From a virus: 64,000 nt of DNA. A program made the translations under genes and the position numbers. The notes under the pieces were generated by a model. It was not told the origin of the DNA. It saw nothing but the letters and a program-made list of their open reading frames with translations, and did not search any database. The stretch spans positions 32,001 through 96,000 of the IMG/VR virus record IMGVR_UViG_3300028654_000012; one strand, written 5' to 3'. This document shows positions 1-64,000 of this stretch, piece after piece. How positions within the stretch are numbered: position 1 is the first letter of the stretch; every line of letters begins with the position of its first letter.

Positions 1-2
1 CA

Positions 3-3000
3 GGCTTTACGGCGGTATATACTACGATATACACCCTTACTTCAGGAACAACTGGGGCAGATAGTTCAGTAGAGGTGGTAGGTGGTACTAATGCAGCCGC
101 TTTAAAGCTAGGTACCGATAATGGAGGTACCGAAACTGATGGTACTCTCATTACAAGTTCTACTACTTCAGGCACTTCGGTGTCAGGAGCTTTCCCAGCT
201 ACATCTGCGTACGCAGGGGATACTCTCACTGTTAATTTAAATAATGATGGCCCTCAAACGATTACACTTTCTACAGATGCTACAGGCTTACTTGTGGCGG
301 CAGATATTCAAGCTAAGATACAGGCTCTCACAGCCAACATGGCTTTCAATCAAGCGGCGTATACAGGATTTACTGCGACATTCTTAGGCAATAATGATAC
401 GGGTGTATACACTTTAACGTCTGGAACCTCGGGACTAGGTAGTTCAGTAGTAGTTACTGGACCTTCAATTGCGCCAGCAATGAATCTAGGCGTAGCTAAT
501 GGTGGAACGGAAACTGTGGGTACCTCTATTAATTTACCAGGAATATCTTTTCAAAATGGTAATGTATATAAAGGATTTGCCGTACCGGTATATACTAGAG
601 CTGCTAAGCCCATTACGTTTTTCGCACGCGTTAGAATTTTATTTGGCGCAACAGTTGGAAGTTGGTCGGATGTCCTTCTTGCTACTACATTAATAGATGT
701 GACACAGCAAGAGGTAAGTAATCTGATAAGTAACTTGCCTGATCAGCATGTATATCCTTATGACGAAGCATATAAAACTGTAACTAGAACGACTTCTAAT
801 CTTTCTACCAATTTAGGTAAGGTTTATTGGGCCTATGCGTTAGAGTTTGATGATGCCAACCTAGAAGCTCAGCTGGCTGATAATGACGCGGATATTTTTA
901 GAGCTAGAGACTCTAGATTCTTTTCCATCTGGGGATATCCTGTTGGATTTCAGAAACCTTCCACTATGCAGTATGTGGATTATCGTAATATTATTAATGA
1001 ATTTAGGCTAGCTTCTTTCGCAGGTAGTACCGTAGAGGCTGTAAAGTTAGTAGTGAGTTCTTTCACAGGGATTGACCCCACTATTACTCCTTTCGCTCAA
1101 ATTTTAAATTTTATAACATCTAGCGAACAAACTGAGACTTATACTATTCCTAGTATAGGCCCTTACATTATCACCTTAGCTAATCTTCCTAGAAATACTC
1201 CTACCATTCCAGGCTTTCAGTATACGAATGGAGTTCCAGGTCCTGAGGAGTATTCGGACGGAACATCTGTGTCAGCTACTTTTGCTGCTACTAATCTTAC
1301 AGGTACTATTACAATCAACTTAGATGGGGATGGACCAAGGAAAATTACACTAGCAGCGAATACTACTGGTGCGGCTATCGCGGCTGACATTCAGACTAAG
1401 ATGAGAGCTCTTACTGCAGCTAATCCTGTCAATCAAATAGCTTATGATGGTTTTACCGCAGTATTCAGCGGGGGACTTTATACTCTTACATCAGGAGCTA
1501 TTGGGTTAAATAGTTCAGTAGTTGTCACAGGACTTTCAGATGCAGTTAAGTTGAAATTAGGTGTAGCTAATGGTGGAACGGAAACTCCTGGATCTACGTC
1601 TTCTGCAACCTATGCTCTTCTTGCTAGCTCTACTATTACTAACGTAGGGCCTACGTTAGTTAATGGTAATCTTGATTTATATCCAGGCTCTTCAGTAACA
1701 GGTTTTCCTCCAGGCACTGTTTCAGGAGTTCAAAATATTGCTAACACTGCCGCGCAGACTGCAAAGACGAATGCTAACAACGCTTTTATTGCGGCCAACG
1801 CGATTGGAGGTGCTACCGTACTTACAGGAGATCTAAGTACTTACAGCCCTCTAGCTCCTGGCGTTTACAAGTATACCTCTTCAGCAACGCTTACAGGTAA
1901 TTTAACTTTAAATGGGCCTCCAACTGCCACATGGGTTTTTCAAATTGGTAGTACTCTGACGACAGCTACTTCAGCTTCTGTTACCTTATCCGGAGGAGCT
2001 GTCGCTAGTAATGTACTCTTCGCGGTAGGCTCTTCAGCTACTTTAGATACCTCAACTTTATTTAACGGCAATATTATTGCTCAAGCTAGTATTTCTCTGA
2101 ATGGAAGTAATACTGTCAATGGACAACTAGCAGCTCTTTCAGGGGCTATCACCATCGCAGGGGCAAGTACTATCTCAGCAGGCTCTATTTCCTCAGCGGG
2201 AACTTCAGTATCAAATACATCTCCCGCTACTAATCTTACAGGTACTGTAACAATTAACCTTAATGGAGATGGACCCCGAACTCTTACTTTAGGATCGGAT
2301 GCTACTGGAGCAGCTATTGCTGCAGATATTCAGACACAGATTCGTGCGCTTACAGCGATCAGCCTTCCTAATCAGCTGGCGTATGATGATTTTACAGCTA
2401 CATTTAGTAGTCTTAATAATCAGTATACTCTCACTTCAGGACTTTCAGGAGCGAGTAGTTCTGTCGTAGTTACAGGGGCTTCTTACGCAGTAGATTTGAA
2501 ATTAGGCGTAGCTAATGGTGGAACGGAAACTGTGGGTATGCCTATATTAGGGTTTTTCTCAGTTAATTTTATTACAGGAGTACTTACTTTCAATGCTACT
2601 AGTGCGGGAGAAACGGTTTCTGTAACCTATCTAGATCAAGCAGATATTTACTCTGTTTTAGAATCTCCTACAGTAGAAGCTCATACTATTCCAAGTATTT
2701 TTTCTTATATTGTAACTTTGGATAATCCTCCAGCCAATTGTCCTTCTGTAGGATTAGTACTTCCTGGAACTGTACAGGTGACTCATGGCTCTGCTAGCGT
2801 CGTAGGTACAGGTACTACTTTTACGACTAGCTTTAGTGTAGGATCTAAATTTGTTACTATAGTTGCGGGTAACGTTAGTACTACTTACACTGTCGAGTCT
2901 ATAACAGATAATTTTCATTTAGCAATTAGTTCAACATATGAAGAGTCTAATGCGGCTACTGCGGCTTATAGTAATTTAGTGGAAGCATTTACATTTACTA

Positions 3001-3278
3001 ACAACAATACTCCCGGGCCTAATCAGTTCTCAGTTGATTTTATCGCGGGAGAGCTTATTTTTAATGCTGCAAATGCCGGAGCAGCTATTGTTGTTACTTA
3101 TTTACCTCTCAACCAAGTCCCTCCTCCTCCAGTCGTTTACAATAGATTGGCAGTAGGGGCGAGTGTAATTATTACAGTAAATAATCCAGCAGATTTCGTT
3201 TTAAATACGTCTAACATTGAATTTTTATTAGATCAGATAATTCCCGCACATGTAGAGTACATCCTGGTGGTTAACTAA
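3..3278 (+). CDS. Baseplate wedge-like structural protein with repeated modules and a DUF3494 domain (5'-truncated)
   Basis: The frame is open from position 3 (GFTAVYTTIYTLTSG...), so the true start lies upstream of the window. The segment 'YRNIINEFRLASFAGSTVEAVKLVVSSFTG' and C-terminus 'FLLDQIIPAHVEY' resemble P2 gpI/Mu gp48-type wedge proteins; it directly precedes a collar fibre. Confidence 0.65.
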   Translation, partial: GFTAVYTTIYTLTSGTTGADSSVEVVGGTNAAALKLGTDNGGTETDGTLITSSTTSGTSVSGAFPATSAYAGDTLTVNLNNDGPQTITLSTDATGLLVAADIQAKIQALTANMAFNQAAYTGFTATFLGNNDTGVYTLTSGTSGLGSSVVVTGPSIAPAMNLGVANGGTETVGTSINLPGISFQNGNVYKGFAVPVYTRAAKPITFFARVRILFGATVGSWSDVLLATTLIDVTQQEVSNLISNLPDQHVYPYDEAYKTVTRTTSNLSTNLGKVYWAYALEFDDANLEAQLADNDADIFRARDSRFFSIWGYPVGFQKPSTMQYVDYRNIINEFRLASFAGSTVEAVKLVVSSFTGIDPTITPFAQILNFITSSEQTETYTIPSIGPYIITLANLPRNTPTIPGFQYTNGVPGPEEYSDGTSVSATFAATNLTGTITINLDGDGPRKITLAANTTGAAIAADIQTKMRALTAANPVNQIAYDGFTAVFSGGLYTLTSGAIGLNSSVVVTGLSDAVKLKLGVANGGTETPGSTSSATYALLASSTITNVGPTLVNGNLDLYPGSSVTGFPPGTVSGVQNIANTAAQTAKTNANNAFIAANAIGGATVLTGDLSTYSPLAPGVYKYTSSATLTGNLTLNGPPTATWVFQIGSTLTTATSASVTLSGGAVASNVLFAVGSSATLDTSTLFNGNIIAQASISLNGSNTVNGQLAALSGAITIAGASTISAGSISSAGTSVSNTSPATNLTGTVTINLNGDGPRTLTLGSDATGAAIAADIQTQIRALTAISLPNQLAYDDFTATFSSLNNQYTLTSGLSGASSSVVVTGASYAVDLKLGVANGGTETVGMPILGFFSVNFITGVLTFNATSAGETVSVTYLDQADIYSVLESPTVEAHTIPSIFSYIVTLDNPPANCPSVGLVLPGTVQVTHGSASVVGTGTTFTTSFSVGSKFVTIVAGNVSTTYTVESITDNFHLAISSTYEESNAATAAYSNLVEAFTFTNNNTPGPNQFSVDFIAGELIFNAANAGAAIVVTYLPLNQVPPPPVVYNRLAVGASVIITVNNPADFVLNTSNIEFLLDQIIPAHVEYILVVN
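163..2538 (+). repeat. ~110-aa repeated module (TSVS..ATxLTGTxTINLxGDGP...AADIQ..IRALTA...YTLTSG...LGVANGGTET)
   Basis: Copies at ~163-522, ~1261-1590 and ~2203-2538, a partial copy at the window start, another at ~5959-6290 and a half copy at ~15126-15240. The 36-mer taggcgtagctaatggtggaacggaaactgtgggta is identical at 487-522 and 2503-2538. Confidence 0.9.
1606..2160 (+). other. DUF3494 (ice-binding-protein-like) beta-solenoid domain
   Basis: YALLASSTITNVGPTLVNGNLDLYPGSSVTGFPPG...LAPGVYKYTSSATLTGNLTLNG...WVFQIGSTLTTA...NVLFAVGSSATLDTSTLFNGNIIAQASISL matches the typical DUF3494 sequence pattern. Confidence 0.85.
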
Positions 3279-3280
3279 TT

Positions 3281-5260
3281 ATGGAACAAGAACTTTTTCA
3301 AAACGGCCAGCCAATCCTAACAAACGACCTTAACAATGCTCAGGCAGACTTAGAAGATGCCTTAGTTAAAAGGTTCACAGACTCCTTCTCTTCAGGTATC
3401 TTGCAGAATGCTCTAAATCAATTTGCAATTACCGTGAATGTAGGTAATCATAATCTTATAGATATCGCCACTGGCGTAGGTTATGACCCTAAAGGTCAAC
3501 GAGTATCTATCACTTCAGCTACGGATCTGTATGCAGCTGCTTACGTTACAGGCAGTACTCAGACTTCAGGGATTCCTTTTACTTACGGAGTTCCTAACGG
3601 CCCTTTAACTTATACGAATAATGGATTGCCTGGTCCTCAGTATACTCTTACTCCGCAAAATTCAGGGTGTCAAGGTATTCCTCTATTCGCGGGCGATTAT
3701 AATTATATATGGATTGGCTATTTACAAACAACCGATCCTAATATATTCGTTCTACAGAATTTAACTAATCTCAGGCTGTTTACATCTGCCTACGATGGCT
3801 ATCAGATTGTAGTAGTGGGATCTCCTACAGTAGTGACTAATCCTTCTACACTCAATCCAGATCAGACTAATTTTTCGTATATCTATTTAGGTTATGTAAA
3901 CAATACTGCGTACCCTACTCCTCTATCTGCAGGTAACATTAATACTAATGGACGTACTTTTTATTCATTAGAAAATGATCGCCTGCTAGCTATAGTGCCG
4001 GCTACGGATGCAGACAGAACTATAACCTATACTTACGGTCAATCGGTTAACTTACAAGATCATGTAGGGGCTCTAGGTAATGGAGTTGTAACACCTGAAA
4101 ATCCTCATGGAATGAACTTATCTGACTTATCAGGTGTAGGTACTACTGTTGCTCAGCTCTTAGAAACAGCCTTTACTTCAGGTATAGCCGGTACAGATCT
4201 TTCGTCTTTAAGCTTCAACGTAGATACTGGAGATCATCCAGGTAATCCTGCCTGGGGAGTAAATGGTTTTGAGGTCACTCCTCTTCTGTCTGACTCTACG
4301 CTGTACGTACAAGGCGTTACTATGGCTAGCACAGGAGTTCTAGGTTTCGGCGCAGAATTCTTTATGGCTAGTGCAGGCGGGACGATCTTGCCTACAGATG
4401 TTTACACTATATATGTAGACTCCGTATCTCAGTCACTAAAGATGGCCGGCGCGGCCGGTGGAGCGGGTCAATCCTACCAGGTACAAGTAAATAGTGTACT
4501 ATCTTCAGGGATCACTGTTATAACTTCTTCTCTTACGTCTCCAGACTTTCCGTTATGGTCTTTTACTTTTAATAATGGAACAGGGGCTATTTCAGGGGTA
4601 ACAGATCTAAGAATTTTTGGCAATGTAGGCTCAGCTAGCTTGGCACATAGCTCTGCTACCAATACGTTTATTATCCCTTATAACCTAAGCGTTTCAGGAT
4701 CTATTAGTACTTCTAGTACCTTTAATGCTCCTACTGTCAACGCTACTACCGTAGTAGAACAGGGAGGATTTCCATTAGTTCCTGCAGGTTCTATTAATGC
4801 TTATGGAGGTAGTACTGCTCCTGGAGGATGGTTAATTTGCAACGGGCAATCTTATCCTACATCTACTTACCCTAATCTATTTGCCGCTGTCGGATATAAT
4901 TGGGGCGGGACTGGAGCTAACTTTAACGTACCTGATCTTAGAGGCGTATTTTTACGTGGCGCCAATAATATGGGTACAGGCGATGCGACGGATAGTTTCG
5001 CGGATCCAGATGCAGCAAGTCGTGTTACACGTCTTTCAGGCGGAGAGACAGGTGATAACGTAGGTTCATTCCAGTTAGATGATGTAGTAGCCCATACCCA
5101 TGACGTTATCGGAGCAGCTTCGTCATCTCCAGCTTATGCGTCAGGGGGATCTGACTCACCAGCACATGCTTCTGTAGAAACAACCTTTACCCAGACACCT
5201 ACAGGCGGAAATGAAACGCGTTCTAAGAACGCCTACGTGATGTACATCATTAAATTCTAA
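3281..5260 (+). CDS. Tail fibre/baseplate protein with C-terminal phage tail collar domain
   Basis: PAGSINAYGGSTAPGGWLICNGQSYPTSTYPNLFAAVGYNWGGTGANFNVPDLRGVFLRG is the collar motif; the end 'ETRSKNAYVMYIIKF' is typical of such proteins. Confidence 0.82.
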   Translation: MEQELFQNGQPILTNDLNNAQADLEDALVKRFTDSFSSGILQNALNQFAITVNVGNHNLIDIATGVGYDPKGQRVSITSATDLYAAAYVTGSTQTSGIPFTYGVPNGPLTYTNNGLPGPQYTLTPQNSGCQGIPLFAGDYNYIWIGYLQTTDPNIFVLQNLTNLRLFTSAYDGYQIVVVGSPTVVTNPSTLNPDQTNFSYIYLGYVNNTAYPTPLSAGNINTNGRTFYSLENDRLLAIVPATDADRTITYTYGQSVNLQDHVGALGNGVVTPENPHGMNLSDLSGVGTTVAQLLETAFTSGIAGTDLSSLSFNVDTGDHPGNPAWGVNGFEVTPLLSDSTLYVQGVTMASTGVLGFGAEFFMASAGGTILPTDVYTIYVDSVSQSLKMAGAAGGAGQSYQVQVNSVLSSGITVITSSLTSPDFPLWSFTFNNGTGAISGVTDLRIFGNVGSASLAHSSATNTFIIPYNLSVSGSISTSSTFNAPTVNATTVVEQGGFPLVPAGSINAYGGSTAPGGWLICNGQSYPTSTYPNLFAAVGYNWGGTGANFNVPDLRGVFLRGANNMGTGDATDSFADPDAASRVTRLSGGETGDNVGSFQLDDVVAHTHDVIGAASSSPAYASGGSDSPAHASVETTFTQTPTGGNETRSKNAYVMYIIKF

Positions 5261-5272
5261 GGAGAAAAGTAT

Positions 5273-5461
5273 ATGTCAGAAATGTTTTTAGATCATATTT
5301 CAGAAGACGCCCCTGTTAGTCTGCAAGCGGGGCAAAGAATCGTAATGAAGGTAGTAAATGCAGATGGCACTGTCGCTCAAGTTGTATTTGATGATGCTGT
5401 CCCTATGGGAGAAATCTTTAGTGGAATTGTAGCTTATACAGGACATCTTGTAAGTGCGTAA
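5273..5461 (+). CDS. Small hypothetical virion-module protein (paralog of the next gene)
   Basis: AGGAG RBS; shares AGQ.I...VVNADGT.A...F.DAVP.G..F.G...Y.G with 5471-5665. Confidence 0.7.
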   Translation: MSEMFLDHISEDAPVSLQAGQRIVMKVVNADGTVAQVVFDDAVPMGEIFSGIVAYTGHLVSA

Positions 5462-5470
5462 GAGGTAATT

Positions 5471-5665
5471 ATGGCTAATATGAAACCCGATAGAATCGCT
5501 GAATTCGTTAATATTAATATGGTAGCTGGACAAAAAATTTTAATTCAGGTAGTAAATGCAGATGGAACAATAGCTACTACCTTGTTCAATGACGCTGTCC
5601 CTGCAGGACTTAATTTCGAAGGTAACGCATCATATTCAGGAAATTTCACAGACGTTTTCATTTAA
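5471..5665 (+). CDS. Small hypothetical virion-module protein (paralog of the previous gene)
   Basis: AGAGG RBS; tandem paralog of 5273-5461. Confidence 0.7.
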   Translation: MANMKPDRIAEFVNINMVAGQKILIQVVNADGTIATTLFNDAVPAGLNFEGNASYSGNFTDVFI

Positions 5666-5689
5666 CAAATTTAATAACAGGAGCTTCAC

Positions 5690-6445
5690 ATGGCTTTAAT
5701 TACATATAATCAAAATGCTTCAATGACCATCAAGGGACTTATTCCTGTAGGCGGGGCGGGCATTAGCGTTTTAGCCTCTCCCGATCTTCAGGTAATCGGA
5801 GCTCCTATGGGCGACTATTTAGCTGAAACTTACCAGGTAGAACCTCTAACTACTGCGACCGCTATAGATATGGGAAAAATTGTAACTGGTAAGATAGTAT
5901 GGATTCAGTCAGATCAGCCCTTAGCTGTTACACTTTTCCAAACAACTTATTTTGGAACATCTGTTTCTGACACTGCTCCAGCTACTTCTATTGCGGGCGG
6001 AATGCTTTCTCTTAATCTTAATGGAGATGGCATGCAGACAGTAACTTTAGGAGTTGATGCTACAGGAATACTTGTGGCTGCGGATATTCAAGCTAAAGTA
6101 AGAGCGCTTACAGCGGTTAGTGCTCCTAATCAGGCTGCTTACGATAACTTCACTGCTACATATGCTAACAGTGTATATACTCTAACTTCAGGTATCGGCG
6201 GTACAAGTAGCTCTGTAGTTGTTAATAACAGCGGCATTGCTTCTTCTTTACTTCTCGGCCCTGCTAATGGTGGAACAGAAACTGTAGGTGTTTTACCTAC
6301 AGTACTTTCATTAGATAGTTTTATGATGGCTAATACTACTTTTAAGGCTCTTGAATTAGCTAATTTGTCTTCTACAACTGTAGCAAATGTGGCTATAGCG
6401 GTACTAGGTAATAGAGCCGCTCCTACAGGAACGGGTATATATTAA
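5690..6445 (+). CDS. Structural protein carrying one copy of the ~110-aa module
   Basis: AGGAG RBS; GTSVSDTAPATSIAGG...LGPANGGTETVG copy of the module. Confidence 0.72.
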   Translation: MALITYNQNASMTIKGLIPVGGAGISVLASPDLQVIGAPMGDYLAETYQVEPLTTATAIDMGKIVTGKIVWIQSDQPLAVTLFQTTYFGTSVSDTAPATSIAGGMLSLNLNGDGMQTVTLGVDATGILVAADIQAKVRALTAVSAPNQAAYDNFTATYANSVYTLTSGIGGTSSSVVVNNSGIASSLLLGPANGGTETVGVLPTVLSLDSFMMANTTFKALELANLSSTTVANVAIAVLGNRAAPTGTGIY

Positions 6446-6446
6446 T

Positions 6447-6872
6447 ATGAGGACAGCTACATTAGTGAGGGTTACTTCAGATGCTACTGGAACATTTGGT
6501 AATATTACCACTGATAGTGGCTTGTCTCTTGTTACTCTTGAGTTACCGTGGTTAGATGATCGGCCAGCTGTTTCTTGCATTCCTGCAGGTGTTTATAAAG
6601 TACAGTGGACAAGTCATCCTCTTCATGGATGGGTTTATCAGGTAGAGAATGTGCCCGGTAGATCAGCTATTCTTATTCATTCAGCGAATATTCCTGAACA
6701 GCTTCTCGGGTGTATTGCTGTTGGAGAACAAGTAGTTATGTTTCCAGCAGGAACTTTTCCAAATATAAATATTCCTCTGAAAGGGATTAACCACTCTAAA
6801 CAAGCGTTAATAAACTTCGATGCAGATATGGCTCAAAGTGATATAACTCTTACTATAAAAGGCCCTCAATGA
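6447..6872 (+). CDS. DUF5675-like protein (L,D-transpeptidase-like fold; candidate peptidoglycan-acting enzyme)
   Basis: TLELPW...SCIPAGVYKV...VPGRSAILIHSAN...LLGCIAVG, with the His and Cys of the family pattern. Confidence 0.72.
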   Translation: MRTATLVRVTSDATGTFGNITTDSGLSLVTLELPWLDDRPAVSCIPAGVYKVQWTSHPLHGWVYQVENVPGRSAILIHSANIPEQLLGCIAVGEQVVMFPAGTFPNINIPLKGINHSKQALINFDADMAQSDITLTIKGPQ

Positions 6873-7126
6873 ATAGCGTCTTAAAGTACTTATCGAAAAA
6901 TTTACTTGGTAACTATAGTAATCATAGTGGCAACTATACCCTTCTACGTACGGTAATGTCTGTTGCTTATCTTATTATAATTACCTATTGCACATTGCAC
7001 GATCCGGCTACAAGAAATACTGTGATTACGGTTACAGGGGGTTTAGTAGGTACTCTCTGCGGCGTACACACTATTGGTAGTTACTTTGGAAGTAGTACGT
7101 TGCCTACCGCGACGGTCCCTGACTAA
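6869..7126 (+). CDS. Small two-TM membrane protein (holin/antiholin-like)
   Basis: Two hydrophobic segments (LLRTVMSVAYLIIITYC; VITVTGGLVGTLCGVHTIG); ATGA overlap with the DUF5675 gene. Confidence 0.5.
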   Translation: MNSVLKYLSKNLLGNYSNHSGNYTLLRTVMSVAYLIIITYCTLHDPATRNTVITVTGGLVGTLCGVHTIGSYFGSSTLPTATVPD

Positions 7127-7140
7127 GAGGATTAACATCT

Positions 7141-10100
7141 ATGAGTATAATTCCGCAGGTAGTTATAAACTTAACCGACGAGGCTATTACTCTGTTCGAC
7201 GTCAGAGCATGGAATACTAAGCCTATCGTTCTACCTCCTTTCAACACTCAGCCTGGCGGCGTTCCTGTAGATCTTTCCCTTCTTGCTCTTGATGTAGATT
7301 TAACTAAATCTTTCCATTTGAAGCATTTATATCGCACAGGAAAGATTCACGTAAACTCTACTTTCTTAGTTAGCCAGCTTCAAGCTGGTACGATGGGAAT
7401 TGATGAAGTAGCAATAATCGGAATTCCTACTGTCGGCCAAGCCCCCATCGCCACGAGCCCGACTACTGCTGTCTGGCAGAGTCTTCCGGTAACGCTTCCT
7501 CCTTCAGGACCTGCTGGCGGAGATTTATCAGGAACCTATCCTAATCCTACTGTTGTCTCCGCAGCCGGAAATTTTACAGTAGCGGCGGGACAAATTCTTA
7601 CCCCTACTATTACTTCTTTACTAGGATCTGGAACCGCTCTTTCGATTCGAGCTAATGATGGACAAGGAGGTGCTCCTGGAGGTACTCTTTCTTTAGCTAG
7701 CGGAGCTAGTTCCGGGGGTTTGCCCGTAGGATCTGGAGCTACTATTACCCTTGCAGGAGCACTAAGTCCTGCTACAATTTCGATGGTAGCTGGAAATAAT
7801 GGTTTTGGAACTACTGGAGCATCTTTCAGTCTGGCAGGAGCGGCAGGAGGAGTAGGCGGAGATGCTACTCTTACGGGTGGAACGGGTCAAGGTAACCATG
7901 GCGGCTACATTAATCTTAATACAGGTGGAGGAAGTAGCTCAGGAGCTATCCTCTTTCAGATCGCTGGAACTGAGGCTGCTAGAGTAGATGCATCAGGTTA
8001 TTTCGGTATTGGAACTACTTTACCTTCTACGGCTCTTACTGTTCAAGGAGCCACTAATTATGGCGTAATTAAAGTTCTGAGTGCAGCTCCTGGCGGTGAA
8101 GCTAGTATTGGCTTTAGGCCAATTGATGGGACTGACGGAGGCGTTAACGATTGGGTTATTGGCTCTACAGTTAACGGTAGTGGAAATAATTTTGTTTTCT
8201 GGAATCAATCTAATAACTTAATTACAATTGATCCCTCAGGCAATATGAATCTTGCCTTTGGAGGATTAACTGCGAATAGTTTAACTACTCCTACTCTGCA
8301 AGTTAATGGCTTAGAGACGATAGTTGGCTCTGACAATGGATTTCCAGGTAACGGTTTAGTAATTGTCCCTCCTAATCACACACAGACTGCTACTTATGGG
8401 TGGGGCGGAATAACAACTTCGTCTATCTTCGTCATACAGACTGGAGGGGGGCAGAATCTTTACCTCAATCCCTCATTCGCCGGCGGCTTCGTTGGCATAG
8501 GTATTGATCCCAATGTAGGATCTCCTTTAGGTCCTTTACAGGTTCGTGCGGCGGCTGATATAAATCTTTTGGTAAATGCCGCAGCTGGAGCTCTTACCCT
8601 CTCTGCTATTAACGATGTAAATAGTGCTAATGTACCTTTTGCGATTCGAGCTTCTAGTCTATCTCTCGATAATGGTGCAATTACTACTGATGGTAGTGGT
8701 AATGCTACTTTCAGAAGTGTAGCTATCAGTACTGATGGTTCTCCCATTTTTTCAGCAGGGTATGACCTCAAAATTAGAAGCACCACCTCTCTCTTAGGGA
8801 TTCACACCGATTATACGGGAGGTATCCCCACTCTAGAATTTGGTTGTGGTGATGTAGGTACTATTGCTCGAATTACTACTAATGGATCTACGAATCCTAT
8901 TGTGCTTAGTGCGGGAGGAGTTGATAGTGTATTGTTCTCTCCTGCGGGGCAAGTTGGATTATATGGAAATAATACTTCTCTAGGCGCCCTCGATATAGGA
9001 GGTAATCTTCTCATCTCTACCGCCTCGGTTATTAATCCTGCTCCAGGTAATACCGGAAGTATAAATATCTTTGCAGGTAATACCCAAGATTCTGCGGCTG
9101 TTGCAGGTAATATAAATATAGCTGCTGGTGCTGCGAATACTAATGGCGCTTCAGGCGGTAATGTCTCCATTAGCGGAGGATATTCCGTAGGAGGAGTTGT
9201 CGGAGGGCCGAGCTTAACTCTTTATGGAGCTCAAGGCAATCCAGGTACTCAAGTATCGGGTGCAGCAGCTATTAATGGCGGAACGAATGGTCAAGGAGAT
9301 GGTGGCGCAGGCATCCTTCTAAATCCGGGGAATGGATCAATCGGGGGCGGCTCCGTAAATATAAGCGCAGGAAGTTCTGCGAGTAGGCCTGGAGGAGATA
9401 TTATACTTTCTCCGGGAGTAGGTAGCACTACAGGTCACGTTCAAATTCTAGATGGCTCCCAAGGTGTAGGCAAGGTTCTAACCTCTGATGCTTCGGGTAA
9501 TGCTTCCTGGCAAGCTTCCGCAGGATTTGCGATAGGTTCGGTAATTGCTACCTACATAACGGGAGTGCAGTCCTCAGCTTTCGCCACTTTCGATGGCGTT
9601 AATATGTGGGTTAGTGGCCAAGGAAGTTCAGGTACTCTTGCAAAGATATCTCCTGATGGAGTAAGTACTGTACTCGGAGGAATAGGTTCCTATCCTTACG
9701 GACAGGTTTTTGACGGTAAGAATATATGGGTTCTGGGAAATAATGCGGAAACCATTATCAAGGTTGAACCTAATGGTACTACAACTCCTTATCCTCTTCC
9801 AATTAATAATCCTATATTTGGAGCTTTCGATGGTACTAATATTTGGGTTACCGATGGAACTAGTAATGCTGTCGTAAAAGTAGCTCCAGACGGAACTCCT
9901 ACTGCTTATACGGGAGCGGTATCTAATCCTTACGGTATAGCCTTTGATGGTCAAAATATGTGGGTGGCTAATTCGACGGATGGATCTGTTTCTAAAATAG
10001 ATCCTAGCGGGGTCATGACCAATTATCCTATCCCAGGTGTTTCTCAGTCTTACGGTATAGCCTTCGATGGTGCTAATATGTGGGTAACAAGTCCTATAGA

Positions 10101-10638
10101 AGGGGCCGTTACCGAAGTAGCACCTGATGGATCAGTTATTGCTACTTACTTCGGAATTCCTGGAGCCATATGGATTGCTTTCGACGGCACTAACATGTGG
10201 GTGGTTAGTAATACTGTAGGAGATGTTACTCGCGTTGCTCCCGATGGATCATTTATTTCCTATCCCGGAGTTACAGGTTTCTCAAACGGTATAGCCTTTG
10301 ATGGTCAAAATATGTGGGTGGTTGGCGGTGCTGATAATACTATTAGTGAAGTTCAAGCTCTACCCCACTTTTATAGAACCAATTCTCCTTCAGACTTAAC
10401 AGGATTTGCCTTAGCTAGTTCTATAAAGGGCGCACCTTCTAGCAGTGCAACTGTAGCCGTTCCGATCTCTTCGGTTACTACTTACACCGTAACTCATAAT
10501 TTAGGATACTATCCATTAGTACAGATTCTAAATAGCTCAGGCTTCATGGTTATTCCTAATTCTCTATTCCATACAGATATGAATAACTTTACAGTAACTT
10601 TTACTCTTCCGGTAACAGGCACGATCATTTACAGGTAA
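7141..10638 (+). CDS. Large tail/virion fibre with Gly-rich shaft and FDGxN(I/M)WV beta-propeller
   Basis: About 7 repeats of GIAFDGxNMWV at ~9580-10350; GGDLSGTYPNPTV and VLTSDASGNASWQ linkers; C-terminal THNLGYYPLVQ domain. Confidence 0.78.
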   Translation: MSIIPQVVINLTDEAITLFDVRAWNTKPIVLPPFNTQPGGVPVDLSLLALDVDLTKSFHLKHLYRTGKIHVNSTFLVSQLQAGTMGIDEVAIIGIPTVGQAPIATSPTTAVWQSLPVTLPPSGPAGGDLSGTYPNPTVVSAAGNFTVAAGQILTPTITSLLGSGTALSIRANDGQGGAPGGTLSLASGASSGGLPVGSGATITLAGALSPATISMVAGNNGFGTTGASFSLAGAAGGVGGDATLTGGTGQGNHGGYINLNTGGGSSSGAILFQIAGTEAARVDASGYFGIGTTLPSTALTVQGATNYGVIKVLSAAPGGEASIGFRPIDGTDGGVNDWVIGSTVNGSGNNFVFWNQSNNLITIDPSGNMNLAFGGLTANSLTTPTLQVNGLETIVGSDNGFPGNGLVIVPPNHTQTATYGWGGITTSSIFVIQTGGGQNLYLNPSFAGGFVGIGIDPNVGSPLGPLQVRAAADINLLVNAAAGALTLSAINDVNSANVPFAIRASSLSLDNGAITTDGSGNATFRSVAISTDGSPIFSAGYDLKIRSTTSLLGIHTDYTGGIPTLEFGCGDVGTIARITTNGSTNPIVLSAGGVDSVLFSPAGQVGLYGNNTSLGALDIGGNLLISTASVINPAPGNTGSINIFAGNTQDSAAVAGNINIAAGAANTNGASGGNVSISGGYSVGGVVGGPSLTLYGAQGNPGTQVSGAAAINGGTNGQGDGGAGILLNPGNGSIGGGSVNISAGSSASRPGGDIILSPGVGSTTGHVQILDGSQGVGKVLTSDASGNASWQASAGFAIGSVIATYITGVQSSAFATFDGVNMWVSGQGSSGTLAKISPDGVSTVLGGIGSYPYGQVFDGKNIWVLGNNAETIIKVEPNGTTTPYPLPINNPIFGAFDGTNIWVTDGTSNAVVKVAPDGTPTAYTGAVSNPYGIAFDGQNMWVANSTDGSVSKIDPSGVMTNYPIPGVSQSYGIAFDGANMWVTSPIEGAVTEVAPDGSVIATYFGIPGAIWIAFDGTNMWVVSNTVGDVTRVAPDGSFISYPGVTGFSNGIAFDGQNMWVVGGADNTISEVQALPHFYRTNSPSDLTGFALASSIKGAPSSSATVAVPISSVTTYTVTHNLGYYPLVQILNSSGFMVIPNSLFHTDMNNFTVTFTLPVTGTIIYR
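7501..7553 (+). repeat. 53-bp exact repeat shared with 51209-51261
   Basis: ccttcaggacctgctggcggagatttatcaggaacctatcctaatcctactgt is identical at both loci. Confidence 0.9.
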
Positions 10639-10642
10639 TCAA

Positions 10643-13600
10643 ATGGAAATTATAGGTAACTTAATTGTAGACGGAACGTCTCTCCTTGATGATGGGGCTA
10701 TCACTACTGATGGTGCAGGTAATATTACTGCTAACAGTATAACGGCCGCTGTAACTGGAACTTCTACTACTGCAATCAACTTGCAGGGCGGGGCAATAGG
10801 GGAGATTCCGTTTCAGACAGCTACAGATGCTACGGGATTTGACTCCCTATTTAATTGGAATGACGCTTCCCACTATTTAGGTATTGGCACTTCTACTCCT
10901 GGCTACGGTGTTGATCTTTATGGAAATGTAGGCGGAGCGGGTACTAAAGGGGTATTCCGGGCAGTAGGTGATGGAGTAAACGGTTTCTTTAGAGCTGAAG
11001 CTTACGGAGTTAGTAGTTCAGGGGCTATTACTGGCGGCTTAAGTATGAGAGGTGCCCGAGGGAGCTTCGCTGTTCCTACTGCAGTGCAGCAGAATGATAT
11101 CATAGGTTCTGTAAACTATAGAGGTCATGACGGTACCGCATTTCCAGGTAGCCCTACGGTCAGTATATTTGCAAATACCTCTGAAATATGGACTCCTACA
11201 GCTCATGGTACTAATCTTATCATGAACTGGACTCCTACAGGTACTATTACTCAGACAGGCCAGCTAGTACTAAATGGATCTTCTTCTGGAGGTGTAGTAA
11301 ACAACATAGCTCTAGGGCTAGTGCAGCCGGGATCTCCGGGGGTAAATCTTAATTTTAATCGTCCTAGTGGTAACGCTTCGCTCATTAATAATGCTGTTGG
11401 AGGGTCTTTAAGTCTCAATGCCCAAACTGCTGGGGGAATTGTAAATGTTAATGCTAACAACGGCATTAATGTTGTTACTAGTAATAATAATGTTAATCTC
11501 ACTGCAGGCAATGGTGTTTTCATCCAGTCTGGTAATGCGGGGGGAACTAGCGGATTCAACGTTAACTGTTCGGCTGCCAACGGCGGCGTTAACATTAATT
11601 CAGGAACTACCGGTCGCGTAGATATTTCCGCAGGTCTCAGTGCAGGTGGCCAAGGTATTACAATGCACTCTGGACCTGGTGGATTTACAGTTCTCGCAGT
11701 GGGAGGAGGTAACGTTAATTTACAGCCTGGAGGTGATATTAATTTGACACCTACTGGAAATGTAGGCGTTAATACTTCAGGTACATTCAATGTTAACACC
11801 GCCAATCTCAATGCCTCAAACGGAACATTAAGGGTAATTTCGACTTCTGGGCCCGCGTTCTTAGAGTTGGTAGCTCCGGGACAGCCCCAATGGAATGTAG
11901 TTGTTGATAATGGCAACGGCCATTTCTTTATCCAGAATAATAGTACGGGCGCACAGATAGTTTCCCTCGATAAGAATGCCCCTAATAATTCTATTAACGT
12001 AGATTCTGCGGGAACGGTACATTTAGCGACGGGCTTAAATGTGTCTCCATCTGCAGGCTCTGCTGTTATAGAGTTAGATGGCCATCCCGCCACGTGGCAG
12101 CTTATTTCGCAGAATGCTTCTGGTGCCTTTAGTATTAGAAGTGTTTCCGGCTCAGCTAATACGGTCAATATCGAGTCTGGCGCTCCGCAGAATTCTTTAT
12201 ACATTGGAGCTTCTGGCGTAGGTATTGATACTGCTAATGTAACAAGACAGCTCACAGTAGGAGGGTCAGGGCAAATTCTGGCGGGGACGGAATCAGCGGG
12301 ATTGTTACTTCTTCCAGGTCTTATTTTTGCAGCAGGTTCTGGAGATATTAACGTAGTTACAGACTTTGGTAGAGTTAAGCTTCAGGACTCCACTGGCGGT
12401 GCAACAGCTATGTATCTCACCGGAGGTTTGCTAGGGCTTGGTACTCAGACGCCTGGTTTCAAGCTTGATGCAGTAGGAGATATCAATACTTCTACGGTTT
12501 ATCGCGTAGGAGGCTTCCCTGTAATGGATGGTCTGGGAGCTTACGCTCTTAAAGACTCTGGGGGTACTGTAGATGTTTCTGCCGCAGCAGCTCCTAGTAC
12601 GGGGCAGGTATTAACCGCAACTGATGCTAATCATGCTACGTGGCAAACTCCTTCAGGAGGAGCTCCTCCAACAGGAACTGTATTAGGATCCTTCACTGTA
12701 TCTGACTTTACCGAAGCTCTATGTTTTGACGGTACTTATATCTGGACAGCAAATTCATTTAGTGGTCCTGGAAGCGTATGTAAGCTCTTGGCATCGACTG
12801 GAGCGCTAGTAGCTACTTATACGGTGGGAACGCGGCCGACTGGCGTGACTTATGACGGTAACAATATCTGGGTTACTAACGTAACAGATAATACTGTAAG
12901 CCAAATTGTAATCGAGAGCGGCGTAGTTCTAGGGCCTTATCCAGTTCAGACTCTTCCGTGGGAATCTACTTTTGATGGAACTTATCTCTGGGTAGTATGT
13001 GAGGGAGGATACTTACAGAAGCTAGCTGCTTCCGGAGGCTCAGTAGGATCCGTATTGCAGACTATTAGTTTACCTGGCGTTAGTCCCTTCGCTGTTTGTT
13101 TTGATGGTACAAATGTATGGGTTGCAAATTCAGGCGGGAATACTGTAACTAAAGTTCTCGCCGCGGATGGGAGTATTGTAGGAACTTATGCAGTAGGAGC
13201 TAGTAACTGCCAGCCGGGAGCTGTTCTGTTCGACGGTACCTATATTTGGACTGCTAACTACAACGATAGTACGGTAGGTAAGATTTTAGCTTCTACAGGA
13301 GCTCCTGCTAATGGCGCTCCATTTGCGACCGGCTCAGCTAATCCGTTCAAGATGACTTACGATGGTACCTATATTTGGGTGCTTAATCAGTCGGATACTC
13401 ATTGCGACCAGATTCTTGCAGAGACGGGTGAAGTCGTAGCTACTTTCCCTACTAATGCATTTACAGATGGTATTTGCTTTGCAGGTGATAGTATCTGGAT
13501 TGGTATTTACTTTGGATTTAACCAGGTAGGAAAGCTTGCAGATACTGTTCCTCCCTTCCACCCCAATATATTACCTCGCGCAGCACTTCTCTCTGCAGGC

Positions 13601-14590
13601 CTGGCTCTACCAGCAGGAGCTGCTGGAGGGGATTTATCTGGCTCGTATCCAAATCCGGCGGTAAAAGCTATTGATGGTGTTCTTATATCCGGAGTTCCTA
13701 TGGCCGGCCAAGTTCTAGTAGCTATAGATGGCACTGATGCTTCTTGGCAAGATATTGTATCCGGATCAGGTTCTGCCGGCTCCTTAACAGCGTGGACAGG
13801 ATCTTCTACCTTAGGGAATGCTTCGAGCTTTACAGTTTCAGGTAATGTAATCGCTACGGGGCAGTCGGTTGTTTACGGAGGAACTAATAACACCGTTTCA
13901 GATGCTATTAACGGGACAGGTTTAGGTATTTTTGCGGGCTATAATAATACTATCACTGGAGATATAGGTTCCGTAATTGCTGGGGGTAATAGTAATCAGA
14001 TTTTAGATGCGGGTAATCATAATAACGCAGCTAACTTCATAGGCGGAGGTACTAGTAATCTTATCGACGGAGATACGGGAGGAGGGGGAGGTCATAGTGC
14101 TATCCTCGGAGGTTACGGTAATCACATCGATGGAAACGCCGGCGGAGATGGTATAATTCTCGGGGGATCTACTAATCTCATCACGTGTGGCAATGGCGTA
14201 ATTATTAACGGTAGTAGTAATGTTGTATCAGGATTTAACTCTATTGCGGCAGGTCAGCAAGCTGTTGCGGCTAATAATTATGCATTCGTATGGGCAGACT
14301 CCACAGCATCTCCTTTTTCTTCAACGGCAGATAATCAATTCTCTATCCGCGCATCAGGCGGAATCTACTTAAAAGGCCCTGTATCTGTTGTTGATGGCAC
14401 TCAAGCTGTGGGATATGTTCTAACTTCAGATGCCTCAGGTAATGCTTCGTGGCAGGCGCCTAGTGCTCCTTCTCCGTTTCCTCTTCTAGCATCCGATCCA
14501 GGAAGCCCGACTACAGGTCAAACGTGGTTTAATACCACTGATAGCCAGTTCAAAGGTTATAACGGTACTTCTATCGTAATCTTAGGATAA
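10643..14590 (+). CDS. Large tail/virion fibre with FDGTY(I/L)W beta-propeller and adhesin-like repeats
   Basis: Propeller repeats at ~12720-13540; N/G-rich 'I.GG..N.I' repeats at ~13860-14290; C-terminus DPGSPTTGQTWFNTT is a common fibre motif. Confidence 0.78.
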   Translation: MEIIGNLIVDGTSLLDDGAITTDGAGNITANSITAAVTGTSTTAINLQGGAIGEIPFQTATDATGFDSLFNWNDASHYLGIGTSTPGYGVDLYGNVGGAGTKGVFRAVGDGVNGFFRAEAYGVSSSGAITGGLSMRGARGSFAVPTAVQQNDIIGSVNYRGHDGTAFPGSPTVSIFANTSEIWTPTAHGTNLIMNWTPTGTITQTGQLVLNGSSSGGVVNNIALGLVQPGSPGVNLNFNRPSGNASLINNAVGGSLSLNAQTAGGIVNVNANNGINVVTSNNNVNLTAGNGVFIQSGNAGGTSGFNVNCSAANGGVNINSGTTGRVDISAGLSAGGQGITMHSGPGGFTVLAVGGGNVNLQPGGDINLTPTGNVGVNTSGTFNVNTANLNASNGTLRVISTSGPAFLELVAPGQPQWNVVVDNGNGHFFIQNNSTGAQIVSLDKNAPNNSINVDSAGTVHLATGLNVSPSAGSAVIELDGHPATWQLISQNASGAFSIRSVSGSANTVNIESGAPQNSLYIGASGVGIDTANVTRQLTVGGSGQILAGTESAGLLLLPGLIFAAGSGDINVVTDFGRVKLQDSTGGATAMYLTGGLLGLGTQTPGFKLDAVGDINTSTVYRVGGFPVMDGLGAYALKDSGGTVDVSAAAAPSTGQVLTATDANHATWQTPSGGAPPTGTVLGSFTVSDFTEALCFDGTYIWTANSFSGPGSVCKLLASTGALVATYTVGTRPTGVTYDGNNIWVTNVTDNTVSQIVIESGVVLGPYPVQTLPWESTFDGTYLWVVCEGGYLQKLAASGGSVGSVLQTISLPGVSPFAVCFDGTNVWVANSGGNTVTKVLAADGSIVGTYAVGASNCQPGAVLFDGTYIWTANYNDSTVGKILASTGAPANGAPFATGSANPFKMTYDGTYIWVLNQSDTHCDQILAETGEVVATFPTNAFTDGICFAGDSIWIGIYFGFNQVGKLADTVPPFHPNILPRAALLSAGLALPAGAAGGDLSGSYPNPAVKAIDGVLISGVPMAGQVLVAIDGTDASWQDIVSGSGSAGSLTAWTGSSTLGNASSFTVSGNVIATGQSVVYGGTNNTVSDAINGTGLGIFAGYNNTITGDIGSVIAGGNSNQILDAGNHNNAANFIGGGTSNLIDGDTGGGGGHSAILGGYGNHIDGNAGGDGIILGGSTNLITCGNGVIINGSSNVVSGFNSIAAGQQAVAANNYAFVWADSTASPFSSTADNQFSIRASGGIYLKGPVSVVDGTQAVGYVLTSDASGNASWQAPSAPSPFPLLASDPGSPTTGQTWFNTTDSQFKGYNGTSIVILG

Positions 14591-14593
14591 AAT

Positions 14594-15142
14594 ATGGGAA
14601 CAAAATATACGGTAGATAACAGCGGTGATTTAGCTCTCTCAGGTAACATAAGTATAGGCGGCCAATATCAGGTAGAAGGCGTTCAGCTTTCTAGTGAGGA
14701 TCTCTCCGACGGAGGTGCTCTTAATGCTTCTTCTGTAGGAGGCGTCACTTTATCAGGCACTCCTACTAGTGGACAAGTGTTGACGGCTACTAGCAGCACT
14801 ACTGCCGATTGAGAAACTCCCGCTGGTGGAGGTGGATCTCCCGGAGGCAGCTCAGGTAATATTCAATATAATAATTCAGGCTCCTTCGCAGGTAGTGGGG
14901 CAATGAATTTTGATGGCTCCAATATTTCTCTTACCGCGATAGGTACTGGCGGGGCTACTCTGGCAGGAGGTAATGGACATAATCTAGGAGTGGGAGGAAC
15001 TGTTACTATTAGTGGCGGTCCTACTAATGCAGGATCAGGAGGTTCCGTTAATATATCTGGAGGATCCTCTTTCTTCGCGGACGCGGTACCTGCAGGATCT
15101 ATCTCTCTAGTTGCAGGGAGTGCTGCTAACTTCGGGGACTGA
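14594..15142 (+). pseudogene. Fibre-like gene interrupted by an in-frame TGA at 14810-14812 and truncated near 15130
   Basis: GQVLTATSSTTAD-TGA-ETPAGGGGSPGGSSGNIQYNNSGSFAG aligns with GQVLTATDA..ATWQTPSGG / SPGGSNTQLQYNNAGTFDG in the paralogs; the ORF at 14903 is in the same frame. Confidence 0.65.
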
Positions 15143-15386
15143 GGGAAGTAATAGTTCTGTAGTTATATCAGCGGGAAGTCCTTCAGATATAACTCCTGCC
15201 TTAGAATTAGGTGTTGCTAATGGTGGACTGGAAACGCAAGGGCAGAGTCCTGTAAGTCCGTCTTACCCTACGACGGATGTAAATAATATTCTACTGGCTT
15301 ATCTGTTTACTCCAGGAAGCCCGTTACTGTCTAATACGACAGCTATTACTAATTCGGATATTAATAATAATGTACCTGGTAGATAA
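15111..15386 (+). pseudogene. C-terminal fragment of a module-containing structural gene joined out of frame
   Basis: LTSGTEGSNSSVVISAG...LELGVANGGLET is only the second half of the ~110-aa module; only a TTG start lying inside the upstream coding frame. Confidence 0.55.
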
Positions 15387-15409
15387 ATTAATTTAAGAGG
15401 AAATTCAAA

Positions 15410-15880
15410 ATGAAAATCAGATATGATGGAAGTGGGAACATCAACGCGGCGTGTGTAAATGCTTCTAATTTAGGGGGCTCTACAGTTGTTACGGTTCCTG
15501 ACAATGCAGCCCTTTTAGCTAACCCTTGGAAATATAAATGGAATGTTTCAACCAGCTCTTTAATTCTTAGAGAAGCTGTGGTTCTTACAACAACTGCGCC
15601 TTTGGTTGACGGAATTCCTACGGCGGCTGCAGATGGTTCAACAACTATTGTAGTTACCGTTAAAGCTTATACTCCTTCAGGGACGCTAGATACTTCTGCA
15701 ACCTTTCCGGTTGTTGTAAACGACGTTAACGCGCGGCCTCCTGTAGCTCCCGTGGCATCGGTCACATTGGTTGCAGGTGTTGCTACCTTTTCTCTTACTT
15801 CAGCTTCTGCTAAAAGAATGATTTTGGCGGCCAGCTCTCCCAACGTGTTTAGCGGATCTCTTACAGCCGTCTTCGCTTAA
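15410..15880 (+). CDS. Ig-like (Big_1/invasin-type) domain virion protein
   Basis: AAADGSTTIVVTVKAY...ASVTLVAGVATFSLTS resembles bacterial Ig-like group 1 domains; AGAGG RBS. Confidence 0.58.
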   Translation: MKIRYDGSGNINAACVNASNLGGSTVVTVPDNAALLANPWKYKWNVSTSSLILREAVVLTTTAPLVDGIPTAAADGSTTIVVTVKAYTPSGTLDTSATFPVVVNDVNARPPVAPVASVTLVAGVATFSLTSASAKRMILAASSPNVFSGSLTAVFA

Positions 15881-15935
15881 TAATTAGTCTCAGGGTTATA
15901 TCTAAAGTGTATTAATTATACTGGAGATATAATCT

Positions 15936-16667
15936 ATGCAAACAATAGTTGAGAGATGGACAAAGATATTAGGTGCTATAGCCTTAGTTGCTTTACTTAT
16001 TACTAGTGCTGTTTATATACACTTATATAATCTAGAAAAGCAAACAAGAGAGACACAGGAGGAGGCCGCTAAGGGCTTGCCTCCGGATGTTTTGGCCAAA
16101 TACATCTTAAAAAACAGAGAGCTTCTTTCGATGGTTAAGGACGCTCAAGGTAAGACGGTTGTCAAGACGGTTTATGTTCCTGATGAAGCTCAAGTAACAA
16201 TCGTCACTAAAGAAAAGGCTGATCTTCAGGGTAAATATGATTCTTTAATGTCTCAATTGTTAGCGGCTAAGACTCCTCAAGATATAGCCGCTATCCAGAC
16301 CAAGCTTAAAGGTGTGGTTGATCAGATAAATCAACCCGATACAGTCACCGTTAAGACTTGGGGTTTAACGTCAAGATTCGGATATGGATTAGTAATCTCA
16401 CCCTCAGTTAAAACGACAATTCCTTACAATGGGGGGTCTTTAAATCTACCTGTAACTCCATCATTAGATTGGAAGTGGGGTTATGCAGGAAGATACTCGG
16501 GTATTTTACAGATTAATCCGGTATTCGTGGGGCCTGGGCTTACTCGTCATATAGACGATTTCACGCCTTCGTTTCTTCACATGAACAACTTAGAGCTCGG
16601 CGTCGTTGGTGGCGTAGGTTGGACTGGTGGAAAATACATAGGACTTGATTTGAGAAATAACTTCTAA
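15936..16667 (+). CDS. N-terminal TM + coiled coil + beta-rich C-terminus; spanin-like candidate
   Basis: TM segment ILGAIALVALLITSAVYIHLY, a helical middle, amphipathic beta strands ending in Phe; directly upstream of the holin. Confidence 0.5.
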   Translation: MQTIVERWTKILGAIALVALLITSAVYIHLYNLEKQTRETQEEAAKGLPPDVLAKYILKNRELLSMVKDAQGKTVVKTVYVPDEAQVTIVTKEKADLQGKYDSLMSQLLAAKTPQDIAAIQTKLKGVVDQINQPDTVTVKTWGLTSRFGYGLVISPSVKTTIPYNGGSLNLPVTPSLDWKWGYAGRYSGILQINPVFVGPGLTRHIDDFTPSFLHMNNLELGVVGGVGWTGGKYIGLDLRNNF

Positions 16668-16687
16668 ATTATGTTTGAGATAATCGC

Positions 16688-17125
16688 ATGTCTAATTTGT
16701 TCAAGGCGTGGCTTAATCCGACCTTTGAAGTAGTTTCATCCACATCGGCATTAACTAAAGTAGGCGTAGCAACAGCTTCGTTTATTTTCGCATCTGTTCT
16801 TAAGGCTCTCACTCCGTCAGTGATAGGCACTATTTTTCTGCTTGTCTTAATAGATACTATTACTGGCTTGATGGTCGCGGTCAAAAAGAAAAAGGTCTCT
16901 TCGAAGAAGTGGTATAAGTCTTTAATAAAGCTAAGTAATTATTCGGCTTTAATTATAGTAGGCGGTCTTGCAGGAGATATTTCTCTCTTAGCCTGGCTAT
17001 CTAGTACTTTCCTACTATTAATTGTTATTACTGAATTAATAAGTATATTAGAAAATATATCTATTGTTCAACCTGAGCTTATACCAGGCAATATAATTAA
17101 GGTGCTCCATCTACTGAAGGACTAA
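16688..17125 (+). CDS. Phage holin (Phage_holin_4/TcdE-like)
   Basis: LVLIDTITGLMVA...SSKK...K...Y...II...TELISILEN...IP pattern with three hydrophobic segments. Confidence 0.78.
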   Translation: MSNLFKAWLNPTFEVVSSTSALTKVGVATASFIFASVLKALTPSVIGTIFLLVLIDTITGLMVAVKKKKVSSKKWYKSLIKLSNYSALIIVGGLAGDISLLAWLSSTFLLLIVITELISILENISIVQPELIPGNIIKVLHLLKD

Positions 17126-17409
17126 TGGGTATCATACCTATTTACTTTAATCGTGACCTAGGAGTAGCCTGTCCCCACCTAATCGATGTGCGCCCTCCTA
17201 CTCAGCTGGTAGCCCAGCTCGAGATTAAAGTGATTCTGAAATATGCCCCTTATCTTACTAAGAGTAACTTAGGGTATATACCAGCGGAGGTTTATCCCGG
17301 CCTCCAACTACTAACACTGTTACATGGTACTTCTGAATATCTAAAGATTTGTGACCCCTGTGTGGACGTTATGGCTTACGCCAGGTCTCGAATCTATCAT
17401 ATGTTTTAA
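17125..17409 (+). CDS. Hypothetical protein
   Basis: TAATG overlap with the holin gene; 94 aa, no recognised motif. Confidence 0.55.
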   Translation: MGIIPIYFNRDLGVACPHLIDVRPPTQLVAQLEIKVILKYAPYLTKSNLGYIPAEVYPGLQLLTLLHGTSEYLKICDPCVDVMAYARSRIYHMF

Positions 17410-17411
17410 TT

Positions 17412-17448
17412 TGTACCACTATCGGGGGATGGTACATCCCCTCGTTTA
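17412..17448 (+). terminator. Hairpin after the late/lysis module (two alternative stems)
   Basis: ggggatg-gta-catcccc (17425-17441) overlaps tgtacca/tggtaca (17412-17418/17430-17436); only a weak T tract follows. Confidence 0.4.
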
Positions 17449-17479
17449 TAATGGAATAATTACTTTAGTAATTATGGAA

Positions 17480-17660
17480 TTATAAACGATATCTATACTA
17501 CTATCTAGATCTAGATCTATATCATGATAGCTATCTAGATACAACAACAACAGCTATATACGTGAATATATTATATTTATATATAATCATATATCAGTAT
17601 ATGTATAATTATATAGATATGTATATAGATCATATAACAACAGCTATAGCTATATATCAT
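17480..17660. other. AT-rich palindromic low-complexity tract; candidate replication origin
   Basis: Chained palindromes tagatctagatcta (17506-17519), tatcatgata and tatctagata, a direct repeat of acaacagctata, and a long (A/T)-alternating run, located between the structural and replication modules. Confidence 0.45.
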
Positions 17661-17931
17661 TCGGACCGTGGTATCATAGACAACTCCGCAGTAAAGACAA
17701 TCCCTCCAAACGCGCAAGCAACACCTCCTTTAAATAGCGCTAATCCTTTCAAAACCCCTCCTTACTTGTTCAGCAACTTCATTTCTGCCCCTTTGTATAA
17801 GAAGTGCTTCTAAATCTAATGTAGCTCATTTAAAACGCTTATCACCTCTTGTCGTCAATTCCGGTAATGTTTAATCGGAGATTTTGTAGAATTAGGTGAG
17901 CAGTAAACTTGATTTAGTAAGGAGCATTAAC

Positions 17932-18189
17932 ATGACGCAGACAGGTACAGTTAAGTGGTTTGACCCTAAGAAGGGTTATGGATTTATCGTTGCAGATGGA
18001 GTAGGGGACGTATTCGTCCATTACTCTGACATCGAGCAGGTTAAGGGGTTTCGCAGCCTACGGGAAGGCCAGCTCGTAAGCTTTACCCTAATCAGTTCTG
18101 ACAAGGGGCACAAGGCCTCTAATGTCGTACGGGTAGATGCCGGGGTGCCTACCACAGCGACACAGAAAGAGACGGTTTCAGTAGCCTAA
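17932..18189 (+). CDS. cspA: Cold-shock domain protein
   Basis: GTVKWFDPKKGYGFI (RNP1) and DVFVHYSDI (RNP2); AAGGAG RBS before the ATG at 17932. Confidence 0.92.
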   Translation: MTQTGTVKWFDPKKGYGFIVADGVGDVFVHYSDIEQVKGFRSLREGQLVSFTLISSDKGHKASNVVRVDAGVPTTATQKETVSVA

Positions 18190-18596
18190 TGAAAAAGTCT
18201 CCTCAAGACCTAGAGCTCTTAAAAAAGCTTTCAGAAAGAAAAGCGCCAACCGTCGCTTTTGATCTTGATGGGACTCTGGCCGAATTCTCTAACTGGAACG
18301 GATACGCTTCCATAGGAGACCCTGTACCGCGTATAGCCCAGCTCGCTCGGAAGTTTAAGAAAGAGGGGGCCTTCATAGTGATTCACACCTGTAGAATAAC
18401 CACTGCAGACAATAAAGTATATATAGACTCTGTAAACACGGTGAGCCAGTGGTTGAAGACAAATAGAATTCCCTATGATGAAATCTGGCTTGGAACAGGC
18501 AAGCCTCACGCTGATTATTACGTTGATGACAGAGCGGTTAACGCTACCTGTGATCACTGTATTAATAAGATGACTTCTGCGCTTCTCCACTCTTAA
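18189..18596 (+). CDS. HAD-superfamily phosphatase (capless, PNKP-phosphatase-like)
   Basis: VAFDLDGTL motif I, HTCR motif II, GKP..DYYVDDRA motifs III/IV. Confidence 0.82.
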   Translation: MKKSPQDLELLKKLSERKAPTVAFDLDGTLAEFSNWNGYASIGDPVPRIAQLARKFKKEGAFIVIHTCRITTADNKVYIDSVNTVSQWLKTNRIPYDEIWLGTGKPHADYYVDDRAVNATCDHCINKMTSALLHS

Positions 18597-18784
18597 TGGA
18601 CGAAGCTACTAAACCCTGGAGTCCCTTAGAATTTGTTGAGAGAATAGCTCCACCAGATGCCGATGAAGCTTGGTTTAGACAAGCTTTGATGTGGGCAGAC
18701 TTGTGGTCTTGTAGTCTCAAGAAATATACTGCGAAGCAACTCCAGAATGAAAATAAGCCTAACCAAGACGGACCGACTATCTAA
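18596..18784 (+). CDS. Hypothetical protein
   Basis: TAATG overlap; 62 aa. Confidence 0.5.
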   Translation: MDEATKPWSPLEFVERIAPPDADEAWFRQALMWADLWSCSLKKYTAKQLQNENKPNQDGPTI

Positions 18785-20288
18785 AGAAGCTTTAGAATGT
18801 CTCTGCGCCGAGAATATCCCCTATTCCGGAACTGCTACGGTTAGTAACGTATTAACCCAAATCACAGGAAATTTACCTACCTGCTTCTGGGCAGACCTAT
18901 CCCACAGAATGTCTTATGAAGTACCTGGAGCGAATTTTTCTGCTCATTTTCAGAACGGCTACTGGGACGGCCGAAAGAAACTCTTTAACAAGAGACTATT
19001 AGTTTTACCAACGGGCCTAATTACTATTCTTCGAGAAACTTGCAAAGACCATTTCGTGTCTTTAACGATTAAAGATATACGTATCAAGCCCGCCCTAGGA
19101 AATCCCATACCTCTACATGGATTAGCTTTAAGAGACTATCAACTAGCAGGAGTTACAGCCGCCCTATCTAAACAGAGAGGGATGATTCATTTCCCTACAG
19201 GCGCAGGCAAGACAGAGATGATTGCCGATCTCATTAGCAAAACAAATCTACCTACCCTTGTTTTAATTCACAAGCAGGATATTTTTCATCAACTAACAGA
19301 AAGGCTCCACAACCGCCTAGGAGTTCCTATTGGCAAAATAGGCTGTGGAGTTGTATACCCCCAAAACATAACTGTAGCAATGATCCAAACCGTTTTCAGA
19401 GCCTACGGCGGAGATCTAAAGAAAGTAAAGGACGTAGACAAGGATGACACCATCATTCCTAAGCCTGAGATTATCAGACAGTGTATCGAAAGAGCGGAGT
19501 GTGTTATCATCGATGAGGCTCACCACACGAGTGCTGATATCTTTTCAGAAGTACTACCTAGATGTACTAAAGCTTTTTATAGATGGGGATTTTCTGCAAC
19601 GCCTTTTAGAGAAGATGGAGCTGATCTATTACTAGATGCTCACACAGGCCCTGTATGCACCAAGATATCTGCCTCTGAACTTATTAAAAAAGGCTACCTC
19701 GCCAAGCCCGATTTTTATCTATTAAACTTTAATCACGGCAAACCTCCTGCAACACCTTACGCAGGCTTTTATACCCAACAGATTGTAAACAATCTATCAC
19801 GTAATAAACTAATTGTTCAAGCTACCTTAAAAGCAGTAGCCTCTGGAAAGACATGCTTAATAGCTGTTACCAGAGTAGAGCACGGAGAAGTGTTAGAGGC
19901 TATGCTGGATGAGGTCCTCCCAGGGAGAGTAAAATTTGCCAGTGGTAAAAGAGACTCTGATGAACGTAAGAAAATTTTATCAGATCTGGATGCTCGAAAG
20001 CTAGATGTAGTTATTTCTACTTCCGTATTTGGTGAAGGGGTAGACTGCCCCAGCCTTAACGTATTAATTAATACTAAAGCGGGCCAATCCGGGGTAGATT
20101 CTCTACAGTTAGCTGGAAGAGCTCTTCGAGTAACCCCTACAAAGAAAACAGCTACCATCATAGACATCTACGATGACCAGTGCAAATTTTTCGGCAAACA
20201 CTCCAAGAGACGTTTCGAAGTATATCAGTCTGAACCCGAGTTCCAACTCAAGAAAACAAATTCTGTCGATGATATTACGTTCAATTAA
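18747..20288 (+). CDS. SF2 DExH helicase (UvsW-like)
   Basis: LRDYQ, PTGAGKT, IIDEAHH, SATP, FGEGVD and QLAGRALR motifs. Confidence 0.9.
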   Translation: MKISLTKTDRLSKEALECLCAENIPYSGTATVSNVLTQITGNLPTCFWADLSHRMSYEVPGANFSAHFQNGYWDGRKKLFNKRLLVLPTGLITILRETCKDHFVSLTIKDIRIKPALGNPIPLHGLALRDYQLAGVTAALSKQRGMIHFPTGAGKTEMIADLISKTNLPTLVLIHKQDIFHQLTERLHNRLGVPIGKIGCGVVYPQNITVAMIQTVFRAYGGDLKKVKDVDKDDTIIPKPEIIRQCIERAECVIIDEAHHTSADIFSEVLPRCTKAFYRWGFSATPFREDGADLLLDAHTGPVCTKISASELIKKGYLAKPDFYLLNFNHGKPPATPYAGFYTQQIVNNLSRNKLIVQATLKAVASGKTCLIAVTRVEHGEVLEAMLDEVLPGRVKFASGKRDSDERKKILSDLDARKLDVVISTSVFGEGVDCPSLNVLINTKAGQSGVDSLQLAGRALRVTPTKKTATIIDIYDDQCKFFGKHSKRRFEVYQSEPEFQLKKTNSVDDITFN

Positions 20289-20294
20289 CGAAAC

Positions 20295-20323
20295 GATTTG
20301 TCGGATTTGTTGTAATATGTAAT
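20295..20323 (+). promoter_or_regulatory. Putative promoter (GATTTGTCGGA followed by TAATAT repeats)
   Basis: The same 11-mer occurs in the intergenic gap at 56495-56505. Confidence 0.35.
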
Positions 20324-20725
20324 ATGAGCATTAAAGCAAGTGAAGCAACAGTTGGAAACAAATATCTAGCCTCTGACGACATCCCCGTAGAGGTTCTTCA
20401 AATCGAAGCAAATGCGGTTACAGTTAGATCGGGTAAGACAGGGAATACTGTGACGTTGCCTTTAGAATATCAGCTGAGAGAAAGTGAAGGAGAAATAATC
20501 ATGACGACAGAGAACACGGCAGGTGCACCTGCCCAGGTAAACTCACCTAAGCGCGGAGCCAAGTCTGCACTTATCGATGAGGGTCTACGTGGTAGTCTTC
20601 CTACAGATGAAATTGTCCGTAAGGTCCTTGAGGCCTTCCCGGACCTATCTGAGAAGAATGTCCGTAACCTAGTTAGCGTTCGCCGGTCTAAGCTCAAAAA
20701 GCTTCCGACCTCCCCGACTGCCTAA
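20324..20725 (+). CDS. Hypothetical two-domain protein (beta-barrel-like N-terminus, basic helical C-terminus)
   Basis: 133 aa; a possible internal start (GGAG RBS, ATG near 20501) separates the two halves. Confidence 0.65.
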   Translation: MSIKASEATVGNKYLASDDIPVEVLQIEANAVTVRSGKTGNTVTLPLEYQLRESEGEIIMTTENTAGAPAQVNSPKRGAKSALIDEGLRGSLPTDEIVRKVLEAFPDLSEKNVRNLVSVRRSKLKKLPTSPTA

Positions 20726-20746
20726 GATCACCTAAGAAGTCGCGTC

Positions 20747-20788
20747 GCCCTCCGCGCGAGTAAGAAATACGGAGGGCACCTATTTTAT
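20747..20788 (+). terminator. GC-rich inverted repeat, possible terminator
   Basis: gccctccg (20747-20754) / cggagggc (20770-20777), followed by ctattttat. Confidence 0.4.
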
Positions 20789-21196
20789 ATGTTAAAAATT
20801 AAGCGTGATAAGTCTTTAGATCAGACAACACCCACCGAATTCGTCAAGTACTTCGTAGGAAAATACCGCCAAGAACTCAAAGCAGATTACCCTGTGAACT
20901 ACGCACGAGACTGTGTTATTATGTCTCAGGTTTTAGATAAGTTTTATAAAGAGGGTAAGGCGCGTAAAGATGTATTTCCCTTCATTGACGAAATGTTTGC
21001 ATCCTATAACGATCGCCCGAGAACGCTACCAATTGATATTAGATTTCTATTAGCTGCAGCTCCTTCTTATTTTAAAAATGGTGGAGATCTTGCCTCTAAA
21101 AAGGTAAAGAATAGTAAGATCGAAATAACTCCCGAGCTTAAGGACTGGCTTGTGAAAGAAAAAGAGAAGTGGTTAAAAAAATCTAATGCTAAGTGA
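20789..21196 (+). CDS. Hypothetical protein, possible replication initiator/loader partner
   Basis: Overlaps the DnaC-like gene; assignment from position only. Confidence 0.5.
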   Translation: MLKIKRDKSLDQTTPTEFVKYFVGKYRQELKADYPVNYARDCVIMSQVLDKFYKEGKARKDVFPFIDEMFASYNDRPRTLPIDIRFLLAAAPSYFKNGGDLASKKVKNSKIEITPELKDWLVKEKEKWLKKSNAK

Positions 21197-21878
21197 ACGC
21201 GATAAAAAGAAGCTGGCGCTTCTTAAAGAACAACTAATTTCAGTCTGTCCTAAGTGTAATGGGACAGCTATAGGTTGTTCATGCCTAGACGCTTTTCGGG
21301 TAGAGTTCAGAAAGGTTAAATCTAATTTACCTGCCAAGTACAGATCAGCAAAGGTAGAAGATATTACACACCCTCAAATTCTAAAAGCTAGACAAGCTTT
21401 ACAGGACTACGTAAATAAAGTAACGGAACATCGAGCATCAGGCATGGGATTAGTATTATATGGGTCTACAGGACTAGGAAAGACCTATCTGGCTAGTGCA
21501 GTTTTAAACGAAGCATTTAAGTTCGGGTACACAGGATATTTTACTACTTTAGACAGGTGTGTTAACGAGTACGCGAGTGGATGGAAAGATATAGATTTAA
21601 AAATGGAATTCACATCATCAGTTCTAGAAAAAGACTTTCTAGTACTAGATGAGGTAGGTAATGAATCTAGAACCAATGTAGCCCTAGTAAGAGGGTGTCT
21701 TAATGATATTCTAAGACATAGATCAAATAGTTTACTACCTACGATTATAACGTCTAATTTAGCTTTTGAAAAGTTCGCAACTGCATACGGCGAGGAAGTA
21801 TACTCACTACTGCACGAGTCAAGCATTCCTGTCCCTTTCGAAGGAATAGATTTTAGGAAGGGGATGACCCAAGTATGA
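21186..21878 (+). CDS. DnaC/IstB-like helicase loader ATPase
   Basis: N-terminal CPKC..CSC, Walker A GSTGLGKT, Walker B LVLDEVG, TIITSNL. Confidence 0.87.
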   Translation: MLSERDKKKLALLKEQLISVCPKCNGTAIGCSCLDAFRVEFRKVKSNLPAKYRSAKVEDITHPQILKARQALQDYVNKVTEHRASGMGLVLYGSTGLGKTYLASAVLNEAFKFGYTGYFTTLDRCVNEYASGWKDIDLKMEFTSSVLEKDFLVLDEVGNESRTNVALVRGCLNDILRHRSNSLLPTIITSNLAFEKFATAYGEEVYSLLHESSIPVPFEGIDFRKGMTQV

Positions 21879-22807
21879 GCGCGAAATCTAGGCCGGGAAA
21901 CGCAATAGCCGAAAGAACTAGAAGATTTGATTTTGGGGAGGAAGAACCTACCTCCAGAGAATACTGTCAGTATAGTATTCTGGAGAACGGCCAATATACG
22001 TTAGGGCTATCTACAGTGCCTAAGCTTCCCTCAGGTGCTTATAATATAGAGTGGACACCTCAAAATGGTATCGTCTTTAAAAAGAGAGTAATCAAGGGAG
22101 ACGAATTCCTTAACCTGGAAGAATCTCTGTCAGGTAATTTATTTAAGGAGATCACCCAATTCTGGCAGAAGGGGCCTATCTTTAAGAAGTATGGATTACT
22201 CCATCGCAGAGGCTACCTTCTTTATGGTCCTCAAGGATCGGGAAAATCTAGTATCATCTCTCAGACAGTACATGAGCTAGCCACTAGAGAAAATGGGGTC
22301 TCTTTTATCTGTGATCAGGTAGGTGTAATGGCCGACGCTCTTTCTTCTTTTAGAAAGGTAGAACCTGATAGACCTGCCATCTGCGTCTTCGAAGACATTG
22401 ATGACATCATTGAGCACCAAAATGAGGCGGTTCTATTATCAATGCTAGACGGAGAAACTCAGATAGATAAGGTGATTAACATCGCTACTACTAATTATCC
22501 CGAGAAGCTCGAAGATAGAATTATTGCTCGGCCGCGTAGATTTGATAGGGTGATTAAAGTAGATATGCCTAATTCCAACCTGAGACGTGCATACTTTAAA
22601 GAGAAGTTAAACTTAGGTGTTGAAGATCTAAATAAGTGGACGTCTGACACAGAAGGTTTGTCTTTCGCGTGCTTAACTGAATTAGTGATTAGCGTAAAAT
22701 GCCTTGACCATGATTACGATGAAACTTTAAAGACGCTGAGAGGCATCTTAAAGTCCAAAGTATCCAGCAAGGACGATGTAAGTAAACCAGGATTTGCACT
22801 CAGCTAA
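21875..22807 (+). CDS. AAA+ ATPase (BCS1/FtsH-like AAA domain)
   Basis: RRGYLLYGPQGSGKSS, FEDIDD, ATTNYPEKL, RPRRFDRVI. Confidence 0.85.
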   Translation: MSAKSRPGNAIAERTRRFDFGEEEPTSREYCQYSILENGQYTLGLSTVPKLPSGAYNIEWTPQNGIVFKKRVIKGDEFLNLEESLSGNLFKEITQFWQKGPIFKKYGLLHRRGYLLYGPQGSGKSSIISQTVHELATRENGVSFICDQVGVMADALSSFRKVEPDRPAICVFEDIDDIIEHQNEAVLLSMLDGETQIDKVINIATTNYPEKLEDRIIARPRRFDRVIKVDMPNSNLRRAYFKEKLNLGVEDLNKWTSDTEGLSFACLTELVISVKCLDHDYDETLKTLRGILKSKVSSKDDVSKPGFALS

Positions 22808-24159
22808 TGAATATTACTTTAGAAAAAACATTCCTTAAGAAATCCCTTTCGTCACTGACAGGGTTTCAGGAACTGCCTCAGCTTCAGTTTACGGATGAAC
22901 TTCTTCAGGACCAGACGTGTCGCAAGTTATATGAAGTAGCCAACTGGTATTATACTAAATACCAGAACCTAGTCTCTGCCGATACTCTTAAACTTCTACT
23001 AGATAAGTCTACAAAGATCGACGGACCTTCTAAGGAAAGAGTCTTCTTACTATATACTGAACTTCAAAATACATCTGATCCTGCGGATCAGAATATTAAG
23101 TTTGTAGTTGATCAGTTAAAGGATGAGAGGCGTAAAGATTTACTGAAAGAAACGCTACTAGTATCTGCTAATAACTTTGAATCAGGTAAAGTAGATCAAG
23201 CTTTGTTAGATTTAAAGAAGGGTATTAACAAGATTGAATTAAACATCAAGGAAGACATTAGAGAGGGATATCTCCATGAATCTTCTGACTCCCGCTGGGA
23301 TAGATATCAGGATATCAAGAATAACCCTGACAAGTTTAAAGGTATTCCTATTGGATTTCCTTCATTAGATATAACTACTAACGGAATCAGACCTGGACAG
23401 TTAATGGTTGTTATTGCAGGAGTAAAAGAAGGTAAGTCAACGTTTCTTTTAAACGCCGCATACCACGCCTCAATAATGGGCTACAAGGTTTTGTATGTTT
23501 CAGTTGAAATGCCTAAGGAGCAGATAGAGAGACGCTATGACGCTAGAGATAGCGGTCTTTCTTATAGCCGGATTAGAGATGGTAGATTAACTCCTGCCGA
23601 AGAGAAGATATATCAGGAGTGTATTACACGACAGAAGGGTAGACCTGGTAAATTCTATACCCTCGACGCCCATGACTGCTCTACGTCGTACCTAAAATCT
23701 AAGCTGTTAAGCTTCCCGTATAAGTTTGATCTAGTAGTCGTTGATTACTTAACTTTGATTAAGTCTTCTAAAGCAGGCCAATCAAGTAGAGAGATGTGGC
23801 AAACCGTAGGAGATATCACGTACGAGATACGCGACATTGCGCGAGAACTGAATGTTCCGATCATCACTGCGGCACAGGCAAATCGCGATGGAATGAAAGA
23901 ATCTAAGTACAAGTATGGCGTCGAAAATATCGGGCTATCTCACTTAATCTCCGCCCATGCAGATACTCTAATCTCACTACGCCTGGTAGATAGAGATGAG
24001 CTCGAGATTAACGATGTAGTAGAAATGACTGCCGCTACTATTGCTGTACGCGATGATAAAGCTTGCCGATTCACATTGGACGCTTGCTTCGATAAAATGC
24101 TGTTAGTTGAAAGACAGTTGCGCTTAACTGGAGATACTACTCCTAGTAGATCTTACTAA
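22807..24159 (+). CDS. dnaB: DnaB-like replicative helicase
   Basis: GIPIGFPSLD..TNG, Walker A AGVKEGKST, SVEM, VVVDYL, AAQANR. Confidence 0.9.
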   Translation: MNITLEKTFLKKSLSSLTGFQELPQLQFTDELLQDQTCRKLYEVANWYYTKYQNLVSADTLKLLLDKSTKIDGPSKERVFLLYTELQNTSDPADQNIKFVVDQLKDERRKDLLKETLLVSANNFESGKVDQALLDLKKGINKIELNIKEDIREGYLHESSDSRWDRYQDIKNNPDKFKGIPIGFPSLDITTNGIRPGQLMVVIAGVKEGKSTFLLNAAYHASIMGYKVLYVSVEMPKEQIERRYDARDSGLSYSRIRDGRLTPAEEKIYQECITRQKGRPGKFYTLDAHDCSTSYLKSKLLSFPYKFDLVVVDYLTLIKSSKAGQSSREMWQTVGDITYEIRDIARELNVPIITAAQANRDGMKESKYKYGVENIGLSHLISAHADTLISLRLVDRDELEINDVVEMTAATIAVRDDKACRFTLDACFDKMLLVERQLRLTGDTTPSRSY

Positions 24160-24221
24160 GTACCCGCAACAAACTTCTAAATTGCTCGTATAAGATATAA
24201 GAAGGATAATTTAGGAGTAAT

Positions 24222-24917
24222 ATGTCAAAAGCAACCGAAGCGCAAAAAGCCCACTTAAATCAAGTTAACGCAGATCTGATGCCCATCTTTTTCAAGTATC
24301 ATGATACTAAAATCAAATTACAAACAGTAACGGATCCAATTATTAAAGACGCTCTTGAGTATGATGCAATTCAATATCGTAATCAAGCGGTTGAAAAAGT
24401 ATTGGCGGAGCTGAGCGATTATCTCGATTCATTAATATATAGTTGGAATAACCATTTTGATTATAGTGAAGCTAAGTCATATGCGTACGAGAACCTATTA
24501 GAAGCGGTACAGAGATATAATCCTCACGTAACGCCTTTTTGCAAGTTCACTTCGTTCTTTTATATGTATAATCAAAACATTTTTAAGAATCTTTTAATTG
24601 GAACTCGGGCAAAGAAGAGGGACGTTTTTAAGACAGATTCACTTGACGCAACATGGGAAAGTTCTAGTGATGATATTGACACACCTAAGATATCTGAAAC
24701 TAATTTAAAAGATACTCCTTCCGAAGATCCTTCCGCTCAGTTAGAGACCAAATTAATAGTCCAAGAACTTTATAAGAAAGCTTCTCCTAAGCAAAAGAGA
24801 ATCTTAAAGAGATTATACTTTGGATATAGCCGTGCTGACATCGCTCGATCCTTAAAGATGTCTCAGACACGAATTAATTCTTTAATCAATCAACTACCTG
24901 CTCTTCTAGAGAAATAA
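24222..24917 (+). CDS. Sigma70-family-like RNA polymerase sigma factor
   Basis: Region-2-like 'AYENLLEAVQRYNP...FTSFFYMY..N' and region-4 HTH 'KRILKRLYFGYSRADIARSLKMSQTRI'. Confidence 0.68.
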   Translation: MSKATEAQKAHLNQVNADLMPIFFKYHDTKIKLQTVTDPIIKDALEYDAIQYRNQAVEKVLAELSDYLDSLIYSWNNHFDYSEAKSYAYENLLEAVQRYNPHVTPFCKFTSFFYMYNQNIFKNLLIGTRAKKRDVFKTDSLDATWESSSDDIDTPKISETNLKDTPSEDPSAQLETKLIVQELYKKASPKQKRILKRLYFGYSRADIARSLKMSQTRINSLINQLPALLEK

Positions 24918-25001
24918 TGCATCTTCTATTTTTAATTACTCTTGAAGTAATAGGGCTCCTTGGCTTATTAGCTTTAGTTGTCATTCTCACAATGTAAATT
25001 T

Positions 25002-25484
25002 ATGGACATATTCGACGTTCTAGATAAATATAAAGTAGACTACCAAGCGCAGGGCACGCTATACGTAGCCTATTGCCCTTTCCATGATGACGCAGGTAGA
25101 CCTAACTTCACTATATATCCTACTACGGATAGCTATTTTTGCTACGCATGTAAGAAAGGAGGGGGCCCTGTAGAATTTGTAATGGCGGCAGAGGGTAAAA
25201 CTAAAGAAGAAGCTACTCTCATAGTTCATGAAGACTTATCTTTCTTAATTAAGAAGTTAGAAGAAGAGCCTCCTACGCACCCTGTTAACGATGAGGCTAA
25301 TCTTCAATTAAGTATCCAAATTAGAGACTTCTTAAAAGATAACCCCAATAAGATATCTAAGGTACTAGGAATTTGTCGTAGGGTAGATGATACTTTAAAT
25401 AAAGGACCTCTTACCCGTGAAGAAGCCGCTGATTTAACTCAGAGGGTTACTAAAGTTTTAAGTTCGTTAAATGACAAGATGTAA
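25002..25484 (+). CDS. Stand-alone CHC2 zinc-binding domain of DnaG-type primase
   Basis: YCPFHDD..PNFTIYP...YFCYACKKGG; no TOPRIM domain follows. ATG at 25002 is the likelier start. Confidence 0.82.
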   Translation: MDIFDVLDKYKVDYQAQGTLYVAYCPFHDDAGRPNFTIYPTTDSYFCYACKKGGGPVEFVMAAEGKTKEEATLIVHEDLSFLIKKLEEEPPTHPVNDEANLQLSIQIRDFLKDNPNKISKVLGICRRVDDTLNKGPLTREEAADLTQRVTKVLSSLNDKM

Positions 25485-25516
25485 TATTATAAGGTAGCAT
25501 ATTTAAAGAGGATAAC

Positions 25517-26200
25517 ATGAAAACAATTTTGATTTATAGCGGCGGACTTGACTCAACCACTTTGCTTTACCAGTTGAAAGCGCAGGGACGTGACGTTAAG
25601 GCCCTCTCTATCAACTACGGTCAGCGTCATTCAAAGGAACTAGATTTCGCTAAGAGAAACTGCGATGCGCTGGGAGTGGAGCACCGAACGGTAGATCTCT
25701 CTTCTCTTAAACCCTTACTGGGGGGAAGTTCTCAGACGGATGCTAGTGTAGCTGTTCCCGAAGGTCATTATGCCGCGGAGAACATGAAACTCACGGTAGT
25801 GCCTAATCGTAACATGCTTATGTTATCCGTAGCAGCTGCCTGGGCGATTGCGGAAAAGGCTGATACTATTGCCTACGCGGCGCACTCCGGAGATCATGCT
25901 ATCTACCCTGACTGTCGTGAAGAGTTTGTAGATGCTTTGAACAAGGCGTTAGGATTAGCTGATTGGCATACCGTTCAGATCGAGAGACCTTTTATCAACA
26001 TCTCTAAATCTGATATTGTTAAGTTGGGCAACGATCTTAAGGTACCTTTTGCAGATACTTGGAGTTGCTACAAGGGTGGAGATAAAGCCTGCGGAGTATG
26101 TGGTACGTGTTACGAGAGGCGCGAAGCTTTCGTAGAGGCCGGCGTTACGGACCCTACTCCTTATCTAGACTCTACTACTAAGTTTCAGGTCCCGGCATAA
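25517..26200 (+). CDS. queC: 7-cyano-7-deazaguanine (preQ0) synthase
   Basis: SGGLDSTT, YGQRH, VPNRN, YPDCR, TWSCY...CGVCGTC. Confidence 0.96.
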   Translation: MKTILIYSGGLDSTTLLYQLKAQGRDVKALSINYGQRHSKELDFAKRNCDALGVEHRTVDLSSLKPLLGGSSQTDASVAVPEGHYAAENMKLTVVPNRNMLMLSVAAAWAIAEKADTIAYAAHSGDHAIYPDCREEFVDALNKALGLADWHTVQIERPFINISKSDIVKLGNDLKVPFADTWSCYKGGDKACGVCGTCYERREAFVEAGVTDPTPYLDSTTKFQVPA

Positions 26201-26201
26201 T

Positions 26202-26381
26202 ATGAGTATTAAGAAATCTAAATACTACCTAGTAAAGCATATGGCTGGCCCCGACATCATTAAGACAAATGATAAGAGGAAGATTAAGGCTTGGCTTACT
26301 AAATTCTATGAGGATTGTTCAAATCCCCCGGATCTAAATAGGCATATCTCCATACGTGAAATCGAAGTAATATCTGTATAA
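26202..26381 (+). CDS. Small hypothetical protein (59 aa, below the ORF-track cutoff)
   Basis: ATG right after the queC stop; MSIKKSKYYLVKH...EIEVISV* fills the gap. Confidence 0.55.
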   Translation: MSIKKSKYYLVKHMAGPDIIKTNDKRKIKAWLTKFYEDCSNPPDLNRHISIREIEVISV

Positions 26382-26386
26382 ATATC

Positions 26387-26632
26387 ATGAAAGAAAAACT
26401 AACTAAGCGGTACTCAAGAAAGCTATCCTATAAATACGCCTCAGAAGAGTTCTCTACGGAACTAACCCGAGAAGTAGATTATAATACTAAAGACGAATTC
26501 TTAGCTGCTAGTGAGAAGCTCGCCGCTCAAGTTAAGGCTCTGACAGCCCGAGATCTAGAGAAGCATTCTGAACTTTTGAAAGAAGCTGTCGAAAACGGCG
26601 ACGCTGTTAAAACACAGGAAACTACAGTTTAA
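26387..26632 (+). CDS. Hypothetical protein
   Basis: 81 aa, tightly packed. Confidence 0.6.
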   Translation: MKEKLTKRYSRKLSYKYASEEFSTELTREVDYNTKDEFLAASEKLAAQVKALTARDLEKHSELLKEAVENGDAVKTQETTV

Positions 26633-26635
26633 TTT

Positions 26636-27178
26636 ATGATGACCGTTGAACAGAGACGAGAACTTTTACAGGAGATTAACTCCATACGTCTATCTCTCGA
26701 TAGTGATCCTGCTACTACAGGTCTTAGTCTCGTTAATGGCAAGATTGCTGAGATTCATGCCCATAAAGAGAGAGTAGGGCATATCTTATCTCAGGCCATT
26801 GAAAACGAGAGGGAAGCTAACAGACTACTCAATGAAGCTAAACTTGAGCACGAGATTAAGCTAAATAAGATTCTCGCTACTGATGAGACTGTAAGAACTC
26901 AGAAATCTCAGGATATGCGTATAGTGGCGGGTAATGCCTTAATTCCAGCTGAATACCTTCGCGTAAGACAGCTAGAAATAGAAGCGGCTGATGCCGACGC
27001 TTTCCATAAGATAGTTCAAGCCAAGTACAATCATCTAGAAGGAACTAACTCTAGCGTTTCTAGACAGATCACTGTAATTCAGTTACAGTTAGAGATTGGT
27101 GAAATTGAACGCAGATTTCCCGGTCAATGGCAGGCAGCTCCTGGACAAGGTCGTACAATAACAGTCAAAGGAAGCTAA
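26636..27178 (+). CDS. Coiled-coil protein, possibly UvsY-like recombination mediator
   Basis: All-helical heptad-rich sequence just upstream of the SSB and RecA genes; function inferred from position. Confidence 0.4.
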   Translation: MMTVEQRRELLQEINSIRLSLDSDPATTGLSLVNGKIAEIHAHKERVGHILSQAIENEREANRLLNEAKLEHEIKLNKILATDETVRTQKSQDMRIVAGNALIPAEYLRVRQLEIEAADADAFHKIVQAKYNHLEGTNSSVSRQITVIQLQLEIGEIERRFPGQWQAAPGQGRTITVKGS

Positions 27179-27354
27179 TGGCCCGAATTGGTCTTAAGGC
27201 TCTAGGCGTTAATCTAGACCCTATTAAACATCTTACGATAGAAGAAGTATTCGGTTCAGGAATTGTTGCAGTAACAGAATGTAATAAGAAGTGGTGGAAG
27301 ATAATTAGAGATAAGGATCTTAAAATTAAATTGGACGTTAAGGGAGTAAAGTAA
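27178..27354 (+). CDS. Small basic protein, SWIB/MDM2-like
   Basis: TAATG start; 'LTIEEVFGSGIVAVTECNKKWWKIIRDKDL' resembles stand-alone SWIB-like proteins. Confidence 0.38.
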   Translation: MARIGLKALGVNLDPIKHLTIEEVFGSGIVAVTECNKKWWKIIRDKDLKIKLDVKGVK

Positions 27355-27355
27355 C

Positions 27356-27841
27356 ATGGGTTTTAAAATTAAGAAAGAAAAGGACATCGAAGAGGGAGAT
27401 TATCTCGCTCGTTTGTCAGATGCACAGCCTCACACAGGAGCCTTCGGCCCTTGTATTAAGTTTCAGTTTGAGGTCGTGGAAGGTGAATTTGCTGGACAGG
27501 AAGTCTCAATGATTCGTCCTGCACGTCTTGCAATGGGTAATAAGCTTGACAGAACGCTTCAGGAGATGGGTTTAGATACATCACAAATCACTGACGAAGT
27601 GGATGTAGATGTACTGAAGGGTAAGGTGTTCAAGGTTCGCATCGAGAACAAGACTAGTACAAAGGGTAAGGTGTTTGCTAACGTAATCACTGCGCGCCCG
27701 GTCTCCGGTGGATACTCTGCTCCCGTAGCTGCCACTCCTTCAACTCCTGCAGCTCCTCAGCCTCAGGTTCTACGGTCAGCGCCGCCAGCTAGACCTCAGG
27801 TAAATGCTTCTCAGCCTCCAATCGAAGACGTACCTTTCTAA
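27356..27841 (+). CDS. Single-stranded DNA-binding protein (OB fold, acidic tail)
   Basis: Beta-rich N-domain, Pro/Ala linker and SSB-type C-terminus PPIEDVPF. Confidence 0.75.
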   Translation: MGFKIKKEKDIEEGDYLARLSDAQPHTGAFGPCIKFQFEVVEGEFAGQEVSMIRPARLAMGNKLDRTLQEMGLDTSQITDEVDVDVLKGKVFKVRIENKTSTKGKVFANVITARPVSGGYSAPVAATPSTPAAPQPQVLRSAPPARPQVNASQPPIEDVPF

Positions 27842-27853
27842 TAGGAGATCAAG

Positions 27854-27964
27854 ATGAGTGAAATGGAACAAGCTAACGTAGAGCATTTGAGAGCTCAGAC
27901 AAGACTTATCAATGCTCAAGCCGCAAGTCTCGAAGCAGAACTACGTAATAAATATACGAAGTAA
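27854..27964 (+). CDS. Small hypothetical protein (36 aa)
   Basis: AGGAG RBS; MSEMEQANVEHLRAQTRLINAQAASLEAELRNKYTK*. Confidence 0.5.
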   Translation: MSEMEQANVEHLRAQTRLINAQAASLEAELRNKYTK

Positions 27965-27977
27965 ATAAGGGGAAATC

Positions 27978-28970
27978 ATGGACACTAAGTCGCTAAAAAG
28001 CACTTTAGATCAGATTGAAAAGGATTTGGGCCTAAAGGTACAGAAGCTGTCGGATGCTCCACCTTTAGATATCGAAACTATTAGATCGGGATCTTTCCTG
28101 CTGGACGATGCCTTAGGTGTTCCAGGATATCCTCGTGGTAGAATTATCGAAGTCTTTGGTGCTCCTTCAGGCGGAAAGACCTCCCTTGCTTTGGCCGCAG
28201 TCGCGGAAGCTCAGCGGGGTGGAGGCGTTGCTGCATTTATTGATGTAGAACATGCATTCAGTAAGCAGTACGCACGTGATCTGGGAGTGGATGTAGATAA
28301 TCTATACTTTGTACAACCTGATTACGGCGAGCAAGCTCTAGAGACTCTTGAACGACTCATTGCCTCGAATGCCTTTGATATCATCGTCTTAGACAGTACT
28401 GCAGCTCTAGTGCCTAAGGCGGAGTTGGATGAGGATATGGAAAAACAGTCAATGGGGCTCCAAGCGCGACTCTTGAGCAAAGCTTGCCGCAAGATTACTC
28501 CTATCATTGGTAAGACGAAGACGGTAGTAATCTTTATTAACCAGATTCGTCAGAGCATGTCTATGTACGGATCCCCTACTACAACTCCTGGAGGAGAAGC
28601 TCTCAAGTTCTACAGCTCCGTCCGTCTGAGTGTTAGAAAGGTATCGGGCTCGGAATTGAAAGAAGGGTCTAATATCTTAGGTCATAAGATGGCTATCAAC
28701 GTAGTCAAGAATAAAGTAGCCCCTCCTATGAAGACGGCTGAACTTACCTTCCTATATGGTAAGGGCATTGATAGAGTTACCGATCTAATCGAGTACGCTC
28801 TAGATAAGGGGTTCTTAGAACATAAAGGGCATACCTATATCTTCGAAGATCAGAAGTGGGTAGGTAGAGAGAATGCTGCCGAAGGCATTCGTAATAATCC
28901 TGAGATCTATAAAGCTATCGCTCAGAAGGTAATGGATACTCAGGGGACAAAAGCTACAGCGAGTAACTAA
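27978..28970 (+). CDS. recA: RecA recombinase
   Basis: GYPRGRIIEVFGAPSGGKT, FIDVEHA, QPDYGEQAL, VLDSTAALVPKAE, QARL, FINQIR, GGEALKFYSSVRL, VKNKVAPP. Confidence 0.96.
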   Translation: MDTKSLKSTLDQIEKDLGLKVQKLSDAPPLDIETIRSGSFLLDDALGVPGYPRGRIIEVFGAPSGGKTSLALAAVAEAQRGGGVAAFIDVEHAFSKQYARDLGVDVDNLYFVQPDYGEQALETLERLIASNAFDIIVLDSTAALVPKAELDEDMEKQSMGLQARLLSKACRKITPIIGKTKTVVIFINQIRQSMSMYGSPTTTPGGEALKFYSSVRLSVRKVSGSELKEGSNILGHKMAINVVKNKVAPPMKTAELTFLYGKGIDRVTDLIEYALDKGFLEHKGHTYIFEDQKWVGRENAAEGIRNNPEIYKAIAQKVMDTQGTKATASN

Positions 28971-29476
28971 TGACTGCTCTCACTTCAACAGACGGAACTA
29001 CTTTTACTATAAACCTTCCTACTAATAGTTCTACTACTACCTCTGCATCCACTGCATCCACTGCATCCACTGCAGGAGTTTGTATTAGTAATAGTGGGGG
29101 TGGAGGTCAGTTAGGAACTTACGGTCCTTGTATACATGGTAACTATGGTCAATGCTATACCTGTTACCCCTCATATACTCAGACATGTACGTGCGCCGTA
29201 TATGGTTCTGTATGCCCCATACATACTCTTCAAAATAGCGGCTCAATAACTGTTACCCCCTCATGGACTACTTGGCCTCCTGCTCCTCCGGCCGTAGACC
29301 TACACGCTAAAGAAGGTCATGCTGTTACCCACGAAATGGTGACCGACTCTAAAGGATTAAAGATAGTATTTAAATGTTCTTTCTGCTCTGAAGTTATCTA
29401 TAAAAAGTACATAGTTCGAATCCCTCGAAAAGTCAGAGAAGAAAAATGTCTAGTAAGAGTACTCAACCACAGGTAG
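28970..29476 (+). CDS. Thr/Ser- and Cys-rich hypothetical protein
   Basis: TAATG overlap with recA; several CxxC-like clusters. Confidence 0.6.
   Translation: MTALTSTDGTTFTINLPTNSSTTTSASTASTASTAGVCISNSGGGGQLGTYGPCIHGNYGQCYTCYPSYTQTCTCAVYGSVCPIHTLQNSGSITVTPSWTTWPPAPPAVDLHAKEGHAVTHEMVTDSKGLKIVFKCSFCSEVIYKKYIVRIPRKVREEKCLVRVLNHR
29043..29074 (+). repeat. In-frame 9-bp tandem repeat (CTGCATCCA x3.5, encoding TAS repeats)
   Basis: ctgcatcca ctgcatcca ctgcatcca ctgca. Confidence 0.9.
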
Positions 29477-29655
29477 AGTCGTGGCTTTGCTGTACTCTTA
29501 CCCCTGAACTTATCTGCGCTAGATGTGGATTACTTGTTTGTGAAGCACATTCAACCGTAGGCGGATTCAGAGAAGTTTGGGAGAGAACAGGTCCTTGCCC
29601 TAAAGATCCTGAAGAGATGGGTCATTATTGGCACGTATCGCCCCGCAACAATTAA
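29446..29655 (+). CDS. Small Cys/His-rich hypothetical protein
   Basis: CC...CARC...CEAH...CP...H pattern; fills the gap before queE. Confidence 0.45.
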   Translation: MSSKSTQPQVESWLCCTLTPELICARCGLLVCEAHSTVGGFREVWERTGPCPKDPEEMGHYWHVSPRNN

Positions 29656-29678
29656 TACGATTACTCGTATTATAAAAT

Positions 29679-30395
29679 ATGAAACTAAAAGTCAATGAAA
29701 TTTATGGGCCCGTAAAGCAGGGCGAAGGTAAATCATCTGGACTAGATGTTCTCTTCTTGAGACTATCTGGATGCAACTTAGCTTGTTCTTGGTGTGATAC
29801 TCCTTACACATGGAACTGGGTAGGTACCAAGTTCGTTCACCCGGAGAAGTTTGATCCTATGAAAGAAATCGTTTTCATGGATACTAACGAAGTTAAGGTT
29901 GAATTAGATAAGCTTAATACTAAGGCCGTAGTAATCTCTGGTGGAGAACCTATGCTCCAACAGAAGCCTCTCCTCCCCTTGATTCAGGCCCTCAAGGCCG
30001 ATAACTATTGGGTTGAGATTGAGACAAATGGTACTATAGCTCCCGAGCCCGAATTTCTTAATCTGGTAGACCAGATTAACTGCAGTCCTAAATTATCCAA
30101 TTCAGGGCCTGATAATCGTCTCTCTATGAGAGAAAGACCTGAAGCACTTACTGCTTTAGCTGATTCCCCTAAGGTCTCTTTTAAGTTTGTAGTATCCTCT
30201 GATAAGGATATGGTGGAGATTGACTCACTAATTTCTAGGTTCTCTATGAAAGAGGTTTACCTCATGCCGGAAGGTAAGACTCGGGTAGAACAATTAGCTC
30301 GCCAGGATAAGATTAAAAAGCTTTGTGAAGAAAAAGGATTCAAGTTTAGCCCCCGACTACATGTATTAGAGAATGACTCTAAACGGCGGATCTAA
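29679..30395 (+). CDS. queE: 7-carboxy-7-deazaguanine synthase (radical SAM)
   Basis: EIY..VKQGEG, FLRLSGCNLACSWCDT, ISGGEP, IETNGT, CSPKL, KFVV, LMPEG, SPRLH. Confidence 0.95.
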   Translation: MKLKVNEIYGPVKQGEGKSSGLDVLFLRLSGCNLACSWCDTPYTWNWVGTKFVHPEKFDPMKEIVFMDTNEVKVELDKLNTKAVVISGGEPMLQQKPLLPLIQALKADNYWVEIETNGTIAPEPEFLNLVDQINCSPKLSNSGPDNRLSMRERPEALTALADSPKVSFKFVVSSDKDMVEIDSLISRFSMKEVYLMPEGKTRVEQLARQDKIKKLCEEKGFKFSPRLHVLENDSKRRI

Positions 30396-30398
30396 ACT

Positions 30399-31424
30399 AT
30401 GGCTCACCTTTATCATCTTCTTACCTATCTATTTGTACTAGGCGTTGTCGTTACCCTCCATGAAATGGGCCATTATCTGGCCTGCAAATCTCAAGGAATA
30501 AGAGTAGACACCTTCTCCCTAGGCTTCGGCCCAGTACTAGCTAGCACTACTCTATGGGGAACTCTTTTTACACTCAGGCTAATACCCTTAGGGGGATTTA
30601 TTATTCCTGCTGGAGCCGGCAACCGCCCTGAAACTGCTACTGAAGGAGAGTACTTCAGTAAAGCGTGGTATAAGCGCCTTATCGTAGTATACGCAGGACC
30701 AGCTATGAACTTCGTTCTAGCCTTCCTTATCTTTGTAGGATTACTGTGGGCTAGAGGAATTCCTAGCTACACTGATGATTCTATTATAGGGCAGATGGAG
30801 AAAGGTTCCTTAGCGGACAAGGCTGGGCTACTTCCCGGTGACGAAATAATGTATGTCAACGAGGAACCTGTAGACACTTGGCATCGTATGCGGTTGGAGA
30901 TTTCTGTTTCAGGACCGGACTTAAGCCTTGTTGTTCTCCGAGGACACGCTTTAAAAACTTTTCACATTCCTTTCGGAATAGAACCTCCCCGCCTCCTAGG
31001 AATCCTGCCTCTGCAAACATACACTCCTCTAGGTTTAGTAGCCGCTAGTAAGGAAAGTGCTAGTATATGCACTTTCCAAGTCACTCAAACTTACCAAATC
31101 CTTTCAGCTAATTTAAGGCATGGTAAGAAAGCCGAGCTAGCAGGCCCTATAGGCATCTATCAAGCTGTAGCACAAGCCTCCTCAGATTGGGTAGAGACTT
31201 TTTCGCTCATGGCTATAATCTCACTATCACTAGGCATCTTTAACCTACTACCTATTCCTCTATTAGACGGAGGAACAGGAGTTCTATTCTGGTGGGAAGG
31301 ATTAACCGGAAAGTATCCCTCCACCTTAGTTGTAAATATATTCCAGCTAGTAGGCTTAGTTGTTATAGGCTTTATTCTCCTGTTCGCCACAGCAGGAGAT
31401 ATAGGCAGACTTCTAGGTCATTAA
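30399..31424 (+). CDS. rseP: Site-2 (M50) intramembrane zinc metalloprotease with PDZ, RseP-like
   Basis: HEMGH, FSLGFGP, RLIPLGGF, AGPAMN, PDZ 'GSLADKAGLLPGDEI', GPIGI, NLLPIPLLDGG. Confidence 0.92.
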   Translation: MAHLYHLLTYLFVLGVVVTLHEMGHYLACKSQGIRVDTFSLGFGPVLASTTLWGTLFTLRLIPLGGFIIPAGAGNRPETATEGEYFSKAWYKRLIVVYAGPAMNFVLAFLIFVGLLWARGIPSYTDDSIIGQMEKGSLADKAGLLPGDEIMYVNEEPVDTWHRMRLEISVSGPDLSLVVLRGHALKTFHIPFGIEPPRLLGILPLQTYTPLGLVAASKESASICTFQVTQTYQILSANLRHGKKAELAGPIGIYQAVAQASSDWVETFSLMAIISLSLGIFNLLPIPLLDGGTGVLFWWEGLTGKYPSTLVVNIFQLVGLVVIGFILLFATAGDIGRLLGH

Positions 31425-31462
31425 TCCCCTTCCTAAAGAGAGTTACTACCTGTATTAATTAG

Positions 31463-32434
31463 GTGGTTACAATCAAATCTCTTCGCCTGCAAAACTTCCA
31501 GGCACACAAAGACACTACTATAGACTTTGACGATTACTTCAATTGCGTTATTGGGGCAACTCGATCAGGTAAGTCCGCTATGGTACGAGCTCTTAATTTC
31601 CTAATATATAATGTATGGCACTCTGCTTATGTAAGGCATGGTAGTACCGAGGTAGTAATCACCGCGACTTTATCAAATGGGTTCACCGTTGTTCGTACCA
31701 AAGGGGATAAGATTAACCAGATTGATGTAAGAGACCCTCAGGGAAAGGTTAAGACATATGATAGTTTCGGTACGAACTTACCTAAGGAAGTGTGTACTGT
31801 GCTAGGTATTAATCCCCTTCAGATAGATGAAGACGAGTTCATTATGTCTAACGTGGTAGACCAAGATGAACCCATGTTCCTCTTAAAAGAAAGTGGACCT
31901 ACTAAAACAAAGATCCTTGCTCGATTAGCCGGGTTACATTGGATAGATTTTGCATTAAAAGACCTTAATAAAGATAGGCGGCGACTATCCGGAGAAACAG
32001 ATAACTTAAAGACGTCTAATTATGAGCTTAATCAGAAATTAGCTAAGCTTCCTGACCTTAGCATAGTCAGAGGCCAAGTATCCCTAGCCCGCGCAAGGTA
32101 CGAGAGTCTACGAGAGCTAGATACGCACTATAACACTGCATTAGCTCTCAAACAAGACATTACTTCTTGGAAGAGTCAATACGCTGAGTTTAAGAAGCTT
32201 AAAGATCTTAACTTTAGCAATTTGATTAAACATGCGACAACGGCTCAGGAACTATATCAGAGCTATCATAGATTAAAGGATTTGTCATATAGATTGGAGA
32301 ACATAGCGGACTCTACGAAGAATTTAGCTTCCGTTAGAAAGACTTCTCAAAAGGACCAGAAAGAATTAGAGCACCTTCTAGAAGAAGCTATGGTAGCCGC
32401 TCCCGTATGTCCTACATGTAAGAGAGAATTATAA
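31463..32434 (+). CDS. SbcC/Rad50 (gp46-like) N-terminal half ending at the zinc hook
   Basis: LRLQNFQAH, Walker A GATRSGKS, Q-loop DQ, coiled coil, terminal CPTC; no Walker B. Confidence 0.85.
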   Translation: MVTIKSLRLQNFQAHKDTTIDFDDYFNCVIGATRSGKSAMVRALNFLIYNVWHSAYVRHGSTEVVITATLSNGFTVVRTKGDKINQIDVRDPQGKVKTYDSFGTNLPKEVCTVLGINPLQIDEDEFIMSNVVDQDEPMFLLKESGPTKTKILARLAGLHWIDFALKDLNKDRRRLSGETDNLKTSNYELNQKLAKLPDLSIVRGQVSLARARYESLRELDTHYNTALALKQDITSWKSQYAEFKKLKDLNFSNLIKHATTAQELYQSYHRLKDLSYRLENIADSTKNLASVRKTSQKDQKELEHLLEEAMVAAPVCPTCKREL

Positions 32435-33366
32435 TGAAAGCATTGGTTCTTGGAGATCCTCATTTCTGTGATAGAGTACCTCTTCGCAGAGTAGATAATT
32501 TTCTACAGGCTCAGTTTAACAAACTTACTAACCTAGAAAATATAATTAGAGAAGACAAAGAGATAGACGCTCTCTTTCTTTTAGGAGATGTATTCGATAT
32601 ACCTAAGCCCTCTCTAGAATTAGTTAATAGAGTTATGGATCATCTAGATCGTATTAACAAGCTACTACCTTTAGGCATATACTCTATTGTAGGTAACCAC
32701 GACGTACATGGCAGAGTAGAAAGTATACAAGAGACCGCTCTAGGAACTCTATATGCTTCCCGCTTAGTAAAACAATTAACTGGTACCCAGATAATCAAAG
32801 GCATTCCTTTTGTAGGGATAGATTACTTAGTAAATCATACTCCTGAAATATACCGTGGAAACAATCAAATCATCTTAACCCATAATATGCTACTTCCCGC
32901 ACCAGCTATTTTTAAGCATATATTAGCTCGAGACTTAAATGGTACTGTACAAAATACTACCATATTCGCAGGACATTATCATTCCCCCTTTAACGTAAAC
33001 TTGTCCAATAACAGTAGCGTAATTAACCCTGGAGTATTAGTACGTACAGATATCGCTGAAAGAAAGATAGTTCCTAGTGCAGTTAAATTTGAAGCTACTA
33101 TGAGCCCTAATTTAAACGTAAGCTGGCAACGATTGCCTTTAGAGAAGGACAATGGCGATCAAGTATTTAACTTAGAGGACTATAAAGAAGAGAAGACTCA
33201 AAAGTTAGATTTAGAAAAGTTTATTAATGGTCTTAAACAAAGTCAGTTTGAAAGTCATGATATTGAAAAATTAATTGAAGAAGTGGGTAATTTATCTAAT
33301 GTTAGTGAGACTATTTTACAAGAGGCTTTAAAAAGAATTAAATCAGCCCGCGCAATTGTACGTTAA
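32434..33366 (+). CDS. SbcD/Mre11 (gp47-like) nuclease
   Basis: GDPH, LGDVFD, GNHD, THN, GHYH, NPG metallophosphoesterase motifs. Confidence 0.88.
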   Translation: MKALVLGDPHFCDRVPLRRVDNFLQAQFNKLTNLENIIREDKEIDALFLLGDVFDIPKPSLELVNRVMDHLDRINKLLPLGIYSIVGNHDVHGRVESIQETALGTLYASRLVKQLTGTQIIKGIPFVGIDYLVNHTPEIYRGNNQIILTHNMLLPAPAIFKHILARDLNGTVQNTTIFAGHYHSPFNVNLSNNSSVINPGVLVRTDIAERKIVPSAVKFEATMSPNLNVSWQRLPLEKDNGDQVFNLEDYKEEKTQKLDLEKFINGLKQSQFESHDIEKLIEEVGNLSNVSETILQEALKRIKSARAIVR

Positions 33367-33394
33367 AGAGATTTTGCCTTAATGTATTTATATT

Positions 33395-33685
33395 ATGAGT
33401 TCGCAAATAACACATCTAGTGATTCAAAAGAAATTTAACGAGACTATTAAAAATATGGCTACCTTATCTAAATCCCCCGTCTTTAATCTGAGAGTAGAAG
33501 TTTTAAACCTACTGGAACGGTCCCCGATGCGCTTTAGAGATCTAAGATCCCGCCTAAGGGTAACGGACGACAACGCCCTAGATTCTACTCTACAGACACT
33601 ACGTAAGAATAAGCAGATATACTATTCATCCAAAGCAGGATGGACTATCGGTTCAGGAAGTAAGAAAACTACCCGATCCAAGTAA
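33395..33685 (+). CDS. Winged-helix-like hypothetical protein
   Basis: VLNLLERSPMRFRDLRSRL...LDSTLQTLRKNKQIYYSSKAGW looks wHTH-like. Confidence 0.5.
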   Translation: MSSQITHLVIQKKFNETIKNMATLSKSPVFNLRVEVLNLLERSPMRFRDLRSRLRVTDDNALDSTLQTLRKNKQIYYSSKAGWTIGSGSKKTTRSK

Positions 33686-33686
33686 T

Positions 33687-33866
33687 ATGGACTTCTCCAA
33701 GTGGAGATTCTTAGAGTGTGATAAAGGATGTGCACACTTGCCCACGAGTGAAGTATGCGCTAACTATTGTATGCATAATATACACTTAGATAAGTGGTGT
33801 AGAGAGTGTAGAAATCTTTGCGGTGTAGTTAACGCTAGACCAGATGATAACCAGGAGAGACTATGA
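33687..33866 (+). CDS. Small Cys-rich protein (59 aa)
   Basis: MDFSKWRFLECDKGCAH...CANYC..N...CRECRNLC; ATGA overlap with queD. Confidence 0.55.
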   Translation: MDFSKWRFLECDKGCAHLPTSEVCANYCMHNIHLDKWCRECRNLCGVVNARPDDNQERL

Positions 33867-34336
33867 TTGTATCGAAGACATTAAAGTTTGAAGCAGGACA
33901 TCGCCTAGCATTCGGCTATCCTGGTAATTGCCAGCATGCTCACGGACATAGTTACATTGTCACTGTAGTAATGGAAGCTACTACAGATGATCTTGATAAA
34001 TTCGGATTCGTAAAAGACTTCAACGATTTTAAACCCCTTAAGCAGTGGATTGACGATAAGTGGGATCATGCCTTTTTAGTAGCTCAGAATGATACTCCCA
34101 TGCTCACCTTCTTGAGAGAGAATAAGCAGAGACATTTCATCTTCGATAGCAACCCTACCGCAGAGAACATTGCCCGGGAGTTGTTTATTGTAGCTGAGGA
34201 ACTTCTAAATGATGGAGGAGCTACGGTTACTGAAGTAAGAGTAAACGAGACCGCTACATCTGAAGCCGTTTATAGATCTACTTTAGTTCAAGACGCTTTA
34301 GATGCACGGAGACTTTTAACTGCAGCTAAGGCTTAA
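33863..34336 (+). CDS. queD: 6-carboxy-5,6,7,8-tetrahydropterin synthase
   Basis: FEAGHRL, CQHAHGHSY, DFNDFK, WDHAFL, PTAENIA, VNET. Confidence 0.94.
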   Translation: MIVSKTLKFEAGHRLAFGYPGNCQHAHGHSYIVTVVMEATTDDLDKFGFVKDFNDFKPLKQWIDDKWDHAFLVAQNDTPMLTFLRENKQRHFIFDSNPTAENIARELFIVAEELLNDGGATVTEVRVNETATSEAVYRSTLVQDALDARRLLTAAKA

Positions 34337-34596
34337 TGAAAACGAATATAGAAGATATTCGGAGTCGATTAGACGACTTAAAGAAGAAAGAAGCTGTAAT
34401 AAGCACCCGTGAAGAGTATTTAGTAGAAGAAAAGAATAAGCTTCTTTTAGAAGTTAATAATTTATATGAGGTTCTTAAAGCTACTGGACGTTTTAGTCCT
34501 GAAGAATTAACTCCTCAGAATTTAGACGGCGTAATGTCTAAGCTCTATAAGATTATAGAAGACGAATTAAAGCTTAGTGAATTACCTACCCTATGA
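34336..34596 (+). CDS. Small coiled-coil protein
   Basis: Heptad pattern IEDIRSRLDDLKKKEAVISTREEYLVEEKNKLL. Confidence 0.6.
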   Translation: MKTNIEDIRSRLDDLKKKEAVISTREEYLVEEKNKLLLEVNNLYEVLKATGRFSPEELTPQNLDGVMSKLYKIIEDELKLSELPTL

Positions 34597-34724
34597 TAGA
34601 CACTATCGTAGCTTGGTTTCAAGTGAACGCGGCCGGCATAGTTGTCGGTCTTCTTCTCTGGGTTATCTTTCTTGTAGTTATCGCTGATCATGTTGAACGC
34701 CAAAATAACCTCCCTAGGCAATAA
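34593..34724 (+). CDS. Small single-pass membrane protein (43 aa)
   Basis: ATGA overlap; MIDTIVAWFQVNAAGIVVGLLLWVIFLVVIADHVERQNNLPRQ*. Confidence 0.5.
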   Translation: MIDTIVAWFQVNAAGIVVGLLLWVIFLVVIADHVERQNNLPRQ

Positions 34725-35331
34725 AATTGTTTCCGTAGAACAACGGCTACAGCACCTTGAGGGCCAAAAAGAAACTCTCACTACTCAGCTCACTGAAAAT
34801 AATCGTCGGCTAAAAGATATTATCACTGAGGAAGACACTTTTCTTAAAGCCTCATCCCTCCTACAATCGGTATCTGAAAAGACTCGCGATCTAAGCGTTA
34901 CTAAGATAGAGTCTATTATTACCAGCGCTCTCCAAGAAATAATGGATAATGTCCATTTACAGTTCGTAATTGTTTTCGAAAATAAACGAAATGCGGTTGC
35001 AGTAGAATTTAAGATAAGAGATACCCAGTTAGGTACCGACTTAGATATAGTTCATTCAGAAGCCGGAGGTATTAAGAATGTAGTATCTACTATCCTACGA
35101 CTAATTATTATTGATTTACACCATCCTAAAATCGAAGGACCAATTGTATTAGATGAGGTAGGGGCTAATATTAGTGTAGAATACCAAGAACGCTTCGGTA
35201 AGTTTCTTAAAGATTATAGTAAGATGATGGGCCGTCAGATTATATTAGTTTCACATCATGACAAAGTTAAAGAACATGCTGATAAGCTAATTCGTCTTCG
35301 AAAGCTTAATGCGGACACTCAGGTAGAGTAA
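34690..35331 (+). CDS. SbcC/Rad50 C-terminal half
   Basis: Coiled coil, then signature SEAGG, Walker B IVLDE and H-loop LVSH; no Walker A. Confidence 0.85.
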   Translation: MLNAKITSLGNKIVSVEQRLQHLEGQKETLTTQLTENNRRLKDIITEEDTFLKASSLLQSVSEKTRDLSVTKIESIITSALQEIMDNVHLQFVIVFENKRNAVAVEFKIRDTQLGTDLDIVHSEAGGIKNVVSTILRLIIIDLHHPKIEGPIVLDEVGANISVEYQERFGKFLKDYSKMMGRQIILVSHHDKVKEHADKLIRLRKLNADTQVE

Positions 35332-35738
35332 TGGCTAAAAAGAAACGCAAGAAGATACCTGCTAGAACTATACTCCGCCGCTTACATAACAAAGCAGACA
35401 AGGCTATTAGTCTTTACGTAAGGGCCATAACCGAGATAGAATATGGCGCTTGTGCCATATGTCTAAAGAATCCTATTCAATGTTGTTTTCACTTTGTTAG
35501 AAGAGGACGTAAGGTACTACGCTGGCATTTACCTAACTTAGTAGGTACATGTCACCGATGTAATTATATAGAGTATCGTAATCCAGACATCTCTAGAGCT
35601 TGGTACATTAGACGTCATGGAGCTGATAGATACCTAGCTTTAGTAGATAGATCTATGACTAATTTTGAGCCAACCCCTGAATTTCTTCAGGGGGTTATAG
35701 ACAACTTTACTGTACAGCTAAAGAATTTGTATAAGTAA
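35331..35738 (+). CDS. NinG/Rap-like HNH endonuclease
   Basis: ADKAISLYVR..., CAIC, HF..R....LRWHLPNLVGTCHRCN, YRNP. Confidence 0.72.
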   Translation: MAKKKRKKIPARTILRRLHNKADKAISLYVRAITEIEYGACAICLKNPIQCCFHFVRRGRKVLRWHLPNLVGTCHRCNYIEYRNPDISRAWYIRRHGADRYLALVDRSMTNFEPTPEFLQGVIDNFTVQLKNLYK

Positions 35739-35739
35739 G

Positions 35740-35988
35740 ATGAAAGAAACGGAAGCTTTCTGCGTTGAGAATATTCAAAGGATACTTGCAGGCAAGAAGC
35801 CTACCTTTAAGAATAAAGTACTGGCCGAGCTCTTCAAAAGAGCCGCAGACGAAGTTATAGAGAAAGCAGGTACCAATAAAGTTACCGTAAATGGCGTAAC
35901 AATTTATAAGAAGAAATCTACCAAGCAATATATAATTCATATTCGATGGACACCTAATGACCGAAAAAAAGAACGACCTAAGTCCTGA
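35740..35988 (+). CDS. Basic hypothetical protein
   Basis: 82 aa, packed between neighbours. Confidence 0.5.
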   Translation: MKETEAFCVENIQRILAGKKPTFKNKVLAELFKRAADEVIEKAGTNKVTVNGVTIYKKKSTKQYIIHIRWTPNDRKKERPKS

Positions 35989-36418
35989 ATTTATTAGGAA
36001 CCTGCAGGCCTCTATGGAAGATCCCGCTGCCGGAACTGACTCTCCTATAGAGGCTATCCAACGACTTAGAAAAGCTGAGAATCCTACTAATATGGAAGAT
36101 CTACGTCGCCGCCTTGATGAGAACGCTGGACGCTTTTCCCCTAAGGTGGTGTTCCCTGGCGAGCAGGTTCAACCTTCCGTCCCGAAAGCTCCTCCGCCTC
36201 CTCCAGAGGAGAAAGTAACTACTCGCGTTGTTTATAAAGGACATCGGTATAATGGCGATTTCTTTTCATGTATGGCTGTAGCTTTAGTAGAACTTAATAA
36301 TCCTAAGGTAAACGAAGTCATGAGAGCCTGGGCCTTCGTTCTTAAAGACCTAGATGGAAATCAGATTTTCCCTCCTAAAACTATTTCTAGACCTCGCTCC
36401 AAAAAGAAGAAAAAGTAG
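35957..36418 (+). CDS. Hypothetical protein
   Basis: 153 aa, Pro-rich linker, basic tail. Confidence 0.55.
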   Translation: MTEKKNDLSPEFIRNLQASMEDPAAGTDSPIEAIQRLRKAENPTNMEDLRRRLDENAGRFSPKVVFPGEQVQPSVPKAPPPPPEEKVTTRVVYKGHRYNGDFFSCMAVALVELNNPKVNEVMRAWAFVLKDLDGNQIFPPKTISRPRSKKKKK

Positions 36419-36444
36419 TATAATTAAGTAGCGAGAGGTAAAGC

Positions 36445-38895
36445 ATGTCTTTTGACTTAATCCCCAACCAGAATTGTTCTCTATGTGGTCTATGTAAGAC
36501 CCGTAAGGCTATCGTCAATGGTGTAGGACCTATTACATCAAAGATTATGGTGGTTAGAGAAGGTCCTAACTTTGAAGAAGATAAGATGGGATCCCCTATG
36601 CTCGGTGAAGCCGGGAGACTCTGGCGTAATCTTCTAAAACAGGCGGGCATCGATTACAGAGATATATTCATGACTAATCTGACTAGATGTCATGGAGGAG
36701 TAGTCGATTTTAAGAAAGGTCCTAAAGATCCTTCAGCTGAAGAGATAGCTGCTTGTGCCCCTTTTCTAGACGAAGAGATTAAAAGAATCCAGCCTGTAGT
36801 TATTGTACCCGTAGGTAATATAGCTCTTAGGTATTTCTTAGGAAGTAAAGTAGCTTCTATTATGACCCATAGAGGCACAGAATTCTGGTCAGAGAAGTAC
36901 AACTGCAAAGTTATCCCCGCTATTCACCCCGCTGCCATCCTTAGAAACCCTCAATATACTTCCATCACAATTCAGGACTTAGTTAGAATCAAACAGTCTT
37001 CTACATATACAGGCCTCACACCTAAAGGTGCAGGTACATATACTATCGCAGATACTTTCGATAAGGTAGAATCTCTATTCGCAGGCCTAGAAGCTGCCAG
37101 TGAGTTGGCAATAGATATCGAGACGACCGATTTAAATCCTCTCACCAGTGATATATCTTGTATTGGATTTAGCTGGAAAGAAAAGGAAGGCTGGTGCTTA
37201 CCTATCATGAAGGCAGGTGGAAGTACTGATTCCTTTTGGGACAAAGAGTATGCTGTAGCTCTCTGGGAGAGAATTAGACGTATACTAGAAGGTCCTGCTA
37301 AGAAGATTGGACACAACTTTAAGTTCGATCAAAAATTCTTCATAATGAAGGGTATCAAGTTAAATAACTTTTATTTTGATACTATGTTAGCACATCACCT
37401 CATTGACGAGAATGCTGAGAATCTACACGGCCTAAAGGACTGTGCCTGGGCATATACTGATATGGGTGGATATGATAAGGATCTAGACGACTGGTTTAAA
37501 GCTAATAAGCAATTCAAAGGACAGTATATCCAAGTACCTTTTGCTATGCTTAACGAATACTGCGCTAAAGATGCTGATTGCACCTTTAGACTTTTTAAAG
37601 TATTTGAACCGCAGATCACTAGTATGGACCTTACCAGACTGATGAGACAGATAGTATTACCTGCGAGAGATGTCTTAATGGATGCCGAACTACTAGGTAT
37701 TCAGGCAGATAAGGACTATATTGAAAAGCTTCGTGTAGAGTATTCTACAAAGAGAAGTTCTCTAGAACAGAGTATCTTTGATTCAGTAGGTAAGCCTTTT
37801 AACATTAACTCTTCTAAGCAACTGCAAGTCATCTTATTCACCGACTTAGGGTTCGCGCCTGTAGGTAAGACAAAGGGAGGAGGATTATCTACTGATAATG
37901 CAGCCATAGATCTCATTGCTAAAGCCAACCCTAACCATCCCGTACCTAAGTTACTATTAGAATACAAAGATTGTCAGAAGATCCTTAGTACTTTTATTGA
38001 AGGGTTATCTGAACATATAGATGTAGACGGTAGAGTACATAGTAATTACAAGCAGCACGGTACTACAACCGGTAGATTATCTTCTAGCGAGCCTAACATG
38101 CAACAGATTCCTCGCGAATCTATTGTGAGAGGAATATTTGTATCACGCCCTGGATTCAAGTTGATCGAGGCAGACTTCTCCTCAGCTGAATTTAGATGGT
38201 GGGCAGAGTATAGTAGAGATCCTCAGATGGTAGAAGATCTAAGGAACGGAGTAGATATTCACAGAATGACTTATGCTCTATCTCACGGAATAGATATAGC
38301 TCTTGTGACAGATTCCCAACGTCAGCAGGCTAAGGCAACAGTATTCGGACTCATGTACGGAAGAGGTACTTGGTCGCTAGCTGAAGAGCTAGGCATTGCT
38401 GAATCTGAAGCAAAGAAAATCGTAAGTATCTTTTTTGGAAGGTATCCCCAAGCCCAAGCTTGGTTAAAGCAGCAAATCTTTGTAGCTAAAAAGACAGGTC
38501 AAGTAGTTAATTACTTTGGAAGAATTCGCAGACTTCCTGGAATTACTAGTAGTCAGGATCAGGCTAGATCTGAGGCCGAGAGACAGTGCAAGAATGCCCC
38601 AATCCAGAGTGCAGCAGCTGACATGACTATGATCGCTTCTATTAGAGTTAAAAAGGCTTTAATTAACGCAGGACTTTCAGGTAACTTAGTCATGACTGTA
38701 CACGACTCACTAGTGTATGAAGTTCCAGAAAATGAGGTAGCTTCTACATTCAGTATAGTTAAGGGTGAGGCGGAGCGGCCAGTAGCAGGAGCTATAGTTC
38801 CTATGCTTGTGGATATCAAGGTAGGCACTCGGTTAGGCTCTCTAAAGAAGGTAAAGAACGTATCAGAATTATCTTCTGAATTATGTATTAAATAA
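36445..38895 (+). CDS. polA: Family A DNA polymerase with N-terminal family-4 UDG-like domain and 3'-5' exonuclease
   Basis: UDG-like: CSLCGLC, EGP, TN..RC, HPAA. Exonuclease: DIET, HNFKFD, YCAKD. Polymerase: TTTGRLSS..PNMQQIP, ADFSSAEFR, AKATVFGLMYG, VHDS. Confidence 0.94.
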   Translation: MSFDLIPNQNCSLCGLCKTRKAIVNGVGPITSKIMVVREGPNFEEDKMGSPMLGEAGRLWRNLLKQAGIDYRDIFMTNLTRCHGGVVDFKKGPKDPSAEEIAACAPFLDEEIKRIQPVVIVPVGNIALRYFLGSKVASIMTHRGTEFWSEKYNCKVIPAIHPAAILRNPQYTSITIQDLVRIKQSSTYTGLTPKGAGTYTIADTFDKVESLFAGLEAASELAIDIETTDLNPLTSDISCIGFSWKEKEGWCLPIMKAGGSTDSFWDKEYAVALWERIRRILEGPAKKIGHNFKFDQKFFIMKGIKLNNFYFDTMLAHHLIDENAENLHGLKDCAWAYTDMGGYDKDLDDWFKANKQFKGQYIQVPFAMLNEYCAKDADCTFRLFKVFEPQITSMDLTRLMRQIVLPARDVLMDAELLGIQADKDYIEKLRVEYSTKRSSLEQSIFDSVGKPFNINSSKQLQVILFTDLGFAPVGKTKGGGLSTDNAAIDLIAKANPNHPVPKLLLEYKDCQKILSTFIEGLSEHIDVDGRVHSNYKQHGTTTGRLSSSEPNMQQIPRESIVRGIFVSRPGFKLIEADFSSAEFRWWAEYSRDPQMVEDLRNGVDIHRMTYALSHGIDIALVTDSQRQQAKATVFGLMYGRGTWSLAEELGIAESEAKKIVSIFFGRYPQAQAWLKQQIFVAKKTGQVVNYFGRIRRLPGITSSQDQARSEAERQCKNAPIQSAAADMTMIASIRVKKALINAGLSGNLVMTVHDSLVYEVPENEVASTFSIVKGEAERPVAGAIVPMLVDIKVGTRLGSLKKVKNVSELSSELCIK

Positions 38896-38896
38896 T

Positions 38897-39328
38897 ATGA
38901 GCACAACCACATTACTCGTTAAGTTAAATAGTCCTGACGCTAAAGTACCTTTTAAAGCACATCCAGATGAAGATGCTGGATTTGACTTAGTAGGTACTCA
39001 TGATGCGACAGTTAAAGCTTTTGAATCGGCTATAATCGATATCAAATTAAGTTTAGGCATTCCCAAAGGATTTTATGGCCAATTAATGACTAGATCTTCT
39101 ATGGGTAAAGCTGGCCTACGAATTCACCCAGGAGTTATCGATGCGGGGTACAGAGGCAATATCTCTGTAATAGTAATCAATCTAACTAGTAGAGACTACG
39201 AGATTCATACAGGAGATAGAGTAGCCCAGCTACTAATCTTACCTGTACCTAAGGTAAAGATAGAAGTAGTAACAGAATTACCTGAGTCAAGTAGAGGCGA
39301 AGGCGGCTTTGGAAGTACAGGAAAATAA
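38897..39328 (+). CDS. dut: Trimeric dUTPase
   Basis: AGFDL, RSS, GVIDAGYRG, RVAQL, RGEGGFGSTG. Confidence 0.95.
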   Translation: MSTTTLLVKLNSPDAKVPFKAHPDEDAGFDLVGTHDATVKAFESAIIDIKLSLGIPKGFYGQLMTRSSMGKAGLRIHPGVIDAGYRGNISVIVINLTSRDYEIHTGDRVAQLLILPVPKVKIEVVTELPESSRGEGGFGSTGK

Positions 39329-40261
39329 ATGGAGACTCTAATGGAAACAGTTAATACAGGGAGCCGGTTGGAAACAATTTCACGTAATGGTGGATTTAAG
39401 AAGTCAGCTCTCCCGGACGTACATATTACCCCTGACGAAAGAGGGATTGAGATTAATCGCGTCGGAGTAGAAGGGGTAGCAGTACCTATTGTGTTAAATA
39501 GAAAGGGTGGCGGGGAGCCTGTAAAGACTTTAGCTAAGGTAAATATGTTTGGATCCTTAGAGAAGGAATTAAAGGGAACCAATATGAGCCGATTTGCTCA
39601 ACTGTTTGTTACAGAGGATAACCATTCGGTTCTATCAGGTAATTCATTTCCCGACCTATTAGAAAGACTATCAACTAGCTTAGGAACAAAGGATGTATAC
39701 ATTTCTGCAAGCTTTGATTACTGGATGAATAAGACTACTCCTGTAAGTAAGATTTCCGCTCCTTCAGGGTATGCCTGTAGATTTATTGGACAGCTCGTAT
39801 CAGGTAAGTTGAAGTTTGTTACGGAAGTAACAGTTCCCGTAGCTTCTTACTGCCCTTGTAGTAAAGAGATGTGTCTTACAGATCCTAAGACGGGTGTAGG
39901 TCTCGGAGCTCACGCGCAGAGAGGTCTAGTAACTCTACAGGTGATCACTAACCCTCCTACTCCAGGACTATGGCTAGAGGACATGATTCGCATCGCAGAG
40001 ACATCAGGTTCAGCTGAACTATACCCTATTCTTAAGAGAGAAGATGAGAAGTACGTCACTATTGCAGGATATGATAATCCTAAGTTCGTAGAAGACATCT
40101 CTAGAGACGTAGGTAACAAGGTTCAGTTACTACCTGACGCCGTTTGGTATAAGGTTAGAACCCGCAATCTAGAATCTATTCATCCGTACGATGTAACTTC
40201 GTATGTCGGACAAATTAAGAAAGGCGATGAGTGGGTATCTGACACCCGCAGTTTCTACTAA
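39329..40261 (+). CDS. folE2: GTP cyclohydrolase I type B
   Basis: INRVGV, KGTNMSRF, YCPCSKE, AHAQR, LKREDEK, NPKFVED, ESIH. Confidence 0.93.
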   Translation: METLMETVNTGSRLETISRNGGFKKSALPDVHITPDERGIEINRVGVEGVAVPIVLNRKGGGEPVKTLAKVNMFGSLEKELKGTNMSRFAQLFVTEDNHSVLSGNSFPDLLERLSTSLGTKDVYISASFDYWMNKTTPVSKISAPSGYACRFIGQLVSGKLKFVTEVTVPVASYCPCSKEMCLTDPKTGVGLGAHAQRGLVTLQVITNPPTPGLWLEDMIRIAETSGSAELYPILKREDEKYVTIAGYDNPKFVEDISRDVGNKVQLLPDAVWYKVRTRNLESIHPYDVTSYVGQIKKGDEWVSDTRSFY

Positions 40262-40271
40262 AGAGGATACC

Positions 40272-40661
40272 ATGAGAGACGGAGAAATATATAGAGTAGT
40301 TGGCGCAAACAACGCACAGATTGAACAAGCGTTTAATCAGTTGCGTATGGAAGTAGTTACCCTTCAGGCAGCCCTTATTTCTGAGGTACTACGTACTCAA
40401 GCTATGGAAGAAGTGTTAGTAGAAGTTACGGCAGCTGCTAACCCTCCTAAAGATGCCCTTAACTTACCTGCTCCGTTAGTTGTAACAAAAGAAGCTATCG
40501 AAGCTAGGTTTAAAGCTAAACTAGAAGCTTATGAAAAGAAAATCGAAGAGCGTAAAGCAGCTCAGGCAGCAGCGAGAGAAGCAGCGGCAGCGCCAAAGAT
40601 CGTCGCTCCGACGGCTGAAGAGATGGCTAAGATCAATCAACCAGTAACACCTAATGCATAA
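40272..40661 (+). CDS. Helical hypothetical protein
   Basis: GAGG RBS before the ATG at 40272, which avoids the overlap with folE2. Confidence 0.6.
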   Translation: MRDGEIYRVVGANNAQIEQAFNQLRMEVVTLQAALISEVLRTQAMEEVLVEVTAAANPPKDALNLPAPLVVTKEAIEARFKAKLEAYEKKIEERKAAQAAAREAAAAPKIVAPTAEEMAKINQPVTPNA

Positions 40662-41208
40662 GAATCCGTACATCGTATTTGCAGGTACTCAGTCTGTAGG
40701 AAAGACTACCTTAGTTAAAGCAACTATACCTCTGCTACAGGAATTATATAACAAGCCTGTATATCATATAGCTGAAGTAGCTAGAAAGCTGAGTGCTCAA
40801 GGACATACTATCAATAGCGCCAGCAACGGTACCACCCAGCGATTAATAGAGGATGGGTATGCCGCTGAGGAAGCTGCTAATGCTGATAAAGTCTTAATAG
40901 CAGATAGAAGCGTCATAGATAGATACTCCTATACTTTATTGAGTAAGGCCGTAGAAGATGTAAGCTTAGTGCAATGGTATGAACATTTTATTCCTAGCAC
41001 GTGTGCCAAGTATAGTCATATCTTCTTCATCCCTCTGTCTGATGACGTTAAACTTGAAGTAGATGGGGTTAGATCTTCTGATGAGGATTTTAGAAAAGCT
41101 GTAGACACTACTCAGCAGATGATAATTAACAAGTTTAATATTAAAGTCACTAGATTACACGGCTCTACTGAACAACGACTTGTACAGATAAAAAAGGCTT
41201 TACAATAA
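40654..41208 (+). CDS. P-loop nucleoside monophosphate kinase-like protein (AAA_28-type)
   Basis: GTQSVGKTT, E.AR, IADRSVIDRYSY, 'DGVRSSDEDFR' lid-like segment. Confidence 0.75.
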   Translation: MHKNPYIVFAGTQSVGKTTLVKATIPLLQELYNKPVYHIAEVARKLSAQGHTINSASNGTTQRLIEDGYAAEEAANADKVLIADRSVIDRYSYTLLSKAVEDVSLVQWYEHFIPSTCAKYSHIFFIPLSDDVKLEVDGVRSSDEDFRKAVDTTQQMIINKFNIKVTRLHGSTEQRLVQIKKALQ

Positions 41209-41209
41209 T

Positions 41210-41977
41210 ATGATTATTAGCTACGAGATCCCTACACCTAATCTAAAGGACCTAGGAAAGTATAACGATTATAGTTTTTGCTTAGCTCATCTTGCTTTGC
41301 AAGATAAAGCGTATGTAGCTTACTATAAAAACGCTCCTGGATACAAAATAGTAGATAATTCTATTTTCGAATTAGACCATGCACTTCCGTACGCGGATGT
41401 TATGAAGGCAGCTGGCATCTTGCGAGCTAATGAAGTAGTATCACCAGACAGTTTTCAGAATAGTGCGAAGACTATAAAAGCAACGGAAGATTTCTTAAAA
41501 TACTTCTCTGCAGCAGGATTAGTGGGTAAGTATAAGGTAATGGGCGTTGTTCAAGGATCTAACATACCTTCATGGGTTAAGTGCTTTACGTGGATGGATA
41601 AGAACCCTTTGATTGATGTTATAGGTATCAGTTATGTGGGATGTGCTTCATTCTCTACAGAGCCTACTGATTCTAGAGTAAAAGCAGTTAAGTATGCTAT
41701 AGACCATATCAAACCTACCAAGCCTCTACATCTATTAGGCATTGGCGGAAATCCTATGGAAGTAGCTCTACAGAAGACATTCTCGCAGGTACGTAGCTGC
41801 GACACGTCTATTCCGGTAGTAGACGGCTATTACAACGTTAGATACGATATGGAGAAAGGCTCTAATATCTTACCTAAGAACAAACGTCCTTCTGATTATT
41901 TCAATTTAACTTTGAATAGCAGCCAGTTGACCGATGCAAACTTTAATATGCAATGTATGAGAAAGTGGATCACATGA
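41210..41977 (+). CDS. Divergent TGT-fold transglycosylase (DpdA-like)
   Basis: Ordered motifs IVDNS, PD, GVVQG, VIGIS, LHLLG, RSCDTS correspond to TGT/DpdA DSG, QG, G, HxLG, DS; no tRNA-TGT zinc-binding C-terminus seen. Confidence 0.68.
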   Translation: MIISYEIPTPNLKDLGKYNDYSFCLAHLALQDKAYVAYYKNAPGYKIVDNSIFELDHALPYADVMKAAGILRANEVVSPDSFQNSAKTIKATEDFLKYFSAAGLVGKYKVMGVVQGSNIPSWVKCFTWMDKNPLIDVIGISYVGCASFSTEPTDSRVKAVKYAIDHIKPTKPLHLLGIGGNPMEVALQKTFSQVRSCDTSIPVVDGYYNVRYDMEKGSNILPKNKRPSDYFNLTLNSSQLTDANFNMQCMRKWIT

Positions 41978-42609
41978 GTTACTTTAAACAACGGGGATTA
42001 ACAGACCAGACCGTTAAGACGTTTAATCTAGGATATTGTGATACTTCCGGTTATGTAACAGTACCGGAAGTTTCTTCTTTTATAGATAGGCGGTTCTATC
42101 ACAGTGCCCTGTTCCCTATATACAATTTATATAACGTCCCTATATCTGTGTCGGCGAGACCTTTATCCCCGGGATCTCCTTTTAAGTATGTCCATACACA
42201 TTATGATAAGGCCCACCACATGTACGGGCTCAATGTAACCTGGCCGGATATCCTTAAAGCTCGAAAAGCGTATATAGTAGAGGGTAACTTTGACCTCCTG
42301 ACCTTGTATCAATATGGTATTACAAACACCGTAGCAATGTTAGGGTCTCAATTTTCTCCTACGCAACTTTGTCTATTAACAAGATTTTGTGATGAAATTG
42401 TTATAGCCACGGACGGAGATGAGCCCGGGATTAAGTGCGCAAGTAAAATTATGAAGTTATGTCAATCAAGAGGCATTAAAAGTTCATTATTAAAACTACC
42501 TCCTAACATGGACCCGGATAATTTTGTTAAGACCTATGGGGCATCCGCTTTCTTAAAATTAGCCCCGAAGACATTATCAGAGATGTTACAAGGAGGTTCA
42601 AGTGCGTAA
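41974..42609 (+). CDS. DnaG-type primase catalytic core (TOPRIM) lacking the zinc-binding domain
   Basis: Starts MSYFKQRGLT...FNLGY; KY.H, YIVEGNFD, ATDGDEPG, MDPD; ATGA overlap start at 41974. Confidence 0.87.
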   Translation: MSYFKQRGLTDQTVKTFNLGYCDTSGYVTVPEVSSFIDRRFYHSALFPIYNLYNVPISVSARPLSPGSPFKYVHTHYDKAHHMYGLNVTWPDILKARKAYIVEGNFDLLTLYQYGITNTVAMLGSQFSPTQLCLLTRFCDEIVIATDGDEPGIKCASKIMKLCQSRGIKSSLLKLPPNMDPDNFVKTYGASAFLKLAPKTLSEMLQGGSSA

Positions 42610-42627
42610 TTTATTCCAAGAATAACA

Positions 42628-43233
42628 ATGAACGATATCGCAGTCACGGACAGCTTAGGATTACCGAGAGTAAAAAGATGGTATACGTTAAAGACAAATG
42701 GCATAGCTAATATTCGATCAATTAATGCGTGCCTCAAAGTAGCGCCTGAAGTACCTAATTTTTGGATGGCGGGATATATGGTTCCCCGCAAGATTAGAAA
42801 AACCACTACCCTTAAGAAAGATTTTTTCTACTACGATTACGCATTCCTCGAATTAGAAGATGCAATGACATTCGAGAAGTTCTTATCAGATCGCCACATC
42901 CCCGCCTACTTCCTTCACCACGTTGGAACTAAAATCCCTCAAGCTTTAACTGAACAAGAGATTTCAGATATTAAGCAATTAGAGATTTTAAAGCAACTTG
43001 AAGTCGAAGCATTTAAGACCCCTCTATTAAGATCCGGAGCTTACATTGAAGTAACTCACGGACCCTTTATTGGGTGTAAAGGGATAGTCAAAGAGATTAC
43101 AGGATCGTATGCAGTGCTTGAAATGAATGTTTTTGAGAGACCCACATCGGTTAGAGTAGAGCTAGAGTTCCTAAAAGACCTACTTCAGTCATGTGAGCCC
43201 GTAGCAGAATGTGTAGATGAAGACACCGAATAA
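42628..43233 (+). CDS. NusG-family transcription elongation/antitermination factor
   Basis: NGN-like 'WYTLKT...FFYYDYAFLEL' plus KOW 'GAYIEVTHGPFIGCKGIVKEI...VLEMNVFERPTSVRVE'. Confidence 0.78.
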   Translation: MNDIAVTDSLGLPRVKRWYTLKTNGIANIRSINACLKVAPEVPNFWMAGYMVPRKIRKTTTLKKDFFYYDYAFLELEDAMTFEKFLSDRHIPAYFLHHVGTKIPQALTEQEISDIKQLEILKQLEVEAFKTPLLRSGAYIEVTHGPFIGCKGIVKEITGSYAVLEMNVFERPTSVRVELEFLKDLLQSCEPVAECVDEDTE

Positions 43234-43612
43234 TAAATCTTTCCGTGGACAGACCGATGTCAACACCGATAGGTTCATTTTTCGCATACAGCGAGAAATA
43301 CCTATTGAAGACGTCGAATTAGAGAAGTTAGTAAATGATAATCAGACAGCGATCGCGCAGACTCAGACGGACGAAGAACGACTAACTGAGCGACAAGAGT
43401 TTCAAGAAAAGCGTAAAGAGTTAGTCGAAAAGTTGTTTGCCGCGGCGACTAAGGTACTCACAGACATACAGTTTCAAATATTTACTTCCTATTTTGTAAT
43501 GGGAATGAGCGAGCCCCAGATAGCGTCTTCTATGAACGTAACGCAGCCTTACATAAGTATTGTGTTAACGGCGTCGATCAAAAAGATCAAAAAAGAACTC
43601 AAGATCGACTAA
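43217..43612 (+). CDS. Sigma70 region-4-like HTH protein
   Basis: LTDIQFQIFTSYFVMGMSEPQIASSMNVTQPYISIVLTASIKKIKK. Confidence 0.72.
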   Translation: MKTPNNKSFRGQTDVNTDRFIFRIQREIPIEDVELEKLVNDNQTAIAQTQTDEERLTERQEFQEKRKELVEKLFAAATKVLTDIQFQIFTSYFVMGMSEPQIASSMNVTQPYISIVLTASIKKIKKELKID

Positions 43613-43619
43613 CGACCAA

Positions 43620-43658
43620 TTGTCGTACCCGTTATCCCTCTGTTATATATAATATAAT
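43620..43658 (+). promoter_or_regulatory. Sigma70-like promoter (TTGTCG-18 nt-TATATA, TGn extension, tandem TATAAT)
   Basis: ttgtcg tacccgttatccctctgt tatataatataat, upstream of 43690. Confidence 0.45.
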
Positions 43659-43689
43659 AGCAATTTAACTTAGTAACCGGGGCCTAATA

Positions 43690-44871
43690 ATGTCTGCGAC
43701 AATATATGTAAAAGACGATGGGGATTATTTTTTAACAGCTGCCCAATACTCCCTATTTAAAACCTATTCAGATTTGGCAGTTAATTGGGTTAAGGTAGCC
43801 GAAGATAACGTTGATCTAACTCCTGAACAGCAAAAGGAGTACAACGATAATATAGCTAAAGCCGTTGGATGGGCTAAGAGCTTAAAGTTTAAACCCGAAA
43901 TGGGTATAGACCCCTCCTCATTCGCACACACAATTCTTCTTCACGCAGTAAAGACTTACGATGGAGCTAAAGGTACAGCATTCTCAACATGGCTCTACAG
44001 AATTATGCAGCAGCAAGCTGCCACACTTTGGAACAAGTATACTAAGTATTTAGAAGACACCTCAGGCGGAGAAAGATCGTTAGCCGAACCAGTATCAATG
44101 CCTGGAGGAGAAGAAGTAGAACTAGAGCAGTTACTTGAAGGTGTAGAGCAGTTAAGAGTACAAGACGATCCCGCCTATAATATCCTCCGCAGTCAACTTA
44201 AAGACCTCCTCGGCCAAGCCGATCCCTCAGGCAGACTTTTCCGCATCTACCGTATGTTAGTAGAGGAAGGTCTCTCAAACCCCCAAGTAGCCTCCGCTGA
44301 AAATCTTTCACCCTCTCGAGTTACGGGACTGGTTAAGAAAATTCAAGAAGTTCTAAAGAACCACGGAGACATTAAAGAGCTATTGGAGAATGGAGGATCT
44401 ACAGAAGAAAATAAAACTTCTGCAATTCGCCGGTTTATCTTTAGAGAAGGAGACCACGTCAACGTAATGTCTCTGGATAAACCTGGAGTAATTATTAAAG
44501 CTTATAAGGGAAATGTATTTGAAGTAAGATTAGATTACAATAACAATATTACTCGTACAGCCCGGCACGATCTAGAAAAGTATTCCACGGTAACTGATTC
44601 TGTAATTAAAGCCTCAAAGCATTTCTTCGGGTTGAGTATCCGAACTCCCCGTTGCTACGCTGCTCGCGTTAATAATAACGATAAATCTGTAATAGCTGTT
44701 CTTGAATTTAGACCCACATCTGAAATTACTACCCTAGCCAGTCTATACATGGGAAATACTATTGCGGGCAGTGTTGAGATTTCTGAAGGATCACTAACAA
44801 ACTTAGTTGATCTCGTTAAGATAAAAATGGGTACAGATGCTAAATTAGACCCCGAGTTTCTATCACTTTAA
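43690..44871 (+). CDS. Sigma-factor-like protein fused to a C-terminal SH3/KOW-like domain
   Basis: Region-2-like 'KTYDGAKGTAFSTWLYRIMQQQ', region-4-like 'GLSNPQVASAENLSPSRVTGLVKKI', then 'FREGDHVNV...PGVII'. Confidence 0.62.
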   Translation: MSATIYVKDDGDYFLTAAQYSLFKTYSDLAVNWVKVAEDNVDLTPEQQKEYNDNIAKAVGWAKSLKFKPEMGIDPSSFAHTILLHAVKTYDGAKGTAFSTWLYRIMQQQAATLWNKYTKYLEDTSGGERSLAEPVSMPGGEEVELEQLLEGVEQLRVQDDPAYNILRSQLKDLLGQADPSGRLFRIYRMLVEEGLSNPQVASAENLSPSRVTGLVKKIQEVLKNHGDIKELLENGGSTEENKTSAIRRFIFREGDHVNVMSLDKPGVIIKAYKGNVFEVRLDYNNNITRTARHDLEKYSTVTDSVIKASKHFFGLSIRTPRCYAARVNNNDKSVIAVLEFRPTSEITTLASLYMGNTIAGSVEISEGSLTNLVDLVKIKMGTDAKLDPEFLSL

Positions 44872-45587
44872 TGGCTCTACGCGAATTTAATACTGAATCG
44901 GATATTAAGAACTTTAAAAGCAAGCTTTTCTTGCTGCCTAAAAAGCTCCAACTCCAGATCAATCAGATGATCGAGGAGGGCCACAAAGAGTGGGCTATTG
45001 AGGGTATGATTAAGAGGGAATACAAGGGTACTCTTGGATGTCCAACAGCTCCTACTATCGGTGTATATATAGATTGGTATGAAGCTCGTAAAAAGATGAA
45101 TGCCGAGAAGGGTATTGTAGAAGTAATGTCTCCCAATTCGTTAGCTGTTTTAGAAAAGAATGATATAGATGAGATTGCTGATGAACGTAAAGCCATTTTA
45201 GATAAGGCTACGTCCACAGACAATAAGAAGGACCTATTAGAAAATTTGATTCGTAAGTGTATTGAACGTATCAGAAAGCTGGAAGAAGTACAAGAGTTAG
45301 AAGGATCTACCAGCTCGTTAGAAGCGGTACTAGGTAGTTACGTAAGAGAGATTCATTCTATTGTCGCTACGCAGTTAAAACTATCTGGCGAACTTGAGAA
45401 AGAGACTAACGCTGCCATTGCAGAGATGGTTAATCAAAATTTATATACTCTTATTCAGATTGTTTTCGAAGAAATAAGAGCTGAAGCCCCTGAAAAGGCT
45501 GATGAGATTCGCAATAGAATCATGACAAGGTTGTCCGAAGTAGAAGCACTATCAAGTGTATCTACAGAAATGGTACAGGAGAAATAA
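44871..45587 (+). CDS. Helical protein, possible terminase small subunit (DUF3486-like N-terminus)
   Basis: 'KSKLFLLPKKLQLQINQMIEEG' resembles the DUF3486/Mu gp27 N-terminus; coiled-coil C-terminus. Confidence 0.35.
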   Translation: MALREFNTESDIKNFKSKLFLLPKKLQLQINQMIEEGHKEWAIEGMIKREYKGTLGCPTAPTIGVYIDWYEARKKMNAEKGIVEVMSPNSLAVLEKNDIDEIADERKAILDKATSTDNKKDLLENLIRKCIERIRKLEEVQELEGSTSSLEAVLGSYVREIHSIVATQLKLSGELEKETNAAIAEMVNQNLYTLIQIVFEEIRAEAPEKADEIRNRIMTRLSEVEALSSVSTEMVQEK

Positions 45588-46021
45588 TGTTTAAGCCCGA
45601 AGTTTATAAAATGTTATCTTTTTTTGCCGATAATCAAGAGCATCGTTTTGCAGAGATTATGAATCTCTCCGCATTTACGTTTAAGTATAAACGTTGGCAG
45701 ACTTCAGAAGAGCTTATGAGGAAATCTCTACTAGCTAACGGGCTAGTCTATAGATGCTGGAACGAAGCATTTCCTCAGCTAGACTCTTACAAACTGACTC
45801 CTAAAGGAGATGAATGCTTTAGAGACTATCAGATTTGGAGAATTAAGTGCGAGAACGATAACTCCGACGCTAAGAGATATTTCAAGTACTTTAATAGAGA
45901 GACTGAGGGCAAGTGGGGCGCTGACGGCATGGGCGGTAAGATTTCAGAGCTAGACGCTATGAATCATACTCCTGAATACTCGGCGGAGTATTACAGGCGG
46001 ATGCTCACCCAGCCGGAGTAA
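45587..46021 (+). CDS. Hypothetical protein
   Basis: TAATG overlap; 144 aa. Confidence 0.6.
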   Translation: MFKPEVYKMLSFFADNQEHRFAEIMNLSAFTFKYKRWQTSEELMRKSLLANGLVYRCWNEAFPQLDSYKLTPKGDECFRDYQIWRIKCENDNSDAKRYFKYFNRETEGKWGADGMGGKISELDAMNHTPEYSAEYYRRMLTQPE

Positions 46022-46022
46022 C

Positions 46023-46235
46023 GTGGATAATCCGGTCTGCGCTAGCTGTGAATGTCCTTCATTCACTCATGCGTATTTTCATAAGTGCGAACTTTTTGAT
46101 AAGAAAGATGTTTGTATTGATTGTGCTCGGGATACGCCAATCCCTGAATTTATAGTTTACGTGAAGAATCGTACCAATAAAGACGTAACTGAAGAAGACA
46201 TTAAGAATATCTGTAAGGACCCATCACACTTATAA
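46023..46235 (+). CDS. Small Cys-rich (zinc-binding) protein
   Basis: CASCEC...C...VCIDC; GTG start. Confidence 0.5.
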   Translation: MDNPVCASCECPSFTHAYFHKCELFDKKDVCIDCARDTPIPEFIVYVKNRTNKDVTEEDIKNICKDPSHL

Positions 46236-46444
46236 TGATTACTAAGCAATGCGATAGATGCAAGTTATCTATAGAATTAAACGAAGAGCCTACGCAGAAG
46301 GGGTTTCTTTGTCGCGAATGTGTCGTTCTTTGGAAAGTTGAAGAAAGGAAGTGGTTGTATAAGATTACCTTTCCTGAATTACGTGAAAAATTTATTGCGT
46401 TCATCGAAAGCGGTGAACCTGTTCAAAATACTACTTTAAAATAA
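46235..46444 (+). CDS. Small zinc-ribbon protein
   Basis: CDRC...LCREC. Confidence 0.6.
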   Translation: MITKQCDRCKLSIELNEEPTQKGFLCRECVVLWKVEERKWLYKITFPELREKFIAFIESGEPVQNTTLK

Positions 46445-46459
46445 GCGGGGAATAATATA

Positions 46460-49400
46460 ATGAGTAATTGGATTACAGATTTGTTTTCAGGAAAGAAAGA
46501 AGAGCCAAAAGAGGTCTTCGCAGATAGAAACTCTATCATTCCGAAGTATCTCAGAAAGGCTGCCTTAACTGAGATGGAAACGGCTGAAGAGGACGTATCT
46601 AACGATTGGCATTCACGTGTTCATAATGTATCAGACTTCGTACTGGCTGAACAGATCACCGAACTAGAGCTAACCGGTAAGGGCGCCCCTGAGAAGTATA
46701 ATGCCCACTGGCAGACGGTGATGGATGACATTCGTAAGAATAGAACGAAAGCCGAAGAGCGTCTATTAAAGCTGGTTCCCCGCCATAGCTTGTTAGACAT
46801 CAAGGAATTCTTCAATCGCATTAAGAAGCAGAATGACAAGTTTGAAGTAGCTAAGGATAGAGCTTTAAATAAGAGAGCTGATCTTACTTTCACTTCTGCT
46901 GATAAGCTGGTAGCTAAAGGTACCTCTCACACCGCTTCGGTACTAGCTTCAGATGTAGATTATAATATCTACGCAGTTAAAACGGATTTTGCCGTAAATT
47001 ATTATGGAGGAGGAGATGCTCATGAAACGTTTGAAAAAGTTGGCGATGGACTGGAAAAAGAAGCTGCAAAAACAAGCGAGCCGCTTAGCCGCAATGTGCT
47101 CGAAGAAAAAGATGCCTCGGGCTCGTGGCAAGAGGTAATTTCTAGTCCTTTAGTTAAGGATGTTCAAATTCGTGCAGAATATGTCGCTGCAAAGAACCCT
47201 AAAGCGGAACTACGCATTCAGGCTCTTGAGGAACCTATGTTCCAAGAGGGTGAGACCGTAGCTGACGCTTCAGGTAAGGAAAATGCTGAAATTCTTCAGG
47301 TAGATAAAGAGAATGGTATGTACGTAATGAAAATACCTGGCTTTTCTACCCCTGTTAGAAAGACGTTTGAGAAGGCTCATGCAGGATTCCATAAAGGAAA
47401 GAAGCCCTATCTACCAGGTAATCCCGCTCCAGAACCTAAAGAGATGGGAAAACCTGATTCCTTGCCTAAGTCCAATACCGAATATATTACGGAGGATGAA
47501 AGGGCAAAGTTAGTAAAGAATGAGAAGGAGACAGCTGAGACTGAAAAAGAACTAGCTGGAGCGCAGGAGTTCTCTCGACATTGGCAGGATCTAACTAGAA
47601 AGCTAGAAGATCTGAAGATGAGACATACTGAGATGACTAAGAATAGGATTGTTCAACCGGGTATGCCTGATAGCAGACCGCCTACACCTGAAGAGAGTGC
47701 TAGCTACGATAGATCTAAAGCTTTGGAGAAGGCCCAGCCTGATCCAGAAGCTTCTAAAACGCAGTATGCTCCTCAGCCCTCTAAGAAGTTAGAACCAGAA
47801 GGATGGTGGGGCTGGCCTAACACCGAGAGAAATCTCAAGGCTCCTAAGAAGCACAAGAAGACTAACCAGGGTTTCGAATTATCTCTAGTAGCTAATTCAT
47901 TAACTCTTGAGTTACCTAATGGTAGCTTCCTGACATCCGTTCATGCAAATGAACAAGAGGCTGAAGCCGAGTTCGACAAAGCTGGCGATCTAGATTCACT
48001 AGCTTCGCTATTTCCCCTAGCTGCTCTTGAGACCTTTGAAAAGAAGGCTGAAGACGTAGGTACGGGAGGACCTAACATGGACGGATCTAATGTTATGGTA
48101 GATCCTCAGCGTGGCGGAGTTAATCAGATGGGTGAAGGAGTACAAGAAAATCCCGAACCTTTTAAAAAGAAATCTGATGACGAAGCTGTTGAAGAGCAGC
48201 TAGTTATGGACTTAAATGAATTGATCAAAGAAGCGGGTGGGGACGAAGCAGTTATTCAGAAAGCGATGGCTGCTGGCGCTAAAACGCGTGAAGAGATTGC
48301 TCGCCATGCCGTAATGGAACTAATCGGGGATACTCACGAGGTTGACTTTGACGCGCAGTTGACCGCTACGGGTCCTAATAGTTCTGCCCAGGGAGAACCT
48401 GACTTTCAACACTACAATCAGAAGTTTTCTGCAGCCGAGGTAGTTCCTTTTATGGAGAAGGCCCTTGATGAGTTCCTTCCTGAGAAGTCAGCTGAAGCCA
48501 AGTCGGAGAAGGCTCCAGTAGTAGTTCCCTCTGCCGATCTTTCTGCTCCTCGTCAGGCAGAGCAGGCCTTTGATCCTAATGCAGGCCTGCCAGGAGTATT
48601 ACCTCATGCATCTCTCGAAGATGATACTTTTGTTGTAGGAGAGAATGTTGTTCTCAATTCTAAAGTAGGTTCTCTAGGGGAAGGTACTGAGGTAAGGATT
48701 ACCGGAGTGGTGGGAGCTAGCCTAGCTTTCGAAGCAATCCATGACCCTAGAATTATAGGTATCACTAAGTTCGCTAAGGTAGATAAACAGAAGCCTTTAG
48801 AAAAGTATCTATGGGATAACGATGGAGTTAAAGTAGCTTTTGAGTTAGGAGACCACGTTAAGGTTTCTGCCTCTACTTTCCTCAATGGTAAAGCTCTTAA
48901 AGGAATGGAAGGTACTATCCGTGAGAAGGTACTTGTCAGTAATCCAGATGCTTCTGTAGATATGTTCTACTTAGTAGAATTTGATGGCGCGGGAAATACT
49001 ACGCTGCCGGGAGAGTGTCTAAAGAGAGGTTCAACTAAAAAGGCATCTTTTTTAGGCCATAAGGAGGCTACGCTCGAGGTAGTCTCCGTCATTGTTAAGC
49101 GCCCTAATGGTTGGTATGTTAAATCACACAAGGGTAAAAGCTTAGGCGGACCTTACCATAGTCGTGAGCGTGCGGAGAAGCGTCTTCAGCAGGTAGAGAT
49201 GTTTAAGCACATGAAGGGAGCGTCGGTTGATGGCAAGCCCTGGCTAACTACTCCTGGAGAACCTGAGAGAGAAGTGAGTGTTGAAGATGCAGCAACTTTA
49301 GCTCGGTTTCGCCGTGATAAAGAAATTGCTGACCTTAAGAAACAGAAAGAAGCGTTAGAAGGAGCTACTAAGACTGCGGTGATGAAACCTAACTTAGATA

Positions 49401-50860
49401 CAGCTCAGGACTTCTTAGATTCATTTAAGATCCCTCCTACGGTAGTATCTGATGTAATGATCCAGGAGTTTTTACAGGACAGTAACCTACACGCTTCTAA
49501 AACTGACCTAAACGAAATCTATAGAATCCTTCAGTCTAGCGGAGTAGAAGTTCGTATCAGTATGCCTAAGGAAGAGGTCACGGCTCCTACAGCTGAGCCT
49601 GCCCCTGAAGCTGAGCCTAAAGCTACTCCAGCTCCTAAGAAGAAAAGCTCTATCGATGAGGTACTTCTAGATATAAGAGTAGCCTTAGATACTTTTCACG
49701 CAAGTAAAGAGTATAAGGCTATGATTGAAGGGACTCTTTCTCAAGTAATGGCTGATGCTAAGGAAGATCCCACGGATACCGAGGAAGCTGCTAACGGACT
49801 TAAAGTAGGTTCTAAGGTACAATATACTGTCAAGAGCGAAGATGAACTTCCTGGCATTAAACCAGGTACTGCTATTACGGGCAAGGTAATCTTAATGCCT
49901 ATCCAGCATCCTGAGAAGGACATGAGCTCAGGCCAGCCTAAAGAACAGGGAGGAGCTCCTATTGTTACCGCTACTGTAATGTGGGACAAAGAAGAGCTAG
50001 GAACCTCTAGAGGGTTGCTGCCTGAAGAACTCGTTAAGGTTGCAGGTACTAAATATAAAACTGACGTTATGAACCCTGATGGAACTATGACTACTCTTGA
50101 AAAAGATATGGTCAACGATATGGGTCCTGAAGTTACTGAAGATAATCCTGATGGCTCAGCTACTACTTATAAGAAAGCCGAGTCAGACTTTACATGGGAA
50201 GATACGGGGCTAACTGAAGAGGAACATGAGAAAGCATCTGCCGATTCAATGGCAGAAGCTTTGCGTGATTATCGTCCACGTAAACCCAATGTGGATCTCG
50301 CCGAAAATCAAAACCATTGCGACAAGTGTAGTAACGGAGAGTATCTCGACCAACATATGGTTTGTAGATGCCCTGAACATTATGGAGTTAAAGCTAATCT
50401 TGCTGTAGAGGCAAAGGGTGAGAACGCCAAGATTCGTGAACTCAAGAAGCGTCTTGAAAAAGAAAACAAGCCTTCAGAGATTAGTGCCCTCATCAATGCT
50501 ATTGACGCTCTAAGTGGGTATGTTTCTAAAGGTAAGGAAGCCCGTGAGAAACGTCGTAAGGATAAAGCCGATAAAGCTACAGCAGCAACTGCTGAAACGG
50601 CAAAGGCTGATAAAGCCGAAGTACTCGCGGAAGTAGATGATGAAAGTGCTGAAGGTATGGAAAATGGTAGAGGTACGATGGAGACTGTACCAGAGCCTAT
50701 GGGAGATAAAGTTGCTCCTCTTGGGCCAAAGCCTAGCGACGAAGTTAAAGCTTCTGAAGAAAAGGAGTGCTGCATTCCTAGAGAACCGGGATTTCATAAT
50801 GATGAATGTCCGGAGCACGTAGAATGGTTAAGACAGCAGAAAGCTAATCCCACTAAGTAA
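46460..50860 (+). CDS. Giant acidic multidomain protein with SH3/KOW-like barrels (putative head-internal protein)
   Basis: 1466 aa E/K/P-rich; barrels at 'FQEGETV', 'FVVGENV', 'FELGDHV', 'LKVGSKV'; small 'IVKRPNGWYVKSHKGKSLGGPY..AEKRLQQVEMFKH' domain. Confidence 0.6.
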   Translation: MSNWITDLFSGKKEEPKEVFADRNSIIPKYLRKAALTEMETAEEDVSNDWHSRVHNVSDFVLAEQITELELTGKGAPEKYNAHWQTVMDDIRKNRTKAEERLLKLVPRHSLLDIKEFFNRIKKQNDKFEVAKDRALNKRADLTFTSADKLVAKGTSHTASVLASDVDYNIYAVKTDFAVNYYGGGDAHETFEKVGDGLEKEAAKTSEPLSRNVLEEKDASGSWQEVISSPLVKDVQIRAEYVAAKNPKAELRIQALEEPMFQEGETVADASGKENAEILQVDKENGMYVMKIPGFSTPVRKTFEKAHAGFHKGKKPYLPGNPAPEPKEMGKPDSLPKSNTEYITEDERAKLVKNEKETAETEKELAGAQEFSRHWQDLTRKLEDLKMRHTEMTKNRIVQPGMPDSRPPTPEESASYDRSKALEKAQPDPEASKTQYAPQPSKKLEPEGWWGWPNTERNLKAPKKHKKTNQGFELSLVANSLTLELPNGSFLTSVHANEQEAEAEFDKAGDLDSLASLFPLAALETFEKKAEDVGTGGPNMDGSNVMVDPQRGGVNQMGEGVQENPEPFKKKSDDEAVEEQLVMDLNELIKEAGGDEAVIQKAMAAGAKTREEIARHAVMELIGDTHEVDFDAQLTATGPNSSAQGEPDFQHYNQKFSAAEVVPFMEKALDEFLPEKSAEAKSEKAPVVVPSADLSAPRQAEQAFDPNAGLPGVLPHASLEDDTFVVGENVVLNSKVGSLGEGTEVRITGVVGASLAFEAIHDPRIIGITKFAKVDKQKPLEKYLWDNDGVKVAFELGDHVKVSASTFLNGKALKGMEGTIREKVLVSNPDASVDMFYLVEFDGAGNTTLPGECLKRGSTKKASFLGHKEATLEVVSVIVKRPNGWYVKSHKGKSLGGPYHSRERAEKRLQQVEMFKHMKGASVDGKPWLTTPGEPEREVSVEDAATLARFRRDKEIADLKKQKEALEGATKTAVMKPNLDTAQDFLDSFKIPPTVVSDVMIQEFLQDSNLHASKTDLNEIYRILQSSGVEVRISMPKEEVTAPTAEPAPEAEPKATPAPKKKSSIDEVLLDIRVALDTFHASKEYKAMIEGTLSQVMADAKEDPTDTEEAANGLKVGSKVQYTVKSEDELPGIKPGTAITGKVILMPIQHPEKDMSSGQPKEQGGAPIVTATVMWDKEELGTSRGLLPEELVKVAGTKYKTDVMNPDGTMTTLEKDMVNDMGPEVTEDNPDGSATTYKKAESDFTWEDTGLTEEEHEKASADSMAEALRDYRPRKPNVDLAENQNHCDKCSNGEYLDQHMVCRCPEHYGVKANLAVEAKGENAKIRELKKRLEKENKPSEISALINAIDALSGYVSKGKEAREKRRKDKADKATAATAETAKADKAEVLAEVDDESAEGMENGRGTMETVPEPMGDKVAPLGPKPSDEVKASEEKECCIPREPGFHNDECPEHVEWLRQQKANPTK

Positions 50861-50878
50861 TCAACGGAGAAACTTCTA

Positions 50879-53800
50879 ATGCCTCTAATACCTAAGGTAG
50901 TAACTAATTTACTTAACGAAGACATTTACATTGATGATATCGTTGGCTTTGGCAGCCAGCCCATCCTCATCCCTGCCCTGGCTACTAATGTAGACCTGAC
51001 GCAATACGCGTTAGAAGCTACTCTAGCTACATCTGCTAACCTAATTCATTTATATAGATCAGGAGTGATAGATGTAGTATCTACTTTTGACACAGATCAA
51101 TTAAATGCTACGGGAGTTCTAGTTACTGGTACTCCTACTGTCGGCCAAGTCTTAACCGCGACTGATGCCACAGATGCTACCTGGCAAGCTGGAGGTGGAG
51201 GCGGAGCCCCTTCAGGACCTGCTGGCGGAGATTTATCAGGAACCTATCCTAATCCTACTGTAGTAAGTGCCGCCGGGGATCTTACTGTTAATGGTAGATT
51301 ACTATTAACCGCAAGTAGTTCTCAACAGATTTCAGACCAGTCTTCGGGGATGTTTAACTACGATAGTACTACAGGTACTTTAACTGTAGTTAATACCCAT
51401 GTAGGAAATTTAGAAATAGGAGACGGCTTCGGTCACGCAGTTACTTATTTCGACGGCGCAAGCTTAATAAATCTGACTTTTGATGCTCCTTCCGCGGGAC
51501 AAGTATTTACTGCTACAGACGGTACACATGCTTCTTGGCAAACTCCTTCAGGAGGAACTCCTGGCGGAGCTACCGGAGCGGTTCAGTTTAATAACGGAGG
51601 AGCGTTCGACGGTGATGCAGCCAACTTCTCTTGGGATACGTCGGGCGTTCCGAACACCTTGAATGTTAGCCAGATTAGCGGTCCCGGAAATACTCCGTTG
51701 ATTGTAAAGAATGGGCTACACATTTTTACTGGGCAAGGATCTATTGGTGTTGTTACTGGCGGAGCAAGTAGTTTCGATGCAGGCTCTTTCACTACAGATG
51801 GTTCAGGTAATGTAATTGTTAATACTTTAACCTCGAACGGCAGTATGGGTAGTGTAGGGCCTTTAAATACAAACTCGGATTTTCTTGTGAGCGGCCATTC
51901 AACTTTGGACAACGGAGCTATCACTACGGATGGCGCAGGCAATATATTAGTTACCTCAATAGGAGTAGGTAGAACCTTAGGTGCCTCATTTGGACCTTAT
52001 TCTTTAGAAGCTAAGAGTCAGATAGCTATAGTAGACGCTGATGGATCTAACGGCGGTGGAGTCGTTCAAGCGCAAGGATTTAACGGTACAGGAGGTATAA
52101 TTAATGGATCTTCAGCCCAAGGTCCTGAATCTGCTCCTACAGCTTCTTTAACAGACGATCTTCTTGCTTCATTTGGTGCGCGAGGATACGACGGTACATC
52201 TCCTACAAATGCTAAAGCTTTTGTGAGAATGTTTGCAGAAGAAGATTGGGGTCCTACAAATACAGGAGCTAGATTAGAACTATGGGTAACTCCCAATGGT
52301 ACAGTAACTCGGCAGCGAGCCGTAAGAGTTAACAACGATACTAGTTTAGATGTTCTAAGCGGCAATCTTAATCTATTAGGTCCCGTCAATAATGATGTAC
52401 ATCTTAATCTTGGAGTTAGCGGTAACGCTCAGTCGGTAGTTTACTTTAACGGCGGATCAGTAAACTATACTATCTCCAAATCTGATTCAGGCCCTACTCC
52501 TCTTTGGAAGTTCGGTATCAACAATACTGGTACCCCCGCTATTACAGTTAACTCTTCTATACAGGTAGGTATCGATAATCCTACACCTGTGTATCCTCTA
52601 GATGTAGTAGGAGATGTTAATATAACAGGCTCCTATCTCGTTAATGGAACTCCTCTCTCTGCGGGATCTCCAGGCGGTTCAAATACTCAACTCCAATATA
52701 ATAATGCGGGTACCTTTGATGGAATGCCTTCTACATGGGATGGAACCAACCTATTACTAACAGGTAATACAGAGGGCGTAGTAACGATCTCTGGCGGACC
52801 AATCCCTAACAATGTTTCGAACGCGCCTACAACAGGTGCAGTAAACATTAATGGCGCTGACACCTTAGGAGCTACCTGGGGAGGAACAGTTACTATCCGG
52901 GGAGGTAACGATACATTTGGACAAGCAGGCCACTTAATTCTATCAGGAGGCAATGCAACTCCCGGAGGATTTGGGGGATCTGTAACAATAAGTGGGGGAA
53001 TAGGAGATACGCCTCAGTATAATGGTGTGGTAACTATTCAGTCAGGGGGAACTTCCATCGCTACATTCGGGGCACCTGGAGAAGTACTAGGACCTCCTAA
53101 CATTTCTTTTACTGCTCCCGTTACGATTGCAGATGGTACGCAAGCAGCAGGAAAGGTTCTAACCTCTGATGCTTCTGGTAATGCCTCTTGGCAGACAGCT
53201 GGAGGCCCTCCTTCAGGAGCGGCAGGAGGAGCTTTAAGTGGTACATATCCAAATCCTACACTAGTACCTGGGTTCATATTACATTTCATAGCCCAAAATT
53301 TTGGCCTAGGAGATGGAACAGGTGGTATCACGTCAGACGGCACCTACTTCTATGTAGGCCTAGAACCTGACCAACTTTATAGGGCGCATGTTTCTAATGG
53401 TAGTGGAGGGCAAGGTGTAGTAATAGGCGGAAGTAATATAACCGGAGTATTTTATGACTCAGGTAGTTCTAGTGTCTGGGTAGCTAATGGTAATGGTAAT
53501 TATGTAACCAAAGTTACTACTTCCCCCTTCGCTGTAGTAGCTAATTATCCCGTGGGCGCTAACCCTCAAGGCATCACCTCCGACGGGACTAATATCTGGA
53601 TTGCTAACAAAGATGATAATACTGTAACTAAGCTCTTAGCAGCTGACGGATCTTTAGTAGGTACTTACCCTGTAGGATCCGCTCCTATAGGTATCACCTT
53701 CGACGGAACTAATATCTGGACTGCTAATAGTGGCGGAGGGAATGTTACAAAACTTCTTGCCTTGGACGGATCCAGTATAGGGAGCTATCCTGTTACTTTC

Positions 53801-55615
53801 CCCGGAGGCTCAATACCTACAGGCGTTGCTACGGACGGAACTAATCTTTGGGTTACCAATAGTGGGCAAGGCACACTCTCAGGGTTACTCACTTCAGACG
53901 GATCCAACCCCTATTTAATTACGGTAGGTAATACTCCTACAGGCATCACCTTTGACGGTACCAATATGTGGGTTATTAACTACGGAGATAATACCGTTAC
54001 TCAATTCTTATCTTCAAACGGAACTATAATTGGTACATATGCCGTAGGTACAGCTTCTACGGGTATTATGTTTGATGGAGCTAATACTTGGACGGCTAAC
54101 GCCGGAAGTGCTAACTTATCTAAATTAGTAGCTTACGAACAGTTTGTAGGACCTGTCGTTGGAGGTACAGTAGCTGGTGGCGATCTATCTGGTACTTACC
54201 CTAATCCAACAGTTAATACCCTTACTGCTGTTACAGGACCTACCTCATTAGATTCCGGAGCTATCCATTCTGACGGGTCTGGAAATCTTGGAGTGACCTC
54301 TCTTACAGCTGCAGGAGGCAATGTTAATGCCGCTAATTATTATGTAGATAATGTACTCTCATTCAGTTCTGCCGGCCTTATCACTTCAGCGCTTCAAGTA
54401 ACTACAAGTCCAACCTCAGGCTATGTCCTAACCTCTGATGCCTCGGGTAATGCTTCTTGGCAGGCATCTGCAGGATCTCCTCCCGGAGTAGGCTCTGACT
54501 ACATCTTAAGAGATAGTTCTAATCAGCTTTCTATTGATTGGGGTAATCACATACTGTTCTACCCTTCTGGCAGCCCTATTCAGTCTATCAACTGGGGCTT
54601 TAGTCAGCTGTTAGATACAAGCGGTAACCAATCCGCTCAGTGGGACTTTAGAATACTTTACGATTCTACAAGTCACATGTCTGTGAATTGGCAGAGCCGG
54701 TGGCTAGCAGGCACTACCGGACAGACTGTACTAGATTGGCAGTTCGCTACTCTAAATGATCTCAGTTCCACTAATTCTCTCAAATGGGATATTCGACAAC
54801 TATGGAATAATACAGGACAACCTGTCTTAGACTGGTCGACTAGTACGGGAAGCCATGTTGACTTCTACGTACCTATAAAAATTACTGATGGAACTGAAGG
54901 GGCCGGATATGTCTTAACTTCCGATGCTAATGGACTAGGTTCATGGGCAGCTCCTGTGGCAGCAGGTGCAGATACTCAGGTTCAGTTTAATAGTTCAGGA
55001 AGTCTTGCAGCGTCCAGTAATTTGACGTTTGACGGGTACAGCTTATCCATATCTAGAGCTGGTTCCGCAGCTAATACCTTGTACTTGAGTGATACTGGAG
55101 CAGGTCAACCTGGAATTCAATTTATTAGTGCAGGGAATCCAAATCCTTGGGCCATATACACTTATGATAATGATAGATTAGCAATAGGAGTTTCAGGCGG
55201 TATCGAGAATTTTGTTCTAGCTCGTAATGGTAATATGGGCGTAGGCCCGGGAATTTCTAATCCCGCTTATACCTTAGATGTTGCAGGTGATACGCATACT
55301 TCAGGTCAATTAATTGTAGGCGGAACTTCTAGCTTAGATGGAGGGTCTATCACTACTGATGGTAGTGGAGACATAACTGTACAGGCTATCAATATCCAAG
55401 GAGTAGCAGTATTCAATCCTAATGCATTGCCTCCAGCTCCTATGCAGGGCAGAGTCTATTTCGATGCCCCTTCTAGTCAGCTAGAAGTTAGTTTGGATGG
55501 CAGCTCATACGTCCAAGTAGTTACTACCAGTACACCGGGAGCGTCAGGTACCTTTACAACGGCGGATTCAAAGACAGTTACTGTTACGAACGGAATTATC
55601 ACTTCAATAGTATAA
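50879..55615 (+). CDS. Large virion fibre, paralog of 7141-10638
   Basis: Shared N-terminus (IP.VV.NL...I...D...P.....VDL...AL...L..S..L.HLYR.G.I.V), GGDLSGTYPNPT linkers, FDGTNIW propeller at ~53310-54130. Confidence 0.78.
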   Translation: MPLIPKVVTNLLNEDIYIDDIVGFGSQPILIPALATNVDLTQYALEATLATSANLIHLYRSGVIDVVSTFDTDQLNATGVLVTGTPTVGQVLTATDATDATWQAGGGGGAPSGPAGGDLSGTYPNPTVVSAAGDLTVNGRLLLTASSSQQISDQSSGMFNYDSTTGTLTVVNTHVGNLEIGDGFGHAVTYFDGASLINLTFDAPSAGQVFTATDGTHASWQTPSGGTPGGATGAVQFNNGGAFDGDAANFSWDTSGVPNTLNVSQISGPGNTPLIVKNGLHIFTGQGSIGVVTGGASSFDAGSFTTDGSGNVIVNTLTSNGSMGSVGPLNTNSDFLVSGHSTLDNGAITTDGAGNILVTSIGVGRTLGASFGPYSLEAKSQIAIVDADGSNGGGVVQAQGFNGTGGIINGSSAQGPESAPTASLTDDLLASFGARGYDGTSPTNAKAFVRMFAEEDWGPTNTGARLELWVTPNGTVTRQRAVRVNNDTSLDVLSGNLNLLGPVNNDVHLNLGVSGNAQSVVYFNGGSVNYTISKSDSGPTPLWKFGINNTGTPAITVNSSIQVGIDNPTPVYPLDVVGDVNITGSYLVNGTPLSAGSPGGSNTQLQYNNAGTFDGMPSTWDGTNLLLTGNTEGVVTISGGPIPNNVSNAPTTGAVNINGADTLGATWGGTVTIRGGNDTFGQAGHLILSGGNATPGGFGGSVTISGGIGDTPQYNGVVTIQSGGTSIATFGAPGEVLGPPNISFTAPVTIADGTQAAGKVLTSDASGNASWQTAGGPPSGAAGGALSGTYPNPTLVPGFILHFIAQNFGLGDGTGGITSDGTYFYVGLEPDQLYRAHVSNGSGGQGVVIGGSNITGVFYDSGSSSVWVANGNGNYVTKVTTSPFAVVANYPVGANPQGITSDGTNIWIANKDDNTVTKLLAADGSLVGTYPVGSAPIGITFDGTNIWTANSGGGNVTKLLALDGSSIGSYPVTFPGGSIPTGVATDGTNLWVTNSGQGTLSGLLTSDGSNPYLITVGNTPTGITFDGTNMWVINYGDNTVTQFLSSNGTIIGTYAVGTASTGIMFDGANTWTANAGSANLSKLVAYEQFVGPVVGGTVAGGDLSGTYPNPTVNTLTAVTGPTSLDSGAIHSDGSGNLGVTSLTAAGGNVNAANYYVDNVLSFSSAGLITSALQVTTSPTSGYVLTSDASGNASWQASAGSPPGVGSDYILRDSSNQLSIDWGNHILFYPSGSPIQSINWGFSQLLDTSGNQSAQWDFRILYDSTSHMSVNWQSRWLAGTTGQTVLDWQFATLNDLSSTNSLKWDIRQLWNNTGQPVLDWSTSTGSHVDFYVPIKITDGTEGAGYVLTSDANGLGSWAAPVAAGADTQVQFNSSGSLAASSNLTFDGYSLSISRAGSAANTLYLSDTGAGQPGIQFISAGNPNPWAIYTYDNDRLAIGVSGGIENFVLARNGNMGVGPGISNPAYTLDVAGDTHTSGQLIVGGTSSLDGGSITTDGSGDITVQAINIQGVAVFNPNALPPAPMQGRVYFDAPSSQLEVSLDGSSYVQVVTTSTPGASGTFTTADSKTVTVTNGIITSIV

Positions 55616-56478
55616 TGAATAAAACTTCTCAACAAGTTTCAGTTCTTAATAGAACATACGAAGCTATCCCTAGATACAACGAAGACTTGTCATCTCTATT
55701 AGGTTATCAAATAAGAGATGATGTCGGAGTAGATGTATTCTTTTTAGAGACGAATAAGTGGCTTACCCAACATAATCTAGAGAATGCTATCTACGAAAGG
55801 ATACTTAAATCTCATGCATCAGTTAATCCTAATACTGTTCCAGGGGGAATGATCAATCTGTTTAAAGATATCACAGAAAGATTGGAGACCTACACATCAA
55901 CTGTTCCCTTTGAAGAGTATTCTAGAATGTGTAGCTTCGTAGCCCAAGGATTTGGACTAAGTGTAGAAGAAGCGCAGACAGCTGTGTCAAACGTTATGGC
56001 AGAGTTAGGGCTAGCAGCGGGGCCTACTTCTCAAGAAGAGGAGTGGCTTGGTCAGAAGAGGACCGCTCCTTTCGGCATGCAAGATCCTGGCTTCTTAGCT
56101 CAACCTCTCTCTTATAAGGAGGTTAAACAACTCAAAACAGCTCGTACATTCGCTGAAGGTGATAAAGTTGAATTGAGATATGAAGACACTCGTGATTTAG
56201 CTACGCAAGGCCATGTATTAAAGATGAATAAGGATTCTACTTACGATGTCATGGCTAGTAACGGGGAAGTCTATCAGAATATAGATCCCAGTAAGCTTCA
56301 TGAGCCTTCTGATGAAGGGGGACGGATTGGTGGAGAGAATTACGGTTACTTCGATAGTCCCCGTAATATGGCAGTGCAACCGTTCCCTATTGTAGACAAT
56401 CCGAGTGAGTATGCTGACGCTAGAGGACAAGAAGGTAAAACAGTATCAGATGCCCCTAACCCTTCTCTGAACGAATAA
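55615..56478 (+). CDS. Hypothetical protein with an SH3/KOW-like barrel
   Basis: 'KTARTFAEGDKVELRY...GHVLKMNKDSTYDV'. Confidence 0.6.
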   Translation: MNKTSQQVSVLNRTYEAIPRYNEDLSSLLGYQIRDDVGVDVFFLETNKWLTQHNLENAIYERILKSHASVNPNTVPGGMINLFKDITERLETYTSTVPFEEYSRMCSFVAQGFGLSVEEAQTAVSNVMAELGLAAGPTSQEEEWLGQKRTAPFGMQDPGFLAQPLSYKEVKQLKTARTFAEGDKVELRYEDTRDLATQGHVLKMNKDSTYDVMASNGEVYQNIDPSKLHEPSDEGGRIGGENYGYFDSPRNMAVQPFPIVDNPSEYADARGQEGKTVSDAPNPSLNE

Positions 56479-56494
56479 TACGTCTCGTTATAAA

Positions 56495-56517
56495 GATTTG
56501 TCGGAAATGTATAATTA
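56495..56517 (+). promoter_or_regulatory. Putative promoter GATTTGTCGGA...TGTATAATTA
   Basis: Intergenic; the 11-mer recurs at 20295 and TGTAT(T)AATTA recurs at 15908, 17602 and 31451. Confidence 0.4.
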
Positions 56518-56592
56518 GTTAGAATCAAGAGCAACTTAGCGAAGAACCGATTAGTAGAGTGAGGACGCTAAAGACTCTCAAAAGAGGAAGTA

Positions 56593-57447
56593 ATGAGCAC
56601 ACCTAAAAGTTCTAACACGCCGAGTAAAGAGTTAAAAGTAGCTCGTAGACATATGGCTTTATTCGACGTGCATGTACCTCACAACATTAAGCTAGATGGT
56701 GTGATAAAGTTTATAGAAGCTTACAAACCCACGGATTTTATTATCGGAGGGGACTTTCTTAATTTAGAATGGGCTTCGCATTGGAATGAAAAAGAGTTCA
56801 AATCAATTGGGCTCGAGAAGCTTTCGGGTATGTTGAAGCAGGAATTGAATGCCGGTAAAGAAGTATTAAGACAACTAGTCTCGGCTCTACCTGAGGATTG
56901 TGATAAATATTACATCCCCGGTAACCATGAGGATTGGCTTTACTGGGCGTGTTTAACATATCCACAACTCGCGGGTGGAATTAGTTTAGGCGTAGAGCAG
57001 ATGACCTTTAAGTCGGACTTAGCAGATATTCGTAAGCATGTGCTAGCCGACCTATTAAGACAGCATCTACAGACGGACGAACTTGGAATGAAAGTTCTTC
57101 CCTTTGGTAAAGAGCTTACGTTAGGTAAGCTGACCTATATTCATGGTCACCAAGTAGGAACACTTTCCGCAATGCAGAAAAAGTTTCCTGCCCGCAATAT
57201 GGTATGCGGTCATCACCACACACATCAAGTAACAACGACACACAACTCAGGTGATGATAGAAAGGCAAATCAATATGTAATGGTACCTTGTATGTGTAAG
57301 TTATCTCCAGGGTATCTAACTGATGGTAGTACAAGATGGCTCAATGGATTCTGGGTCGCTGACGTCCTACCTTCGGGTCTTTTTGACGGTAAAGTTGTAA
57401 AAGTATTAGACAGTGCAGTAGTGCATGACGGAAAGGTGTACAAGTAA
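56593..57447 (+). CDS. Calcineurin-like metallophosphoesterase
   Basis: DVHVP, GGDFL, PGNHE, IHGH, GHHH motifs. Confidence 0.85.
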   Translation: MSTPKSSNTPSKELKVARRHMALFDVHVPHNIKLDGVIKFIEAYKPTDFIIGGDFLNLEWASHWNEKEFKSIGLEKLSGMLKQELNAGKEVLRQLVSALPEDCDKYYIPGNHEDWLYWACLTYPQLAGGISLGVEQMTFKSDLADIRKHVLADLLRQHLQTDELGMKVLPFGKELTLGKLTYIHGHQVGTLSAMQKKFPARNMVCGHHHTHQVTTTHNSGDDRKANQYVMVPCMCKLSPGYLTDGSTRWLNGFWVADVLPSGLFDGKVVKVLDSAVVHDGKVYK

Positions 57448-57471
57448 TAACGATTTAGTCAGGAGAAAAGT

Positions 57472-57642
57472 ATGTCTGAAGAGACCAAGAAGAAGTATCA
57501 TTGTGCAAATTGCCGCGAGGATAAGAAAGAAGACCTTGGGCAGATTAAGCGCACAGCCGTTGGCGAAGGCAGAACTCTAATTTTCTGTGAAGCTTGTCAG
57601 TGCTTCCTGAAGCTAGAGGAAAGCAAGCCAGCTGCGAAGTAA
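57472..57642 (+). CDS. Small zinc-ribbon protein (56 aa)
   Basis: AGGAG RBS; CANC...CEAC. Confidence 0.62.
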   Translation: MSEETKKKYHCANCREDKKEDLGQIKRTAVGEGRTLIFCEACQCFLKLEESKPAAK

Positions 57643-57672
57643 GTCGAAATTAAATAATCAGTTTTAAATCAT

Positions 57673-57717
57673 CAAGTCGAGATCTATCGGTAAGCATCGA
57701 TAGGTCTTTTTGACTTG
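57673..57717 (+). terminator. Rho-independent terminator-like hairpin
   Basis: agatctatcg/cgataggtct stem (one G-U pair) followed by a T run; outer caagtc/gacttg. Confidence 0.6.
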
Positions 57718-57752
57718 CATGAAGACGTTAAATTCACTTACAAGGCGGTAGC

Positions 57753-57962
57753 ATGTTATCTGCCAAGAAGCAGAAGTGTCCTTATTGCGCGAAGTCATCC
57801 TATTTCTATGTATATATGGATGAAGTCGAAGATAAGACCGCCATATTCACACAATGTTACAATCCTAAATGTTCACAGTATATAGACATTTGGGTTGTAC
57901 CGCACAGTAAAGTCCAGAGCACCTTAGACTCGCTAATAGGCGAAGTCTGGAAGGAAACTTAA
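57753..57962 (+). CDS. Small zinc-ribbon protein
   Basis: CPYC...CYNPKC; GGCGG RBS. Confidence 0.6.
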   Translation: MLSAKKQKCPYCAKSSYFYVYMDEVEDKTAIFTQCYNPKCSQYIDIWVVPHSKVQSTLDSLIGEVWKET

Positions 57963-57978
57963 CCCATGCGGGGATAAC

Positions 57979-58743
57979 ATGAAGTGGGCTTCTAATAAAT
58001 TCTTTAGGTTGTTCGTAATAGGCGTATTACTATTCGCCTTATATACAAAGCTGTCCAGCCCTGTCTTCATGGTTAACAGAGCAGAAGATGCTGTGGTTGT
58101 TTTACAGATCGTTAAGAATGAACAAGTAGATCCCGGACCTCTCCTGCCTACTCCTTCACATAAACACAAACATAAAAAGCATAAAGTAATCGATGTTCAA
58201 CTTGCTAAAGAGAAAAGAACATATCTTTGTGCAGGGTATGTTGCAGATGATTACGGACATATAGTAACAGCTGCTCATTGTGTGGAAGGCGGAAAGGATT
58301 TAGTATCAGTAACGGTACTATTACACGGCGAGCGTATAGGTTACCCTGCTACTCTTATCTTAAAGAGAACTCGATTAGATATAGCTCTAATTCAAGCAAA
58401 CCTTCCAGAAGGAACTCCCTACCTACACACTAAGCCAGATTACGAATGGCCCGGGACTCACCTGTGGGCTATTGGACACCCTCTAGGATTATTCTATAGT
58501 GTTAGCGACGGAGTTGTATCTGGTTACGCAGCAGGAATGTACGGATCTACCTTTATGCAGTTAACAGCACCAGTTAACCCTGGAAATTCTGGCGGACCTA
58601 TTATTAACGATAAAGGCGAAGTCATCGGAGTATGTTCCTTTATGGCTATAGCTCCGTGGGGAACTCCTGCAGCCGGCCTAAACTTCGCAGTCCCTTCACC
58701 TACTATCGATACTGTAATGTCAGGATATCTAAACCACAACTAA
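57979..58743 (+). CDS. Membrane-anchored/secreted trypsin-like serine protease (HtrA/DegS-like, no PDZ)
   Basis: N-terminal hydrophobic segment; catalytic triad motifs TAAHC, DIAL, PGNSGGP; AIGHPLG. Confidence 0.88.
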   Translation: MKWASNKFFRLFVIGVLLFALYTKLSSPVFMVNRAEDAVVVLQIVKNEQVDPGPLLPTPSHKHKHKKHKVIDVQLAKEKRTYLCAGYVADDYGHIVTAAHCVEGGKDLVSVTVLLHGERIGYPATLILKRTRLDIALIQANLPEGTPYLHTKPDYEWPGTHLWAIGHPLGLFYSVSDGVVSGYAAGMYGSTFMQLTAPVNPGNSGGPIINDKGEVIGVCSFMAIAPWGTPAAGLNFAVPSPTIDTVMSGYLNHN

Positions 58744-58744
58744 C

Positions 58745-61609
58745 ATGTCCGTAGCCTTTTACCTTAAAGAAAAGACGTTACTATTCGCTATCCGGGATTT
58801 TGAGCCGGGTACGCAACGTCTGCTTATGAGTACTTTAGATGTAAATGGTCTTATCGCAGACCTTCAAGCATTTAAAATGGTAGTAGCTCGGCATATGGAT
58901 GAACTCATTAAAGATCCTAATGAATTAGAAGCTGCTCGCCATGTGGCTTATAAGGGTCAAGTTCTCCCCCTCCTAAGAGATGAGACCAACGCTCTTAACT
59001 TCCAATACAACACCTACAAGATATACCTATCTGATTTAGGAAAAGAGGCAGCCCCTTCTAGGAAGCTCTGTATCGACTTCGATCACACCTTATCTAAAGG
59101 ACATCAGGGAGATCAGATGGATGGCCCCTTCGATGGAGCAATTGAAGCTTTACAGAAGTTAAAAGTAGAAGGTTACGAAATAGTTATTTACTCCTGTAGA
59201 GCTAATTCCGATCATGGGCGTAAGCAAATAGAGGAGTGGTTAAAGAAGTACAACTGCCCCTATGATGAAATTTTTATAGGTAAGCCTGAGGCTATGGCTT
59301 ACGTAGATGATCGCGCTATCCCTTTTAAAGGTAATTGGGCTGAAGTACTTAAAGACATAGGAGCTTCTCATGATGCCGAACTTAACAAATCTACTAGTGT
59401 TAGCATATTCTTATCTATCCCCTCTAGCACCGATAACCAACTGTCTTGCCGTGAAGGCGAGACTAGCCGCCCTCTATCTGCTAGGGAAGTAAGCTCTGCC
59501 TTCTTACCCTCTCTTCCCGGAGTAGTTTGGGAAGTACATGATGGTCCGGATATGCAGCACAGTCCTAGCACTCCTCTTGAAATGCTACACCCTGTTAATG
59601 AGTGGAATACCTACGACTCCTATACGGCTATCCACGACAAGAAGGATCCTACCGACCTACTACACTTCCTATCGCTTGAAGACATAGAGAAAAAGCCTGA
59701 TCAATCTTCTGATGCGAAAGAAGAAGATGAAGCGAATGAAGCGCAAGATAACATTGAATCTTCGCTAGGTAAACGCGATATAGCTAAGAGAGCAGCTACT
59801 AACGAAGAACATCTAGCCCATATCAAAGAGCTAGTCAATCAGCGACAATTTGAAAAGGCGGTCGCTTATCTTAATGACAATAAGCTAAACGCCCCTAAGC
59901 TTTTAAAAGACCTGGAAGATAGATCTTCTAAGGCGACTATTTTAAATAAAGAGCAAGCCCTTCTCTTGATTGAGAAAGGAAGTCAGGGAGCCCAGAGTAA
60001 CGCAGTAAAATGGCTTGCTAAAAATAATAATGTTAATGAGCTTGCTGCCGCGGTTCCTTTAGTAGCTTTCAACCCATCTGTAGCAAAAGAGATTATAGAT
60101 GTCTTTAAAGCTAACAAAAACGTAATAGTTCTTAATAGGCTATATGCTAATACCTCTATCCCGGAAGCTATACGAAGAGACATAGTTGAAATTCTAGTAG
60201 GAATAAACTACATACCTATTATAGATGAAGCTATTAAAGATGACTCTGAACAAATTAGATCTGCTGGGTATAGAGCTGCTGCCCGTCTCAAAGCAAAAGA
60301 CCATCTACTTGAAGAAGGTACAAAAGATCCTTCTGCTAAAGTTCGTAAAGAAGTATATGGTTATTTGTGGGAAGCTCAAACTCCCGCAGCAATGGATTTG
60401 TTTTATAAAGGACAAAAGGATTCAGATCCTTCTATTCAGAACTTTGTTAAAGAGAAAGTAGGTCTTTCCAAGGGACAGACAGTCGCACCTACCCCGAAGG
60501 GAGATGAATTAACTAAGAAGATGATTGAAGATGGTATAACAGATGCTGAAGAGTACTTTAAGAAACATCCTGAACTGGGTGAGAAGTTAAAAAAAGAATT
60601 AGAAGAAAGAGAGAAGACAATGCAGTACAACAGAAGTTTAGTTCCTTCTGCTCCAAAGAAGTCCTCTCTAGACAAGGAAGCTATCCAGCCTCCCGCAGGT
60701 ATGACCATGGCGATAGAGCCCGCTTTCGAATGGGGCGAGCGCGATGACGGACTATTAGCCAAGGATGTTAAGCAGTACTATGGCCGACCTAAAACGGAAT
60801 GGCGCAACAATCTAGGATTGTTACCTGAGTTCCTTAAAAAGATGGAGGACGATAAAATGGAGAAAGAAGCTGACTTCTTTCCTTCCGGAAGTTTCTTTCA
60901 ACTTAAGGATGATTTAAGAACAGCGGAAGGTAAGTTTGTTCTTCCTAAAGGTCACAAGGGCTTAGTACTCTGGAGAGACCCAACTGTTCCGAGTATCTAC
61001 GTTGTTAGATTTGAAGGCATTGAAACTAATGATGGAGATATAGGTATCCCCGAAAACATAATGGAACCTTTCGCAACTCCTAAGACTGCAGCTTCTAACG
61101 TCTATGATGACTTCGAGCAGACAGCTGTAGATGATGAACGCAGAATGGAACGCACTGAGGACGACGAAGGCGTTCTAATAATGGATCGGGATTGGATTAG
61201 CGACACCCAGACATTCCCTAGAGGAGTACCTTCGCCGCCTGCTAGATGGGTTATCAACGATGATGAGAGGGAAGGAGAAGCAGGTAAGCCGGGTGTAGGA
61301 GGTACCAAACTACGTAATGGACCTACCTACTGGGAACCTTCTCCAGGTAACTTAGATGGTATGCCTGCAGGGCAATCTTTCTCTTCTCTTACAGCTGAAG
61401 TTGATAATGACGGAGCTAGAGTAACTTGTTCATGGGATAACGAGAATTCTGAGCAAGAGATAACCGCTGCCTTAGTTAGTTTTATTAAAGTTCATCTGCC
61501 TCATGTTTTTGATAAATTTAAAAGCATTTCTTCTGAACACGTAGACTTGCCCAACCGAACTCTTGTATTAAAATTCCAGGGCGATAAGGAGCATAATGAA
61601 AAAAAGTAA
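58745..61609 (+). CDS. Multidomain protein: HAD phosphatase + HEAT-like repeats + SH3-like barrel
   Basis: CIDFDHTL...YSCR...GKP..AYVDDRA; 'DDSEQIRSAGYRAA..KDPSAKVRKEV..KDSDPSI' repeats; 'FPSGSFFQL..GHKGLVL..YVVRF'. Confidence 0.68.
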   Translation: MSVAFYLKEKTLLFAIRDFEPGTQRLLMSTLDVNGLIADLQAFKMVVARHMDELIKDPNELEAARHVAYKGQVLPLLRDETNALNFQYNTYKIYLSDLGKEAAPSRKLCIDFDHTLSKGHQGDQMDGPFDGAIEALQKLKVEGYEIVIYSCRANSDHGRKQIEEWLKKYNCPYDEIFIGKPEAMAYVDDRAIPFKGNWAEVLKDIGASHDAELNKSTSVSIFLSIPSSTDNQLSCREGETSRPLSAREVSSAFLPSLPGVVWEVHDGPDMQHSPSTPLEMLHPVNEWNTYDSYTAIHDKKDPTDLLHFLSLEDIEKKPDQSSDAKEEDEANEAQDNIESSLGKRDIAKRAATNEEHLAHIKELVNQRQFEKAVAYLNDNKLNAPKLLKDLEDRSSKATILNKEQALLLIEKGSQGAQSNAVKWLAKNNNVNELAAAVPLVAFNPSVAKEIIDVFKANKNVIVLNRLYANTSIPEAIRRDIVEILVGINYIPIIDEAIKDDSEQIRSAGYRAAARLKAKDHLLEEGTKDPSAKVRKEVYGYLWEAQTPAAMDLFYKGQKDSDPSIQNFVKEKVGLSKGQTVAPTPKGDELTKKMIEDGITDAEEYFKKHPELGEKLKKELEEREKTMQYNRSLVPSAPKKSSLDKEAIQPPAGMTMAIEPAFEWGERDDGLLAKDVKQYYGRPKTEWRNNLGLLPEFLKKMEDDKMEKEADFFPSGSFFQLKDDLRTAEGKFVLPKGHKGLVLWRDPTVPSIYVVRFEGIETNDGDIGIPENIMEPFATPKTAASNVYDDFEQTAVDDERRMERTEDDEGVLIMDRDWISDTQTFPRGVPSPPARWVINDDEREGEAGKPGVGGTKLRNGPTYWEPSPGNLDGMPAGQSFSSLTAEVDNDGARVTCSWDNENSEQEITAALVSFIKVHLPHVFDKFKSISSEHVDLPNRTLVLKFQGDKEHNEKK

Positions 61610-62270
61610 GTCGAAGCGATCAAGTGGTGCGTACCAGATTGTTCCTAAGAGTGCAGCACAAGAAGAGTACATGAGAGCGATTGATGAGTTCGACGTAGTT
61701 TTTGGAAGAGGTTCAGCCGGATCTGGAAAGACATTTTTAGCAGTGGCCGGAGCTATTAGAGCTCTGCAAGCCGGCGACGTAGACCGAATCATTATAACCA
61801 GACCTATCGTAGAGGCAGGAGAGAAGCTAGGATTCTTGCCGGGTACCTTTCAAGAAAAGGTAGACCCTTATCTTAGACCTATCTATGATGCGTTCTTTGA
61901 ATTAATGGAACCTGAAGAGTTCAAGACATGGCAAGCCCAAGGTATAATTGAGATTGCCCCTCTCGCTTACATCAGAGGTCGCACCTTTACTAGATGCTTT
62001 ATGATTTTAGATGAGGCTCAGAATACGACTCCTATGCAGATTAGAACGTTTCTAACTCGTATGGGCCAGGAATCTCAGATGGTTATTAACGGAGATCCTA
62101 CACAGATTGACTTACCTGATCATGTAGATTCAGGTTTAGAAGATGCCTTACACGTTTTAAAAGGTGTAGAAGGTATCGCTTGTATTGAGTTTAGTCCAGT
62201 AGATATCGTTAGACATGAAGTAGTTAGACGCATTGTAACTGCTTACGAGAATGATGATGCACAACCCTAA
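61596..62270 (+). CDS. phoH: PhoH-like ATPase
   Basis: GSAGSGKTFLA, RIIITRP, LGFLPG, PLAYIRGRT, LDEAQN, LTRMG, GDPTQID, IVRH. Confidence 0.95.
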   Translation: MKKSKSKRSSGAYQIVPKSAAQEEYMRAIDEFDVVFGRGSAGSGKTFLAVAGAIRALQAGDVDRIIITRPIVEAGEKLGFLPGTFQEKVDPYLRPIYDAFFELMEPEEFKTWQAQGIIEIAPLAYIRGRTFTRCFMILDEAQNTTPMQIRTFLTRMGQESQMVINGDPTQIDLPDHVDSGLEDALHVLKGVEGIACIEFSPVDIVRHEVVRRIVTAYENDDAQP

Positions 62271-63381
62271 CCCATTATCAAAGAAAGAGTTCTACAAGAC
62301 AGCTGACGTAGGAGATAGCGATTTCTCCTATGAGGAGCTAGGTCAACCGCCCGCTACCCCTCCAAAAGAGCAGACTCCTCCCACGGCAAAGGAAGAACCA
62401 AAAAAAGAAGCTCCTAAAGAAGAGGAGCCAAAACCAGAGCCCAAGAAAGAGGAAGCGCCTAAGAAAGAAGAGAAGGGTAATCACCCTCACGTCGATAAGG
62501 TCAATGGAAATCCGGGGGCCTACTGGATCCCTAACATGCAGGGATTCGAGGCATCTGCTCTGGATGCTATTAAGACAGGTGGGACCGTCTTCAAAGGAAG
62601 CGTTGCTTTCCAGGGAGACGATTGGGCGGATAACGGGGAGATGGAGATCTATCTAAACCGTGGTCCTCATAATAAACTACACGTATTACTCAATCCTCAA
62701 GGCTTCATAGATGAAGTCTCTCGAGTTGCCGAGAAGTACGACGCTGTTGCTAAGACTGAATCAGAAGGTCACGTATTCCATCCTCGTAGATGCATCCCTT
62801 TCGTACTAGAGAATATAGGTAAGAGAATTGTTGACATCTTAGGTAGTAAGCTTCGTGACGTAGGAGTGAAGTCAGGCTTAGACTTTAAGATGAAAGATTC
62901 TGCTCCCTACGCAACAGCTGTTGCAGAAGGTAGAGCTTTACTTTCTCAGGTATCCAGAGAGCTGTCAGATAAGAACAAAGAAGAAGCCAAAGCTCCTAAG
63001 ACTCGTGTAAAGAAACTTGATACAGATGGTATTCTCGAGAAGTTCTTTAACGAACTACCCGACGCTGACTGGGAAGTACATGAATCTAAGACCTTAGGTA
63101 TTAAAACCAAGACAACCTCTTTACCTCCTGAGAAGTACGCTCCTATCAAAGAAGTACTAGATGGACTTCAGGTACCTATGGGAAAAGTAGGACCTTACCA
63201 GTTTGAAAAGAGACAGGACGGGAACCTTCTAGTTATAGACACTAATGCCTATAGGTATTCGGGATGGGTAGGACCGGAGTTAACACGGCTATCCGAATTG
63301 GTGGGAGACGATCTAAGTAAGAACGCTAGCGCTGCTATAGCGGGTTTGACAAGTCGCTTCCTTTCCCCAAAAGTAAAATAA
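62251..63381 (+). CDS. Hypothetical protein with P/E/K-rich linker
   Basis: 376 aa; KEEPKKEAPKEEEPKPEPKKEEAPKKEE low-complexity region. Confidence 0.65.
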   Translation: MMMHNPNPLSKKEFYKTADVGDSDFSYEELGQPPATPPKEQTPPTAKEEPKKEAPKEEEPKPEPKKEEAPKKEEKGNHPHVDKVNGNPGAYWIPNMQGFEASALDAIKTGGTVFKGSVAFQGDDWADNGEMEIYLNRGPHNKLHVLLNPQGFIDEVSRVAEKYDAVAKTESEGHVFHPRRCIPFVLENIGKRIVDILGSKLRDVGVKSGLDFKMKDSAPYATAVAEGRALLSQVSRELSDKNKEEAKAPKTRVKKLDTDGILEKFFNELPDADWEVHESKTLGIKTKTTSLPPEKYAPIKEVLDGLQVPMGKVGPYQFEKRQDGNLLVIDTNAYRYSGWVGPELTRLSELVGDDLSKNASAAIAGLTSRFLSPKVK

Positions 63382-63829
63382 GATCAAGAGCATTCATATC
63401 TTGATCGCAGTTCTCTGCTACTCTATAAAAATCTCTAGCGGTCCTCGCTAGCTCGACTTCCAATCGAAGTGTTGCCTGAGGAGTACTAATAACATTGACG
63501 TTCCCTAATGTTCCGTAGGGCGACTCCTGGGAGGTATTCATTTCTAGATAGACTACTTCCATTGTAGAATCTACTTTATTTATTTCAGGACTGAGATATT
63601 CAGATCTATATAGGTGTATAGATCCGGTGTAGGTAGGGATGCCACTCCAGCCTTTGTAATTAGGAAGGCCGTTCCACGCTCTCGGGTACGCTCTCCTCAC
63701 TACGTTGAGAGCTATCTTGAACAGCAGAGGGTTGTGCGGTCCCACTATCTGTACTAGATAATGATTCGCTTCCTTGAACATTCTTAGCTTTAGAGGTGTT
63801 TCTTGGACGTCTACTTCCTTCAATTTCAT
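63335..63829 (-). CDS. Hypothetical protein (boundaries uncertain)
   Basis: Main unexplained ORF after 63381; overlaps neighbours at both ends. Confidence 0.4.
   Translation of the reverse strand: MKLKEVDVQETPLKLRMFKEANHYLVQIVGPHNPLLFKIALNVVRRAYPRAWNGLPNYKGWSGIPTYTGSIHLYRSEYLSPEINKVDSTMEVVYLEMNTSQESPYGTLGNVNVISTPQATLRLEVELARTARDFYRVAENCDQDMNALDLILLLGKGSDLSNPL
63382..63406. terminator. Hairpin at the point of convergent transcription
   Basis: gatcaaga (63382-63389) / tcttgatc (63399-63406), right after the last + strand stop. Confidence 0.45.
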
Positions 63830-64000
63830 CGGGCGCTCTCACAAAGTAATCCAGATTCTCTTCCCAAACGTATTCTTTAGAAAGGGATACCTCTAAGGTA
63901 TCTTTATAAACTTTACTTACCTTTCTAGGTGAAGTTAGAAGTTTAGCATCCTCTACGGGTGCTCCTGCAGAAAGAAAGCTTCTAAGTAGACGCAATGTCT
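63660..64000 (-). CDS. C-terminal part of a hypothetical protein entering from the window edge
   Basis: Frame is open to the edge; overlaps 63335-63829, so one of the two calls may be partly spurious. Confidence 0.35.
   Translation of the reverse strand, partial: TLRLLRSFLSAGAPVEDAKLLTSPRKVSKVYKDTLEVSLSKEYVWEENLDYFVRAPDEIEGSRRPRNTSKAKNVQGSESLSSTDSGTAQPSAVQDSSQRSEESVPESVERPS

Follow-up and report, generated by a model that had tools for sequence, protein, structure and literature searches.

Regulated intramembrane proteolysis is a known signalling device of cells. In the sigma-E pathway of Escherichia coli, two proteases act in turn on a membrane anti-sigma factor, DegS making the site-1 cut and RseP the site-2 cut, and the sigma factor is released. 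The PDZ domains of RseP serve as a size filter that requires prior periplasmic cleavage of the substrate (PMC11864173, PMC10470546). E. coli RseP also has known housekeeping roles, the removal of leftover signal peptides and of small membrane proteins, and it cleaves HokB, cancelling its toxicity, with DegQ suggested to trim HokB (PMC10470546). No paper describing a site-2 protease (S2P) encoded by a phage came up in a literature search. Phages that own RseP together with a site-1-like partner could freely cleave membrane proteins, their own or those of the host; if true, this would constitute a new level of host takeover, of lysis timing or of counter-defence.

The window (the whole stretch of DNA that was analysed, 64,000 nucleotides) comes from an uncultured jumbo phage of peat or soil, with a genome of ∼200 kb. 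The phage DNA is modified via a 7-deazaguanine pathway, and a megablast search of GenBank phages with 16 kb gave zero matches. An earlier note on this DNA had proposed a proteolytic cascade that may release phage sigma factors, or else cut host anti-sigmas or membrane defence proteins, built on six features, all of which lie where it had placed them.

Two predicted envelope proteases

29679-30395, plus strand: QueE-like radical SAM enzyme, whose stop codon precedes the start of RseP by 3 nt
30399-31424, plus strand: RseP-type group I site-2 protease, 341 aa, with HEMGH at residues 21-25, one PDZ domain (∼128-190), NLLPIPLLDGG at 282-292 and four predicted transmembrane helices
57679-57708, plus strand: 13-bp terminator-like hairpin, dividing the trypsin-protease transcription unit from the upstream genes
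57979-58743, plus strand: HtrA-type serine protease, predicted to be exported or membrane-anchored, 254 aa, with anchor 8-26, triad H100/D134/S204 and no PDZ domain

The RseP ORF matches Peptidase_M50 (E 3.5e-49) plus PDZ, and scores 196.4 bits against the NCBIfam model TIGR00054, 'RIP metalloprotease RseP', above the cut-off of 147.55; with the E. coli-specific NF008046 it falls below (116.6 vs 477). Its top match in the PDB is Aquifex RseP (E 1e-49). An AF2 model (pLDDT 89.2, pTM 0.81) retrieves the structures 9a6w, 9j83 and 7w6x in Foldseek at E 1e-22 to 1e-25 and TMq 0.68-0.74, these being RasP, Aquifex RseP and E. coli RseP. Residues H21, E22, H25 and D290 do not vary among 67 sequences, and the PDZ domain is single, with no tandem. 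The transmembrane helices were called with a Kyte-Doolittle hydropathy script in place of a dedicated predictor. Judged by its motifs and modelled fold, the ORF is a true RseP-type site-2 protease with predicted proteolytic activity, and the description of it as intact stands: both catalytic motifs and the PDZ domain are present, the TIGR00054 cut-off is passed and the fold matches.

The same protein finds no family in a PHROG search. A scan of IMG/VR with the single sequence gave no matches, as did one with the single trypsin-protease sequence, and alignment-based scans were needed there. Phage RseP orthologues stand at 85, 65 and 52% identity, with every catalytic motif kept and the PDZ domain lost in one sister phage lineage. 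The 3-nt gap between the QueE stop and the RseP start implies that the two genes form one transcription unit, and the gene order QueE-RseP-SbcC-SbcD sets RseP among replication and DNA-modification genes. Involvement of RseP in the preQ0 pathway was considered and rejected, since the adjacency to QueE is confined to close relatives and absent from the marine phages described below as group B.

The second protease matches Trypsin_2 (E 7.8e-23), and its H100, D134 and S204 are invariant across eight aligned sequences. The N-terminal hydrophobic anchor, which together with the topology was assigned by the hydropathy script, is retained in five of five phage orthologues; the membrane-anchored trypsin-type protease of the earlier note is thus borne out by a predicted anchor and an intact triad. 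A PDZ match is missing from the protein, whose C-terminus lies ∼35 residues past the protease domain, likewise in all five phage orthologues. Against the DegS equivalog TIGR02038 it scores 53 bits (cut-off 422.95), and its best match is the generic degP_htrA_DO model (106.8 vs a cut-off of 416.2). Lacking a PDZ domain, it is not a DegS orthologue, so that the label 'DegS-like' holds for the anchor and protease domain and fails for the PDZ domain and the DegS cut-off. Members of its clade, at about 74, 62, 58 and 53% identity, all carry anchor and triad and none has a PDZ domain. Conservation of the signal anchor led to the rejection of a role in head maturation. Promoter and terminator scans stayed at chance level, the one hairpin excepted, and the RseP and trypsin-protease genes, 27.6 kb apart, belong to separate transcription units. 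The phage encodes a methionine aminopeptidase and an anchored protease of the papain type as well.

Co-occurrence in relatives and origin

The nearest relative, phage G001, encodes both proteases. Both types also occur in group B, a separate set of marine jumbo phages, where a PDZ-less M50 protease and a trypsin-like protease are found together in all seven records that are at least 59% complete (G006, G007, G011, G012, G016, G019 and G023); these records are kin to one another and amount to ∼2-3 independent observations, not seven. The two genes are adjacent in two differing gene orders, and the usual spacing in group B is that of the complete genomes G011 and G019, 60-75 kb. Co-occurrence of M50 and trypsin-like proteases at the genome level is therefore observed in two phage groups, so that the check proposed in the earlier note comes out positive for the two proteases. 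For the sigma genes, which that check included, the marine group gives no such result: near-complete marine genomes with both protease modules have no sigma70/ECF match above cut-off, only partial matches of at most 26 bits.

In most marine relatives the conserved partner of the M50 gene is a bitopic protein, here 'tmX', to which it is translationally coupled; such coupling to a dedicated protein suggests a specific partner. The marine trypsin protease has other companions, a VWA protein, a 150-aa anchored protein (tm150) and a 94-aa secreted protein (s94). HMMs of tmX, VWA, tm150 and s94 have no match in 116 kb of the phage studied here, and the tmX HMM finds none among the six-frame ORFs of genomes G000 and G001. 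Searches for tmX in Atlas, Pfam and PHROG return only virus-only hypothetical clusters. GroEL, DnaJ and ClpP-like genes are also carried by the marine relatives.

Among 50,697 GenBank phage records, tblastn gives 21 RseP and 17 trypsin-protease matches, weak and many of them in the same records; several of the records with both are evidently bacterial, with genes annotated yaeL, degQ or degS. A metagenome scan with RseP yielded nothing but cellular RseP, at no more than 36% identity. These loci served as an adjacency control: at all 80 cellular RseP loci, the surrounding 4 kb is free of HtrA genes.

The nearest cellular relatives of the phage RseP are of the Elusimicrobiota type, at ∼40% identity, and the RseP tree places the phage clade within this group, at the end of a long stem (SH-aLRT 94-100). 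Group B M50 is instead sister to alphaproteobacterial RseP. Two independent captures of M50 by phages are favoured by these placements; AU tests of a single phage M50 clade (p 0.095 and 0.063) do not formally reject one origin, and the origin test for the trypsin protease gives p 0.31. The sequences support the view that both proteases are intact, long resident in the phage lineage and under constraint, with orthologues down to ∼50% identity keeping the catalytic residues. The earlier note had named a recent, inactive host capture of RseP as a reading that would undo its proposal; the intact motifs and the range of orthologues speak against it.

Sigma-like genes and possible targets

24222-24917, plus strand: sigma-like protein 1, 231 aa, regions 2 and 4, soluble; a primase zinc-finger gene is next downstream
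43217-43612, plus strand: small soluble protein of 131 aa with sigma region 4 only; the gene begins within the end of a NusG/LoaP-like gene (42628-43233)
43690-44871, plus strand: sigma-like protein 3, 393 aa, regions 2 and 4 plus a ∼150-aa soluble C-terminal extension
34593-34724, plus strand: conserved single-pass membrane ORF, 43 aa, with a transmembrane segment (by hydropathy) and a basic C-terminal tail
15936-17125, plus strand: lysis region, in which 15936-16667 encodes a coiled-coil protein with a type II anchor and 16688-17125 a holin (Phage_holin_4_1)

The three sigma-like genes are real and their products soluble, that at 43217 being the region-4 half only. The protein encoded at 43690 alone passes Pfam Sigma70_r2 (27.3 vs a cut-off of 24). 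With TIGR02937 the three score 37.6, 32.7 and 25.2 bits, under the cut-off of 42.9, and the product of 24222 matches TIGR02937 and PHROG sigma families below cut-off. The 43-aa membrane ORF is also real, with its transmembrane segment and a 45-aa version in G001; its basic tail suggests an N-out/C-in topology, unlike the type II orientation preferred by RseP. On topology, the coiled-coil protein and holin of the lysis region are possible protease substrates.

The phage-owned sigma switch of the earlier note, in which the exported protease (site 1) and RseP (site 2) would cut a membrane anti-sigma and the freed phage sigma would time gene expression, is highly improbable. The catalytic players and three sigma-like genes do share one genome, the architecture resembles DegS-RseA-RseP (PMC10470546), and an anti-sigma could lie in the ∼44% of the genome outside the sequence examined. 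However, no transmembrane segment or anti-sigma domain was found in the sigma-like proteins or in their gene neighbours (DnaB, primase zinc finger, NusG-like, and soluble 238-aa and 144-aa proteins without a Pfam match). No co-transcribed anti-sigma with a transmembrane helix adjoins the sigma-like genes, the small bitopic ORFs are all unlinked to them, and no membrane-tethered sigma partner was found in the sequence examined. The proteases lie in different units, and the marine phages carry both modules with no sigma above cut-off. Between this phage and G001 the sigmas are 90% identical, RseP 65% and the trypsin protease 57%, a disparity that misfits a co-adapted circuit internal to the phage.

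The same fast divergence of both proteases would fit an interface with the host, where the pair, or RseP alone, may cut an RseA- or FecR-type anti-sigma and so turn on or hold a host ECF regulon during infection. The phage RseP does come from the cellular RseP clade and exceeds the RseP equivalog cut-off, and an anchored HtrA domain without PDZ resembles DegS minus its inhibitory PDZ; but the host would already have its own RseP and the gain for the phage is speculative, which leaves this reading quite unlikely. Control of pore-formers is very unlikely: the proteases would remove small pore-forming proteins, either toxins of the host (Hok-like or abortive-infection) or a holin, antiholin or spanin of the phage itself, preventing premature death or setting the time of lysis. 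E. coli RseP cancels HokB toxicity by cleavage (PMC10470546). The holin here adjoins a type II coiled-coil membrane protein. In phage T4, the antiholin RI is degraded by DegP. Against this, RseP is expressed together with replication genes, the lysis genes are unlinked, at distances of 14 kb and 41 kb, and the host is without a known Hok-like target. The proteases might also be two unrelated genes of envelope upkeep with no common substrate, RseP clearing leftover signal peptides and small membrane proteins as in E. coli (PMC10470546) and the HtrA-type enzyme degrading misfolded exported proteins in a long infection. Their separate units here and separate modules in most marine relatives agree with this, as do the phage's papain-type protease and methionine aminopeptidase and the marine GroEL, DnaJ and ClpP-like genes. 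Phages rarely carry either family; even so, all sufficiently complete genomes of two groups have both, M50 and trypsin genes have been brought adjacent in two gene orders, and the marine M50 is coupled to a dedicated bitopic protein; upkeep by unrelated genes is accordingly a credible but unlikely account.

The explanation preferred over these, held as a whole with moderate confidence, is envelope proteolysis by two phage proteases. Both genes are intact and conserved, and the RseP fold is recognisable. A single-PDZ RseP would be made from the replication and DNA-modification operon and a PDZ-less HtrA-type protease from another unit. The serine protease would trim one or more single-pass membrane proteins on their extracytoplasmic side, after which the PDZ-gated RseP could reach the membrane stub and cut it, so that the protein would be destroyed or its cytoplasmic end released. 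The target would be a host or phage membrane protein and not a tether of the phage sigma-like proteins, which, with the same moderate confidence as part of this explanation, would form an independent soluble transcription set. A functional link between RseP and the trypsin protease is plausible; a link of the proteases to the phage sigmas is unsupported. Against cutting in two steps, the PDZ-less M50 proteases (of one sister lineage and all of group B) should be independent of a site-1 cut. Against pairing, the genes are in separate transcription units here and in separate tmX-M50 and VWA/tm150/s94/trypsin sets in most marine relatives.

A bolder and rather unlikely proposal is that large phages of at least two unrelated groups each recruited a cellular site-2 protease and an exported HtrA-type protease as a two-step membrane proteolysis device. 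It would sense the state of the infected cell's envelope and pass a signal to the cytoplasm, or destroy defence or toxin proteins embedded in the membrane, and the enzymes with and without PDZ would be its gated and ungated forms. The natural series of single-PDZ, PDZ-deleted and tmX-coupled enzymes makes the question testable and supplies compact S2P variants with which substrate gating can be studied.

Comparison with known systems

With DegS-RseA-RseP of E. coli the phage shares an anchored HtrA-family protease and a PDZ-bearing group I S2P with HExxH and LDG motifs, and the PDZ filter logic implies an earlier periplasmic cut. In contrast, the phage serine protease has no PDZ sensor domain, its RseP has one PDZ domain rather than two, and the phage is without an RseA-like anti-sigma or a linked sigma, its protease genes lying 27.6 kb apart.

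In the group B marine phages, too, a single genome combines an S2P with an exported trypsin-like protease, with replication genes nearby, and a PHROG 7499 protein and a GMP-reductase-like gene are common to both groups. Their M50 is always PDZ-less and tmX-coupled, whereas this RseP keeps its PDZ domain, and their trypsin protease belongs to a four-gene secreted set whose partners were not found here.

The best structural match, Bacillus subtilis RasP (9a6w), has the same fold as the phage RseP (TMq 0.74). RasP and the single-PDZ Elusimicrobiota RseP also share its single PDZ domain and similar length, and the phage clade nests among the Elusimicrobiota-type enzymes. Unlike these, the phage RseP is at most ∼40% identical to any cellular sequence, sits in a replication operon and has had its PDZ domain deleted in a sister phage lineage.

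The SpoIVB/CtpB - SpoIVFA/BofA - SpoIVFB system of B. subtilis, which acts on pro-sigma-K, differs in its S2P, SpoIVFB, which belongs to group III and carries a CBS domain; the phage has no pro-sigma and the partners are not homologous. In it, serine proteases act on the bitopic partners of a PDZ-less S2P, and it is the best analogue of the marine tmX-M50 pair and of the PDZ-less variant of this phage lineage.

The RseP and the serine protease

Genes lie tightly packed on the + strand of the window as far as about 63.4 kb, and two proteases that they encode are, judging from their sequences, long-term residents of the lineage, not recent or dead captures:

30399-31424, RseP, a site-2 protease of the M50 family
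57979-58743, trypsin-type serine protease

The RseP proves to be intact, as proposed in the earlier note: it matches Peptidase_M50 (E 3.5e-49) with a PDZ domain, its score of 196.4 bits on the NCBIfam RseP equivalog exceeds the cut-off of 147.55, and it aligns with chains of Aquifex RseP at E 1e-49, with no PHROG family matched. The AF2 model (pLDDT 89.2, pTM 0.81) fits the structures of RasP and of the Aquifex and E. coli RseP (TMq 0.68-0.74). The motifs HEMGH (21-25) and NLLPIPLLDGG (282-292) are whole, H21, E22, H25 and D290 are invariant among 67 homologues, and the gene shares a transcription unit with QueE and SbcCD. The closest cellular proteins, at about 40% identity, are single-PDZ, Elusimicrobiota-type RseP, among which the phage clade is nested on a long stem (SH-aLRT 94-100). 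Orthologues in the phage lineage (85, 65 and 52% identity) retain every motif, which argues against the recent, inactive host capture that had been raised as an objection.

The nearest relative, G001, forms with its kin a sister lineage that several samples represent by 19 contigs or more; it shares synteny with the window and encodes both proteases. Few genes differ more in this comparison than RseP (65% identity) and the trypsin protease (57%); identity is 90% for the two sigma-like genes 43217 and 43690, and 88% for PolA. In the RseP of G001 (L019:5294-6103, 265 aa) a clean deletion has removed the PDZ region, which in the window protein spans roughly residues 122-207, and HEMGH and NILPIPLLDGG are whole; this RseP looks like a natural ungated variant.

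The serine protease was earlier called DegS-like and anchored, a description that holds for its HtrA-type domain (Trypsin_2 E 7.8e-23; degP_htrA_DO E 1.2e-30), invariant triad (H100, D134, S204) and hydrophobic N-terminus, but not for orthology to DegS, which is ruled out by the missing PDZ domain and a score far under the DegS cut-off. Gene callers of the public collection start the protein at Met31; the hydrophobic N-terminus is nevertheless coding, since it is kept in all four orthologues (53-74% identity). The orthologue series parallels that of RseP, and the next cellular match has 45% identity across 59% of the length. The gene sits behind a 13-bp hairpin in a unit with a 954-aa protein and PhoH; RseP belongs to another unit. 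Beyond the window end, at locus L140 of the same genome, are two further peptidases:

L140:6523-7389, - strand, papain-family C1 cysteine protease (Peptidase_C1, 66.7 bits) with an N-terminal hydrophobic anchor
L140:8747-9490, - strand, methionine aminopeptidase (M24, 148 bits)

Counting the C1 enzyme, the phage is predicted to encode three proteases, each of its own class, that are exported or anchored; a hydropathy script made the membrane and signal calls, and a greedy ORF picker the gene calls.

Gene content of the phage genome

The record has 116,673 bp, the window being its bases 32001-96000. CheckV puts it at 56% complete; the full genome would then measure about 200 kb, so that 44% is absent and searches cover 116 kb. 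Near-identical contigs, the longest of 140 kb, occur in several metagenome assemblies of soil or peat type. The window carries tail and baseplate genes, one holin, a replication block (DnaB, primase, RecA, SbcCD, a UDG-PolA fusion, dUTPase, Toprim) and dispersed preQ0 pathway genes (QueC, QueE, QueD, FolE2 and a TGT-like gene). The fusion (36445-38895, 816 aa) joins a uracil-DNA-glycosylase-superfamily domain, a 3'-5' exonuclease and a family A DNA polymerase, and adjoins the dUTPase gene; the phage is predicted to modify guanine.

Two giant ORFs (46460-50860, 1466 aa; 50879-55615, 1578 aa) have marginal PHROG matches and no Pfam match; the second has no counterpart in G001, where its flanking genes adjoin each other. 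Beside the holin, a 243-aa protein (15936-16667) without a family match has a type II anchor at its N-terminus, a coiled coil, and a C-terminal domain that is rich in beta structure and ends in Phe, much as in the signal of outer-membrane proteins; it may be a spanin-like protein of an unusual kind. A promoter-like motif, TTGTCG(G/T)...TA(t/g)AAT, is common to intergenic regions 20289-20323, 43613-43689 and 56479-56530, two of which read ATTTGTCGGAnnTGT, and could mark a phage promoter class.

M50 proteases of marine jumbo phages

Alignment-based IMG/VR scans turned up many large viral contigs of marine type, here group B, with a PDZ-less M50 gene (266-273 aa), some of them near-complete genomes of 175-190 kb and one (G006) with a T4-type terminase; viral censuses use short DNA patterns and are non-exhaustive. 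One set of lineages has, in this order, a predicted exported trypsin-like protease, tmX (a bitopic protein of about 156 aa) and M50, the end of tmX overlapping the M50 start, with 94-aa secreted, 150-aa anchored and 420-aa VWA/MopE proteins upstream and divergent. In a second arrangement (L039, L164) M50 directly adjoins the VWA set and trypsin gene without tmX, and in most further lineages only tmX-M50 was found within 8 kb. Complete genomes G011 and G019 carry the VWA, 150-aa, 94-aa and trypsin genes as a whole set 60-75 kb from tmX-M50: tmX-M50 and the trypsin protease are separate modules. The four-gene set (L026:2603-5543, L176:5488-8447, L177:7461-10427), comprising the 420-aa VWA and MopE-motif protein, the two small proteins and a trypsin-like lipoprotein, is kept whole with or without adjacent tmX-M50.

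Co-occurrence of the proteases is borne out: M50 and Trypsin_2 are found together in all seven group B records at least 59% complete, which are mutually related, as well as in G001. Around 80 cellular RseP loci used as a control, no HtrA gene lies closer than 4 kb, and in GenBank phage records both families are very rare, with many matches falling in the same records and some evidently bacterial. The 116 kb of the soil phage hold no homologue of tmX or the VWA set. Common to both groups are a PHROG 7499 protein of about 110-125 aa (L140:10932-11261, - strand; L026:6852-7223), directly after M50 in group B, and a GMP-reductase/IMPDH-like gene (L140:11577-12638, - strand; L026:14258-15364).

In quick-search trees, group B M50 pairs as sister with RseP of the alphaproteobacterial type, and the soil lineage falls inside the Elusimicrobiota-type clade; these different placements favour two captures, with a single phage M50 clade not formally rejected by the AU test (p 0.095 and 0.063).

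Sigma-like genes and possible roles of the proteases

The three sigma-like genes of the earlier note exist, with matches of varying strength, and all encode soluble proteins by hydropathy:

24222, ECF-type and PHROG sigma matches, under threshold
43217, region-4 half only
43690, passes the Pfam Sigma70_r2 cut-off

The last two belong to a transcription cluster (42628-44871, about 90% conserved in G001) of a NusG/LoaP-like antiterminator, an overlapping 131-aa region-4-only protein and a sigma-like protein with a soluble C-terminal extension of about 150 aa. The 43-aa membrane ORF at 34593 likewise stands; its TM segment is strong, and the ORF is conserved in the relative at a length of 45 aa.

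What finds no support is the proposed cascade linking proteases to phage sigma factors, the least probable reading: neither the three proteins nor their neighbours have a TM helix or anti-sigma domain, the two protease genes lie in separate units, and group B genomes, three of them 95-100% complete, have no sigma70 or ECF match above cut-off, only partial ones (up to 26 bits), except for the M50-bearing G009 lineage, where a genuine ECF sigma lies some 25 kb from M50. Control of a pore-former or of lysis by the proteases is very improbable, cleavage of a host anti-sigma quite unlikely, and unrelated envelope upkeep by two proteases unlikely. The reading given most weight, with a roughly even chance of being right, is two-step proteolysis, by the serine protease and then RseP, of some host or phage membrane protein.

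The PDZ domains of RseP shut out any substrate whose periplasmic domain is bulky, so that such a substrate must first be cut; RseP also disposes of signal peptides and of small membrane proteins, HokB among them (PMC11864173, PMC10470546). The PDZ-less, HtrA-type protease, predicted to be exported, would be a plausible trimmer upstream of the PDZ-gated phage RseP, which has a single PDZ domain where E. coli RseP has a tandem pair.

Follow-up and report, generated by a model that had tools for sequence, protein, structure and literature searches.

A small nucleotide kinase gene coupled to a DpdA3-type transglycosylase gene in an uncultured soil phage, and a plausible pre-replicative route to 7-deazaguanine DNA

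To account for phages that replace every G of their DNA by a 7-deazaguanine, a route through modified dGTP was proposed in 2019, and it was set aside in 2023 with the discovery of DpdA3, an enzyme not known to have been reconstituted. In the locus described here, a gene of DpdA3 type follows that of a small nucleotide kinase, in an uncultured phage known only from contigs of a 2019 rhizosphere (soil) metagenome. The window (i.e., the whole 64-kb stretch of DNA analysed) belongs to a genome record of 116.7 kb that is 56% complete, and a complete relative of 210 kb (G005) was used for comparison. The reading that we find plausible, against the published view, is that DpdA3 swaps guanine for 7-deazaguanine on a free nucleotide, before replication.

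The two genes, like all others located below, are on the plus strand. The first (40654..41208, 184 aa) encodes a small P-loop nucleoside/nucleotide kinase of the Pfam AAA_28 family and ends with a TAA at 41206-41208, followed by a single spacer base and then, at 41210, by the ATG of the gene for the DpdA3-subfamily 7-deazaguanine transglycosylase, a TGT-type TIM barrel (41210..41977, 255 aa). A preliminary description of this DNA had placed a kinase-like gene 1 nt upstream of a 255-aa TGT-fold gene, and its reading frames, coordinates and spacer are confirmed, as are, by Pfam matches, the neighbours it had named (FolE2, Dut, PolA and the primase core). These are a family A DNA polymerase of 816 aa with an N-terminal UDG-superfamily domain and a 3′-5′ exonuclease (PolA, 36445..38895), a trimeric dUTPase-fold pyrophosphatase (Dut, 38897..39328; Pfam dUTPase, 6.9e-32), a FolE2-type GTP cyclohydrolase I (39329..40261; Pfam GCHY-1, E 4.6e-69) and, on the other side, the catalytic (TOPRIM) core of DnaG without its zinc ribbon (41953..42609; Pfam/PHROG), the start of which overlaps the DpdA3 stop by 25 nt. 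The order PolA-Dut-FolE2-kinase-DpdA3-DnaG core is a conserved block in the window's clade: the position of FolE2 is kept in 7/7 loci, PolA is in the block throughout, and of the seven relatives six have the DnaG core immediately 3′ of DpdA3, the locus of the seventh (L009) stopping short of that position. The 152-aa open reading frame between FolE2 and the kinase (40203..40661), whose stop codon is overlapped by the kinase ATG, matches nothing in Pfam or PHROG, and L007, the closest relative, is the one phage with a homologue, the rest of the clade having a different reading frame or none there; it is poorly conserved and probably not a core part of the block. Compared by blastn with 50,697 phage records, the region matched none, and a scan for promoters and terminators over 35700-43800 found sites no commoner than in shuffles.

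FolE2 catalyses the first step of preQ0 synthesis and, as judged from the sequences, forms a complete preQ0 pathway with QueD (6-carboxytetrahydropterin synthase, 33863..34336; Pfam PTPS, 7.6e-28), a QueE-like radical SAM enzyme (7-carboxy-7-deazaguanine synthase, 29679..30395; Pfam Radical_SAM / Fer4_12; QueE profile 4.6e-87) and QueC (7-cyano-7-deazaguanine synthase, 25517..26200; Pfam QueC, 2.8e-67). Since the window encodes all four, the base predicted is preQ0.

Which enzyme would insert this base? The TGT-fold gene had been described as a divergent TGT, and here the preliminary description has to be corrected: by its sequence, the gene is neither a new clade nor a new family but falls within DpdA3, a subfamily already published (Cui et al. 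2023, PMC10516641). Its product scores 274 bits on the DpdA3 profile and nothing on that of DpdA1, matches phrog_19058 (2.4e-19) and aligns by tblastn with phiST CGPG_00065, CP220 gp056 and immuto gp206 (E 1e-18, 3e-19 and 4e-12, respectively) over 83-98% of length, at 26-32% identity. The family itself is very large, with 5,220 clusters at 50% identity. The match to Pfam TGT (PF01702) is partial (residues 80-186) and sub-threshold, at 17.2 bits against a cut-off of 26.3, and the DpdA3 profile found no relative among PDB sequences, the TGT being reached by fold search only. The AlphaFold2 model (pLDDT 96, pTM 0.92) matches tRNA-guanine transglycosylases in Foldseek with probability 1.0 and TM ~0.65, and the VIA structural comparison of model and TGT gives Z 17.8 and rmsd 3.1 A over 229 residues.

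The protein carries V-D-N-S at 48-51 and R-S-C-D-T-S at 195-200, and its D49, D80 and D198 recur without exception in 38 sequences of the family and in seven distant ones. We propose D49 as general acid/base, F53 as stacking on the base, D80 and Q115 as binding it and D198 as nucleophile, and H174-L-L-G177 also belongs to the predicted site; D49, F53, D80 and D198 correspond to bDpdA Asp95/Phe99/Asp130/Asp256, as mapped from PMC10164549 and a local hhalign match. The motifs noted as atypical in the preliminary description are thus real, and so is the absence of a zinc tail, but neither is distinguishing: the motifs are common to all DpdA3, and CxCxxC occurs in 0/96 members of the family, the window protein included, and is likewise lacking in DpdA1. 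For the same reason the further step, from no zinc tail to no nucleic-acid binding, fails, since DNA-acting DpdA1 shares the trait. Low net charge or pI, combined with the missing zinc motif, was also considered as a sign that DpdA3 cannot bind DNA, and rejected, DpdA1 proteins being equally acidic (pI 5.2-6.5); the window's DpdA3 is basic (pI 8.6). The structure prediction that had been suggested as a check yielded a confidently modelled TGT fold, whilst charge and zinc motif do not discriminate nucleic-acid binding. DpdA3 and DpdA1 align in hhalign with a probability of 9%, covering the catalytic stretch only. As to fused forms, a word-based search of longer proteins found none, and among the best 150 of the 5,220 HMMER representatives there was no long form with Walker A or with a match to kinase or pyrophosphatase profiles; the long forms among these 150 are two fusions of DpdA3 with DpdN (a formyltransferase), one protein in which a NUMOD3 motif is present, and several whose extensions are unexplained.

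The kinase, in turn, matches Pfam AAA_28 (PF13521) from position 2 to the end (164) of the profile, with E 1.2e-15 and 58.5 bits where 27 is the cut-off, and no other small open reading frame of the 64-kb window has a Walker A at its N-terminus. All 18 homologues keep G11, G16, K17, T19, D84, R85, D137, R140 and R147, residues of Walker A, the DR(S) motif and the Arg-rich LID. The nearest solved relatives are the ribosylnicotinamide kinase domain of NadR (1lw7, E 3e-5; 6gyf, TM 0.73) and dTMP kinases (5xai, TM 0.69). The earlier label of an NMP-kinase-like gene needs qualifying: the sequence is closest to the NadR nucleoside kinase and the modelled fold stands between NadR and dTMP kinases, so that the acceptor may be a 5′-OH or a 5′-phosphate. 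The protein also matches phrog_2107, 'thymidylate kinase' (7.6e-17); this database label is unsupported, as NCBIfam TIGR00041 gives 19.3 bits against a cut-off of 83.25.

The gene-neighbourhood survey that had been suggested earlier was run, and a small nucleotide kinase was found within 4 kb of DpdA3 in 88/96 other loci, and within 4 kb of DpdA1 in 0/17; as a single large clade contributes the bulk of the 96, the loci count as ~7 independent observations rather than 96. On the DpdA3 tree the kinase is present in five of ~7 deep lineages, with differing gene orders and kinase families: AAA_28 in the window's clade, CP220, immuto and the aquatic clade, AAA_18 with an SGKD loop in phiST and MA9V-3, the T4 gp1-type (PF21448) in Ahp1 and, as a fourth type, a P-loop protein in a Bacillus phage. 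That four unrelated families fill the slot suggests that what is conserved is kinase activity, not one particular partner protein. In Ahp1, which is T4-like, gp1 is present twice: as the canonical gene at 210.7 kb (168 bits), and as a divergent paralogue that adjoins DpdA3. T4-like aquatic phages carry a compact same-strand cassette, DpdA3-(DpdN)-kinase-QueF, mostly placed between structural genes of the opposite strand. The kinase is kept whatever the side chain of the base (preQ0, preQ1, formyl-preQ1, ADG or DG), which suggests a role on the sugar-phosphate part. The coupling of kinase and DpdA3 is hence a conserved, lineage-spanning association, though two to four other genes often separate them, and it extends to the published DpdA3 phages phiST, CP220 and immuto; the word 'kinase' occurs 0 times in Cui, Hutinet et al., NAR 2023 (PMC10516641). 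In the divergent DpdA3 branch L013-L016 there is no kinase within 4 kb, and two of these genomes, 99-100% complete, have no small nucleotide kinase anywhere, so a phage kinase is not universally required.

Other genes of these cassettes bear on the dGTP pool. A stand-alone DUF5664 gene (PF18909), of a kind shown to turn dATP, dUTP and dGTP into dNMP (PMC12884076), is present in 36 DpdA3 cassettes (E 1e-20 to 1e-22), and a gene of the GMP-reductase/IMPDH family in 12 loci, the one representative scanned scoring 338 bits against a GMP reductase cut-off of 344; cassettes of the large aquatic clade often have both. Genes of MazG, PRA-PH, HD or Dut/DCD fold flank DpdA3 in phiST, immuto, CP220, MA9V-3, Ahp1 and L014. 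At DpdA1 loci, kinase, dNTPase, QueF and DpdN within 4 kb number 0/17. Reduced dGTP makes sense only if replication must exclude G. In the window's own record (116.7 kb, 56% complete) PF03819, PF01966 and PF18909 are absent, and the complete 210-kb relative has no MazG, DUF5664 or HD-type dNTPase, its sole HD protein being a CCA-adding enzyme. The only dNTP pyrophosphatase seen in the conserved block is Dut, a candidate source of the dNMP substrate; it is canonical-looking, scoring 124.8 bits on the NCBIfam dut model, above the cut-offs there (102.55), and the single Dut gene of G005 is sited in that phage's DpdA3 block. An IMPDH-family gene of the window's genome was considered as the equivalent of the cassettes' GMP reductase and dropped, NCBIfam placing it nearer to a CBS-less IMP dehydrogenase.

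From what was computed here (gene identities, fold, conservation of catalytic residues, kinase linkage, and the dNTP-to-dNMP hydrolases of many cassettes) we infer the substrates of DpdA3 and of the kinase, the use of the product by PolA, and how much of the window phage's G is replaced, as follows. DpdA3 and kinase would form the insertion end of the preQ0 pathway, and the G of the phage DNA would be replaced, probably by dPreQ0. The substrate of DpdA3 would be a free deoxyguanosine nucleotide, most likely dGMP, with a nucleoside-level variant possible. Asp198 would displace guanine from C1′, giving a covalent deoxyribosyl-5-phosphate enzyme, and, with Asp49 as general acid/base, N9 of preQ0 would resolve this intermediate to dPreQ0-MP. 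The adjoining kinase would phosphorylate the latter, and would be needed because the host guanylate kinase is unlikely to accept a 7-substituted analogue; host NDP kinase would then produce the triphosphate, and the phage PolA would incorporate it during replication, whilst the released guanine may be salvaged to GTP and returned to FolE2. DpdA3 would be the first TGT-fold enzyme acting on a free nucleotide (to our knowledge, none is known to use one), i.e., a deoxyribose-5-phosphate (or deoxyribosyl) transferase on dGMP which, together with the kinase and often a DUF5664/MazG-type hydrolase, makes up a pre-replicative pathway to 7-deaza-dGTP analogues. We give this reading a probability of about 0.5.

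Membership in the DpdA3 family favours it, since 100% G replacement is linked to DpdA3 and to no other type of DpdA, and DpdA3 expression in the authors' E. coli model led to no modification (PMC10516641). So do the kinase linkage, strong with DpdA3 and nil with DpdA1, and the non-orthologous displacement of the kinases, the extra gp1 paralogue of Ahp1, and the DUF5664 and GMP-reductase-family genes of the cassettes. It has precedents, too: DmtZ moves deoxyribose-5-phosphate from dAMP to base Z (PMC12884076), MazZ supplies dGMP to PurZ (PMC8342488), a passage of PMC6884629 carries the 2019 proposal of a modified-dGTP route, made for Campylobacter phages, and the ADG nucleoside has been observed in infected cells (PMC10516641).

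The published alternative, proposed by the very authors who defined DpdA3 (Cui et al., PMC10516641), is post-replicative insertion: DpdA3 would put preQ0 in the place of G in phage DNA that is already polymerised, possibly in the wake of the fork in view of the neighbouring PolA and primase core, and the kinase would serve nucleotide supply, either rephosphorylating dNMPs from degraded host DNA or acting as a GMP kinase that recycles guanine into GTP for preQ0. Every characterised enzyme of the TGT superfamily (TGT, ArcTGT, bDpdA) works on a polynucleotide, the catalytic residues of DpdA3 are the same as those of DNA-acting bDpdA (PMC10164549), and phage DpdA1 and DpdA2 are reported to act on DNA (PMC10516641). 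The gene arrangement fits as well, PolA being directly after DpdA3 or overlapping it, and translationally coupled or adjacent, in L002, L013, L015 and L016, and the DnaG core overlapping DpdA3 in the window. That a modification made after replication can in principle be complete is shown by T4, which glucosylates every hmC. The kinase-less complete genomes with divergent DpdA3 and the lack of a dedicated dGTPase in the window's clade count for insertion on DNA and weaken the nucleotide-level reading; the latter is also weakened by the small number of independent observations and by the AAA_28 kinases of Streptomyces phages without DpdA3. Guanine recycling would demand guanylate kinase activity, and a phosphoribosyltransferase gene does lie near DpdA3, not only in immuto but in several further loci. 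On the other hand, insertion into finished DNA leaves unexplained what keeps kinase and DpdA3 together in the three-gene island of T4-like phages, why Ahp1 has a second, divergent gp1 paralogue, and why dGTP-lowering DUF5664 and GMP reductase share the cassette when replication needs dGTP; nor does it account for the absence of all these genes from the loci of DNA-acting DpdA1 (0/17), or for the inactivity of DpdA3 alone in E. coli. On balance we regard it as possible but somewhat doubtful.

Could the P-loop protein be no metabolic kinase at all, but an ATP-hydrolysing partner of DpdA3 on DNA? To exchange guanine on DNA, bacterial DpdA depends on DpdB hydrolysing ATP (PMC10164549), the 1-nt spacer speaks for tight coupling of the two genes, and DpdA3 without its neighbours failed in E. 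coli. DpdB, however, is ParB-like, whilst the proteins found here have the small-kinase fold of TMPK, NadR-RNK or gp1, with LID and DR motif; four interchangeable unrelated families are hard to square with a specific protein-protein partnership, and the kinase is often two to four genes away from DpdA3, all of which makes such a helper quite unlikely. Coincidence, with the kinase a normal dTMP/dNMP kinase belonging to the replication module and its position by DpdA3 of no specific meaning, seems to us very improbable. Annotators do label such genes 'thymidylate kinase', AAA_28 kinases do occur in replication modules of Streptomyces phages that lack DpdA3, and the window pair does sit inside a replication block; yet chance would have to produce 88/96 against 0/17 loci and the recurrence in five deep lineages with different gene orders and kinase families, the T4-like cassette lies among structural genes outside the replication module, and the NCBIfam dTMP kinase model falls far below its cut-off.

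If the exchange indeed takes place on the nucleotide, a second, unrelated fold would join the newly found class of dNMP base-swapping enzymes, the failed reconstitution in E. coli would be explained, the annotation of the very large DpdA3 family would have to be revised, and 7-substituted 7-deaza-dGTPs, reagents of practical use, would become accessible by enzymatic synthesis. Otherwise, the kinase linkage still needs explaining.

In relation to known systems, the best structural matches of the window's DpdA3 are the Z. mobilis TGT and the P. horikoshii ArcTGT, of which the equivalents of the active-site Asp102/Asp156/Gln203/Asp280 are kept, but identity is 10-15%, and DpdA3 is ~100 residues shorter, without the zinc-binding CxCxxC...H site and the N-terminal sheet. 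With DpdA1 (Enterobacteria phage 9g gp03) and bacterial DpdA/DpdB it shares the superfamily fold, the catalytic aspartates, nearby preQ0 supply genes and an anti-restriction purpose; DpdA1, in contrast, acts on DNA, gives partial replacement (up to ~30%) and is barely alignable to DpdA3, and bDpdA depends on the ParB-like ATPase DpdB (PMC10164549). The published DpdA3 proteins of phiST, CP220 and immuto are alike in length (~255-270 aa) and in missing the zinc motif, share the invariant D-N-S/G, P-D, Q-G, H-L-L-G and S-C-D-T/S motifs with the window protein, and are likewise associated with FolE/QueD/QueE(/QueC) genes. The window's DpdA3 nevertheless forms a separate clade, with 45-51% identity to its nearest non-trivial relatives, and its phage differs from the published ones in having FolE2 instead of FolE, a full QueC, and the block order from PolA to the DnaG core described above.

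T4 has a pre-replicative triad of dCTPase (gp56), dCMP hydroxymethylase (gp42) and dNMP kinase (gp1), and the plan shared with the proposed route is a pool-clearing dNTPase, a dNMP-modifying enzyme and a dNMP kinase of the phage to which the modified dNMP is acceptable. In T4, however, the base stays where it is and is hydroxymethylated at C5, with no exchange, whilst the window kinase is of AAA_28 type, not gp1-type, and no dedicated dGTPase is seen beside it. Closer still in logic is the route to dZMP by DutZ/DUF5664 and DmtZ in Z-genome phages with PurZ0 (NAR 2026, PMC12884076), where a dNTP pyrophosphohydrolase yields the dNMP, the base is swapped via a covalent deoxyribosyl-5-phosphate enzyme, and rephosphorylation and incorporation follow. 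DUF5664 is common to that route and to the 36 DpdA3 cassettes, none of which belongs to the window's clade. The base-swapping enzymes themselves differ: DmtZ has an NDT fold and uses a Glu as nucleophile, its substrates being dAMP and base Z (PMC12884076), whereas DpdA3 has a TGT-fold TIM barrel, a predicted Asp nucleophile and 7-deazaguanine bases.

The small kinase and the TGT-like gene lie as the preliminary description had them, both being plus-strand ORFs (40654-41208, 184 aa, and 41210-41977, 255 aa, respectively), with a single spacer base between the kinase stop (TAA, 41206-41208) and the ATG of the 255-aa gene. Upstream, a poorly conserved 152-aa ORF ends just inside the kinase gene, its stop overlapping the kinase start; downstream, the start of the DnaG TOPRIM-core gene overlaps the stop of the 255-aa gene by 25 nt. 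Promoter-like and terminator-like sites in 35700-43800 are not more frequent than in shuffled sequence, which is consistent with PolA through primase core being a single transcription unit. DnaG itself appears split, into an upstream CHC2 zinc-ribbon protein (24978-25484, 168 aa) and, about 16 kb away, a separate downstream TOPRIM catalytic core (41953-42609, 218 aa). Immediately downstream of this replication/modification block, at 42628-44871, come a KOW/NusG-like gene (phrog ‘transcription antiterminator’) and then two sigma-factor-like genes; QueE and an SbcC-like ATPase flank a peptidase M50 of the site-2-protease type, with a PDZ domain (30399-31424, Pfam 3.5e-49), that is unusual in a phage replication region.

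The TGT-like gene scores under the Pfam TGT threshold, and a PDB sequence search found no sequence-level relative. In spite of this, its product is predicted to be a TGT-type barrel, as its model (pLDDT 96) matches such barrels with Foldseek probability 1.0 and by VIA at Z 17.8 (229 residues aligned, 3.1 A). Its tblastn matches in phage genomes are the ‘DNA guanine transglycosylase’ of Flavobacterium phage immuto, gp056 of Campylobacter phage CP220 and CGPG_00065 of Cellulophaga phage phiST, i.e., the founders of the DpdA3 subfamily (Cui, Hutinet et al. 2023), and the gene pair is a further member of this already known system. D49, D80, H174-x-L-G177 and S196-x-D198 are invariant even among seven very distant DpdA3 members, as are F53 and Q115-G116 in a 38-sequence family alignment. 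The conserved residues correspond to Asp95, Phe99, Asp130 and Asp256 of bacterial DpdA, defined by experiment (general acid/base, stacking, base-binding, nucleophile), and the catalytic segment is the only stretch that hhalign can align between DpdA3 and DpdA1, the DNA-acting type of phage 9g. In six of seven relatives within the window's clade the TOPRIM core directly follows DpdA3; the remaining locus ends before this point. With 5,220 cluster representatives (50% identity, E <= 0.001) DpdA3 is a very large family, and one aquatic clade alone accounts for more than 546 IMG/VR contigs. The best 150 of the 5,220 representatives include natural fusions of an N-terminal DpdA3 to a C-terminal DpdN formyltransferase (P0091 and P0180, 447 aa each; DpdN profile 1e-57 to 1e-60), but no fusion of DpdA3 to a kinase turned up among them.

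The kinase matches Pfam AAA_28 over the whole domain (E 1.2e-15) as well as phrog_2107 (labelled ‘thymidylate kinase’), and shares with 18 homologues an invariant Walker A, D-R-S motif and Arg-rich LID. In sequence it lies nearest, among solved proteins, to NadR's ribosylnicotinamide kinase domain (1lw7, E 3e-5), with dTMP kinases second; its AlphaFold2 model (pLDDT 90) matches the same proteins (TM 0.73 and 0.64-0.69, respectively), and the NCBIfam dTMP kinase equivalog is widely missed (19 bits vs 83). Given this double likeness and the failed equivalog, we class it, as judged from a sequence in which the acceptor (5′-OH or 5′-phosphate) is not readable, as a small nucleoside/nucleotide kinase. 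No other small ORF in the 64-kb window has an N-terminal Walker A.

The window encodes FolE2, QueC, QueE and QueD, whilst QueF, DpdN, MazG, HD and DUF5664 were not found in the phage's own 116.7-kb record. The base made is accordingly predicted to be preQ0, with the reservation that the record is estimated to be 56% complete. That record (G000) also carries, outside the window on the minus strand (107577-108638; L127:10577-11638), a 353-aa IMPDH/GMP-reductase-domain protein with no CBS insert (Pfam 2e-127), placed by NCBIfam nearer IMP dehydrogenase, which may raise guanine nucleotide supply for preQ0 synthesis.

The neighbourhood survey proposed earlier shows that a kinase accompanies DpdA3 elsewhere too. 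ORFs were called in 90 DpdA3 loci from IMG/VR and six from isolate phages, neighbours being labelled by profiles whose seeds were proteins that Pfam had classified. Of these 96 loci, 88 have a small kinase no further than 4 kb from DpdA3, as against none of 17 DpdA1 loci (phage 9g relatives) collected the same way. The eight kinase-less loci comprise three truncated contigs, one with another arrangement (L071) and four of a divergent branch. Since most loci form one large aquatic clade, lineages are the fairer count, and the kinase occurs in five of about seven deep ones on a DpdA3 tree. Its protein type differs between them: AAA_28 in the window clade, CP220, immuto and the aquatic clade; AAA_18 with an SGKD loop in phiST and Chryseobacterium phage MA9V-3; a T4 gp1-type dNMP kinase (PF21448) in T4-like Aeromonas phage Ahp1; and another P-loop protein in Bacillus BSP7-type phages. 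Ahp1 keeps its canonical gp1 elsewhere (210755-211375 of the record, 168 bits), so that the divergent copy beside DpdA3 (L006, 6855-7424), which has a DCD/dUTPase-fold gene on its other side, is an additional paralogue. In CP220, gp055 directly upstream of DpdA3 (L001, 4868-5899) is an HD phosphohydrolase fused to an AAA_33 P-loop kinase domain, so that DpdA3 is flanked on both sides by kinase-type domains.

Other nucleotide enzymes travel with DpdA3. In the aquatic clade, where Gp23 capsid and baseplate hub genes mark the host phages as T4-like, a same-strand DpdA3-(DpdN)-kinase-QueF cassette sits in most loci between opposite-strand structural genes. A 115-155-aa gene that separates DpdA3 from the kinase in 36 loci belongs to PF18909 (formerly DUF5664; E 1e-20 to 1e-22); for one stand-alone DUF5664 protein, conversion of dATP, dUTP and dGTP to dNMPs has been demonstrated by experiment (PMC12884076). 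Twelve aquatic-clade loci (e.g., L066:5387-6346) carry an IMPDH/GMP-reductase-family gene between DpdN and DUF5664, near-threshold for GMP reductase in the one representative scanned, that of L066 (338 bits, cut-off 344). DpdA3 is neighboured by MazG in phiST, PRA-PH in immuto, HD fused to a P-loop in CP220, and Dut/DCD-fold genes in MA9V-3, Ahp1, L014 (divergent branch) and the window clade; none of these genes occurs in the 17 DpdA1 loci. One locus of the 96 (L046:4807-6390) has a flavoenzyme of the tryptophan-halogenase family (527 aa, Pfam E 2e-75) inside a DpdA3-DpdN-DUF5664-kinase cassette, which could be an undescribed 7-deazaguanine tailoring step.

Converting dGTP to dGMP, or draining GMP, is reasonable if G has to be excluded from replicating DNA and dGMP is a substrate, but enzymes with these activities would work against a pathway that incorporates dGTP first and exchanges it later. 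The idea that the TGT swaps preQ0 onto a free nucleotide, on which the kinase then acts, is considerably better supported than one neighbourhood would suggest, by the kinase linkage, these dNTP hydrolases and the DmtZ precedent, though it is unproven; we give it a probability of about 0.5. Less likely, in our judgement, is post-replicative insertion as published, in which the kinase would serve supply or recycling; in its favour, every superfamily member characterised acts on polymers. In addition, the divergent branch is genuine DpdA3 (62-123 bits on its profile; DNG/DNS, HLLG and SCDT motifs) with no kinase nearby in any of its four loci, and two of its genomes, 99-100% complete, lack any gene for a small nucleotide kinase. 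The window's clade shows no dedicated dGTPase, a complete 210-kb relative included; the block's single Dut-fold gene scores above the dut equivalog cut-offs and, although such enzymes can gain dATP/dGTP activity (DutZ; PMC12884076), gives no sign of it. An ATPase-helper role of the kinase, or a coincidental pairing, is improbable. AAA_28 kinases, found without DpdA3 in, e.g., Streptomyces phages, are not exclusive to the system. The earlier structural argument, that loss of the zinc tail means loss of nucleic-acid binding, fails, since DpdA1 also lacks CxCxxC; acidity was likewise rejected as a sign, since DpdA1 and most DpdA3 proteins are equally acidic, and the copy in the window is basic.

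In the divergent branch, DpdA3 abuts or overlaps PolA in three of four loci, a Dut gene lying between them in the fourth. The window's PolA (36445-38895) has, N-terminal to its exonuclease and polymerase, a domain of the UDG superfamily (Pfam UDG, 3.9e-24), and polymerases apparently alike in architecture, judged by N-terminal sequence, follow or overlap DpdA3 in two kinase-less phages (L013:4752-7220, L015:4720-7092). Gene order thus suggests a DpdA3-PolA association.

A modified-dGTP route to 7-deazaguanines had been suggested for Campylobacter phages, as cited in PMC6884629, and was dropped once DpdA3 was found; the DpdA3 paper leaves the kinase unmentioned and could not make DpdA3 functional in E. 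coli (Cui, Hutinet et al. 2023). Among the papers searched, none connects DpdA3 with a kinase or with exchange at the nucleotide level. Swapping the base of a free dNMP before replication is established phage chemistry: DmtZ, fed by DutZ or DUF5664, moves the deoxyribose-5-phosphate of dAMP to base Z (PMC12884076), and in S-2L the dGMP for PurZ is provided by MazZ. DmtZ differs from DpdA3 in being an NDT-fold enzyme, whilst DpdA3 has the TGT fold.
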